This document shows positions 1 through 64,000 of a DNA stretch of 64,000 nucleotides, one piece after another. Position 1 is the first letter of the stretch. Each line of letters opens with the position of its first letter. This stretch comes from Perna viridis (taxonomy: Eukaryota). The translations under genes and the position numbers were made by a program. The notes below the pieces were generated by a model, which was not told the origin of the DNA, did not search any database, and saw only the letters and a program-made list of their open reading frames with translations. The stretch covers positions 21,328,001 through 21,392,000 of the forward strand of contig CM074511.1 of assembly GCA_037379345.1 (NCBI GenBank), in the 5' to 3' direction.

Positions 1-601
1 TAGCTGAGTTTTGTTAGTAGCTCTGTTTTACATTTTGGCAAGTGTTTATTATTCAAAAATATTCATGAATTCTGTTAAAATGCATCTGACATGAAACACA
101 AATGACAGTCATTTTGTAAGGTTTCATGTGCATTTGGTCCTTCAAATGCCATGCCTTGCATTCTTATTTCAACATAGATGGTATGTGTCTACTAATGAGT
201 TGAATGGCTTAAAAACTGACCTACTGTAGACCATAGTCAATCATTTAAAAAGTATGGAATTAACTGTAATTTTCCTAGCATGTAATAAATTGTTCTCTAT
301 TCTGCAGTATTATTCAGATTTAAATCTTTAGTTTTTAAGTAGTTTGTGGAAATTTTGTTGTTTACTGTTTACAACAGGAAGCTAACATATGATGTAAATC
401 TAATTTTGTGACATTTAGTTAAAAGACCAACCAGTTTGGTGCACTGTACCATACAAAGTACAATAGCTGATGATAAAATGGCTTACTACTCTAGGTTGAC
501 TCCATACTTTTTAAAACCCCTAGACCGTGATCATCCAGCATATAGTATTGTATAGAACACCTTTATGCTGATCACATGCTGGTATATTTCAGGGCACCTA
601 A

Positions 602-687
602 ATGCTTTGGACTTTCATTGCTTTATTCCTGTACCTGGAGATCTTCTTCTCAGCTTTCCTAATAATCCCTTTTATATCTCCATCCAG
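602..687 (+). CDS. BCAP31: BCAP31-like coding exon 1 (TM1)
   Basis: Acceptor tttcag ends 592, ATG 602, MLWTFIALFLYLEIFFSAFLIIPFISPS(R), donor gtacgt 688. A non-coding first exon probably lies upstream of the window. Confidence 0.93.
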
Positions 688-3600
688 GTACGTGGATGAG
701 TGGTAGTACTGTTGAAATAAATAGACTCATTGCAAGTTTTAGTGCATTAACTTACATTTGCAATTGATATTTAATTTTTATACTTTTGGAAAAAATTTGA
801 AGCTGTATGGTATGTTGCTGTCGTTAATGGCATCGTTGTCTGGTGTCCTAATTGATGTCTGGATAAGTGTATGGAGCATATGAAATTTTACAAGGTACCA
901 TACCACTGAAGGAAAGCTGTGATTGATTTTGGGGTTGTGGGGTTTATGAACAAGGGCCCTCTTTGCTTTTGGTCAAATTTTTTTCCTATGTCAAACACGT
1001 AATGGCAATTCAAATTCAGAATTGTATCAAGCTTTAATGGTTTGTTCAAATTCTTGCCCCAACAGTTCAGGGTTTGACCTCTGTGGTTGTATCAAACTGT
1101 GCCTTGCAAAGCATTTTTATTTTTTAATAAATAATTGAATGAAAAATATTTGTTGTAACATTTTTCATACTGAACATGTCAAAAAGTTCTAAAGAAAAAA
1201 ATTAAGAGCATTTTCTATGAAATATGACAATAACAGCTTCTTTGAAGTATGAATTTTTTTTTCTTCAAGACAAAAAGTCAGATCATATTCTTTTCACTTA
1301 GAATTTTAGTCTACTAATATGTTTTAAGGCATTCGTGTAATCAGACAATTAAATAATTAACTCTGAAGGAAAAAACATATGTCAATCATTTCAAGTAAAC
1401 TCTTGCATAAGGTATTAAAATGTTTAAGCTTTAAGACTGTTTGATAATACATATCACTTTCATCATAAAATATTTTGTTTATGAACTGTATAGCTACATG
1501 TATGTCATTGTAGAAATGTTTTGACTGTTGATTTATGATTGCAGATGGCAGAAGATATTCCGATCCAACCTAGTAACAAAACTACAAAGTTATGCACATA
1601 TCTACTTCAATGTGTTTATTTTGATACTATCCTTAGTATTCATCGGTAAGTTAAATTTGAGGTTAAATCTTGTTTGTGTTACTAAATATTGTTATTTTCA
1701 GTCCACTAACAAATTCTGAACTCTCACTAAAATGGATTACTCTTAAAAAAGTTGACACATTTGACAAATTTAGATTTTTTTCTTGAATTACACTTTTCAT
1801 AGATGTTGTATTCAATGAGTAGCCCTGCGCCGAGGGCCTAATCAAGATAATGACAAGGAGAAGTTTTATTCAATTCTGTTTGAAAAATAACAGTATTGAC
1901 ATTTTTTGTCTATTTTAGTATATTACAAAAACTTCTCTCTATCAAAGAAAAATGGGGAAAATGAGCACAAACAAAGAGAAGTTGCTCAATTCTGCCTCTA
2001 GATTAGGCCCTGCCAACCCCCCACACACCATGACCTCCTCCATATGTAACTAGAATGGTTGCATTGTTTTTTATTTTTATTTGTAGAGTCTATCAGAGAA
2101 ATGAGGAAGTACAATAATCCTTTAGATGAAGTAGATTTAAAGAACAATAGAGAATCTGTGTTAGCGGCACAGGTCAAGTTATTCCGAGCTCAGAGAAATT
2201 TCTATATTTGTGGATTTGCTTTGTTTATGTGGTTGTAAGTTTATATGATAAAAAGATTTTTATATTGTTTTCAAGAATAAAATTAAGGATCTGCAGAATT
2301 TAATAAAGTTGTCACAGTAAACTCAATCGAAGGTGTCAATTTACAGGTTATCTTGGAAAATATTTCAATTTCTGATTTGATGTCCTTACCGCTATAACCT
2401 TGGTTCCCTTGATTACTCCATATGAGCAGCAGGTGACTTATTGGGCCTGGTTTGTGTGTGTGTAAATTACTGCCCACTTTAACAAGCACATAACATTTTG
2501 ATGAATATTAAACATAATGTTTTAGAAAAGTTACATTATATTCTGTAAAAATCACATACACATTTACATGGTAGCACTCGCCATTATGTATGAATACAAA
2601 CAATAACAATCGACAATGAATGAAATGTTGTACCTGTCCATGTGTGAACACTGTGACCTTATAATGCAAACAAATATTGCCATATCTACCTTCGTTCTAC
2701 ATAATTCTGATATTGAAGTTTTTGAAAAAGGTGGATTTTCAAGTGTTCGAACAGTATAATTTTGTGGAATTTCTGATATTACTTTTCTATGGAAAACTTT
2801 TGGGCAGTTTACACTTATTTTATAAACTCCCTCATGGTCCATGAAATGTAAACTGCCCCAAAGTTGGTTATTTTGCAGAAGCTAGTCAAATATTAAAAAC
2901 AATCCTTAATCCAACACTTGTTTATTTTGATTAACTACATTTATGTATGTTTGCTTTGTAGTATTCTGAAGCGTCTGGTCACCCAGACATCAAGACAAGC
3001 TTTGTTGGAAGCTGAGTGTGAAGCCAGTCAGAAACAGGCCAAACAAGCCAATGCTGCTGCACAACAATTGTTAGATCAGGCTGATAATACGTCTAATAAG
3101 GTTTGGAAAATTTAAAATCAGCAGATAAATGTATAGTGTTGACATATTTGGAGGTATCAGTCATAGATTGATGGTCAGAAATTGAGTTTACTGGCAACAC
3201 CTCAGTTAAGATCATCAAGATGCCAACAATTTTTCCATTATCTGCATTTTAGTAAAAAACTGTCAAGTATATCTGAAATGACAGTTGGAAATTTTAGACA
3301 TAGTGTTTGCAGAGGAGTAAAAATTATGGGTGTCACGCATTGAATACATGCCTTGAAATTTACAGTGTCATCCAATGATGCTGGATGTTACAATAGATGT
3401 TGCATAAGAATTCAATATAACTTTGGAAGATATAGAATGCCATGTCTTTTTTGTTTGATAGTGACTTTATTGCTGTTTACATCAAATAGGCCTACCAACT
3501 AAATAACACATAATGATATTGATAAACTGCATAAACAGTTACTTATACAGTGTTAATTATGGTAAAACATTGGCAACATGGAACTAAGTTATTTGCTGAA

Positions 3601-6600
3601 ATGTAGATACTGTCCAAGCTAAAGGCATGGTATTATTAGTGTTGAGACCAATAAATAATTCCCAAGGTTTGTTGTAATAAACTGCAAAATGAACTTAGTT
3701 AAAACTTTAAATAAAGCTTAGCTAATTTCTATATTTTACATGGGGAAGCATCTGTTCTTTTACATTCTAGTCTATTGTGCCAAAACATCAGAAATTTTTG
3801 TGTATGTGATGTGAAAGTTGTCAGACAGACTTCACGAACTGTGGCAAAATATAAATGTACAATTCATAAAATAAGTGTCTTGAAACTGGTTATAAATGAT
3901 GAACTACCAGCATTAAATGTACATTTATTTTGACATATTAATGTAAATATGTTTAAATTTACTTGTTCATACATTGTAGAAAAGAGAAGACCAAACTGAA
4001 GAAGAGAAAAGTACTGCACAACAACTTGACAAAACAAAGGAAGACCTGGTCAAAACTAAAATGGGTATGCCTCTTTTTTTAATCTGTATTTTCTATATAA
4101 ACAGGGATGATTTTATTCCACATTTTAGTAGAATTCCTATAATTTAAATCCGGTTTTACTGTTACGATTCTTTTTTTTACTGTTTATTTATTTCCCATTT
4201 TACCAATTTCTGCTTTGTATGATGACCTTGTAAAATAATCTCTGATATAACAAAAAGAAAAAGATTAACACCAATTTTGGATATTAAGGATATTTGTTAT
4301 CAGTACATTCAAACTTAAATCACATTCTTATGATCTGATGCTTTCATTATCTGGCAGCCTCATAGTTTAGTAAACACTATTAGGTTTTTGCGTACTGACT
4401 TTAGGGCCTTGAATGAAAAGTATGACAGTATTATTGAAGGTCTAGACAAAAATATCCCAAAATTTCACATTTAACCCTGTTAAACTAGTTCCAATTTCAG
4501 TAATAATTCCAGTCTCTGCTACTAAAATTGGTATTTTTCTGTATAAAGCAACTTTTAAAAACAAAATTTTATTCCTTGACATACTTTTGGTACTTTTATG
4601 TATTTGGACTTTTGACTATACAATAAAAAACTTTAAGTATTTTACAAGACTTACAACTACATGTACATTAAATGTTCTATTATTTTAGAACTGAAGAAAG
4701 CATTAAATGATTTAGATGCCTTACGTAAGCAAGCAGAAGGAACAAATAGAGAGTACGATAGATTACTGAAAGAACATTCTAAACTACAGGTAAACTGAAA
4801 TGAGCGTTTAACTATTAAACTGGTGTATGTTAAACATGAGTGATAGACATAGTTACAAACTACCAGCAGCCTTTCTTGAAGGGCATATTAACAACCATTT
4901 TTTCTTGTTCTTGAAATAAGCAAATATAAATAACTTGCAAAAAAAAAAAGTGTGTGTTGAATGTCAAGTGAACAATTTTAACTGTGTGGGTCCAAATATA
5001 TTTCAATTACTTCATTAGTAGTAATTTTGTTACCCTTTTATTGCAGCCGAATATCGGCTGTTTCCCCTGGAGACTTTTCCCAAAATGTTGGGAAATATTT
5101 TTCTTAAAGGAGGAAAATTGCCAAATTTTAGGCACAATTTTTGGAAAACCAGGTAAAGAAGCCAGTGAAATGTCCCTCGAGATATGATTTCTTGGCCCAG
5201 TACTTTGTTTACATCTGGGTATTATTTGTTTTTTTGGCAAGTTGTAACCTAATGAATACTGGAAATACATATTTGTCAGTTCGGTTTCGGTTTTCAGTTC
5301 TGGATTGGCCAATTTCCCAATTATAAAGGGTTGGGGGCTACTTATTAAACAAGGAACAAAATCACTGATTATAGTTTTAACACTGACAGTTACCTGTAGA
5401 GTCAACTATTATGAAGACTATTTCATATAAATGTGAATTATACTCTGATAAACCACTAACTTCACTATAAAACGTGTAAAACTAACTGAATTTTATATTG
5501 AATCCTGAATTAAATTAATAGAGGTAGAAAGATTAAACTTAGTGGACTCTGTAAAGCGAATATGTTTGCCAGTTTTAAAAATGCACACATTTTTACAGAG
5601 AAAAAATTTCCAGAGCATGGGGATGGGTATTATGCATCAGTAGATAAGAATTGGCTATGAAATGCAAGATTTTCGTATGTGAAAAAAAAGAGATTGGGTA
5701 ATGTAAACAACAGAAGTGAAATGTTACTGAAAGAAAGTTTATCTAATCATTAAATACATCTTTAAGTATTGAATTTTAAATAATATTTTCTTCAAATCAT
5801 GTTTTTATGTCTTAATAACATGTTTAAGACAAAGGTTAAAACACGGTTAAAGATTTAATGAAACAACTAAAAACTGAAAACTAACAAAGTCCTTTTTTGT
5901 CAAACCCTCTTATTAAATGCTTTAGAAGCTGGAAATGAGTATTTTAAAACTTATTCTGATTATTTCTTACAATTTTAAAATAAAAAATCACAAAATTTGA
6001 GTTACAACCAAAACCATGAATGTACGATTTTCCCCAACTTTTGATTTTGTTTTATTAGCCATTTCATACATCCTGTGGCAATTTTATCATGCTTCCAAAT
6101 TAAAAGTTATCAAATTTATGTAGCTACTGATATTTATATGATGTTTTAGTGTAAATATAAGTTTTTTTCCTTCACATTTTTGTTGGAAATACTCACCTCA
6201 CCTATTCTCTTTGTCCTCGGTGGGACATAAGGCCGCAACAAGTTCCCTCCATTTCCTTCTGTCCTTCGCCACGTGTTGTGCTTGTCCCAGGCTGTATCCA
6301 ATATCTTTAAGCTCAGCTAGGACTATCCCCAGGTGGTGCAGAGTCTGCCAGGTTTTCTTTTCCCAGGTGTTGTCCATTGTAGGGCAACTTTTGGCAGGTG
6401 TTCATTTGGCATCTGTAACACGTGGTCCAGGCATCTGAAGCACCTCTTTTTTAGTTCAGTTGCAATTGATTGGCAATTGCACTTCTTCACCAATTCATCG
6501 ATACTAATTTTCTCTGGCCAAATATTCCTTGGATTCTCTTCAGGCAATTGTTTTGGAATACTTCCAACTTCTGTATATTACAGTTGGAAATACTGTATCA

Positions 6601-7102
6601 AAGTAAATAAATTGACAGATCAAGTGCAAAAGATTGATCTTTTGTCTTACAAAATTCTACTGCAATCTATGCCTAAAAAACTTTTTTTTACATATTTTTA
6701 CCTTCAAAATTGCACTGCGTACAATACATAAATGTGTATTATACACACCAAAATATTGTAGTGTTTCATTTTTGTGAGAAAAAAAAAACTATTTTGTGGG
6801 TACCAGTTTTTCTTCTTACATGGTGAAAATAGAAGCAAACAGTAATCCATGACAATTTATAATAGGCATACAATATTGCATTAAAGCATTTAATTTTACT
6901 TCCCTTGTGAACTACTTACATGTCTGCAAGAAGTCCTTGTGTTGAAATCAAATGTTATTAATGGAAGTCAACAAAGGGAATACACGTAAAAGTTTCGGCT
7001 CATTCACTTGTTATCTTTTTCTTTGCCAGGATTTCATGTATATTTTTGTTTTATTTCTTTTAACAGGAAGCATCTGGTGAAACAAGTAGTAAGAAGGAAT
7101 AA
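602..7102 (+). CDS. BCAP31: B-cell receptor-associated protein 31/29 family (BAP31), complete spliced CDS join(602..687,1545..1645,2087..2234,2962..3100,3980..4064,4689..4789,7067..7102), 231 aa
   Basis: Seven GT-AG exons with matching phases give MLWTFIALFLYLEIFFSAFLIIPFISPSRWQKIFRSNLV...KLFRAQRNFYICGFALFMWFILKRLVT...ALRKQAEGTNREYDRLLKEHSKLQEASGETSSKKE*. PFISPxRWQKIF, KLFRAQRN and EYDRLL are hallmark BAP31/29 motifs; 3 TM helices plus a C-terminal coiled coil. Confidence 0.96.
1545..1645 (+). CDS. BCAP31: BCAP31-like coding exon 2 (TM2)
   Basis: ttgcag|A TGG CAG AAG...; WQKIFRSNLVTKLQSYAHIYFNVFILILSLVFI; donor gtaagt. Confidence 0.95.
2087..2234 (+). CDS. BCAP31: BCAP31-like coding exon 3 (TM3)
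   Basis: ttgtag| (E)SIREMRKYNNPLDEVDLKNNRESVLAAQVKLFRAQRNFYICGFALFMW |gtaagt. Confidence 0.95.
2962..3100 (+). CDS. BCAP31: BCAP31-like coding exon 4
   Basis: ttgtag| ILKRLVTQTSRQALLEAECEASQKQAKQANAAAQQLLDQADNTSNK |gtttgg. Confidence 0.93.
3980..4064 (+). CDS. BCAP31: BCAP31-like coding exon 5 (coiled coil)
   Basis: ttgtag| KREDQTEEEKSTAQQLDKTKEDLVKTKM |gtatgc; phases 0/1 fit the neighbours. Confidence 0.9.
4689..4789 (+). CDS. BCAP31: BCAP31-like coding exon 6 (coiled coil / vDED region)
   Basis: ttttag| (E)LKKALNDLDALRKQAEGTNREYDRLLKEHSKLQ |gtaaac. Confidence 0.94.
5752..6760. repeat. dispersed AT-rich non-autonomous element, copy 1 (interrupted by the RTE fragment)
   Basis: Colinear similarity with 28861-29475 (acatctttaa.tattgaatttt...ttcttcaaatcatgtt...gatcaagtgcaaaa...atacacaccaaaata). 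Confidence 0.8.
6194..6582 (-). mobile_element. 5'-truncated RTE-clade LINE fragment with 12-bp TSD
   Basis: Minus strand gives IWPEKISIDEL...LDHVLQMPNEHLPKVALQWTTPGKRKPGR (RTE C-terminal signature); (AGGTG)n-type tail; flanked by GTTGGAAATACT at 6182-6193 and 6583-6594. Confidence 0.85.
7067..7102 (+). CDS. BCAP31: BCAP31-like terminal coding exon
   Basis: Long polypyrimidine tract + taacag| EASGETSSKKE TAA; AT-rich 3'UTR follows, with AATAAA at e.g. 8235. Confidence 0.85.
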   Translation, partial: EASGETSSKKE

Positions 7103-7231
7103 AAATGATGTCAGAGAGATACATTTCTGAATTTTCAATTGAAACATAGAGAAGGATTTACATTGTTCATTATTTATTACTAACAGTGTTCTGTTGCTTG
7201 ATACTTCACTGATATAGCATACTCAATAGTA

Positions 7232-7634
7232 TTAAGTAGTACTCAAGCTAAGAATCATGCAAAATGTGATACATGGATGTAAAGCCTACATATTTTTATA
7301 TTTTATATTTTGTTTAAAATGTTATAGTAAACAGAAATTAATGGATTGATATTCATTTAACCCTTGGTCTATGGAGATATAAATTATATTGAATGTATTA
7401 AAAAATTCAAAATTAAGGGAGATGACTGTAAATGACACTGAAATACAACAGGAACTATTGGATTTTAGATGTGAGGTATCTCCTAGGAACAGAGAGATAT
7501 GAATGAATACTTATACGTTTCATAAAATAGACCCATAAAGCAGCATAATAACAAAAATAAAAATTGTCTAGCCTTTTTTGGTGTGTATCACATATTACAG
7601 AATTTGCCTGATTCTTACAGAGACTGCTACTTAA
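7232..7634. mobile_element. ~400-bp TTAA-flanked MITE (copy 1, in the BCAP31 3'UTR)
   Basis: TTAA-GTAG...CTAC-TTAA ends with imperfect subterminal inverted repeats (aagaatcatgcaaaat..gtgatac / gtatcac..atttgcctgattctt); second copy at 20227-20627. Confidence 0.85.
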
Positions 7635-7852
7635 CTTTTTTGACACATTCTTGTTTGATATGTCTTTAAATTTTCTCACCATGGATGACAACTCAGAAGA
7701 TATAGCATTTTATATTTATTTTTTCAGTGTGCTTAAAATGTTGTGTTATGAATCTGGTGGTGAATTTATTTATGTATGGTATTACAATTGTATTTATTAA
7801 TGACTTGTATTCGTGCAATACCACTATTTACAGAAACAGCTATTAGTCACTA

Positions 7853-7916
7853 GTTAATGTAATAGGAGGAATTTGAAATACAGTGTTAATGTAATAGGAG
7901 GAATTTGAAATACAGT
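7853..7916. repeat. perfect 32-bp tandem duplication
   Basis: GTTAATGTAATAGGAGGAATTTGAAATACAGT x2. Confidence 0.95.
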
Positions 7917-9939
7917 ATACTGTTTTTAAAGACATAGTTTTGTATTAATCATGTCTCACAGTGTATAATTATGACAATTTCTTTCTCTATTCTGTTAAGT
8001 ACTCAATATGATGCTGTGCTACTCTGACAGAGTTTGTCATCATTTGAGATTTAATCCTGTCATTGATGTGTATTACACTGTATGTAGTTGTGGTTCAGTG
8101 CTATTTTTCATACAACTTCAAATCATGTGTGGTTGTATAATTTGATCTAATGTCTTAATTAATAGATATTTATTTTCCAAACAATTACTTGAGTACTGGA
8201 TCTCTATGAAATCACAACAGCTTGAAATCATATCAATAAATGCTGTACATAGCCTAAAAATATGTGTTCACTATCAGAAGGAGCTTCTTTTGAAGTCTTT
8301 TTCATATTGAATACATTTGTAAACAGAGCATTAACTGATTAGATTTCAAGCTCCTATGATGAAATTATACAATGAGGTTCTATACCATAAAAGGAAGGTC
8401 GGAATTGATTTGAAAAAGGAATCAAGACAGGCATTTGATAAAAATTTGTATAATTTCTTAGCCAGTTTGAATGAAGTTTGATTAAAAGTCTAAGGGTTCT
8501 TTGATATGCTGAAACTAACTCTTGTGTATCTAGATTTTTTTTCAATAATCAATTTAGTCCAAATCCAAAATTAAAAAGATTGATTTCATAAAAAAAAAAA
8601 CAAAAAAAAAACATTTTGGTTCTTTTAAAATGTGTGGAACCAAATCCTGTAATTTATGTGTTTTGAGCTTCATTTCTTAATTCATCAACATCAAGATCTA
8701 AATGGTCCAAATAAATTTTAATAAACACTTATTCAGTGCCTGAAATACTTCAGGGAGAAACATATTCTGTCTTATCCAACTTAATTGTTCGTATCAAGGT
8801 GGGCTCCATAAAACATTAATTTTTTTAGGATGATAGTAAAACAAAGTTCTATAAAGTGCACAGTATTTTTGTTTTACTGCCTTATTCCTGTAAATTTTAT
8901 GTATTTGATTGGACTACTACTCATTTTTCCAATAGCATCTGCAGTTTGTTTATGAATCTTGTAGCTGGTTAATTTGACAATAAATTTATAACATCACATC
9001 TTATCTTTTTATACACAATTATGAACGAGAAAACAATTCGACTACTTATTTAAAATTTTCTGTGGAATGCCATCCTTCAAGGGAACCTTATTTATTTGCA
9101 ATGTCACTTTAATGCAGTGGATTACCATGGTTAGACCCAAATCAAATACAATTCAAACAGAGAATATGAAATCGTATGCATCCATGGGGTTTTAAGAACC
9201 TGTCATATCAGATACACACATTGATTCTTAAATATATTATTAATGTATTTCAGATTTTCCTAATGTCAAGTAACAAGTTCAAATTTCTGAAAGTCATCTT
9301 ATAAATAGAGGTATTGTGAAAAAAATATGACTTAACTGTTTATGTTTGTTCACTTCCTAGTTAGAACAATCTTTGTTAGTAGGGAAAAAAGGAATAAACC
9401 AATTTATGAGTTATATTTTATATATGTTTCATATTGATTAAATCATGTGAACATGTTCAGTGCTGCTAACAAAGCTTATGTTGACAGAGGACATTACAGC
9501 ATGTGTTGAACATATGTTTTGAAAAATGCTTGAAAATTTAATGTTAAACTTAAAGTTTAAATGAACACCAAAAAATAATTCAGTCAAATCATGGTATCAT
9601 GCTGTTGTTGTCCTTGCAGTCTGTGGCTGCTTTGTTGTTCTCTGTAGACATTTCACTGAATTTAAATTGTATGGATCATTTTGAAATGTACAATGTGCCA
9701 TACCAAAAAAGAAGGCTAGAACTGAATTTCAGGTATTTGGTAAAATGTCCTACATTTAATACAAAATTCAGAGCTGTATCTAGCTAAAATGGTGTGGAAA
9801 TACTAGGTCTTGTTATAAGTCTCATTCAGCATTCATTCTTTATCCTGAAACTCCACAGTTGAAGGGTAGGAAAACACAGTCGATCTTGTATTCAGTTTTC
9901 TACTTTTGGTAACATCAACAAAAATACTTGTAGTGTTAA

Positions 9940-10017
9940 GCTCAAATTTTGATCATCGTATTTACATGTAATGGTTATGCTCAAATTTTTATCATCGTAT
10001 TTACATGTAATGGTTAT
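9940..10017. repeat. 39-bp tandem duplication (1 mismatch)
   Basis: GCTCAAATTTT(G/T)ATCATCGTATTTACATGTAATGGTTAT x2. Confidence 0.95.
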
Positions 10018-10038
10018 GGTTGACATATTGTAGTCGAG

Positions 10039-10658
10039 ATCAAAAGCCCCCAGATAAAAGCCCCCCTCCCCCAGACAAAAGCCCCCGTGAGAAATTAATT
10101 AATCAATTATGAAAAATATCTCTATCAGTACTGGAAGTGTCAAATTTGAAATTTAATATCTAAATTGTTAACATTTTAACTTTTTGTTTCTTTTTACATG
10201 TAAGACAATATTTTATCAATGAAATGATAACAGTTATCAAATATACACTTTTTAAAAAGAAAATATAACTAAAAAGCAGTCATTTTGTTTTCTTTTTAAA
10301 AAGTGTATTTTCTTATTTCATTGATGAAATTTCAAATGATTCTGGTAATAAGAAATACAATATCAAATATAAATTGAGTATACCCTTGAAAAAACATACA
10401 CAGAAATTGACGCATTTTAATTCAAACAAAAACTTCCTAATTACACTAAACAGAATTAAAAATTACACAAAAAAAAAGACAAGCACAAATAAAATGCAAT
10501 ACCAATATAAAAGGAACAGTCACAACCAAAGAAAAATAAAAAAAATACACCAAAAAGAAAACAAAGAAACAAAAAAAATGATATTTTTTACATTAACATT
10601 ATGCTTATTATAAGTTGGTGGCTTTTGTCCGGGGTGGGGGGCTTATGTCCTAGAGCCC
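10039..10658. mobile_element. MITE/foldback-type element with repeated GACAAAAGCCCC subterminal motifs
   Basis: Left (ga.aaaagccccc)x3; right ggcttttgtcc / gggggcttatgtcc in inverted orientation; AT-rich interior. Confidence 0.65.
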
Positions 10659-11085
10659 TGGAGTCGTTACTCTATAAATAACTACTTTCTATGGTTTTGA
10701 GTGAGAGTTGGGCCTATTGTCTTGGATTTTCCGGTTCCCGTGACAAGACGTACAAGCCTTTTCGGGTTTCAACCTTTGTGGTTGTATCAACCTGTGCCAT
10801 GCCAAGCATTTTATTATGAATTGTATTGATAAGTAATACAAGAAAACGATATCACTAAAGACACTAAATCATTCGTATCAGGCTCTGTTATCTGGATTAT
10901 TTTGTGCTTACAATGAAAAAAAGTTTGATGTTATTTATTCGATGCATAGAGGCTTGCTCCCACTATCAAATATGAAGCCCAGCTAGCATATAAACACGAA
11001 TGTGCGTCCGTTTGAAATCACTATTTGGAACTCTTCTGGAACTGCTGAATGTGAATTCATTTAAACTTGCAAACATTCTTTGTCA

Positions 11086-11230
11086 CAGGGGCTGACTCGG
11101 ACACTTTGAAAAGGGGGTGCTGGGATATCATTTGCCATTTTTTGTCAATTATACACATGAAAATGACAAATTTACCAATAAAAATGGGGTGGGAACACCC
11201 TGGACCCCCTCCTTTCTGGATCCGCCTCTG
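11086..11230. mobile_element. small MITE of the CAG(G/T)GGCGGATCCAG TIR type
   Basis: caggggctgactcgg ... ctggatccgcctctg; related degenerate copies at about 15246-15438, 60416-60602 and 48040-48141. Confidence 0.6.
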
Positions 11231-11491
11231 CGTCAGATGATGCTATTGTACACCTCGTACTTTGCATGCATTTTCCTTCTGAATGACTTCTGGTTTACTT
11301 ATATGATTTATAGGCAAAGAAGCGGGCATCACCTAGTCAGCTTTGTGCTCTCGCTCTATTAAAATGTGTACAAATTAACTGTAGATCATAATGTTATCTT
11401 TGACGTCGGTTAACTTACGTGTATTTAAATGACATTTTGAAATTTTAACAGTGTTCCTAGTTCTTATTGAATAATAAATATTCTCTTCTGT

Positions 11492-11580
11492 TTCAGTTCA
11501 GTTTTGTATTGTATTGTATTGTTTTGTTATGTTTTGTTTGTTTGTGTTTGCTTTTGTTTTTGTTTGCTTTGTTTTTGTCA
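11492..11580. repeat. low-complexity (TTTG/TTGTA)n microsatellite
   Basis: gttttgtattgtattgtattgttttgttatgttttgtttgtttg... Confidence 0.8.
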
Positions 11581-11914
11581 TGTGTTGCTCCCGGGTGGAT
11601 GGCATATGCTCTGAAAATCTTGTGGTTTAAAACTCTGATCATGGGTGAAAACACAGACTTCCTATTTGCCAAATAACTAATTTTGTCGAGGATGCGCTTG
11701 GCATGGTTCGATGCACTGCAATCTTGACACATTACATTTATTCATTCACACACATATATAAATTGTATTACCATGAATGATTAATAAAATTCGGGTAATT
11801 CTACATACAAACACAGTATGTTCGACAAGCGTGAAATCCTAGCGAATCACAACTTGGATATTCCTGCAAGTAAGAAGTCTTACCCTTTTGCACTGGAATT
11901 CGAAATCTTAGGAA

Positions 11915-12055
11915 AGAGTAATCAAGGGAACCAAGGTTATAGCGGTAATCAAAAGAATCTAACTCAGGGACAAAGACCAGACATGTAAAACCGACATACA
12001 CAACAAAGAACATAAAGTAACTAAAATCATACATACAAAGTAACAAAAGCAAATG
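11915..12055 (-). mobile_element. short 3'-end retroelement insertion (family with 25309-25489, 49125-49300, 21990-22137), 10-bp TSD
   Basis: Starts agagtaatcaagggaaccaaggttatagcgg on +; flanked by ATCTTAGGAA at 11905-11914 and 12056-12065. Confidence 0.8.
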
Positions 12056-12388
12056 ATCTTAGGAACTTAGAAGAATCATCTACTTGTTCAATAAATAAGT
12101 TATCTGTACGACAGGCCAAGATTTTTTGTCCGCAAGCTAAGAAGAAACAACAATGTTTACTCGTATACTGGTATTAATCATATATGGATTCTGAAAAAAA
12201 AAAACTCTTTTAGATAATTTTAATCTCGTCCCTTTGCTGAAGTTAATTCAATGAAAACTTTTCAATTTTATACTACCTTTTTCTGCAATAAATTGGAAAT
12301 CAGACAGTGAAAAATCATTCACAAAGCATTAAAACTGCAAGAATTGTAATTCTTACAAATTTGTTGTTCCATACATTTTACCTCTATA

Positions 12389-12560
12389 GCACAGAAAGAC
12401 GAAAGCTACTATACCAAGCAACAGTTGATCAGTATGTTAAAGTTTCTCTTTGACAACATATTATTCACTTTTGGAGGGACACTTTTTCTGCATTCCAATG
12501 GGCACTATTCGTGTCCCTCTCCTAGCCGATTTGTTTCTTTATTCATGTAAATCAGGTTTT
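12389..12560 (+). mobile_element. Penelope-like (Naiad-type) reverse transcriptase fragment
   Basis: YYTKQQLISMLKFLFDNILFTFGGTLF / CIPMGTIRVPLLADLFLYS with one frameshift; matches the PLE RT motif MLEFLIDNIFV.FGG..FQQ..GIPMGTNCAPLLADLFLYSYE. Confidence 0.8.
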
Positions 12561-12899
12561 TTTTCGAAAATAAAAGAAGGTTAAAAAAGCCAGTTACTGT
12601 AACATTAATGAAGGAACTTTTATCTTATTAACGGTAGACAGTTACAAAGTAGGTAGTAATTTGAACTAATATACATAATTGTAAAGCATGTGTTATGTTA
12701 CAACATAACCAAGATTGCAGTGCTAAATGATTAAATAAATAAATAAATAAATAAAGGCTAACCCTCACATTATATTTTTTTATAACTCTACATAGTTTTT
12801 TTTTCTAAAATTACAATGTTTTCACTATTAAAAACTTTTCCAAATTTAATAATGTTACTACCATTTGTATAAAAATGAGCCAATAACCAAGAGAACGAC

Positions 12900-13080
12900 A
12901 TGTCAATATACATTTGAATAATGAACTCATCCCTGATATCAAAGGAATTTTCTAATCTCTCTCCTAATACCTTTTCATCTTCCCGATTCTTCCGATAGTC
13001 GGTGATTTCCAGTTCTAAATGTTCACATATTAATAGCTAAATTTAACGATAATATAGATATATATAAGGTTCAAATTTAA
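12900..13080 (-). mobile_element. highly degenerate Penelope-like RT fragment
   Basis: Minus strand HLELEITD and FDIRDEFII resemble the PLE motifs ELEIKD and YDKRDDFNF. Confidence 0.4.
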
Positions 13081-13293
13081 TTTTGATTTAATCAAGTCTA
13101 TAACATAAACCTTTGGTCACATTATTAATTTCAGACACAATTTTTAAGAAATTGGTCTTTCATTTTAAATTCAATACAAGGTATTAACCATTTCTCTGAA
13201 TAATCATTTGGGTTATGCCAAATGTTTGACATACGACATATTGATATATTTGTAGCAGTGAAATATACATATAAAATTCAGACACTGCCCATT

Positions 13294-13585
13294 TTAAAGT
13301 GATTCAAGAAAAACCCACCAAACAAACAATGCTTTTTTCAATCAACAAATGTTTTATTTTTACGTAACAGTTGTCCTTTCCATCTTCAGATCTGTATTTT
13401 TGAGAAAATCATACATTTATCTCGCACTAAAATCAAGAACGAGAAGTCTTGCAAAGTGCTAATTTCATGTACAGTATATGTACACCAAATGAAAAACTTC
13501 AACTGGTTATGTGGTCTGTAACTGAATTCTGAATAAAACATAAAAGTGAATTCAGTGGGTTTTTTTGACATGCACGAATCACCTT
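13294..13585. repeat. degenerate TIR element; homologous end fragment at 50826-50930 (inverted)
   Basis: The reverse complement of 13490-13585 (ggtgattcgtgcatgtcaaaaaaacccactgaattcac...cataaccagt) aligns to 50828-50930; left end ttaaagtgattc..aaaaacccac. Confidence 0.6.
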
Positions 13586-15759
13586 CAGTCTGATTTTTAT
13601 AAAGGCAGCTACTTAAATCAATTTAATTGTCTAGGCAAGAGGCTGACAGTTAGATTTCACTGCTACATATTGGCGACGTTTTCTCCATGAATAATCCTAA
13701 AGTTGGAGAGTCGTTCGTTTATTTATTCATCAGACTGACTAGAGAAAGACTACTGTCACAGCATTTAGGCCTTCACTTCGAATTGGACGACTGTAGGTCA
13801 TCTCAATTCTACATCGTATGACAAACGAGACGATTTGATTTTAGAACTATAAATTATAAATTTCTGTTTCGTGTGCAGATATATACATGTACCAGCTCCT
13901 TGCATATTGTGTTATTGTTTCTCATTTGTTAAAGTACACCAGAGAATCTGACTTGATTTATAATGCGTTATCATTGCAGAAGTAGTTTTTTTTTACATAG
14001 AAAGCGTCTCATACAACGGGGCATGCGCTACTTAAAAAGTTTTCATTTCTGATATCCAGATCTTATTGAGTAATATTCTGATTTTAGATGGTGGGTTCTC
14101 ATAGTGTCAACAAATTTATTTTCTGTTTCTTTTTGTTTGTATGTGTGTTTTTTTTTAGTTTCATTTTGAACTTAACGCGTCTTCTGCACAAAGTACTTAA
14201 TTTTTAGTTGGTGTCTTTTTTGTTAAACTATATTCTAAATGTATCTAGTTACTTAATTTTATTTATACTTATTTATTGTTCATATCTTCTTTACTGTTCT
14301 GACTACAGATTTTACCCATTTTGGCCAGTGGCAATTTTATGATGCCCGTTTGTATTGTAACATCTCGGAAATAGTCAACCGTAATGGAAAGTGATGTTAG
14401 TTTAGGCGCTATAGAACTTGGTATAACCCATCATTTCCATCGGAACTGCCTGTATCAAGTCATGACCATTGCGGTTGTTTCCAACTTTCCGTTTTTTTTT
14501 TCGTTGATATTATAATTCCTTTTGATTATTTCTATTGCCCAAATGTTATCAGTTCGGTATCTTTTTTTTTACATTGGCAATAATTGCTACATACTAATGT
14601 ATGTAAGAGCAATAAGTTTTGCTTTTGGATTGATGAAAAAAAAAAATCAAAGCAAAACATACAAACAAACAAAAACAATCACGAAACCAGGTACACTGTC
14701 TTGAGTTTGAAAACCGCATAAAAGTGGCACAAAGATGTACAATTTTAGAGCAGTATTTATTCCTTTATATGGTGAAAATGAACAATTTAGATATTTATAG
14801 AACAAATTTTGAAATATACGATTTTATGCAAAATTTTAGTCATCAAAATGAAAATTAAAGTGGCCATAGATACAAAGCTCCATTGGTGTACTTCTTTCCA
14901 TCACAATCTCCACCCCACTCACCCCCTCCCATCTGAAGGACTCCGGTTGGGGATCCCGAACCAATAGAAAATGAAGTAAGCGTTTTTTGTTCAGGTCAAA
15001 AGTGAAGGGAACCCGCTGAGGAAATTTTACATTAATGAACTTTTACTGCATCGATAGTTAGGTGTTATCCCTTTACTAAAGATAATTAGTGTCATAAGGG
15101 GGAGGGGCAGACCGGAAATTTTATGGAGGGCGTCTTGGTATGACTACACCCTCCTATAAGCTCATGGTTCTGAGTCTACCTTCGCGCTTTAAAATATCAA
15201 ACGAGCAAAATCAGACTCAAGACTTCACCTTCGGAGGTTTGCTTGCACTGATGGATCCAGGGGAGGATTCTGGCGGATGGAACCCGGTTTTTTTCGAAAG
15301 TTTTTGGCTAAAATAAACAAATTTGATCTACCAAGGAGTTAAATATAGAAATCCTTGGATCTACCAATACTTATGTTGACTCCCCTTTTAATAGTTTTCT
15401 GGATCGGACCTCCTCTTTAAACTTCTAATCCGTCACTGACATGTATATAACTCCTGCCAAAGATTTTTATATTCGTCTACTATAAAAAAAAATCCATACT
15501 CCTGTCAGTTAATATTCTTAAAACCCGAATCTAATCAACTTGGTTAATGCATTGGAAGAAATGACATTCCTGACAGAAAAAAAATCTTAAAAAGTGTGTC
15601 GCGCGACTTAAACTACAAGGACTTAAATATATTTAACTCATTGTTAAAATGCTATAAATTTCATCTTATTCTACTAAAAATCGTTTTACATGCCGGGTTT
15701 ACATGTCCTAGTAGCCTAAAATTATTTTGCTATAACGAATCCAAATTATAAGTCATTTA

Positions 15760-15885
15760 GAGTTATCGTTCGTATCGCTCAATGTTTTAGGGTACCGCGA
15801 CCGCTAGACGGAGCTTTACACGTTGAAATGCAGTGTAGTGTTTACGTACAGCACACATGTAGTCAAAAATCAAGCGACTTTAGAG
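15760..15885 (+). promoter_or_regulatory. CpG-enriched promoter/5'UTR region of the ZNF292/RLF-like gene
   Basis: CpG-dense stretch (ggtaccgcgaccgctagacggagc) directly upstream of ATG 15886, in contrast to the CpG-poor gene body. Confidence 0.5.
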
Positions 15886-15996
15886 ATGGATTTCTCGGCT
15901 TTGATTGCCGATCTGAGGACGATTGCAAGTCGGTACAACGGCAAAGACACCGACCGCAATGTATCAACTGCTATGTATTGCGAAATGTTTCGCAAG
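15886..15996 (+). CDS. ZNF292/RLF-like exon 1
   Basis: ATG in a CpG-rich region; MDFSALIADLRTIASRYNGKDTDRNVSTAMYCEMFRK |gtaggt. Confidence 0.85.
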
Positions 15997-18900
15997 GTAG
16001 GTATAATATTTCATTCAAATGAGGTGGGGGCCCCGAGACTGAGTTTGTTATTGGCCACCATTTATTGTGTATTGGCGAAGACATGATGATCATGTCAATC
16101 GGCACGTATGACAGCTATTGATACGTTATCAGCGATACTGTGCAAGCATGCCGTCACTGCACATTTCACAGACCAGAACCGTATTTTTTATTGCTGATCA
16201 AGAATATAATAAATGAAAAATTACTCTGATTGTGCATGTTCATTGCTGACCCAGAAAGTGCATAATATATTATCAAGGGGACCCCAAGTAAAAATATGGC
16301 TTGATTTGTGAACTATTATTGATTAGATCATGAATAAAGGTGATTGTTACATTTAGCATATTGTTCTTTGAAATAAAATTATACAGAATATTTAAGGTGA
16401 TCTGACTATGTGTCAAATTGAGGGGTCAACTTGCCCTTAAATTTTTATTGAACTTTGTTGTGTTATGTGGACAGTAAGGAATATTACTTATGATTTTGAA
16501 TAAGCGATAAAAAGGTGAATTCGGCAAGGCATATTCACAAACATATCTGTCACCATGAAATGTTAGTAGCTGATAACTTCAGGGTTATGAGGAGCTTAGG
16601 TATAATGAAAAAAAATCATGATAAGTTTTTAAGTATCTGATATTTAAAAGCAATATGATTTAAACTAAGAGGATTGTTTGTTTAAATTAAACTCCAAGCT
16701 GAATACACATGTACGTAGGTATCTGACAAGTTCAGCTAAGATCTATTTGGACCAAGATCTGGTTCCCTTAATCTGACACTGAACTTTGGGATCAAGCTCC
16801 ATGCAGCCACAGGATTTTGTTTCTTTTCTTACTAATTGCTGCAGACAGGCTTTTCGAAATTCTATGACATTATTCAAATCAAACATTGTTTGACAGCTGA
16901 AAAGTGTGCTGTGTGAAATCATTCACTTTTTTCCCGATTTAGCAAGATTCTTGCATTTTCTGAGAGGGCTTGCTTCAGAGTCTAGAGTGAATTTTGAGTG
17001 TCAGAACACAGGGACTCTTAAGAAGGATTTTATGAAAGATATACTTAAATGGGGCCTCAATGGTACATTTTTGTGTATGAGTAGGACCACTGAGGCTCCA
17101 ATATCAGTACATATTTCTTAAAACCACTTTCACGAATCCTTGTGGTCAGATGCTGTTTAGGAGCTTGCTTTGGGATTTATAAACTTCTAATTCCATGGGA
17201 CCATTTCAGGTGTTAAGGTGCCACAAAATGAAAAAAAATCTGGTCTTACATATTTCTTGGTACATGTACTTGTAAATACAAATTTTTTATATATTCAAAC
17301 CAAACATGAATTTTGTGGTCTTCAGCAGTTCTAAAAATATATTTAAGCAAAAGATGTGAAGGATGTACACAAGGATCCATAAAGGACTCCTGAAGGAACC
17401 GTATGCAAACTGCTAAAGGCTTCCTGTTGTATCTATACCTGACACTTATGTGTACATGTAGTCATGTTACATTTATATGTGTATAATGTTTACATAATTT
17501 TATTTTGAATAATTCTTTGTCCTTTAATTGCAAGTATTAGAGCTTACAAGTAATATACATGTGCATGTGTGTACACATGTTACTTTTAATTAAAAGGCTA
17601 GTGTAAGATTCTTTTCTTAGTAGCATGTAATTTAAAACTACATGTGTATTTGTACCTTACATGTATTTTACATTTTTATTGGGATTTAAGTGTAATTCTG
17701 TGTAAAAATCAGACAATAGGTGGCACATCATAATTCTCAATTTGGTCTTATTTGCCTCAGATATATTCAATACATTTTTTAAGCAATGAAAACTTATTTA
17801 AATTTATCTTAAAAAGACAAAATTTACTAGCACTTCTATGGTTATTTCTGGAGGGTATTAGCCATGAGGTGTAAATTCTTGGATATTGCAATAAAATCCC
17901 TGCATTGTTTTTCTTCATGTGCCACACTTTATACTCATTTTGCCTGATTCTTAGACAAAGAAGTATTTTAAAGGTTTTTGTCTATTGGTCTGTGTTTGTG
18001 ACATAACTTGGTATGCAGTTTCTTCCAAATATGTTACTCATCAAACTTGATGCAGTGTAACAGTTAGATCCATATATATATGTATCGAGTTGTCACTTAT
18101 TTAATCGAGCATCATCATAGTGAAATGAAAGATAACTTGAAAAAAATTAAAGTTCAGAAACAAAACTGTATGAAGACAAATAACAGGAAGCTCAACGCTT
18201 TCATGAGTCAGTTCAAATAAAGTTCATTGAAGCATTGATGAAACATTTCCGAAGTAGATTTCAAGAACATTATACAAGCATCATAAGTACATGATGTTCT
18301 TACACTGATAGGTGGCAGATGACATTTTGAATTATGGTGTTGAAAAAATGTGAGTATTGACACATTAAGCCCTAATGAGGGACAGCTTTTTATCAGGATT
18401 GACACCCTTAAAAAAATTGTTATTGATCAAACTTATTCTACTATTAATCTCCTTTGCCTCTCCACCATTGTCAAAAAGTTTCATTTTGAAACCCTATCAA
18501 ACATACAAATGTATGTAAACTAATAGAAATAATGTGTGTCAGTACTTTCAGTTTCCACCCGTTCTATATAAAATATAAAGCTCTCACTTCTCCTGTATTA
18601 CTTGCTGGTTTTCACAAAAATAGCACTGTTTGACCATGTATATGGAGATTTTCAAAGGTATATTTTTTTCCTGTATTGATGCCTCAGGAAAAAGTCTTAT
18701 TGCAGCAGATAGTCAGGTGTAAAGAGGGGGTAAAGAAGCTCTGCAAATACCTTCTTGTGCAATTACACTTCACTAAAAATCTTCAGAAGGATGTACATGT
18801 TTTCTTTTTAACAAATATACCTACCGTGGAAGAATCATTAGTGATGACAGCCGAGCAAAGAAGGACATACAAGGAAGTCCGGAAGTCAGAAACCTCAGTA

Positions 18901-21900
18901 TCAACACTGAGCTGAAGATTTTCAACAGTAATGTCAGGCCTTCTAAACAATTCTGAATGTTAGATGATAATACAGAGCACCTTGCAGAAAGTAGAAGGAT
19001 TCTGCAACAGCTGCCTTTGTACAATTCACGAAATCTTTTGGCCTAACTATATGTAGATTAGCAACATCAATCGTCTGCAAAATTTCCAGCTGCAATAGTA
19101 TTAGAACACAAATTTAACAGTGATGCTATGGATAGCAATGTCATGTGCTAAGAATGCCAAATGAGAGAACACCAAAGATAGCTTACCATTGGACACCGCC
19201 AGGAAAAAGGGAGCTTGGAAGACCTGGTACCAACTTGATGAGAACCAGATAATTAAGAGCATAGTTACACCTGGGGGCAGGCTGTGGACATGGCATTGGA
19301 CAGAGAGAAGTGTTGGAAGCTTGTTGGTGCAATATGTCCCAGCTTGGATGAAGAGAATATATAACGTGTACTTTGATAATTTTAGAAACTTCCTTATTTA
19401 TTGTATATTGGTGCACATCTTTCTATATTGACCTTGATATGTCACCTGATACAAGTAGCTTGTATGAAGGATGGAATATGGAAGGAACAACTGTAAGCCA
19501 ATTTTTTAAATTTGCTTGTGTCGTGTGTGTAGAGATCAAGAAAACTTGTCCGACATAAACTGATCATATTTTCTGGTACATACTCTAATTATACTGGACT
19601 TAATTATTACATAATTATTGGAATTGACTATCCTTCACTGATCCTTTACATTGTCCAGAGTTAGAAACAGTAGCCTGCCCACCAGCCCGATACTGGCTAT
19701 TTTTTGGCAGGACTGGCTAATTATAGCAAAAATTTATATAGCCATATAGTAAATATATTGGAAAAATTGTATTCAGGACTTGCTAGAATTAGAGTGAGTT
19801 TCCTACCCTGCATTGTCCAACACGCAGATATGCTTAACTGTCAGATATAACTAAATTTGATTAAAACTTGATTTTTATAAACCCCTCTCCAAACTTTGTT
19901 TTGGGGTTATATAGGAATCACTCTGTCTGTCCACATTCCTTGTTAAAACTTCATAAATGTAACTCTTCCTAAACCACACAATGAATTGTGATAAGATTTT
20001 ATTGGAAGTTTGGGCATCATATGTGGATGTGCATGAAGAAATATAAATACTGTCGGCAGACTCCAAAGGAATGTAATCCAAATTAAAGGTTTTACATGTT
20101 AAAACTCCTAATTGCTCAAATAATTTTGATGAATTTTATAGGAAGGTTGGGCACAATGAATGAATATACGGTAATTACTGTTTAAGGAATCCAAAGGGAG
20201 ATAATCCAAATTCAAGGTTTTACATGTTAAGTAGCACTCCAGCTAAGAATCATGCAAAATGTGATACATGGTTGGAAAGCCTACATATTTTTATTTTTGA
20301 TATCTTGCTTAAAATGCTTTAGTAAACAGAAATTAACATTTGGTTTTTCATATAACCTGTGCTCATAGGAGATAAAAATTGTATAGAATGCACTGTAGAA
20401 TTCAAAAGTAAGGGAGATAACTCTAAACAACACTCAAATACAATAGAATCTATTGGATTTTCAGTGTTGATTATCTCCTAAGAGCAGGCATATTTGAATG
20501 AATAATTACACTTTCATAATATAGACCCATAAAACAACTTAATTACAAAAATAAAAATATGTAGCCTTTTTTGGGGTGTATCACATTTTTCAGATTTTGC
20601 ATGATTCTTCCAAAGACAGCTACTTAATACGTTGTAAGTGCAACTCCTCCTTAACTGCTCAATGGATTTTAATGAAATTGTATTGGATAGTTTGGTATGA
20701 TATGTGAATCTGCATAAAAAAAATTATTACTGTTGAATGACTTAAAAGGAAGATACATGTAAATCCAAATCAAAGGTTTTGCATTTGAGTCCATTTGAAG
20801 TGGGGGTATTCCCTTAGTGAGGTTGCTCACTGTACATTGTATTTCTAGTTACATGTATACCTTGTCAGAGTGGTGAATTATTATTTGATACCCTCCGAAA
20901 AGTTGAGTATCCATCCAGCTGTTTGGGTGTCCCCTGGCAGTTTCTAGAAGATAACTAGGGAACAGTTTAATGAATTTTTTTTCTAAACTTTGTGCACTGG
21001 TTAAGTACCACAAATTACTTGTGAAAGTAGGTCAATTTAAACATTTTGCCACCCCCTTTTTTCACTTTAATGTGCTGAGGTATTGCTTAATGTTCTATTA
21101 ATGCTCTATTGTTTATTTATCTGTAATTGTGTGAACACAAAGTCTACTCTTCTATAATACATACAACGTTGATGTTCAGGGGATAAAATTAGTCTTCCCT
21201 AAAAGGACTAAGGAACTACCTTAGATACTTAAAGTGTACATGTACCAGAACTTCTCATCAGACATTTCAGACATAGATTTAAAAAAAAAATAATTTGGTA
21301 TGATAAAAAGTTTGAATTATCTCCTTTCTGAATTGTCTAGTTAACCACATGTGCATAAAAAATCCCCAGACAATTGTCTTTAATCAGTGGAAGACTCTCT
21401 CTCCCCTAAACATCATTGTATGCACTTGAAGAAAAATAAAAGTATGTGTAGCCTAAATAACGACTTCGTATAATTGTAAACCAAATTATTTTGGTAAAGA
21501 CTTATTTTTTCAATTAAGGATGTTAAACCAGTTTTCATTTCGCATCTATCACTCTTGCAAAGATTAATTTTATTACAAAGATACTTTTTCGAGGCAATTT
21601 ATTTTCATGGATTTTTAATCAGTAAAAATGTATAGCTTGCAAAAATAAGTTGGTTTATAGTATTTTTATATCTCAGAAATAGTGCCTACATGTAAGTGTC
21701 AATAAATAAGAAATGTAAATGTTGAGGGTTTGACACAAGTGTTATCATATGCTGTTGCCGATAGGCATGTAATGATAAAATATACCTTTTTTTTCTTTTG
21801 GTATGTACATGTATGGCAATATTTGGAGTTTCAAATCCTCTGTATTGCAATGCATTTTTAACACCAGCCCCTAAGTTCATGGGCATTAATCATATACACA

Positions 21901-24900
21901 TAGAACCCAACACAAAAAGATGTTCATAACAAATATCTGAAAATCAGTTATTCTGTTGAAGAAGTATCAAAATGAAAAATACAAATGAGTGGAAATCATA
22001 AACAGAACAATACCATGAACACCAATAAGATATTATAGAAGAAGCAAATTGTACAAGAAAAAGCATGAATCCCAATATAAACTTGAGTGCTCTGGAAGAA
22101 TCAGCAGTTCCTGCTCTTTGCAAGACACCTGTCATGCTTTTAATATCTAATCATAAATTTAGTTGCTCTGGTTTTCTTATATTTGAGGAAAACTGCGCAG
22201 TGCACAGTTCATAAGCTGTACTAAGTATTTTTACTTTAAACTCTTTATATGAAGGAGTATTCAAATGTTTGACAATTAAAAGGAATCAGCTTTGATATTT
22301 TTAAGTAAATTTTGTATATTGTAGATATTACAGAAGGCAGAGAATGGAGTCTCTGAGTACAGTGACCAGATTGTTATTCTATGGATGACCCTATCTCAGC
22401 TTTGTAACACATATCAGACCTTGACACCATGTCCTGCAAGAGACAGTCTCTACGAACACATATTCCTGTAGGTATAATTAAGGAATTATTGCATATTACA
22501 TACAGGTAAATAGCTTCTTCTAAGTTTTATAGCAGTTAGTACATTTTGTAGATCATTACATTGTATGTTAATTTGTGACATCAAAGTGATAAAAAATACC
22601 TCTATGTATGTAGAGGATTTTCATTTTTGACTACTCACAATTGAGAATTAAGAGACTTTCCTGTTAAACTTAATATGTTTTAATGATAAAATACATAAAA
22701 AATTGCTGAATTGGTTAGTCTGTGTTAAGAAAAGAAATAATACTAAGAAAAAAATCTGCTACATGTATGTACAAATTTTTATTGTTGAAAGGGAAGTAAT
22801 TTTATACATGTACAGTTTTGTACATGTGTTAATGTAAATGACACATCTTGTTAAGTGCACTACTCAAGTTGAAACAAGTATTTGCAATAACACCTGTTTC
22901 ATAAAAAAATAATTTTGAATTCAGTCCCACTATTAAATAGACATCTTATCAGATGTTGCAAAAAATTGTCCTTATGTGGTTGAATCCTTTGCCTTTAACT
23001 ATAAAGATATAAAAATTAATAGTACTTTGGAGTACTTCAATATACATTTATACATGTTGTACATGAATGAGTGATCTTTATCTGAATAAATGTACTTCTA
23101 CGGAATCTATAAAAATGTTAGCTTTGCAGCTTACCTACTTGTGTGCCCAACTTTGAATTTGGTACAATGTAGGTGTTATTTAGGCATAATAGGATGCTAT
23201 GTTTTAAGAAATGTTTTATATAAAGAAATTTCTTGGAAATAAAAAGGTACATTTTGACCACAATTAATTTTTTGGTGAGTTGATTGATATTACGGGAAAC
23301 CAATAATTTTTAAGGATGGCCTTTCTAATTACTATTTAGTCTGCAAGTCTTAATTCTAACTTAATTCACGGTTTTAGCTAGGATTTTGAGGGCTTTAGTC
23401 ACTTGGGCATAGAGCACGAACGACATATTATGGAGAGCAGAATTTTGAAAATAGTCAGTAGTATCATAAACTAAAGACATAAACACTCTTAATATATTCA
23501 TTATAAGTTTACAGTTACAGGCATAACAATAAATACAATAAATATTACAACAAAATAACTTATTTTCTATAAGAAACCATGGTTTAAAATAAAATAGTTA
23601 CTATTAGAAAAATAGTAAAATAGAATTTTTTTTACATCATGACAAAGCTTTGATGCATTCAGTCTAAAAATAGCTACTATTTGACATAAGCTACTATTAT
23701 GATCACTAATAACACTCAACTAATAAGAGAAAATACTCCTGTCCTTTGCCAAACACCACACCTCAAAAGCCCTCTTCAACCTAAAACTCCTCAAATCAGA
23801 AGGATAGAGACAGATCTTTAGAAGAGAATTGATTGATGAAACCTTGAGCCCGTTCCTAAGATAGGTCTTGATCAGATAGTAAGATTACACAGAAACCAGA
23901 CAGGCAGAAAGGAGGCCACATTGGTATAGTCAACTCTGTAAGCGGTTGCTGCATGATATCTTACTGCTGGGTGGTAATTTTTTAGTGACCTTTGTCCCCA
24001 GATCATGAGTAGAATTGAAGATGTTCGTAATCATTGTGATTTTGTTTCAAGAAGAAAAGAGAATGATAAAATAAATATTTATCGTTGATTAATACTTCCT
24101 AACTGTCCGCTGTTGCGTAAAAATTTATTGAAATCCATGAGATGACCAGTCACACATCAGAGACATTGTTTTTGTGGTGCATTTAAATTTCTAAAAATAG
24201 ATAGCTATATATATGTTGCGAGGTTCGTGAAGGTTTTTTTTATATGGGAGTAAAATCGGTCGATATCCATTAAAGATCAAAATCATTTAACACGACTAAT
24301 CCTTAAAATAAGGATATATATTAGTTATATTTTTAACGTACTGAAAAGCAGTCAACTCGAGGCTTTTTTTGGTGGTCGAAAACGACCGGCTGAAGTTGAG
24401 TGAGAACCCTGGGATAATCTTTTGTAGTCCTAATGATCAAACGATTGATAAATTGTTGTTATTTTAAAGGATTATTATCGATGCACATATCAGGGATGCC
24501 AGGTTAACAACAATAAAATGTATTTCACACATGGTTGACCAAGCTTGGGGTCATAAACTTGTCAGAGCATAAGACAATTGACAGTTTTTGACAACATTTT
24601 TATTTAAGGTGACGAAAATTTATCTGAAATACTTTTTGAACAGAATTTTTTTATACACTTTTCAAATTTTAAGTGACGAAAATGATCTTAAACATTTTGG
24701 TCATTTATGAAATCCTTTCGTAAATGGCGAAAATGACGAGTACTAGCTAAATCACTGCTTAATTTTTGTTATTGAACTTTTTTTACATCAATCTATAATA
24801 CAAATGAACTACAAACCAAAGAACTTTTATGTATTATATAATCATTATTCACCTTTGATACATTAAAATGCAGTGCTGTGTTCTGTTCTTTGGTGTAACT

Positions 24901-27900
24901 CATTTCATTTTTTGTTTCACATATGCAGAGCTCATTTTACATATTTTTATTTTTTTATAGACTGGCACCATTTAAATTTTAATTGAAAAGCAGCATGGCT
25001 TACAGTTTTGTGTTTCATGGAGTCAAATACTATACCATCAACTGAAATTTTAATTCCTCCACTTTTCACTGTGGCGTCACCATTTTCCTCCTCTGTGACT
25101 CCATTGTGTCTCCACTAAATTAAAAACTGAGATAAACTTGCTTCATTCAAATACTTTATATTTATTGTTCTATATAAACATGTATCTTGAATGATTTTAA
25201 ACTTAAAGAATCCTTAAATGTATTATGTTATATACAATATAAACTAAAGAATTAAACTATAGGCATATTTAGAAATAATGACTCCACTCAAGTAGTCTCC
25301 ATTGCGAAAGAGTAATCAAGGGAACCAAGGTTATAGCGGCAATCAAATGAATGCAATCCAGGGACAAAGACCAGACATGGAAAACAGACATACACAACAA
25401 AGAACACAAAGTCACTAAAATCATACACACAAAGCAACAAAAGCAAATGAGGAACTTGGACTCCACTAAAAACTGGGAGCATGGACCAGTTGCGAAGAGT
25501 GGAGAAATTAAAATTAGTATTGACAGTAGTGTACATTGTAACAATTTTTTAATAAATTTTCTGTATTTCAGAGTAATGCATATAAATGTAGTTATTTAAT
25601 GTTATAAGTGTATCTATTGCTATGCTATCCATTTTTAGATTGTGTGCAAAGGTAGTGCTGAATATAAAATGGCAACAGCTCCCTGAAGATGACCAAGGAA
25701 AAGTGAATTTCTCCCAGACCATTGCCAACACCCATCAACACCTGGTCAACACGGGGTTTAAAAGGTTTGAATTGCTACCCCATTTGATGGAGAATCCTTG
25801 GACAGATCCAACGCTGAGTAAAATCATGTCAGGAGACGACAAAGATGAATCATCAGGGAGTGACACAGAAACAGAGGAAACTGAAAGAGGTAGTTTTTAC
25901 ATCATGATGATACCCTCTCAATAAGTGGATGGTATATTAGAATCAATTTATCCATCTGTCATTCTGTTGATCTCAAAATTAAGTTGCAATTATCTCTGCT
26001 CCCAGTGGATGGATTGATTTCAAATTTGGCATGTTGCTTTCTATAGCTATAGATGATGGTGATGCATACGTTTTAAGTGACTTTGGTTGCTATCTGACAT
26101 GGACTTCCAGTTTTGTGGGCTTGCCATTTTTCACTATATAGAATAAATGGGAGTATACCTAACACAACAACACGTGCAGCTTCATGTAAAATGATCAGTA
26201 GATAATAGAACCATATCAATGCACAGCAATAAAAACAATAAAAAGTGTTGTTTTCTTATACAGAGTCTTCTCCAGTTTGTATCGATTATCATTAGTGGTA
26301 GTCCAAGGTCTTGGACCCTCAATTTCTGTCATAAGACTTTCTTTCAAAATTTCAATTACCATGGTCTTTGACCTTCAACTCTTTTAATTGACACTTAATG
26401 GAGAACTTTTGATTTTTGTAAGTGGACCATTAATTTGAAATTAAGGAAAGTCCTGGTCTTGAATGTTAATTTGCACCCCTGTGTCTTTAATTATTTATGC
26501 CAGTTTTAATGCTTACTTTTCACAGAAAATCTAGTCTGTATTTTTTCAGTAAAATACCTACAAGATAGTTTAGTAATTGTTTATTGTAATACTCAAATTC
26601 ATTTTGGTAATTGTGGTAATAGAAATATTTAGCTGAGTGATATGTAACCTTTATAATTCATGCAAAAGAAATCTTTTAAAATTATGTTTATTTTATTACA
26701 ATATTTTAGGTATGAGATTTTGAACTAAATTTTTTTTTTTTTCAGAAAAAGAAAGAAAAATAAAGGAAAAAATGGATGAAATATCCAATTACATCAAGAA
26801 AGAGGACCCACTGATATTGAAACTGAGGGTAGAAATGTTAATCTTAGAAAACTGTGAAGATTTTGCTTCAAATTTATGCAACTGTCTTGTTAAATATTCT
26901 CCCTTTAAGGATGACTTAGATGTCAGAGAAATGCAGTTCATATTACTTCACAAACTGAACCAAATGGATAAACTCCAGGAAGAGGTAAGCATGAACTAAT
27001 GAAGGCTCATTCAATTTCCAGTGTGGATATGTATACATGTACCTTTTATCTTAAGAACTGTAGAAAAAATTAATTGATTCTTTTTGTTATATACTGATAG
27101 TCACTTCATCAGACCATAAACCAGACTTTCAATTTTTTGTTAATGTTTTACCCATTTCAATGAAATATTTGTGACTAGTTCTTCAAATCTCAAATTTAGA
27201 TACCCAATTAAATTATTTTACACTCAAAATGAACTAACTGTAAAATTAAAGCCCTTAAATACCAATATTATTCCTTGTACTTATACTCATTTTATTTTTT
27301 TTCACATGTTTGACAAGATTTTAAATAATTAATAATATGCTACTTGATTGCTGCATCAAAACTTGTATAACTAACATCTAAAGCCTATTGTTAACTTTTT
27401 TCAGTGTGAGCAGATAGTTTGCCACACCGGGATTAAATTGATCAACCGACTAGAACAAAAGGAAAGTAACCAAAAACTGTGTGTCAGACTAGTCCAGATA
27501 TTTCTGGTTCAAGACTGGATAAATCCTGATCGTACATGTTGTACAAAGGTTTGTTCTTACTTTTAAGCATATCAGTACATTAAAAAAAAATAATTTCTAT
27601 AATAACAAAGTTTAAATTATATTGAATACATATGTCTCTTAAAGTAATGGTCTGTTTGAGTGATTAGAAATACTTGTTATACCTGCAATAGTACATGATT
27701 AGTTGATCAACATTAGGTAAAATATAATTGATTGAATGTTTGTTTTAATCTGTAAAAGTGGGGGACACATTTAATTAATTTCATTGTTTTATGATATCAC
27801 AAAAACATGATTTTAAAGTACTATGCAAACATTAGTACATACTTTTAATTAAAAGTTTTTCACAAGAAGACCTTGTTAAAATTATTGTCACTACTTAAGT

Positions 27901-30900
27901 ATACATCAGAAAGAATGCTTCTTTAATATACATTTCACATCCCTCTATAGAGTTAGGTGTTACTGCAATCATCTCATCCATTTGTCATTCACAACTTGAT
28001 TAACATTTACAAATTCATTGGAGTTGCATCATAAACCGTCTTACTAGTTTGATTTCTTGCTTTATTTACAGGACCTGATAAAGCTTTGGATAAGACACCA
28101 ATATATGGCAGATAGAGATCGAACCAAGTTCCTAGAAAATGTGTGGTCCATAGCTAAAATTTCCAGTAAAACTGAACAAATTGGTGTATTGGTAACTGGA
28201 TTACAAAAAGAGGTTAGTAGATATATTTATTATCACCCACGCAAAGAAGAGGGTATAATGTTTTGACCAGTCAGTCCATCTTTAGTTTTCTGGATTTTTT
28301 TTTTGAAAGGCTTGCAGATATTGGCATGATTTTTGGTATATAAGTTCACCATGATAAGTTACAAGTCAAATTTACGTTTTGTTCCACTCCAGTGATTTTT
28401 TCTGAAATTACGGGCAACGAACTTAGCAAAATTCATAGAAATAACAGTTTTCCTGAATTTTTGTCTAAAGGCTTGCGGATTATGACACGATTTTTGGTAT
28501 TTGAGTTCACCATGATAAGTTACAGGTCAATTGTATGTTTTGTTTTGCTACGAAGATATTTACTTCGGATTAATTAAAACTCAAAGAAATCACAGTCTGG
28601 AGTATGAAACTACTATTTTGGGTAATAGAATTTAGTTAGAAGATAAAGAAAAAATAATTTTCAAAAACCTTTTTCAATTTTATTTTTTCTTTTCTAATGC
28701 CTGAAAAAAAAAACATTCCAATTCCTTTTTTATTGTGGTGTCCTTCTAAATGTATTTCTCTCTTGAACAAATTTACTTGAGTATCCAACATGGGGACATG
28801 AGTGGTATGTGAGCGGGCTCACTAAAGTTCTTCAATTTATTATGATTGATTAACCATCAAACACATCTTTAATTATTGAATTTTTAGTGATATTTTCTTC
28901 AAATCATGTTCAAATGTCTTATAACATTTTTCAAACAAAGGTTGTACAATATTTCCTTCTTATCAAACATGGTTAGAGATTAAAATGAAACAACTAAAAA
29001 CCAAAAAGTTACAAAGTGTTTTTTAGTCAAACCCTCCTTATCAAATGCTTTTGCAGCTGAAAATGATTATTTTGAAACTTATTTTGATTGTTTCTCACAA
29101 TTTTCTTAAAAGTTTTAAAGCTAAAAATTGCAAAATTTGAATTACAACCAAAACCAGATATGTCTGATTTTCCTGACTTTCGATTTCATACATCCTGTGT
29201 CAATTTTATCAAGCTTCGAAATTAAAATTATCCAATTTATGTAGTTATTGACCTCGTCATGATGTTTTAGTCTGAATGTAAGTTTCTCTCCTTCACATTT
29301 TTGTAAGAAATACCGCATCAAGGTAAATAATTGACTGATCAAGTGCAAAACATCTATCTTTTGTCTTATAAAATTTTACTGGATCTAAATCTAAAAAAAC
29401 AATTTTCACACATTTAGACCTTCTAAATTGCACTGCGCACGATGCCTAAATACATAGTATACACACCAAAATAGGATAAGTATTTGTAAAGAAGGCTTCT
29501 GTATTAACATAAACATGTCATTATAAAATCATTATAAAAGTATGGACACCAGAAGGACAGACTTAGTAGGCTTAGCTAATGAAAATCCTGTAAACTATAC
29601 CAAAATTCACTTGCACTTGGAGCAGTGTTATGTATCAATTTTAAAATAGAATCAAAATTTTTTTCTCTGTTTCAGTGTGGCACCAAACTACGACAGTTAT
29701 ATACTGATCTTTGTGTTTATGCTATTAACATAGACAAAGGCAGTTGTGAAAAATTGATGATGAATGGAGACATTGAAGGTGTGAAAGAAAAACAAAAGTC
29801 TATGGCAATGACCTGTGAAAAATTGGCACACATTGTGGCCATGAATAATTTGAAGGCGGCAAAAATTAGTGCTTTGACTGCTTTTGCATTAAATCCTACA
29901 AGAAGTGCTATGTCACTGGTGGAGAAAATGTATTTAAATAAAACACTCAATCAGGCTTCAGAGAGGAAAAAAGAGCGTAATGAGAAAAAACATAAAGATC
30001 TTCGACATACCAATGATGGTGAAGTCAACCTAGCTACATTATATGAGGTTGAACGCTTATTGAACATGTTACGACCTTATTATTTGAACCCTGACTTATC
30101 ATGGGAGGATTTGTACCCTGTTTGCCAGAAATTTATGTTAGAAAAGGGAGCAAATGATTGGAAAGAAATGCAAAAGCAACAAAAGGAAAAAATACAAAAG
30201 CTGCAGGAAGAAAAAGTTAAGGAAATAAAATCTCTTTCAATTAAGGATACTTCTCTAGAAAAAAAATCAAGCACAGTAAAGGAAGGTTCTTTGCAGTATT
30301 ATTGTGATGATACCACTCAGTTCCAGCCTTATTCCAGTACTAAGACGCCAGATGGAACATTATCTACAAAATCACCATGGACTCCTGTTCAATTTGGGTT
30401 ACAAAGTAAACCTGGAGTGAGAGAATCTACTAAACTTATTCCATGGACGAAACTGCAAAACATGTCAATTCAGAACAATCCTCTTGATATGACAAAAGCC
30501 AGTGGACCAGAACAAATAAAACACAAAATCAACACAGAGGCTGTTAAGAAGCCAAAAGAAAAACCGACTCCAAATTTTGACTTTGCTAAACTATTGGAGG
30601 CTACTAAAAACATGCCTCAGATTCAGACATTCATGAAACAACAATCATTATCGTCATCATCTGTGTCTACTGCAAAAATTCCCACAACAAAACCATCAGC
30701 TCCTGGAAATGCTCATTTACCATATGTACCTGGACTCACATCATATGAAGTGCAGCAAGCAATGATTCAACAGAAAAAGAACTTAAATAGATCTTTCTCT
30801 GTTGACCAAGTTCAATCTGAGAAATCAGTTTCATCAAAAGTTCTCCACAGCCAGCATCGTGAGAGAACATTGTCAGTGGATCGACAGCTATCAAACCAGC

Positions 30901-33900
30901 CAAGTTCTAGTCAGTTGCCAGGTTGGTCGAGTAAATCTCCATCAGATTTAACCAAAACATCTCATCAGCCTAGAATTATACCTCACAGAACACAGCCACA
31001 AGTCAAATCTCCTTCTACATTATCACATGTCCAGCAATCATTTGGTGGAAACCAGGAACCCAACTCAAACATGTCACAAGACAATAGTGGACAAATAAAA
31101 AACTTTTTAACTCCAGTAGTCACACAAACTCTTCCAGCTAGGAGAAGTAGACAACCATCAAAGGAAGAGCTGCAAAGTATTGTTGACTGGTTACAAACAG
31201 GAACTGAGGATGCTAAAATTAAACCATCCAATTTGTCTCAGATAATTGTTTCTAATGATGCTAATGCTGCTGTTTCAAAGCCAAAAAAATCTTCAACTGT
31301 TCAATCTGGAAATCATTCACAATATGTTACAGTTGGATCAAGCCCTAGTCAAGCATTGCAAAATACAAAGAAAAGTCAGGAACAGCTGAAAATAAAAGAT
31401 GAAAAATCTAAAAACTTTGCAAGTCAAGTGATGACCAAAGTTGGTATAAGACCTGGAATGTCACAGGAGGAGATCAACATTGCAAGAATTAAGGAAATAA
31501 TGCGACAGCAACAGGAAGCTGTTATGAAAGAAAAACAAGAAAAGCCTACTAAGAAGAGTCCAAAAACTTCTTCAAAGGGATTTTTGCTAATTCCTGGATC
31601 AGCACACACCGTTATGCAAGCTAAAATGCAAGGAGACAGAACAAAAATGTTACAAGACAAAATGAAAGGTGTGCAAAAACCTAGTAAAATTAAACCTTTT
31701 TCACCTGAAAATAACAGTATTTCTCAAGGTAATCTCCAAAGTACTGTGTCAGTAGGCCAAAATTATGTCAATCAGATGATCCAATCGGCTTCTCCACAAT
31801 CCATACGATCTGGAGTCAGTCAGACCGCTATTGTTCCGAGTGATACGTCAAAAGTGGCCAAGTTCAAAGAGTTTGACATTCAACATGCTTTACAGTCTCT
31901 GTCAAAAGTTCTTGACAAGTCTTCTAATGTACTTTCTCAGAATCCAGCATTACTTGGCAAATCAAAAAAGGAGGAGATGCTTCAAAGACCAGCAAGACCA
32001 GCTTCAGCAATGCCAAATCTCATGGCTATCACAACTTCTGTTACTACTGCTTCTTATACTAAGCCTGTACAAAATTCAGTATTGGAAAGAGGTATGCCAT
32101 CTGTGCAAAAACAACCCAGCCCAGAATTGCCAGTTGAAACTTCTTCTTACCAGTTACTATATTTAGGACAAATAAAAACTTCCAAGTCTAAGGAATCTTC
32201 TGAACAAGTCAGTAGAACACAAACTGAACAAGCAATAGAAGTAATTCCAGAATCTGTGCAAAATTCGCAAGTGAACTCCACTAATGTAATGAAAGTTGGA
32301 AGTCAAGGTGTAAGTTTACCTAATCATCAAATTGTTGCAAATGCAGGAACTCAAAATATTTTGTCTGCAATGTCAGAGAATGTTTCACTGCAAGGAGTAG
32401 GTGCTTCAGTTTTAAACCCTCCCAGTGCTACTTTGCAAACAGTAAATCCTCAAGGTTTAATAATGGGGACTCAGCTTGCTCAGGCAGGTTCTGTGCAAGG
32501 AAGTGTGATTCAGACATTGACTCCTCCATCAATGACACTTTGTACCCCTAGTGCCCTGCCTATTCAAGCACAAGCTGTTCAGAATATAGCTGTACAAGGA
32601 ATTACAGCTGAGTATCAACCATTGCCACTTAATTCAATAGTACAAGGACCAAATAACCTCAATCAAGGACAAAATGTGCTTGGACAACAAACATTGATTC
32701 AAGGACAAAGCTCTTTTGTTCAAGGACTTTTACAAGGTCAAAATACACTGATTCAAGGACAAAATACTGTGATTCAAGGACACCAAACATTTGTGCAAGG
32801 TCAAAATGCAATGGTTCAGGGCCAAGGAATAAATATTCAATCTATTCAAACTGGACAAACTTTTGGAATACAGGGTGTAGCAAATCAAAACAATGTGTTA
32901 CCTGTAGTGCAAGGAGTGAACTTTCAAACACCTTTAGATACAGGTCAACCAACATTTGTGCAGCCCAATAGTCAACAGTTTGGACTAAACCCTGGTACTC
33001 AACTCTTAGGTGTAAACACCTTACATGTACCTAATGGAACAGCTAATTTAACTATAGAAAGAATGCAACCAAATACTACTGTGACTTTTACAAATCCTAC
33101 TGTGGTTATGTCAACAGAAATATCAGCTTCAACTACAGCTTTGGCTCTTAACAATCAAAATGTCATTCAAAATGTGAATACCACTATTATCCCACAAAAT
33201 ACTGTTCCAATTGCAACGAATGCAATATCATTTGATTCAAACAATACTGTTCTTGGCAATACCATTTCACCAGCTTTTTCTCTGATGCAGCCAGTTCAAC
33301 CAAGTCAGCATCCAGGCAATCTTTTAGTTCAGAATAGTAACACTTTAAATCACAACTTAAGCCTTACTAGTCATGTCACTGTAATGCAACCTTATACTGC
33401 TCAGCCAATAAGCACTAGTCTTTCATCTCCAAAACCTGTGAAAATATTACCAAAAACACCCGTTTTTGTAGGACCCTTTAAGCTAATAGCAGATTCTAAT
33501 AGCACTACTTCAACATCCCAAACTGATGTTCAAGGGTGTTTAGTTCCAACCACTTCACCGACGAAAATGAAACCAATTCCAGCATCTAGTCTTTCTCCAC
33601 TGAAAACGAGTCAACCTTGCAGTGTTATCAACACTTCACAAGCATCTTCATTTGATAAACTGTTACTAGAACATTTGGTTAGTGCTAAAGCATCTATTTC
33701 TGAACAAGAAAAACAATGGCAATCAGAACTTTCAGATAATGGCACAGAAATTGTAAGAAGAGTTGAACTAAGTGAGTTACAGAAAAATACTCTAACAGAA
33801 AGTGAAAACTTGAATCAGGAATGTGCAATTCCAGCTAAATCAGATGAAGGTCATCTTTCTTTATCAGGCCATCCTTCAAGTAACATAGATACAAATTTAG

Positions 33901-36900
33901 AAATGTTAAACTCAGAAGGCTCTAGTTTGCAATCTATTGATAAGCCTGCTATGGATCCATTGTTAACTAGTGCAATACCATCAATATCAAATGGGAAAGA
34001 TGTGAATATAGTTGACATTCATATAACTACATGTAGCAAGAGTGATGAAAGTACATTAGAAAGTCAAAAAGATGAAACACCTGCTGAATCAGCAGCTCTG
34101 AACACCAATATTTCTGAGGGTACCACACTTCAAAAAACAAGCTCAGAAAAACATTCAAATTTTCTGTCGGATACTACTCAAGGAAACTTTCTGAAAGGCC
34201 TTAATCAGTTTAAAGAAAGGCTGGCTAGTGCAAAATTTCCGTCTATTGAAACTAAGGGTATTAGTGAGAGTTGTAGTACTGTAACTGACTCTGAAATAAT
34301 GGAAGTTAGTTCAAATGATAATGTGAATGAAGAAAGTTCTTTATTTAAACACAATGTTGCACTTCATAATACAGATCAAAGCCATGTTACTTATTGTGAA
34401 CATGTTGGAAAGAAGATCAATGACTTGTTACATCAAACTAACTCAGAAGCAATTCACAAGGATCAAGAACTAGACCTACCATTGCATGCCGATACTGAAA
34501 AACTAGACACTTTAATTATAGAGAATGAAAAGATATCCACGCAAACCAGGAAAAATTTCAATGATGAAAATAAAACAACGGACATTATCGATTCTCCTTT
34601 AGAAATTGACAGTAAAATAATAGACAAAGTTGAAGAGCTAAATCAAAATCAGACTTTAGTTTCTAATGACACTGAGGTTGTAAACCATCTACAAAATGCT
34701 TATAGTAGTAGTGAAGTGGGAATGGAACCAGAAGATAATCTAATAGAATCAACTAATGAAACACTGATTAGATCTGCTGAAAGCTTTGGTCATACAATGG
34801 AAAATCGTATTCATCAGTTAATCAGCTTACACGTATCTAAATCTGTAGAAAGTGATGCATCTTTGAATCAAATATTAGATTTGAAAAAGGATAATGTTAG
34901 TTCTGCTGACTCAACTGATAAAGGAAATGAATTGTGTTCAGACAAAGAAGTAGAGAAGACAAATGTGGAAATTATTGAAAAAGTAGAGCTTGCAGAACCT
35001 TGTGATGATTTAAACAACATACAAACTCTGAAGATAGACACTGTTGATAAGCAGTCAGATATTCTCCCTCAAAATTCTAATTCAGAAATTCAAAATAAAG
35101 AACCATTGGAAGCTGAATCAAGTAAACTAGTTTTGGGTCTAGTGGATTACTCAGAAACTTCAGATTCTGATGCAGTTATTGATAGTAACATTGACACTAG
35201 GCGCACAGTTGGAATTGTAGATTACCCTGAAAGTTCTGATTCTGAATCATCTGAAAATGGGACTGATGTTTTAACTAAAGACAGTAATCTCAGTGAAATG
35301 CATGAAGCTTGTTCCAAAGAAGATCAACACCAGGATGTCATAAATAATTGTTTGCCAAGTGTTAATTCATCAGTTGATTCTACAGTTCCAGAATCAAAGG
35401 TTAGAATAGTATTTGTATGTGCCTATACAAATGTATGTATGATGTCTGCATAAATATATTTATAAGTAGTCTTAAATCAATAAATGTAACCTACTTTAGT
35501 TTTCATCACATTCAAACTAATTACTTAATGAACACAATGATGTATTGAAGTTGAATAGCATGATTGAAAGAGAAATATGTTACATACATATGTATGCAAA
35601 GTCGTCAAATAGTATTAAATTAAAAGATGAGTTGAGTACAACTAAATTTAAACTGAAAATCTTAAGAAGCCTGAATGTTCTTGTTGATAAAGAACATATG
35701 CATGTAATAAAAGGATGAGTAGTAGTAAACGGTTAACTTGTCTGATGCTATTAATTTATGTACAATGTACTTGTTAGGCTGTGCTCTCCATATGTTCATT
35801 TTTTTTGTTATTTTTTACAGACCATCATTGAAGAACCTAGTCAAGATGAAAAACTGTCTGAGAAAAGTCAGTTGGAATATCTTCCAGAAGTTATTAATCC
35901 TACAACTCCTGATGAACCCGCCTCTTCCATTGAAGTATGTTTATATTCCTATACGCCTGTTTTTCTAGACGGGACATATTTATGGTATACTCTCTATTCA
36001 TCATTCACATAAAACTTAAAAATGCTGCCACTAATTTTTGTGAAACTTTGTTGCATTGTTTTTATTGGTGTGAACTCTCTTTCTTGATTTTCGTCTCTCT
36101 GGTGACACGTGTTGCAGAAGGTAAGATTAAGGTACTACTTTTCTGGCATCTTCTGTGTTAATATTGGCATTGTGGTTCATGTTAAGATTTTAATGTTAAG
36201 TTAATTGATTAGGTCTATCTGATATGAACCACTCATGCAAGGTCAATGATATTCGTTACACATTTGCATAAAAATCACTTAATCACAATTGAGAGTATTT
36301 TATTTTTTTATTTTTCATACATACTTCCTTACATATTGATATTAAACGCTATGTTTATGGTCACATACCATCCTCTTCTCTCCATATTAAGAACACAACA
36401 ATGCAAATTTTTGTAAAAAATCATTTCTGTTAGAAGGAAATGTAATAAACATTCTAAAACCTGTATTGCAGCTAATGTGGTCATGTAAAAAATCAGGAAA
36501 TCTTAAATTTAAAAAAATAAAAAAAAAAGGGGGCGGTAGTATTTTTGATGGGCAGGCCGGGATGAAAATCCATCAATATATTTTAATTGGCCTAAGCCCC
36601 CTTTCAATTTTTAAAATTTGATTTTATGATTTAGTTATAAACTTAGTTCAAAATTAAGAGTGAATTTGAGAGTTTTTAGACTTACTCGGCAATGGTTGCA
36701 CTAATTTTCATGAAACTTTGGAAAATGGTTTTTGCCCCAACTGTTTAGGGTTCAACCTAGTGCTTGGGGAAATGTTTTATTTGGTCATTTTATTTATATT
36801 TGATTTGCTCATGAAGACACATTTTTCTTGAAAGTGTGGTTTTATAACACTATAGCAGGGTAAATACTAATGCACTTCCCTTTTGTATGTGTAATTTATC

Positions 36901-39900
36901 AAGAATTGTCTATATAGCCAACCAAGATGATTTGTTAGCAAATGTTTTTCAAATTACTTCCCTTAGATAAATAATCTATTTCCAAAGAGGTCTTTATTTT
37001 ACAAGAAAATTAAGAATTTTAGCTTGCAACACTAAAAAATTATTGTTTTACAATACATTTATCTATAAGCTATTTTATTGTAGAACTTGTGTAGGTATAA
37101 TTGTACATTTACTTAAAAAGAGTAACCAATAGATAACACGCTGTTTATATCATACTGTTTGTAATAAGCATTTGAAAAATATTTGAATGTTGAAATAAGG
37201 AAAAAGGAAAAAGGATTTTTGTTAGAAGTAATGAATTACTTCTAATCTTCAACAGATGTTTCTCCATTATAATGATATCTAAACTTTTATGTAGTCAGGA
37301 TTAATGAAGGTTTAAGGTCAGGTTATGTTAGTATGGGTGCATGTATAAGTAAAGGAAACTGAAATAAGTTAAAACTTGACTATTGTTAGGCTCAATACAA
37401 AACTAACAAAAAAATAGAAAAAGTGCTAGCAATACTCCCCAAATTGATACCTCTGTTCCTCCATTTGATAACGTGCACCTTTTATCCAATGACCTTGAAA
37501 ATTGAGAGCCTTGAACAACCTATGTTACAAATTTTATCAAAAGAAGTTCTAGAGAGTCAACAAGCATATGACATACAGTCTAAAAATATTCATTCTTTTC
37601 TAAATTGATGGTATCCTTTATTAATATCCCAGAAGACATTCAGATTAAAATATAAAACATGAGGTGCACATCTTAAATATTTATTAAGTATTATGTGAAA
37701 GTTTCATTAAACTGTAGTTGCCTTGTGACCCTGATCCTTGGGTTTGTCACCTGTATTGCTCGGATGTCCTTCTTGGTTACTTGAATAATGTATGATGACT
37801 CACATTTTAAAAATTGCAATAATGGTAACCACATTGTATAACCAAAGCTATGTGATAACTTATTGGTAAAAAATGGTGTTTTTGTAACCAAAATGGTTTT
37901 TATGAATCCAATATGTCCCTTATTTAAATTTTAGAATAAGGGTCATGACCTTTTTACGGTCCTTCGTAGATTGGCAGCTACGATTTAACTCTATACAGTG
38001 GTATTGGAGGACTTGTACGCAAGAGAAGGGAACCGTGTATTCATTAAGGGAAAAGTTATGCAATGAAAACACCAAAGTTGTAGATATACATGAACCGTTT
38101 TTTTGAAATTCAACTCTTTATTAATTTTAAAGGTGAGTGTAAGGTTACTTATAGTTTCAAAAGTTACTTAAGGTGTATCATTTAAGGTTACTAACAGCTC
38201 GAATTGTCTGTGAATAAGATTTAACATATTTTTGTCTCTTTTTCAGGAAACTGGAATTGATAACAGTTATAACAGTGATTCCATCCCAGTGGCAGGGAGG
38301 GGCAAGAACAATGTTTCAGGGAATCTTGCAAGTGAGGATGAGATAGAGACACCAAGTGACACAGTAACTGAACCAGAAGTGAATGATAAACATGCCACAT
38401 TATATGTACATACTGAGATAAATGAGGATTCAGAAAATAAACTTTCTGACCCTGAAAAACCAGATAATTTTGGAACTGATGATGGAAATCTAGTATATAC
38501 TAACAACAGTTCAAATGAGGGTAAAACTATCTTGTCAGATCATATGGACAATGATTCTAAAATACAAAAATGTAGTAATGACATAGTAAATGAAGAATCT
38601 TTAAAATCTAGTGTGGTGGATGAGGTGATAATAGGTACAAGAGCTGATATTGGCAAATCAATTTGTGAAACTCATGTAAATGAGGAAGATGAAGAGAAGA
38701 GGAACAATGAAGAAGACCAGAATGCTTCTGGAGACAACTTGGAAACTGTGAAAAGTAGTTGTTTACCCAGTGATGCCTCAGAAAACAAGTTAAGCACACC
38801 TCCCAAAAATGACTTAGTTGCTAACTATAAAATGCTAATGGAAGAAATGTTGAGCCTGTCAGCTACCAAAAAAGGGACAGAAGCTCATGCTAGTGTAGAA
38901 GATCAGTTTACAGTCAGAAAAAGTTTCGGTTTTGATGATTTAGAAAAAACTGTGGAAGGGAGGAAAAATGGCATGAGAGAGTCATCAGTGCCAGGTTTTA
39001 GTATTTTTGCTGATGATCTTAACAAACTTCCAGAAAGCTGCTCTGTCAATAAGCTGCAAACAAGGAGCCTCCCTGATGATTGGACTCCTAGTGAATATCA
39101 AGTACTAGAAAGATCTCTGTCAAATGAGGAAAGAAAATTAAGACGATCTAATTCAGATATCAACATTGCCAATATTGACAATAACTCCAATGATTTTGAT
39201 ACTCACTCTGTAATATCAGACAGAGAATATCAGGAGAAATCATTGAATGCCATGCAAAAGGGTTTTCCTGGTGGGTTTGATATCCGTCAGCTACAATATG
39301 ATGGGAAAAGTTCAAATTATAGGATGACTTTACCTGCATTGAAAATTAGTAAGAGGAAACCTCAGACAGAAACTCATCTATTAACATATGGAGAATGGAA
39401 AAACAAAGATAGTAAAGTTGACGTAGTGAGCAATAGGAAGAGCCCAATAGTAATGAATTTGGAACAGAAAGAGCAACATGAAGAGCCGAAAGTAATATTT
39501 CCAGTCAAAGTTAAAGAAAAAGTTAAGGAAAAAGAGGGCCCTCCAAAATGTAAAATTTGCTTAAGAACCTTTGACACCATCAAAGCACTACAGCAGCATG
39601 TCATTCATCCATGTAGACCTGATATCAGAAAAACTGTCATGCAGTTCAAAGAATTAGATTATCGCACTGTATACACATGCAACTCTTGTAAAGTGTCATG
39701 TGAAACTGAGTTTGCTGCAAAGTTGCATTGTGACAACTGTACTGGTATAACAGGAAAGAGATCCCAAGGTTATAGCATTAATACGTTCTTCCGTTGCAAG
39801 ATGTGTGGGGAAATAATGAACTATCAAGTAACAGCTTTAGAGCATGTAAAAGAGAAATGTCTTACAGTGAAACAGCTAGAGAAAATAGAAAAAGGAAAAA

Positions 39901-42900
39901 ATGATAGAAGCAATAGCTCAAAAGAAGGAACTGTCTATGATAATGAAAATGAATCTAAAAGAACAGTAATCAAAAACAATGAAGTTGACGTTGATGAAGC
40001 TGAATTGCAAAAAACACAGGACAGAAGGGAAGATGCAGGTTCAAAATCTGAACCTCAAAGCACACAAGATAAAAATGAAGACATAGATGTAAAATTGGAA
40101 TCTAAAAGAGCACTAGAAAGAGACAAGGTCAAAGTTGATGTTTATTCCAAATCTAAAACATTGCAAGATAAAAGCAAAGAGATAGATGTTGAAAAAACCA
40201 AAGAGGTACATGAAGTTACAGAAAAGAACAGAGCTGATAGTATCAATAACTTGAAGGAAGGAATTACAAGTGAATATAAATTTGAAAGCACACAAGGAAA
40301 TAAGGAAGCAAAAGATCTTGAAAAGAGCAGAGAGGTGCAAGAAGTTTTTTTGGAAGATATGGTTGAACAAAATCAATGTGAAAAAGTTTCAGAGAAAAAT
40401 GAAGTAAACCAAGAATTGGATGAAACTTCCTGTGATAAACAAGAAAATGATACATTAGAAGATGAAAAGGAAAAAGACATTGATAATGATAGTATTAAAA
40501 GCTTTTCAACAGAGGCCTCAACTGCTACTATAGATGCTAGTGAAACTTCATCTATAAAAAGTGGTGATTCCAAACCAAGAGTGTTAAAACAGAAACAGTC
40601 TGCAAGGATTATTTCTAAAAATATTAAGAAAATGGGCAAACGAGTCATTAAGGCGAAACAATATTTTGGTGAATTTGAGGTTTCAGAGTTTGTAGAAAAA
40701 CAGGCAAAGAAAATGAATTTAAAGAGAAAGTTCAAATCAGGTAAAAGCCTTTCACCAAAATTGAGAAAGTCATTAAACAAGAAGTTAACTGATGTAAGGA
40801 AAAATATAAAAGCAAATCCTAAGTGGCATGATGATGAAAAAAGTTTGCAAGATTCATGCCAAAGTAAAATGAATAGCAAAGCGAAAAGAAATGTTACCAT
40901 TGAGAGAGTTAAGACTCTTCAGGCAGTGAATTTCACCAACAAGAACAATACAGACTTGATGAATTCTTTTATTTATAATAAGGATGGAAGAAATGTTTAC
41001 AGATGTCCAATTAAAGTTTGTAGAGGACCATACACTAAACCTAGATCAATGATGGAACATTTTGACAGCCGCCATAAAATTAAGTTGTACAAAAGAGTAG
41101 GAATCAGAATAAATTGTTTGCATTGTACATTTTTCTGTAATTCCCTAGAGAAAATATTTGAACATGCAGCTAGTCACCTTGTCAATATTGTAGTAGATCG
41201 TCCAAGTGATATTTCTTCAGTAGTTTTATTGAAAGTTTTGTCAATGGCTGAAAGGAAGGTTGGTAAAATGAGGCTCTCTGATGAGATGAATACAAATAAG
41301 AATACTGTAAGCAAGTCTGAATCAACAGTTTGCTCTGATAACACAGTTCTAGAGAAAAACTTTAAATCAGATATATATGAAAACAGTAAAGACAATTTCA
41401 GCTCTAAAACTGATGCCAAAAATAACTGTGTTCGTAGAAGTGCAAGAAAGAAAACTGATGGATTTTCAGTCTATAAAGACTATGAACTGCCAGGAATAAA
41501 AGTATCAAGTAGTGGTATTGGTGACAAAGATAAAACTGATCGAATTGTTGGTGATAAAGTAGATCGTGATCAATCTATCTCAAAGGTGACTAGATCCAAA
41601 AGGGGTGGTGTTAACAATGACGGTGTGACATTTAAATCTGAGGAAAGTCAAAACAAAGGGACTACAAATTCTCAAGGCAAAGATAACAAGGAAAAGGTAG
41701 AATTTAAGGAGGAAAGAACTGATGAGACAGTACGAGGTGAAAGACCAAATGTTATTTCAAATAGAGGTAGAAAAGGAAGGCTAAACAATATTGATAATCA
41801 TGATCAGTCTGAGGAAGGAGCTCAAGAGTTCAATAGTACTACATGTAGGCGTAGTAGGAGGAAAAGGCATCATAGTGGAGAGAGTACTGCAAGTAAAGCC
41901 TCGACATTTGAAGACTCTAAAAGTGACATATCTGAACTTGATGCTTATAATCGACATCATAGGGTTAGGCACGTTAGTCATGAATCAAATTCAAGCAAAG
42001 CCTCAAAAGACATTAAGATTGAGTCTGAAGTTCATCACAATCACAATACCAGAAAAAGAGAGCATAGCATGGAATCCACTGCTGATAAAGGAGTATTTCA
42101 AAACAAGAAGACAAAGCCAAACAATTCATCAGGATCTGATTGTAAGGATGCAGACAGTGCAGACAAACAAACAAAACTACTGAATAAACGACGTAGGGGC
42201 TCAGATCTTAAACTATTAGAAGAGAACAAAGAGCTTCTTGAAAGGCAATCTAGAAGACAAAATAGCATTTCACAACCAAAAGAAGATGAGCAGGATGGCT
42301 ATTCAGTCATGCATGTCAGTTCCAGCAGCTGTAGTAAGAACTCCAAAGATTTGAAGTCAAATAAATTAAAGGATGATAAACATCGGAGAGGTCCTGATTA
42401 CTTACTCCTACAGGAGAATAAAGATTTAATTGACCTGAAGCCTAGAAATAGATCAACTTTGAATGCTAGGACAAAAGGTGACTGTAAAACAGTGTCAAAT
42501 CAATGTAAAATTAATTCAAAGAAAAATGACCTGGAGAAACCAGTAGAAAACAAACAAAAAACAGTAGATGGAGGGAAAGAGTCTCAAAATCCATTTCTTG
42601 AAAGTTTCAAGAAATTTGTTGGAATCTCAAAGAAACCATATTCAAGTACAATGAAGAGTCTCAAGCAGGGAAAATCCAGCAAACTAAAGTCCAAAGCTAT
42701 TCTTCACCAAAAGAAGCGACATTTACGCAAATCAAAAGAATTAAAACAAGAAAGAGATACTAAAGAAGCAGTTAAGTTGGCTAGTCATATGGTTAATGTG
42801 ATGGATGTTGTTGAAATAAAGGACTTTAGGAAAAATTCATCTGGTAACAAGAAAGTAGAAATTATTGATTTGACTAGTGAAACTGGAATAAGGAATGGAA

Positions 42901-45273
42901 AGGAGGACACCTCAATGAATTCCTCAAAACGCACTACCTCAAATAGTATGAACTCTTCATTTTTAGATAGTTTTCTTGCTCATGTCAATATGAACCACCA
43001 GACATCAACTAAAAAATGTGGCAGTAAGTCGAAGTCCAAGAAACAAAAAGCTGGCATTAAAACTCAGGGCAGGTACAGTAAATTGTAGTTAATTTAATAA
43101 GAAATGTCCATGTACATAATTGAAGTGTGAGAAAATCAGTCTTCTTCCCAGGCCTTTATAGCGCTGCTCTTTGCAGCACTATGATTTCTTAAAACAGTGC
43201 TATCAGTAATTAATTTTTGTTAGAATGCACTATGGGCCCTGTGCTATAATTTCGGAGGAAGTTCATAAGAGCTGTGATATGCCAGTAAGCACTCTGCTAT
43301 TTAAAAATTATGGGGAGAGCACTGAAAATAACAATGTATCATAGACTTTGTTATTGTTATTGTATGTTATGGAACTTAAATTTGCAGAATAAAAAAAATC
43401 CTAATGTGACTTGTACTTACAAAAGAAATGATCCTCTTTATTAAAGATGCATAAGTTACAATTGTATGATCACATTCTTAACCAAATGTCACATGTAAAT
43501 ATAGCTTATAATATTTATCACGAATATATATATATATAATGAATTAAGATAATGCTTTAACCAATAACAAGTTTTTATTTACTTTTCCACAGTTTGAAGA
43601 AGAAAATTGGTAAACAGCAAATTGCAATGAACACTTTAAAGGAAAAAAAAGCAGAAACATCCAAAAATAACTTTAAAAGATCTTTAAAGCATGACTCCAA
43701 AACACTAGTTAATAGCTTTGACAAAAAATGTGCAGATGACAAAAAAGGAGCTGGAGTAAAAGAAAAGGAAACATCAGAACCAAAAAAGTCACTCACTTCA
43801 TCTAAAAAGGCAGATGAAAAAAAGTTACCAGGCAAGAACACAGTGTTTAAAGCACACAGGCCTTGTAATACCACAGATCGTGGGGAGGAGAAGTCTTTTT
43901 TCAATAATTCACATTCCAATGACAAATATTCTGATAATGGTGATGCTCAAAATGTCAAAAATCAGGATGTGACTGTTTTCTGCACTGGAGACAAGGTGGT
44001 TCAAAAGGAATCAAGGACTTTTTTTGACAAGAAAGATCTCGAAACATCCATGGATGATATGCAAAAGACAACACGTGTTGCTGGGGTTGATAAAGGTACA
44101 GGTAATACTAAATCAAAAGGTAGTGACACAGCATTTCAAAACTGCTTCATGTCGTATTTAGGCTCAGAGGAGACCACAGATGACTCCCAGAAGGATAGCA
44201 AAGAACTGAATGAAAAAGTGTTGTCACGTCAAAAGTCACCATTTAAATGGGACCTTGATGAAGAAGATGCTGATACAAAATGCAAAAATGAAATACCTCC
44301 AAGTAAAGATAGTAGTAAGAAATCCAGTCATGATATGGTCGACATAACTTTAGAAGATTCAGGTTCTAAAAGTCACAAAAATAGTGAGAAAACAGACTCT
44401 CAAACAGAAAATGAACTGTTAAAAAGTGCTGCTTCTGCTTTTACAAACTGTTTATCATCAGGTGAAAATTCAGTAGAAGGAACAGTCAAAATTGGTCAAC
44501 ATGTTGATTTTGAAAAACACTTTAAGGAATTTATATCCAAGTCCAATGAGGAAAATGATAAGGGTTTGAGTGAATCTCAGCATATTAATAAAAAAACAAA
44601 ATATGAACATGAAAAGAAAAATGCAAAAGTTGGACCTTCAAATTCTGGTGCTAGAAAGGAACTTGCCTCAGAAACCAGTGAAAAGGTGGCGAAATCAGTT
44701 TCGTCAAGTTTGGACAATACTCAGTGTAGAACAAAACCAACATCAAAAGGATTTTTATCTGGAAGTTCTTTAAGGAATCGAATAGCAAAGTATAATCTTC
44801 CATATTCACAGTCGAAACAAATTAGTTCTAAACAATTTGTAGTAAAAAAGACAATGGAGAGTAAGAAGTTAATTCCTATATCTGAATTAAATGTTCTTAA
44901 CTCCCAAGAGAGTTCAGGTAAAAACAAGCCATTGTTGCATGACTGTACAGTGAAAGATTTATCAAATTCAGATAGCAAAACATCAGTGTTATCACAGCGT
45001 AAGTTACCACCTAGAGATCAACATCGTGTCAGACATATGTATCATGGAGGCAAAGTTTGGCAAATAGGTCAAGGTTCAGTGTCCTCAACAAACCTAGCAA
45101 GTCCTTGTAAAAACTTGTCTAATACTCCATGTGATGACCATGATAGTGGAAAAGGGAATGAAAGCTTTAAGGATGGTGAGAAACACAGTCGATGGAAAGC
45201 CAGGAAATCATCACCAAAAAGATCAACATCTGGTGAAAATGAACTCAAGGAAAAGAAAGCAAAACCATCTTAG
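15886..45273 (+). CDS. ZNF292/RLF/ZNF654-family-like zinc finger protein, about 4457 aa; join(15886..15996,22325..22467,25639..25889,26746..26984,27405..27548,28072..28212,29676..35399,35821..35934,38247..43072,43593..45273)
   Basis: Ten GT-AG exons, all phases compatible, total 13374 nt. The N-terminal ~500 aa align by eye with the helical N-terminal region of vertebrate ZNF292 (YCEMFRK~YCQQLCQ; PWTDPTLSKIMS~VWKNPVLCTILS; EDPLILKLRVEML~EGPILLDMRIKHL; LTAFALNPT~LSEFLIEPT; LSWEDLYPVCQKFM~WDWKTLKRQCLALM). Five C2H2/C2HC fingers lie in exon 9. Confidence 0.85.
18780..19360 (+). mobile_element. degenerate RTE-clade LINE 3' fragment
   Basis: Broken frames give KYTYRGRIISDD..KDI, LKIFNSNVRP, LQKVEGFCNSCLCTIHEIFWPN, PKIAYHWTPPGKRELGRP. 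Confidence 0.8.
19871..20850 (+). mobile_element. HINE/Helentron-type non-autonomous element with internal ~140-bp tandem repeats
   Basis: 5' box (tttataaacccc...ggggttata) + tctgtctgtcc; three degenerate monomers ending aatccaaat..aaggtttt; 3' ggggtat, agtgag..ctcact stem-loop and ttctagtt end. Confidence 0.75.
20227..20627. mobile_element. ~400-bp TTAA-flanked MITE (copy 2, nested in a HINE tandem array)
   Basis: TTAA-GTAGC...GCTAC-TTAA; colinear with 7232-7634. Confidence 0.85.
21990..22137 (-). repeat. diverged copy of the same retroelement 3' region
   Basis: gtgctctggaagaatcagcagttcctgctctttgcaagacacctgtcatg is homologous to 49224-49275. Confidence 0.55.
22325..22467 (+). CDS. ZNF292/RLF-like exon 2
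   Basis: ttgtag| ILQKAENGVSEYSDQIVILWMTLSQLCNTYQTLTPCPARDSLYEHIF(L) |gtaggt; phase 0/2. Confidence 0.85.
23367..24757 (-). mobile_element. internally deleted hAT DNA transposon with transposase C-terminal remnant
   Basis: TIRs CACGGTTTTAGCTAG / CTAGCTAAATCACTG; flanking CTTAATT duplication; minus strand about 23885-23721 encodes YLIKTYLRNGLKVSSINSLLKI...SFRLKRAFEVWCLAKDR (hAT dimerisation-domain tail). Confidence 0.75.
25309..25489 (-). mobile_element. short 3'-end retroelement insertion, 7-bp TSD
   Basis: Same fixed end as the 11915 copy; flanked by TTGCGAA at 25302-25308 and 25490-25496. Confidence 0.8.
25639..25889 (+). CDS. ZNF292/RLF-like exon 3
   Basis: ttttag| LCAKVVLNIKWQQLP...ENPWTDPTLSKIMSGDD...ETER |gtagtt; phase 2/1. 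Confidence 0.88.
25905..26190 (+). mobile_element. degenerate HINE-type element
   Basis: tataccc...ggtata box, tccatctgtc, a monomer-like segment and a gggagtata 3' box. Confidence 0.5.
26746..26984 (+). CDS. ZNF292/RLF-like exon 4
   Basis: poly-T ttcag| (E)KERKIKEKMDEISNYIKKEDPLILKLRVEMLI...DKLQEE |gtaagc. Confidence 0.9.
27405..27548 (+). CDS. ZNF292/RLF-like exon 5
   Basis: tttcag| CEQIVCHTGIKLINRLEQKESNQKLCVRLVQIFLVQDWINPDRTCCTK |gtttgt. Confidence 0.9.
28072..28212 (+). CDS. ZNF292/RLF-like exon 6
   Basis: ttacag| DLIKLWIRHQYMADRDRTKFLENVWSIAKISSKTEQIGVLVTGLQKE |gttagt. Confidence 0.9.
28227..28840 (+). mobile_element. HINE/Helentron-type element with ~161-bp tandem monomers
   Basis: 5' tatcaccc...gggtata, cagtcagtcc; two monomers (ggcttgcaga at 28309 / ggcttgcgga at 28470, shared agttcaccatgataagttaca); 3' gtgagc..gctcac hairpin. 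Confidence 0.75.
28861..29475. repeat. dispersed AT-rich non-autonomous element, copy 2 (empty at the RTE site)
   Basis: Same orientation and colinear with 5752-6760, but lacks the 6194-6582 insert. Confidence 0.8.
29676..35399 (+). CDS. ZNF292/RLF-like exon 7 (5.7 kb; end of helical domain plus Q/S/T-rich disordered region)
   Basis: Inside the 1942-aa ORF; tttcag|TGT GGC ... GAA TCA AAG|gttaga. Confidence 0.93.
35821..35934 (+). CDS. ZNF292/RLF-like exon 8 (symmetric phase 0, skippable)
   Basis: ttttttacag| TIIEEPSQDEKLSEKSQLEYLPEVINPTTPDEPASSIE |gtatgt. Confidence 0.8.
38247..43072 (+). CDS. ZNF292/RLF-like exon 9 (4.8 kb; five zinc fingers)
   Basis: Inside the 1618-aa ORF; tttcag|GAA; fingers CKIC..HVIHPC, CNSC..HCDNC, CKMC..HVKEKC, CPIKVC..HFDSRH, CLHC..HAASH; donor AG|gtacag, phase 2. 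Confidence 0.92.
43137..43324. mobile_element. small MITE in ZNF292-like intron 9
   Basis: cagtcttcttccca ... tggggagagcactg imperfect TIRs; internal repeated gcac/gctat motifs. Confidence 0.55.
43593..45273 (+). CDS. ZNF292/RLF-like terminal exon 10 (K/S/E-rich)
   Basis: ttttccacag|T TTG AAG...; phase 2 matches exon 9; 559-aa ORF ends TAG 45273; AATAAA at 45650. Confidence 0.88.
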
Positions 45274-48200
45274 TTTATTAGTATTGAATTTTAACTCTGA
45301 TTATCTTCAGTTTATTTCTGTATTTTCTTTGTGCATGAGCTATTTTTAAATTTACACTGATGTGTGTAATTATTACCTTTATAAATGTAGTATATTTAGA
45401 AAACTTTCAGGTAGAGCCAATTTTGAATGATCTTTTAATGAATTAAGTTGCAGAATCTGTGGTTTCCATTAAATATGTGTTTTTAGGATATACTCATTCT
45501 TTAATTTACTGTGAAGCAGATTTTTTATTTTATTTTTTTTTTGTTTTCATCTTACCATGTCATTTTGAATTACTGTCAACTTTTTCTAATTGTTACTACA
45601 TTAATTTTGGTTTTTTTTCATCTATCAAACTGAATTTTGTATGAATTACAATAAAACTGCCTGAGAACTTAAATGTGTGTTTGGAAAAAAGAGTCTTAAA
45701 AAGGCATTTAATTTTAGATCTTAGCAATATTTTTACAGCAGCTTTTTTCAAACTATATTTTCATTCATATTTCACAAAATGTAATAGTAATGGTAAATTG
45801 TCAAAATAAATAGCATGCTTATTGTTATGGTACAATTTTCTCCAACTGAACAGAAGGCATATTGAAGTTTTTAAAATGGAATTATTATTCACTCAAGTTA
45901 AAAAAAAATACTGCTATTGTCAATTTTTTTATTCAGACGTGATGCAGGGTCTCTTGATTATCAAACTCATAGTTGAATTGCTATCTTCTTTGTTTGGAAA
46001 TTTACACAATCTTTTAAACATTCATCCATACTGAAGGCAAAAGTTAGTGATTTATCATTTTATTTCTGTATGTACATGTATGTTACATCATTTTGAATTT
46101 GAGAGTCATTTTTAGCCATACAAATCTTTATACCATAGCTTCCTAATTTAAGCTTTGGGGATGTGATCATTGTGTCTGTCCTTTCCTACATTAGCCTGAC
46201 ATGTGGTTTCCTGATGATATTTGATTAATAGTTCCAGTATTAAAAGGATGTTGTGGACCGTTTTAATCTAGGCCAAGTTCTATTATAATGTATATTTCAT
46301 TTTACCATTTTGGAGTTAAGCTCTTTTTCACTTCTTAAATTTGGTATGCAGAAATATCTGTGACGAGTTGCATCTTTATTTCATTTAAACCTCTTGGTGA
46401 ACTTACATGGCCTGTGAAACTCAAAAGCTTAAAATTATCTTTTGTTTTTTATTTGATATGTACACTATGAAATAATTTGTGCCATAAGCAGCAGTGCTGT
46501 ATAAATTGTCTTTTTAATGGTTTATAGGATGGTTGTTACTTGTATGATTGTGTATATTGTATTAATTTTGCTCTTTTTATAGTGTTTGTATACTTTTAAG
46601 GGCCAAAACAAATTATTATTATTATTTTTTTTTTTTTTTTCATTCAAATTTTGTGATATCTAATGAATCTCTGTCAAAACATTGCAGGGTTCACCACAGG
46701 AAAACTGTTCATAATTCACTGCTTTTTGTTTGTTTTTTGGGGAGTAGGATGGGTGATGGGGTGTTTTTGTATATTATTAACCAAAATTGAAAGAAAAGTT
46801 TCAAATAGTTGGTCACAACAATTTAGTGATAATTATTGTAATTGTACTTTGAACCATTTTCATCAAGGAAATTTCTGGATTTTCTGTAACAAAAAGTATA
46901 ACTTGTTGTTTTTTTTACTCATGTCCTTTCTTTGTAAAATGATAAATGATGGTGCTAAAAAAGTGGTGCTGAAGGAGATTTTCTCAACTTACCTGTAGTG
47001 GACCCTGCTAATGAGAAGGTCCTGGTTTTTTTTTGTTCGTTTTATTTTATTTTATTCAGTTATGATTTTAGCTATCGAACAAGACCTAGAAAATGTTTCC
47101 GTAAATAGTAAATATCCTGACCTATTGTCTATTGTTATCTTTATCAAATTTATTGATGTCTGATTTTATAAGTAACAAGACTAAATTGTTAAGGCTATAT
47201 TTCACTTATGTTATCCCTAATGATACCCAAGCAATAAATTGTTTCTTTGCCTTTTGTGTTGAAAATAATAAGAGTCAAAATGTTTTAAAGGCTAAAAACG
47301 TTTTCTTATTGTGATCAAGAAAAAAACTTCTTTAGGAGTTGTACTAGTAGTACATGTATTTTATTGAATGGTACATGTATTTACAGTTACTTAGTTTTAA
47401 TTTTAAAACAGCTTCCCTATAAAAGACACTGATTCATTTCTTAAAAATAATTTGTGAAAAAAAAAAACATAAAGAAATTATTAAAGTTGCCTAGCTGAAC
47501 GGTACTGGTGTCCTGTTAGGTAACATTTGTGCACTACATTTATGAATACATGTACCTGTAGTTGAATGAAAGGATACACTAAATCATGTGATTTCAAACT
47601 TTAAAGAATTTATTTCTCATATGATGCACTTTCTTTTAGTGTGCAGTTAATAAGCTTGAACATTTTTCCAGTAATGTATCATTTCTGATTACACTTCCTC
47701 TTTTAGAAGCCTGAAAAATGAAAATGCAAATCTAGAATTTTGTAAGGTAAATGTTGAAAGTGTAAATAATGTATAGATTGTTGTGTATTTGTTGGGCCTT
47801 ATTGAGACAATTTTGTCATTTTACATCAGTCCATTTGGTCATGCCAATGCAACATTGTTATTAAATTTTATGCCATGTTACTGGTGTTAGTTATAGTGGT
47901 AGGATGGTTCAGATAGTAGGTATGGACAATGGTCTTTAATTACAAATGTATTTACCCTCCACTTGATATACTGTGACTTAGTGGGCAGTATGTAATGATC
48001 AGAATGTCTGTCCGCCTGTGGTACTGTCTTATTTGTCTGCATAGATGGATCCAGCCTCCCTGCCATTCGGGTTTAAGAGCCCCATTGATTATATATATAT
48101 GAATTGAAAAATTAAATATCAAATTTCTGGAACTACCACTGGTATGCCACACTTAATTATCCTTAACTCCTAAACTATTTACTGGATTTTTAGGAAACTT

Positions 48201-49124
48201 TTAGGGAATGGACTTACCCTCATACTATTGTCTGTGCAAGTAAAAACTATTGAACAGACAGCAGTTCATACAAACAGAAGCACACCAATTGAAATCATCA
48301 TAGCAAAGCAACACAAAGCAGAAAATGCATATGCTAAAATGTGTTAAAAAAATATAATGTAAAACATGATGTTCCAATTTAAAATATCCCACAAGTTTGG
48401 AAACTCGTGTGATTAACATACACTATATGTCATTTTTTATAGTTCAGAAATGTACTTGTAGGAAAAATTGTCTCCGTGCTACTTATATACAATTATATGG
48501 AAACAGGCAGGAAATCGCATGAAAAAAAGGATGCATTAAATGTCTCAATCTCTCTTACATTCAGGTAAACTTTCCGACAGCTGCATGATTCTTATCGTCA
48601 TAGGGGTTTGCTTCTGATATTGAATATTTTCACTTAACATTGAACAAGACTGGTGATCCCATTGAATTGTTTAGTACAGAACTATTAACTTGCGAAATAC
48701 TTAACTATTTGAAACAATGGGGTTTATCAAGTTCGGTTGATTCCACTATACAAAAACTGGAAATCACTGGAGCACCCAAACTGTTAGGCCAGTCAGCGGG
48801 CCCCCTTTTTGGATTTTCAGGATATATATATATATATTAGCCGAACTGAGCTCTGCAATATCGAACGTCATTGATTTTTACAGAAATTAACGTATTATTC
48901 TTGCATGTAGTAAACCACACTGACTCCCTGATGCAAACCCGAGAGTGCATGTAAAACCTGTGGACTGCACCGGTGCATAATGAATAAATGTATCTGAAAT
49001 AAAACCAACAGACAGAAAAACTTTACACTAACCCTTGTTTCGGAACCAGAACTATCAACGGGAAATCTTGTGGAAAACCGGATTCGAAACGGTAATAAAA
49101 CGAATATAATTCAGTGATAATAGA

Positions 49125-49300
49125 CACACACAACAAAGAACATGAAATAACCAATATAACACGTACAAAGAAACCTAAATAAATGAGCAACCCCGACTCC
49201 ACTGAAACCTTGGAGCATGACCAGGTGCACCGATATGGTGAGCGTTACCTGCTTCTCTAGAAACACCCATCGAGTTGCTCATATAAAATGTCATGTCCGG
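49125..49300 (-). mobile_element. longer copy of the same retroelement 3' region, with structured core
   Basis: Shares acacaacaaagaaca..., gactccact.aaa..tggagcatg.acca with 25390-25489; ATGAGCAAC/GTTGCTCAT inverted repeat. Confidence 0.7.
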
Positions 49301-50499
49301 GTGGAGGAAAGAGGAAAGAATAACTGACACATTGGTCGATTCTAATTGTGCAGATGGATACACCATGACGATCATTGAGTTCATGATGACGACTATAGCT
49401 ATAGTTGTAGTGGTGGTGGTGACTTTAATCTTGTAACAATATAACCCAGCATCAGAAGCCCGATCAATGGTCAAAATCCGCGAAGTTTTGGCAAGCTCTT
49501 GCATAATGAATTAGTTATGATATGAAAATTTCATACGCAGGGGCTGAAGGGTGAATGGATGTTGCCAATGAAAAATCAGCGCCATTGTCGTATTGTCTGG
49601 CTATGAGTTTTCCCCTCCATCGATCTCTAAAAGGATGTCAAGATATGAGGCTGCTTGACTTCATGGTGTCTGCAGTGTTCTTTATCTTAAGTTCACTGCT
49701 TTGAGGTAAATGCGATGTATAAATCCCCGAATCTAGGATTGTTTATAGACAAGACACTTTATCCACATAGCTGAAGTTTGGACTAAAGAATCTGTCTTAA
49801 CAACGTTCTTTCTTTTAGATACGATCAGTTATAAATCAGTTAAATCTGAACCGAGCAAGTATTTGAAACTAGGTGTTCTAGACATGCATAAATGCATTAA
49901 TAGAAAATGAAAAAAATGTAAATTTAACTCACATTTTAAGTAAATCCTAAATCCCGGCGTGTTGTTGCAGAACAGCAAAACTAAAAATATTGTCTCTATT
50001 TTTCTTGAGCTTTTTTAAATGTGTAGATCACAGGGGTTTGTTTCCACTATTAAATATGCAGCCCAACTTGTTTATAGGTTATATACTAGTTGGGGTTGCA
50101 TATTTGATAGTGGGAGCAAACCCCTGTGTGCAGCAAACGCCGCGGCTGAACTTTGAGAAATCTGTGACCGGTAAATTTGCTTTACTATATATGAATTGCT
50201 ACATGATCGGGGCCTTTGAAACTTGACCGTGTGCATTCACATTTTTAAAATCTTTTCTATCAAAACGTTTCTACTGCGACATTTATAACACACTTGAATC
50301 GACAGAAAAAAAAGACTATAGATCTAGGCATATATGATAGAAATGTATTTTTTAAGTATAAGAAAAAAATGGAGCAGAAATTTAGCTGTTAGTTCAATAT
50401 TATTAGGAAATCGATAAAATCCATTTACAAAATTTATGAGACAATGAAATGTGTGTGATTGAATCTAAAGCATTATTTTACTTTGCAACAATCAGGACA

Positions 50500-50600
50500 A
50501 CGAAATCCGTAATCGCATCATATCCATCCCGTCGTGTTTCGAGTTGCTTGGTTACGGTGTCAATCAAGATGGCGGCGAAAACGAACAGGTACTCGATCTG
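50500..50600 (+). promoter_or_regulatory. probable promoter/first (leader) exon of the C3orf20-like gene, with RFX X-box-like and YY1-like motifs
   Basis: Local CpG enrichment; GTTGCTTGGTTAC (50543-50555); CAAGATGGCGGC (50565-50576); strong donor TG|gtaaga at 50601. Confidence 0.65.
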
Positions 50601-53184
50601 GTAAGATTAAATTACGATTTCTTCGTTTAACTGTATGACATTATGTCATATTTTTTTAAGTTTTAATTTCCGATATAGTTTTTATTGAGACGATGAAATA
50701 AACTACACAAGCCGATTGTCTTTTTATTGAGAGCAACCGTTAAATTGGCCATGCCATTCTTGGCTGGCATATCCATTATAATAGCAGCGTACTGTTCATC
50801 GTTTTATTTATTAAAATCAGACAGACGGCGATTCATGCATGTCAAAAATCAACTGAATTCACGTTATTTCTGATTCTGAAACATTTACACTTACAGGCAA
50901 CATAACCAGTCTTAGTTTGTCATGATTTGGTTGTCAAATTTCGAGATATGTGGTCTTGTTCAATCAAAACCATCCTAGGAACTAATTAGTTTCTTTTTCC
51001 AGCTTAAAATTAGCCATTATATATGTTTTCAAGAAATTCCAGAGACGAAGAAAGTCGAAACTAAATTTATTTGAGGAATATGACGAGAAAGTTAGTAATA
51101 TTTGGGTCTGTAAGGCTTAATGATACCAAGAATGGTTCAGCCTATATCTGATTTGTCAAACAGGAATTAAAGAAAATTGATATTGTTTGATCATTTAAGC
51201 AGAAAGAAGATACTATTTTTAATCCAGCCTTTTCAATTTTTCTGTCTAACATTTTTGAATGTTTGAAGTACACTTCTTAAATTCTAGAGATTGGCATTTC
51301 AAAGTGTCTGAAATTTTGTTGAGAAATGAATGAAAAAAATGATCAGTTCTGAAGACCTAGATCTATGCTTTAAAACAGCTTTTATAAATAATAGATAAGT
51401 TTTTTATGTCTTGGCTATCAACTACTTCAGTTGTATTTTTTTTTATCTGTTAATATAATCTGTATAACAAGCACTACACTAATTAAACCTTTGACTGAAA
51501 ACAAAATTTTGTACATAAATAAAAATGATGTTGACCAAAAGTAAAAAAAAACCCCAAAGCCAGGTCTTTAACGAAATTCAAGCGTTGCTTATAGACATAT
51601 ATCTAAACTAGCAATTGAATCATTTTGTTTTTCTTCATTTCCTCTATTTGTCCACCTGAAAAAATAAATGATACTGTCTAAATTTTCTTTTAAAAGGAAA
51701 CATCACATAGACTATGAGTTTAAGCTACATGTATGTGAATTTACTCTGAACAGTGCAAACCATATTTACAAGTTTAACGTTATGACATGTACAATGTGGA
51801 TTGAACCAAAACCATGGAATCTATGTCATAAATAATACTGTTTTTCGAGATATACTGAAACTTGTTATTAATTTACTGAACAATATAACATGTCAACCAG
51901 CTTCCATATTTTATAATACACTGATGCTAAAGCACTCCAATTAAAAAAAAAATCATAACTAATTCAAAATTTGTCAATTAAATAGAAATCTAAGTCATGA
52001 GCTTTTTAGAAAACATGAAAGTAGTAGACTTATGTTTTATTATATGATGTGTATAACTTTTTGTACTATGACATTATGTACCCGATCTCTATTTAAGCTT
52101 TTTTGTGGATTTTGTTTACAGGGAAAATTTTTTGTGTGCTTTGAGGACAGATGTTCATTGTTGTGCCTACAAATGTAGTTAATTTTTTGTTGTTGAAACA
52201 TTATAATTTCAACATGTAGTAAAATTAAGTTAAGGTTCACATCAGGTTTTCATAATATTCACATAAATGTGTAAAAATGAAATGTCCTTTGTGATTATGT
52301 TAACCTATCAGTGTTGTTCTGGTATTCTTTGGTTTTAAAAAATGCATATTTGATTTTTAAAGAAAAAATACACAGTATTAGTAGGGATTCGTGACAATGA
52401 CATCACCACTGCAATGTTTGAAGTTTTTGATTTATTTTAGTGCATGAAAACTGTACTGTGTTTATAGGATTTGGAAATTCTTTTTATTAGGCATGTTCAT
52501 CATGGTCAATAGAAAAAGCTGTTACAGATAGAGACAGTCTGAAAAATGCATAATGTTTGTCTTGTACTTGGCCAATAAAACTGTCCCATCCCTCAATTCA
52601 ATCAAACTATTCCTTGCATGAGTTATCTAACTTAAACCTAAATCATTTTCCATCATTTTTAAAATTTTTCAAACAACCATTCTTTTCAGTGCATGAAAAG
52701 GAGCAGGTGTATTTGCTGAATTAATGACAGTAATATATTTTTGTATAGTACCCTAATACATATAAGCCTGGTTAAACTTGCACTTTATTTGAAAATTTGA
52801 ATTGTAGGTATCCTTGTTATCAAGTCCTATCACTTTATTGATCTTGCAAAAGTACCTGTCAACATAATATTCATCTGCTATGAAATCCATATTAACTTTT
52901 GCCATTTAAACTATGAAAGTATCTTTCATTTTTGAATACTCCTTATCTAATATGTCTGTAATAAAATGTTGGAAGATCATAAATAAAGGATCAAACTGTC
53001 AGATTTTAAATTCATTGCATTAATTCTATTTAACAATATGAAGTTTGAAGATAAGGAAAGTAACTATAATATTTTAAGACTTTACTGTAGTCATGTTTTA
53101 TTGTGTTATATATTTACAATGAAATTTATTGTTTGTAGATTGACAATGGATGAGGGTTAGTTAGGCAACCCATGGGTTTTGAGA

Positions 53185-53968
53185 ATGGCAGGAAGTGATG
53201 TGCTTTACAATGAAAAGGAAATATATTTCTTCCAACAACAGGTAAGAAGAAAAGTACCCAAAAGATGTCGTAAAGCACCGGAGGAACTTCCAGAAAGTCT
53301 ACGTTTTGCTCATCCTAATCCTAAAGTAGCAGCTTATTTAGCAAGCAAGAACAGGGAGGCTCAACAAAAGCTTCAAGAACAGGACCTTTATGGGGATGGG
53401 TTAGGGAAGAAAAGTTTGTTGCCTAATATTAATCAAACGTTAACAAATATTAAAAATCGTCTAGATAGTGCCTTATCTAATGATGAAGATTCTCAAAAAT
53501 ATCTTTTTGAGGATTCTAAGAGCAACTCTTATACCATCCTCCAACAACTTGCCAGGTATTTATATTCATATGATAACATTTCAAATCACGTGCCAAAGAG
53601 CTTAGAATACCAGTTGATGTCAACATGGAGAGAACTAACAAATGATGTAATATATGTTCCAAGAGAATGGCAAACTGTAGAGATTAGGGAACAGTATTAC
53701 AATTCGTTAAGAGAAAATAACAGTGATGATGAAGATGATGATATAACAGGAGGTAGGACATCAGTGTTGGATAAAAACTCTGGTCCACCCAAGAAACCTA
53801 AGAAATCATCCAGTCGTTTAGGAGTCCCTGACATTGTAGAGGAAGATGGAAAACAAGAGGGCAAGTTGTCCGTTCCAAGAAGAAGTGATAGTCGAATGTC
53901 AACCATGTCCACGTCACGGAGCAGACTGGATGTACGAGGAAAAATGTCAAAAGATCATCGTGGATCAA
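53185..53968 (+). CDS. C3orf20-like first coding exon
   Basis: 278-aa ORF; acceptor ttgtag ends 53138; AGAATGG Kozak context at 53185; donor A|gtaagc. Confidence 0.85.
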
Positions 53969-56900
53969 GTAAGCATAATCAGATTGCTTTATTTTTCAGT
54001 GAACTCATTTTATAATTAATTAAATTAATTAAATAGAGCAATTACTAAGTCCTTTTTTTTTTAGCTGAAAACACTCTTTTGCATATAGTACTTTCTTAAT
54101 GCTATTAGTATGCCCCAACATTACCTGTAGTTTATCTAAGATTCTGTTACTTGAGTAGACAAGTAGTAATCTATGCATAGATTACTTATTTATGCTTAAA
54201 GTACCTTGTGTCGTAAACACATATTTATTAAGCAGAAGAAATTAATTGGAGACAATGAAAAGCATACATTGAATTGATAGTTAAATAGTTTCATTAAAAT
54301 CATTGAGAATTTACTATTCGTTCAAAGCTTTGTTTTTGTCTAAGAGTAAGTATCCAGCTGAAGTGATTTTATTTGCTCAGCTTAGATTTTTTTGTTATAT
54401 ACAACTGTACATTAATGTTGATTTTGAATCAGTCAGCTAGCATTGCTCATACTGTTAATTTATCATTCTCGGTAAGGATAAAAAAACTACGTCATACCCT
54501 GGTATTGTGTCCTCTTACCCAAAGATTACTGGAATAAGCTTTACAGTAGCCCCTTCGCTTCTGATACTGATAATATGGCCGGGCCTTTTTATTCACAGGA
54601 CATAAAATGTTGCCAATCTGGGTGCCTGGGTGAAATTTTAAAGCTTATTCCCTGTAATATCATTAGAAGATGTTGCAATTCAAGGCTGCTCATTCTTGTA
54701 CTTTTTACTTTTGTCTTTCTTTGTGTGAGCTATGTAATTTTGTACTTCTGTACGTATAAAGCAGTTATAGGCTGTACATTAAGGTTTTTTTATAATATGC
54801 ATGCCTGAGTATGGCATATGAAGGTTTTTCTTTAACTCTAATAGAACAATGTGGAGCTATTTAAACAGTCAGTCTTTCACATGGGAATTTTTATTTGTGA
54901 TCTAAATTAGTAAATCGTCTTTAATTATTTCTGTCAAACATGTAAAATAATCAATAAACTTTTCACAAAAAGAACCCTTACTGTCGCTTGGCAAATAGTA
55001 AAATCTATAATCTTCTAAACCATAAGAAATGCAAACTTTTTAGTTGTCAAGATCAAACACAGTATTTCCTAGTCACAAATGGAAAGTCATTTGAAATGTA
55101 AACACTCAAAAACTTGTAAGAATTACGGGTTGGATTGCTTGTTCCGATAAGACATTATCATAAAGTAAATCATTGCTATATCTGAATGAATTTGTTGACC
55201 AACCCACTTCAGATATCCTTTTCTACTTAGAGTAAAGAATTGTTAAGAATTAAATAGAACAGAAATCAATAATAAAACTATTTAGACAAACAAAAATATG
55301 CTGTTACCATATGAATAAAGCAAACTTTTAAATAGGTACCGGTAGTACATGCATTATGAACAAAAAATAGGATTACTGAGATTAGAGAAAGGCAGGTACA
55401 TGTGTATTGTACATCTACAAAGGCCCTTACCCAGGGGTGGAGGAAGAGGATGCCATTGCATCCCTCCGCTAAAAAACAAATTGTTGTCAATGTTTTCACA
55501 TAAGGTCTTATATTTTACTTGTGTTTTAAGTTTTTAGGATGTGTTTTTATTCTTTTCCATGGCATGTACTTTGTGTTGTTGATAATGATTTTAGGTGTAG
55601 AGAAAACAAAAAATAAATCTTGTAAATAGTTTTGTGATTAAAGTATACTCTAATATAACATTACTGTGTGCCATTCTCATACCCTATTTTTAACACTAAA
55701 TCAGGCTGTTGCAGACTCTAAAAAAAAAAAGGAATAAAAAAATAAAAAATAGGCAAGAGACTTCTGTATGAACTTTTGTGTATTTTTGTGTGATGCTTAC
55801 TCCATCAACTTAAATATTTCTTTCTGACTTATATGTTTTCTTTATGAAATGAGATACTAAATTAGATTTCTATTCCAGTCATTCTTTGTTTTCGGGAGAG
55901 AAGTCACTTATAATCAGGACACACTTAAATGGTTGTTAAAATTAGGGCAGTTAAGCAAAAAAAATTATAACTGCAATTTGAACTCCTAGAATAATATATT
56001 TAATCATAGGTCTGATTTTTTCTAGCCTATAGCAAGAGCTAAGAGATTTAATACTGAATGTATTCTTAAAAGGCATGTCAAATGAAGTAATATAATTACT
56101 TTTAAATGTAAAATGCAATTGTATCTGGGACATTTTTAGATTAGAATAAATCTTTTTTAATGTTTTAAGTATATATAATCCTGTAATGCTTTGCAGTTCA
56201 GGTTCTCTTATTATTAAAGTTAACACTTATTATGTTTAAACACAATTACCTTATTCTGCTCAAACATTTAATATCTGGAACTGTTTTCATGGTGAATAAA
56301 GTATTGTAAATTGCTTTGTAATTTTTTCACTTATAAATACCCTGACAAAACAATGTTCATCATATGTATGCTAAACTGGAAGAATAAAATGATTTAATAC
56401 CAAACTTGTATGAAGGTACTCATACGTGTTGAAATTTGAAACTTAAAATTTAATTTTTAATAACACGTTCATTTTAATTTAATAAAAAAAGTTATGAATT
56501 TCATTTCTGAAAGTATATGATGACTAAAGTATTGGTAGCATATATATTTCGTGCTTGGACCTCTAATGTTATACTCTAGTAGCTACTCATATAAGTCTAT
56601 GGCTGTCAAAAATTAAGTAATAAATCCCAACTTGTTCTATAGTCCTGTTTGTTACATAGATAAGGTTTTAATTTGATGTGTTGGATCAGTCCAAACAATA
56701 AATCAATAAGTATCGTGTCAACAAATTACTACCTATGTTTGATGGCGTGCGCCATAAGCTTTTGCACTTTGTCGTGAATCAAATAACGATTTGAGATCAT
56801 TCATATTTGATTAAATTGAATGCTCGTCTGGTTAAATATAATGCTAAATTGATTTTCATGTGGTATGGTTGACGTCATTTCAGTATGTGATATGCTTTAA

Positions 56901-59900
56901 AACATAGCAAGCACCTTGATAATCATAACAGTTTAAACAATTACTATATTCAGGCACAATTATCTCCCCTGGATTTTTTTTCATTTTTGTTGCCAAATCA
57001 TTTTAATTTTATACCAGCCTATGGTAACTTTTTATTCTGTTAGTAATTGATATCATTTTGCAGTAGAACATTAGTTGGATTGTTTGGTTTTCATCAATGT
57101 TAACCTTTAAAATGAAATAAAATGAAAACTATTTAAAGACAAACCTATAAAGACATTTATTTCCTGTTAAGTTAAGAAAAGTTGCATTCTTTAAAAAGGG
57201 AATGTTGGCCTTGCAACCACCAACTAATATTTTTCTGGCCAATTATTTTTTTATGCTAAATTCTCGAATCAAATCTAAGGAAGACCTTGTTCATTACTTA
57301 GAACATTCCTGGACTTAAGACTAAACTAATTTTTTAGATTTTGCAGCACTAAAACCTAATATTTTAAAGAAGTTTCTTTTCTTTTACACAGGACTTTCAA
57401 TCAATCAAGCATCTAGATGCAATCAAGTGTCTAGAAAAAGTAGAAAGGGTAACATTTCTTATAGAAGCAATGGACATAAGAAAATCTGCATGGTGCATGT
57501 CTTGTCAGTTTGTGTCTTGCACTAAACACAAAAAATGACACTTTCTGCTTTATACTGATATTGGATCATCATATTTTCATTTTAGAGTATATATATATAT
57601 TTTTAAAAATGTTAGTAAACTGCACAATTGTTTGACCTCAGATTTTGAAATAGTGGGAAGTCTTTGGCACCTGGATTTGTTCTGAATTTTGGTTCACTTT
57701 GGTGTAGGCTAAAATACACTATGGTGTTAGAATTATTAGAAGTGAATGAAAACATATGTGTGTCCATCTTTTATTCAGTTCTCAGGTTTGGGTTGAAATT
57801 TTTGCTTTTTTTCTTTGAAGTAAGGGTTTTATCATAATGAATTTTCATACACAAGTTCAGTACATTGATGATTAAAATGTCAAGATTCTTTCATGAAGGA
57901 TTACTAAGGCATGCCAGTACATCAGATACTGAAAAAAAAGTTGAGTTCCTTAACAAATAATTCTTGATGCAACTTCATTTGATTTTTCAAGCTATGTATA
58001 TGTATGTTAGGTCTTTATATAGAACATGCATGTATAAATTGAAATACTCATATGATATAAATGTACACATATTACTGGTATACCTCATATGGGTCAATTG
58101 TAAATTCTAATTTTGATAAGTAATTTTCATTCTGTGTGAAGAGATTCACAATAAAATGATCTAATTTACCGGTAATGATTTTGTACTGATCTGATTTTTT
58201 TTCTACATTTCGTACCAAATAATCGATCCTATAAACAATGAATAGTAAACCACAATATTAACTACAAAACTTTCAAAACAACAAGATGGCCTGAATTTTC
58301 AAGTCTAATTTCTGACTTGTAGAAGATGTGCTATTTTGAAGACTGTATGAATACTTTTATTGTCATGTTTTCTGTACCTTTATTTCATACCTTAAGGTTA
58401 TGCTACATTTAATAACGGGTTATTGAGATCACATTTGTAATTGTCAATTTTAAATGTTTTTTTTTTCATATATAAAAACTGCTTTTAAAGATGGCTATCA
58501 TATCATATTTTGTTTTAGGTATGATTATATGTTATCATGAGCTATTGTACATTTGTGTACCTGTAACTAATTATTTTTCCGTATAAACTAAAAAGAAAGT
58601 TGTCCCTTTGGTCTGACATAGATGAATTTTATTTAAATTCCTTAAACTCTTGCACTTCATACAGATGCTCAAGCTTTGAAAGGTAAAAATTATAATGAAT
58701 GTCAAAGATACTAATTTTTGTTATGAAGTGAATTTAACAAACAGAATCACTGATGCAATATATTTTTGTACATTGTTATCATTGCTGCACAAAAAAAAAT
58801 GTTTCACAAAAATGAGCTTTATGAGTACATTTTAACAATTAAAAAAGATTAGTCTGTAAAATAATATAGGTTCTTTTAAAGTACTGTATGATTTCTGAAG
58901 CTTTTACATGTATCAAATTCCCCCTCCTTAGACCTCAAGAATTAAGCTTGATTTCTATAGATTTTACAAACTATAGATTGACTGCATTCAGAATAATCAT
59001 AGAAGTATATTATTTATAGCATAATAAATTGCATGTTTAGAATTGTGTAGATCTTTAAATATAGATTTACTTCTTATATATATTTGAAATGGATTTTATT
59101 TTCGTGGATTATCATAATATTCATCGCTGTGTTGTATTTGAGGTGTATTTGCTGCAATTAGCTTTTTATTAGCTTTTAATGTTTTTTGGCTACTTAAAAG
59201 TTTGGCACAATTTCTATTTGAAGTTTTAGCAAGATTAATCTGCTGTTTAAGGTCATTCATTACTTTCATTTTACTCGAGTGTGTTCTGTAATGCTTTTAA
59301 ATGACAATTACAGGTACTTGTATGTTTGAAAGTAAATTTCTATGGTCCATGTATGTCTTTACTTGATGTTTTTATTTAAAAAATAGAAGAAAGCTCCAAT
59401 GGTTCATTGGAGAATTTGATCGTCTGAAATTATATATTTTACATGGACCAAACATTTTTTTAAAATTTACTCTCACATTATCTCTATTAGAAGAAAGAAC
59501 TTTATTTTGCAATACTTTAATATGAGTTTTAACCAGAAAAAATCAGAACATTGTATTAGTTTATTTCAGTTATTTTGTGTAGTCACACACTTTGAAAGTA
59601 ATGAAGGACCAAATCACGGAATGTTACAGTCCACGAAACTAGGATTCCTCATACTCACATGGCAAGAATTTGAACATTTCATTGCTTATTATTAACCATA
59701 GATTTTTATTTCAACCTTACACTTTGCAGTCGCTGGATTACGCTCGCCAAATATCAGAAAAGGAATGCATGATGATGCTTTTTCCAATATTGCAGAAACG
59801 CCATCTGACCCACGATGTGAGTTGTCAAAATGTTTTAATTATGATTCACAATTTTCATGTCATTATATGTGATTTAATCAGAGTTAATCAGCTTGTTTGA

Positions 59901-62900
59901 AGCAGGTAATATAACATGTCAACTTGTTTATAATCCCTAACCAACCTACTAGATAAAATAATACTAATAACTAACACTCTATAAGTATCCCAGTTCACCC
60001 TTTACATAAGATAGTCTAGATTTGATCTTTCCTTTAGGTATCCCATTCCAAAAATAATCTTTTAAATTCTTTTTCTGTTTCTGAAAATATGTTTTGTCTT
60101 ATATTTGTAATTTTTTCAATGCTTTTTTTCAACTTAAAATCTTCTATGTATTTATATTATACTATTAAATTTCATGTTTGTTTTTTTCCCTTCACTGACT
60201 AAGCTTTCTTGAATAGATGGATCTGCACATATTATGTATATATTGTATTTTAAGTGTCTCCCTACAAGTCTTTTCATAGTGTTTTGAAGTATGCTGCTTA
60301 AAATGTTGCTCAGTGTGAGTTGAAATGAGTTATGTGGTAGTGAATCTTTATACTAACAATTCAATGCACTTTTATAGTGAGTATGCACATTTTTCAATAA
60401 GAACTCCATTTTTCTAGGGACAGATCCTGGAAATCTATGACCGACATTCCCCTTATGTAAACCTATTACTAGAAATGTCTGAAAACAGAGGAAATCCAAT
60501 TTTTTTATGTGTATCGATACCCTGGTAATCCTCTGTACACTGAACTAAAAACTGTAGGTGGGCCAGTTCTTAACTGTATACCTATTTCTGGATCTGTCAC
60601 TGCTACAAAATGGACTGTGTGGGCATCACTCATGCTTTTTTTTCTGGTTACTTAGTTGTTTGATAAGGTGATGTATTATATTTTAATGTATTACAGCTAC
60701 AGCACTTGTTACCATCAGCTTCTCACTGAAAGACAAGAAAGGTTTGTATATATTTTCTTTTAAAAGTAGTTTTTTAAAAGTAATTCATCAGTTTTTACAA
60801 GAGTAACAAAAGCTCAAAATAAAAGCACAAAAAAATCAAACCAAAAAAGTATATCTGGTAGAAATAGATACCCCCACTTTCCAATTTGTTTAAGTGGAAG
60901 TGGACCATAACTCATGAATGGCTTAACTCACCAAGGAGGACTTATTAAAATGCTTTGTAAGCTAATGTTAGTGGTGAAAAATGCTTCTGACATGTGTAGG
61001 TTTTTTATCAAATTGGCCACGAAAGTAAGGAAAAGACTTAAATATCTGCATAAAGTAGAAGATTAAAAAGTGCCTTTTGACATTAGTTCAAGTTTAAGGT
61101 ATGACTTCCCAAAAGGGTTCTTTTTCTTTTCATTATCTTTATTTTGGTGATAAGTTATCATAAATTTTCAAGCAGACTTCTATAATTTATCTTCTGTACA
61201 CACAATTAACCCTTTAAAAGCTTAATAAAACTATGGGAATTAAAAGGAACTAAGATAATAATCATGCAAGAGACCAAGATAATATTTATGTCTCCCTCAA
61301 CTTTGATGGGGAGATATTGTTTTGTTCTGTCAGCCTGTCAGTTTGTCCATCTGTCTGTCTGTCTGTGTGTCTGTCTGTCCATCACACTTTTGTAAGTGCA
61401 ACTCCTCAGAAACTATTTCACTGAACATCATGAAACATGGTAGGTAGTGAGGACCTGATATGGTGTTGTGCATATTACAACAAGTTTATGATCCACTGAC
61501 TTTTGTGGGTTTCACTCCTTTGAATTCCTCTTTTGATTAAGCATACAGTAAAAATTGAAGACACTCCTCCCATGGTCAAAATAAAATTGCATATATAAAG
61601 CTGGTTACAAGATTTTCAATGTCACAACTTTTCATTCCACTCTTAAGTCTCTGAAATCTTAAAACCAGATTTAGTTTAACTTAGAGAATGGGAAGAAAAA
61701 CAATCTTAAGTTATTACATGTAAGGCGTAAATTAAAAGTTAACTAGCAATTCTACCTCAACTTGAAACTTGGGGCACAGTTTTGGTGTATGTCAATATGT
61801 TAGTATTCTATGCTTATCTAGAATTCGGTATTGAATAGAAATGAAAAGCTGACAAATAGTAAATGATGTGGAAGAGACTTATTGTAATTGAAACTTTAGA
61901 TTCTACAAGCATGAATTCATATGAACAAATTTTAGCCTATTCATTTTTCTTTTTCTCATACAAAAAAATAAATGTATAGAACAAATAGCCTTTGACATTT
62001 TAAAAAATTTGCATTTTTTTCTCCTTTTAAAGGGTACTATTTGTATGGTGAATTTTCATCTTTGTTTTCCTCTTTTGGTGCTCTAATTATTTCTAGAATA
62101 AGTTATTTTAAAAAATGGAAAACCTTTCTCTAAGCATATAACTATCTATCCACAAAATGTGACTTGGGTTTGCAGTATTTATTTGTTTATTTTATTGTTT
62201 TACCATTTTCTGTTGTAGGTGTTATAATGGATAGTAATGTGGACGAAATTGACCAGAAAAAAATGGTCGAAGAATATGAAGCTTTCAAGGAACTCATTAA
62301 AATAGTGTAAGGACTTTTGATTAAAGTTGCTTTGAAACCAAAAAAACAGGATCATTGTAAATGAATACTATATCAAAAAACTGTACAACTGCTTTCAAGG
62401 CTAAAATACAATTATTTGTTTCAATATGATGGTTATAAGACAAATAAATTGTATTTTCAACAAATTATTATAATTTCAATTTATCAACAAGTGGCTGTTA
62501 ATCAATTTTGACAAAAATACCATTCAACAGTATTAAAAGCAATTTCCATAAGACTAAAACAACAATCTGTGGTCAAATAATGGTATAATGCTGTTGGCTG
62601 CTTTATCTGTTGATAGTTTTTTTTATCCTGTACAATAAGTTGAGTATAAATGAACCAATCATACCACAAAAAGAAAGCTGGGATTGATTTTTGGGGTTTT
62701 AACTTAAAAAATAATAGGAGTCAGAAACAAGCATTTTCATAATGTCAGAAACCATAATTGTCCTATCTGTTCAGGGTTTGGCTTTGCAGTCATATCAAGT
62801 TGAACTGTGTAAAGCGTTTATTTTTTTTTCTGTTATTGTAGGAAAAAACAGCAGCAAGATGACATTGATAATGGGAAAGACAAACCTGTTGTTGTCCGTT

Positions 62901-63075
62901 ACTATGGAGATCACAAAAAGGAAGTGCTGTTGAAGTACAGGAAGTCCCCAGTCAAGACAGAGAGTCCTGTCTTTGGCAAGTTAGGCAAAATAAAAATTCC
63001 CTCTATGAATGATGACAGAAATGAAGGGAAGCAACTCATGCAAGCTTCCACCCACGATGGCACTAGTTTTATATA
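53185..63075 (+). CDS. C3orf20 / FAM194 (ERICH6)-family protein, 3'-partial; core join(53185..53968,59730..59816,60697..60741,62219..62306,62842..63075), continues beyond the window
   Basis: TILQQLARYL...VPKSLEYQLMSTWRELTND resembles the C3orf20 N-terminal block (LLARISKLL...VPKGIRNIFEFTWEEL); then TISFSL, KPVVVRYYG and HDGTSFIY (~YDGSSFVYYPSG, start of the FAM194 repeats). Splice phases are consistent. Family assignment is from recalled motifs. Confidence 0.78.
57392..57448 (+). CDS. candidate 57-nt phase-1 cassette exon of the C3orf20-like gene
   Basis: tttcttttcttttacacag| (R)LSINQASRCNQVSRKSRK G|gtaaca; frame-preserving. Confidence 0.45.
58665..58682 (+). CDS. candidate 18-nt microexon of the C3orf20-like gene
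   Basis: cttgcacttcatacag|AT GCT CAA GCT TTG AAA G|gtaaaa; phase 1/1. Confidence 0.4.
59730..59816 (+). CDS. 87-nt phase-1 exon of the C3orf20-like gene
   Basis: ctttgcag| AGLRSPNIRKGMHDDAFSNIAETPSDPR T|gtgagt; GC-richer than its flanks, strong splice sites. Confidence 0.7.
60697..60741 (+). CDS. C3orf20-like exon (TISFSL motif)
   Basis: ttacag|CT ACA GCA...; TALVTISFSLKDKK G|gtttgt; alternative in-frame CAG at 60700-60702. Confidence 0.78.
61283..61530 (+). mobile_element. HINE/Helentron-type element fragment
   Basis: tatgtctccc..ggggagata inverted box, (TCTG)n microsatellite, monomer start ttgtaagtgcaactcctc shared with 20632. Confidence 0.75.
62219..62306 (+). CDS. C3orf20-like exon
   Basis: ttgtag| (G)VIMDSNVDEIDQKKMVEEYEAFKELIKI(V) |gtaagg; phase 1/2. 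Confidence 0.82.
62842..63075 (+). CDS. C3orf20-like exon ending at a U12-type donor
   Basis: ttgtag| KKQQQDDIDNGKDKPVVVRYYGDHKKE...QASTHDGTSFI(Y) |gtatcctttt. Confidence 0.85.
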
Positions 63076-63085
63076 GTATCCTTTT
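63076..63085 (+). other. U12-type (minor spliceosome) 5' splice site
   Basis: GTATCCTTTT exactly where the exon must end (in-frame TAG if read through); matches the RTATCCTTT consensus. Confidence 0.85.
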
Positions 63086-63207
63086 TACACTTATTTATTA
63101 AAACCTGTGACTCAGATCACTAATATACACTATACACAGTATCAAATCCAGAAATTCTGAAGAGGGGGCCAGTGACTGTCCTAAGTGGGAGACAATTCAA
63201 GTTTACA

Positions 63208-63620
63208 ATTTTTGTCCTGCCTGCCACAAATGTTGTGAAAGGTAATACTAAAGTATTAATATTACTTTTCCAGTGTTGGCGTCCACATTAAAGTTTTGAT
63301 TTTTATTAATTTTCTGATCAAGTCAGTTTCATATGGTCCACTTTTGCTAGGTAAGTTATATGGTCCACTTGTGCTAGGTTAGTTGTATGGTCCACTTGTG
63401 CTATGTTAGTTATATTTGGTATGCAGCTGCATTGGCTTCATTGTAGCACTATTCTATATCCATTTGATGGATCTCTCCCCGTCATGGTCTTTTGATCTCG
63501 AAATTTCCAATTTCACATTTGGATTTTGTGAAGTTTTCTTATTAGGTTAGTTATATAAACCACTTATACTAAGTCATATTTGGTATGGAGTGTCATTAGC
63601 ATCACTTTATCACAACTTTG
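63208..63620 (+). repeat. HINE-like element containing a 26-bp x3 tandem repeat (63332-63412)
   Basis: (tatggtccacttgtgctaggttagtt)x3, plus a larger degenerate monomer repeated near 63540; 5' part resembles the segment at 36085. Confidence 0.6.
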
Positions 63621-64000
63621 TGTCTGTTTTATGCATATACCCCTGAAGTTTACTGAAGCATCATTTCATCACAGTTCAATAACTCTATACAAACAATAAA
63701 CTATACCTTAGGAATCTGTCCACTAAGGTGGTGTTAAATAATTGTATTGATATTATAATTGTCTGTAATATATAAAACTAGTAATAATGTCAAGATCAAT
63801 CAAATTTTAGATAACAGCATCCATGTGTTACAGATGAGACATAATTGTATCTCAGTGATAACAGTTTATAGCTATATAATCAATATATAATCAACCAAAT
63901 TTATTTAGCATAAGGAAGGGGCCCTTTAATACTAGTATACAAAAACATAGCCAAAAATAAATAAATACTAGAACTTCCAAAGAAATTGTATATTATGATA

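What the first reader, a model, noticed from the sequence alone, without database searches (positions are those of the whole stretch)
15886..45273. Giant (~4457 aa) invertebrate ZNF292/RLF/ZNF654-like protein with a rearranged architecture
Seen: six small exons plus the start of exon 7 encode a ~500-aa helical region. About 2200 aa of disordered sequence follow before only five zinc fingers. Knowledge: the helical region aligns by eye with the conserved N-terminus of vertebrate ZNF292/RLF, and exon breaks appear to fall at equivalent places (FRK|ILQ, QEE|CEQ, CTK|DLI, QKE|CGT). In the vertebrate proteins the finger clusters begin right after that domain. Inference: this is a lophotrochozoan pro-orthologue in which the helical domain, not the fingers, is the conserved core. 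The separate ORFs hide that it is one gene.
Basis: partly seen in the sequence, partly recalled or inferred. Interest (0 to 1): 0.7.

Follow-up and report, generated by a model that had tools for sequence, protein, structure and literature searches.

The report
Giant mollusc RLF/ZNF292-family scaffold protein
A transcribed gene of a likely mussel encodes one predicted 4,457-residue protein whose helical front end likely belongs to the family of the human genes RLF, ZNF292 and ZNF654; it would act as a chromatin-regulating scaffold, and its huge size and five zinc fingers are the usual form of this gene in bivalves and snails.

Summary
Ten GT-AG exons (15886-45273) give a stop-free 4457-aa protein. 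RNA shows junctions 7-9 spliced and exon 6 joined to exon 7, and one 14.8-kb contig spans exons 7-10. The first 500 aa fold as an alpha-solenoid and are 87% identical to Mytilus. Pfam TPR_Rlf passes its cut-off in 21 of 24 relatives, and the top ESM Atlas hit is ZNF292b. So the family call is right, and databases already apply it to relatives. 'Rearranged' is not supported: the order (helical domain, then fingers) matches vertebrates. Only the spacer varies, from 96 to 2284 aa. The giant form is general in bivalves and gastropods; 38 of 44 long members have five fingers. Added here: a fixed finger layout (three CCHC-type, then two C2H2), a repeated FxxSFxx[FYH] motif, and finger-less annelid and brachiopod gene models. 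No vertebrate sequence could be fetched, so intron equivalence with ZNF292 and finger homology are untested. The scan's earlier notes held nothing on this gene.

The parts
15886..15996 (+). exon 1 (coding part), ATG, aa 1-37
   Evidence: 95% identical to Mytilus P0001; CpG o/e 1.27 at 15700-16200 against 0.33 for the window
22325..22467 (+). exon 2, aa 38-84, ends in phase 2
   Evidence: 91%
25639..25889 (+). exon 3, aa 85-168, ends in phase 1 inside an acidic insertion
   Evidence: 95%
26746..26984 (+). exon 4, aa 169-248
   Evidence: 85%
27405..27548 (+). exon 5, aa 249-296; the Pfam TPR_Rlf match begins here (Mytilus residue 249 = profile position 2)
   Evidence: 94%
28072..28212 (+). exon 6, aa 297-343
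   Evidence: its 3' end is joined to exon 7 in 4 of 4 runs
29676..35399 (+). exon 7 (5724 nt), aa 344-2251: end of the helical domain (to 30146), then a polar low-complexity spacer
   Evidence: (TPR_Rlf 13.8 bits on this piece alone, below cut-off)
31140..31205 (+). short motif EL.SIVDWL (aa 832-853), kept in mytilids, scallops, oysters and an ark clam
   Evidence: 7 of 27 proteins
35821..35934 (+). exon 8, aa 2252-2289
   Evidence: both junctions seen in RNA
38247..43072 (+). exon 9 (4826 nt), aa 2290-3897, holds all five fingers
39543..39860 (+). fingers 1-3, CCHC type, starts 43 and 39 aa apart
40998..41177 (+). fingers 4-5, C2H2 type, starts 37 aa apart
42594..42989 (+). copies 1 (42594-42623) and 2 (42960-42989) of the FxxSFxx[FYH] motif
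43593..45273 (+). exon 10 (coding part), aa 3898-4457 and stop; motif copies 3 (44134-44163) and 4 (44509-44538), F.WD[LV]D (44242-44265), YHGGKVW motif (45025-45090)
45274..46640 (+). probable 3' UTR; end approximate
   Evidence: X1 contig runs 1238 nt beyond 45400; candidate poly(A) signals at 45468, 45650, 45805, 46239; contigs cannot fix an end

Best explanation
This is one transcribed gene, likely the single mussel co-orthologue of vertebrate RLF, ZNF292 and ZNF654, and its predicted 4457-residue product would work as a nuclear chromatin scaffold. Shown: splicing of exons 6-10 into one RNA, a conserved 500-residue front domain, five conserved fingers and conserved short motifs in otherwise fast-changing sequence. 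Predicted: the front domain is an alpha-solenoid. Inferred: the solenoid is the ancient protein-docking core that binds chromatin-modifying partners, as RLF is found with KDM1A/RCOR1, CBX5 and MRN. Also inferred: the fingers (no Kruppel linkers, three of CCHC type) give weak DNA contact or protein contact rather than long-site DNA reading, and the long polar linkers are elastic tethers carrying short docking helices such as the repeated FxxSFxx[FYH] motif. The long gap before the fingers is linker length variation, not a domain rearrangement.
For: Gene model and RNA. Full-length single-protein relatives of 3584-4676 aa from named bivalves and gastropods: 21 hits of 47 candidates; they match the model in exons 7, 9 and 10 as well. 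TPR_Rlf over cut-off in 8 of 9, 9 of 9 and 4 of 6 relatives; the three misses start inside the last third of the domain. Atlas first hit 'Zinc finger protein 292b' at 0.89 and 0.90, 190-191 of 256 features shared, TPR_Rlf on 46% of that cluster (one source of evidence). Source names: Elysia 'zinc finger protein 292', Pinctada and Owenia 'Rlf/292/654 TPR repeats'. AlphaFold2 model of the Mytilus domain: all helical, pLDDT 84.8, pTM 0.73. The tree recovers mytilid, pteriomorph and gastropod groups, with the model sister to Mytilus at 100/100. Fingers: 38 of 44 long members have five by pattern; in 27 of these the last ligand is Cys in 27, 22 and 27 for fingers 1-3 and His in 27 and 27 for fingers 4-5 (11 five-finger rows of a divergent clade were left out of the ligand count). 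RLF partners, DNA binding by some fingers only, and wide finger spacing: PMC4381397 sections 9 and 11.
Against: No vertebrate sequence was obtained, so there is no direct alignment, no tree with vertebrates and no intron comparison. Orthology as against looser domain sharing is inferred. The window's own exon 7 piece scores only 13.8 bits, below the cut-off of 27, and the joined protein was not scanned against Pfam. Residues 1-248 have no Pfam match. The family search of the genome missed this locus and gave one sub-cut-off match elsewhere, so the single-copy count is soft. The function is borrowed from mouse and human RLF; nothing here shows nuclear location, DNA binding or partners. Fingers 2 and 5 of the model score poorly against profiles of the same finger from other clades (7.9 and 1.6 bits).
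Confidence: 0.75

Rival explanations
1. The helical domain is shared with RLF/ZNF292/ZNF654, but the fingers were gained separately in molluscs and vertebrates. The ancestor was a finger-less scaffold, and only the domain is orthologous.
For: The Owenia (1049 aa) and Lingula (700 aa) models have the domain and no finger. Mollusc fingers are five, three of CCHC type, against 16 in ZNF292. No ZNF292-type finger family was listed for any relative in the Pfam scans; there were only generic C2H2 and weak ZNF451-pair hits.
Against: Both models may be truncated: Pinctada and Solemya models are also short and finger-less although their relatives are full length. The same order, domain then fingers, in both lineages is simpler to explain by descent. 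RLF and ZFP292 fingers diverged even from each other. ZNF654 is recalled to have about five fingers (recall, no call).
Confidence: 0.2
2. It is a sequence-specific transcription factor in which the fingers read DNA sites, as reported for ZNF292 fingers 10-12 at the growth hormone promoter; the helical domain is accessory.
For: Finger number and type are conserved in molluscs. ZNF292 is described as a promoter-binding factor (PMC13512819 introduction; PMC12329236 passage).
Against: No TGEKP linkers, finger starts 37-43 aa apart, and identity in fingers 4-5 drops to 13-16% outside mytilids while the helical domain keeps 38-60%. This is a matter of emphasis and does not exclude the scaffold reading.
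Confidence: 0.25
3. The locus is two or more genes, or the large ORFs are unrelated low-complexity frames merged by the reader.
For: Junctions 1-5 were not seen directly in reads; identity outside the domain and fingers is low.
Against: Spliced reads for junctions 6-9 and one contig across exons 7-10 with the expected length upstream; single annotated proteins with the same layout in many species.
Confidence: 0.02
4. The helical domain is an Integrator subunit 8-like module and recruits Integrator or PP2A.
For: INTS8 TPR clusters come next after ZNF292 in the Atlas, at 0.80.
Against: 0.80 is reached by a third of shuffled proteins according to the tool; these are TPR-clan neighbours. Fold searches gave only generic solenoids, best Z 11.6.
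Confidence: 0.05

Closest known systems
Vertebrate RLF / ZNF292 (Zn-15) / ZNF654; Pfam PF25580 TPR_Rlf
   Same: N-terminal helical domain; widely spaced fingers behind it; small 5' exons followed by a giant exon that starts near the end of the domain (human ZNF292: 8 exons, codon 387 already in exon 8).
   Different: 4457 aa against 2723; 5 fingers against 16; first finger 2224 aa after the domain against aa 542 in ZNF292; six small exons against seven; fingers in exon 9 of 10, not in the first giant exon.
Annotated mollusc relatives (Mytilus P0001-P0003, scallops, oysters, unionids, Tegillarca, Patella, Haliotis, Biomphalaria, Elysia)
   Same: Same domain, five fingers, 2835-4676 aa, shared short motifs; most already carry PF25580 in the database.
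   Different: Spacer 644-1073 aa in 8 named gastropods, 1271-2094 in 11 other bivalves, 2224-2284 in mytilids; gastropods spread fingers 2-4 apart and put the long tail behind them; motif copies 1 in gastropods and 2-5 in pteriomorph and unionid bivalves.
Owenia P0049 and Lingula P0055
   Same: TPR_Rlf at 70.1 and 46.8 bits; Owenia has motif-like helices at aa 536 and 581.
   Different: Short, finger-less models with a long insertion before the last helices of the domain; completeness unknown.

Membership tests
RLF/ZNF292/ZNF654 | N-terminal TPR_Rlf domain (PF25580) over the curated cut-off | tested here: met
   Met in 21 of 24 relatives, including three Mytilus proteins at 47.5-49.6 bits; P0001 is 87% identical to the model over aa 1-500. 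The window's exon 7 piece alone gives 13.8 bits; the joined protein itself was not scanned.
RLF/ZNF292/ZNF654 | Domain is an alpha-solenoid | tested here: met
   AlphaFold2 model of the Mytilus domain, 25 helices and no strands, pLDDT 84.8; generic TPR-like matches. A prediction.
RLF/ZNF292/ZNF654 | Widely spaced C2H2-like fingers C-terminal to the domain | tested here: met
   Five fingers in a 3+2 layout without Kruppel linkers.
RLF/ZNF292/ZNF654 | About 16 fingers starting soon after the domain (RLF, ZNF292) | tested here: not met
   5 fingers, first at aa 2724, against 16 from aa 542 and 16 in Rlf. So it is not an RLF or a ZNF292 in the strict sense; it is filed only as a family-level co-orthologue.
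RLF/ZNF292/ZNF654 | Fingers homologous to vertebrate finger clusters | not testable with these tools
   No vertebrate protein was retrieved.
RLF/ZNF292/ZNF654 | Shared intron positions and phases in the domain | not testable with these tools
   Model phases 0,2,1,0,0,0. Papers give only exon number and a few exon assignments. By recall alone, most junctions look equivalent, junction 5 may differ in phase, and human has one extra intron.
RLF/ZNF292/ZNF654 | Clade with the vertebrate genes in a tree; reciprocal best hit | tested here: inconclusive
   Atlas best hit is a ZNF292 cluster; the trees hold no vertebrate row.
RLF/ZNF292/ZNF654 | Nuclear, binds DNA and KDM1A/RCOR1-type partners | not testable with these tools
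   Shown for RLF in PMC4381397; not for this protein.
Kruppel-type C2H2 array factors | Tandem fingers 28 aa apart with TGEKP linkers | tested here: not met
   No such linker; starts 37-43 aa apart.
INTS8 | INTS8-type TPR profile or fold | tested here: inconclusive
   Atlas 0.80, a chance-level score; the fold searches on the whole 500-aa model single out no family.

The most novel reading that the evidence does not exclude
The RLF/ZNF292/ZNF654 family began as a finger-less alpha-solenoid chromatin scaffold, still seen in annelids and brachiopods, to which molluscs and vertebrates added different finger sets independently. The unstudied solenoid and the repeated FxxSFxx[FYH] helix are the real functional core, and last-exon ZNF292 truncations in patients would leave this core loose from its fingers.
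Probability: 0.15. Interest if true: 0.6.

Novelty: new variant of a known kind. Interest (0 to 1): 0.3.

Why it matters
RLF is a mouse epigenetic modifier and ZNF292 a human neurodevelopmental disease gene. The papers read here describe both by their fingers and do not discuss the N-terminal domain in the parts seen. The mollusc gene shows that this domain is the slowest-changing part and predates vertebrates, which marks it as the piece to study. Of 31 reported pathogenic ZNF292 variants, 30 lie in the last exon and most would keep the domain (inference). The conserved short motifs give concrete baits for partner searches. The family assignment itself is already in automatic database annotation, which limits the surprise.

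Tried and rejected
Vertebrate sequences: word-based searches with domain alignments gave 3 hits of 5145 candidates and 1 of 5191, none vertebrate. PDB sequence search gave only short repeats in designed armadillo proteins. Fold searches gave generic solenoids, best Z 11.6, with no INTS8 or other family standing out in the listed rows. The domain halves were not folded separately, so a match to one half could be missed. Complex prediction of the domain with one motif copy returned no verdict. A recalled likeness of the motif to a PRR12/QSER1 segment was not found in the one paper listed and is dropped. A recalled RLF/ZFP292-CoREST preprint was not found. Direction of spacer change: the short-spacer rows P0041, P0047 and P0048 sit unresolved at the base with long branches, so expansion in bivalves is likely but not shown; five gap labels are wrong through a fallback, and the values are used. 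The relaxed motif listing at the end had an offset error and is not used. No listed holder was on record as RNA. The bilaterian gene survey PMC7535936 does not mention the family in its text or 4 supplements. Earlier scan notes did not bear on this gene.
Full report
Gene model. The window holds three very long ORFs on the + strand. With six small upstream exons and one 114-nt exon between them, they join into 13,374 nt that translate to 4457 aa without an internal stop. All 9 introns are GT-AG and junction phases are 0,2,1,0,0,0,0,0,2. Acceptors carry 9-15 pyrimidines in 17 bases. CpG o/e is 1.27 around exon 1 and 0.19-0.25 in the giant exons, the pattern expected of a promoter and a methylated gene body (established knowledge of invertebrate genomes).

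RNA. Four runs were laid on 29600-45400. In the raw-read RNA run X21 (19% of the run read, 611 reads laid), first mates lie almost all on the - strand, which in most stranded libraries means RNA from the + strand. Depth falls to zero inside intron 8. Junctions 7, 8 and 9 are seen in 3, 11 and 4 reads. The 3' end of exon 6 is the loose end before exon 7 in 12 reads and in contigs of the three other runs. One 14,785-nt contig (X1) runs through exons 7, 8, 9 and 10, with 1073 nt before exon 7 (1027 coding nt predicted for exons 1-6, plus 46) and 1238 nt beyond 45400. A contig is not a single molecule, and junctions 1-5 were not observed directly.

Relatives. A search with the first 175 aa of exon 7 found 21 proteins among 47 long candidates, 3584-4676 aa, named from Mytilus (75-76%), scallops, oysters, unionids, Tegillarca, Patella, Bulinus, Biomphalaria and Elysia; 17 of 21 already carry PF25580. 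The HMMER scan gave 37 hits up to 6426 aa, including Owenia. Further searches added Pinctada, Solemya and Lingula. The model is sister to Mytilus in both trees (100/100), so the window likely comes from a mytilid. Its genome gave one match among 6 candidates; a Pfam search there missed this locus and gave one sub-cut-off match with a stop on another contig.

Family. TPR_Rlf exceeds its cut-off of 27 bits in 21 of 24 relatives scanned; the misses P0020, P0041 and P0047 lack the first two thirds of the domain. In Mytilus the match spans residues 249-433, that is exons 5-7. Exons 1-4 have no Pfam match, though they are as conserved and fold into the same solenoid. The ESM Atlas ranks a chordate ZNF292b cluster first for two queries (0.89, 0.90). 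INTS8 clusters follow at 0.80, a chance-level score. Fold searches show only generic solenoids. Papers give the human outline: 8 exons, 2723 aa, 16 fingers from aa 542 to 2410, all in exon 8, with gaps of up to about 500 aa. The plan of small exons followed by a giant exon is shared, with six small exons here and seven in human.

Architecture. Five fingers are found by pattern in 38 of 44 members of 2800 aa or more. In the 27 five-finger rows counted (11 rows of one divergent clade left out), fingers 1 and 3 always end in Cys, finger 2 in 22 of 27, and fingers 4 and 5 always in His. Profiles trained on 10 proteins from outside the tested bivalve groups pick the same-numbered finger for finger 1 in 5 of 5 bivalve proteins, finger 4 in 5 of 5 and finger 5 in 4 of 5 (not the model), but less well for fingers 2 and 3. 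The spacer from domain to finger 1 is 96-418 aa in three unnamed long-branch rows, 644-1073 in named gastropods, 1271-2094 in other named bivalves and 2224-2284 in mytilids. The order never changes. The model is therefore near the long end of an elastic linker and is not rearranged. The direction of change is unresolved because the short-spacer rows fall in a basal polytomy.

Short motifs. The poorly conserved regions (16-21% identity outside mytilids) hold islands. An amphipathic FxxSFxx[FYH] motif occurs four times after the last finger. The pattern was written after viewing some sequences, so it was retested on 32 proteins whose tails had not been displayed when it was written: 35 hits in 19 proteins against 0.37 expected from local shuffles. 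These rows are relatives, not independent trials, and some had been run. The 13 misses are one divergent clade, where looser versions appear in 3 of 4 checked, plus P0041 and P0047. Other islands are EL.SIVDWL (7 of 27), F.WD[LVM]D (13 hits in 9 of 27) and a C-terminal YH.GK[IV]W (6 of 27). No partner is known for any of them.

Mechanism. Mouse and human RLF keeps enhancers and CpG-island shores hypomethylated, co-precipitates KDM1A, RCOR1, CBX5 and MRN, and binds DNA through some but not all fingers (PMC4381397). By homology the mussel protein most likely works the same way: a solenoid that docks chromatin-modifying partners, a small finger set for chromatin contact, and long tethers with short docking helices. 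Every functional step is inferred. Identity as a family-level co-orthologue is about 0.9; the scaffold mechanism about 0.65.

Open evolutionary point. The Owenia and Lingula models have the domain without fingers. This may mark a finger-less ancestor or merely truncated models, as Pinctada and Solemya suggest.

Literature. Seen: PMC4381397 (passages, sections 9 and 11); PMC13512819 (passages, introduction, part 1 of 2 of the supplement); PMC12329236 and PMC11050278 (passages); PMC7535936 (term search of text and 4 supplements, no occurrence). Searches listed no paper on an invertebrate member; 49, 68 and 81 were loose, and the library lacks most subscription journals. Database names already link mollusc and annelid proteins to the family.

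Verdict. A real, expressed gene and a correct family call. The architecture is a mollusc-wide variant that appears undescribed in the searched papers but is not surprising in kind. Interest 0.3.

Noticed in passing
window 53161-54015 (+): 284-codon ORF (Met at 53185) that looks like a coding exon of the downstream gene; no Pfam match. A short ORF at 62813-63076 may belong to it; no Pfam match.
   Followed up: partly
window 15700-16200: CpG-rich stretch around exon 1 (o/e 1.27) against strong CpG depletion in the giant exons (0.19-0.25), suggesting a promoter and gene-body methylation.
   Followed up: partly
window 25840-26800 (exon 3/4 boundary, aa about 150-180): A 30-40 aa acidic then basic insertion in the helical domain is present in mytilids, oysters and Pinctada and absent in scallops, unionids, the ark clam and gastropods; low confidence in the model.
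   Followed up: no
P0030, P0033, P0039, P0040, P0042, P0045 (unnamed): A divergent clade next to the unionids has even larger members, up to 6444 aa, with 3-7 fingers and a different spacing.
   Followed up: partly
P0009 2402-2459; P0005 2571-2636; P0017 1776-1826: Weak, sub-cut-off matches of finger pairs to ZNF451 paired-finger profiles (PF23107, PF23108; best E 2.3e-5, 25.3 bits against 30).
   Followed up: no
G000:C4:19246953-19247090 (L002): Sub-cut-off TPR_Rlf match (19.5 bits, profile 173-218) with a stop inside; probably chance.
   Followed up: no
window 29600-45400: About 40 single-base differences and one 3-base deletion (44595) among RNA runs, consistent with allelic variation between individuals.
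   Followed up: no
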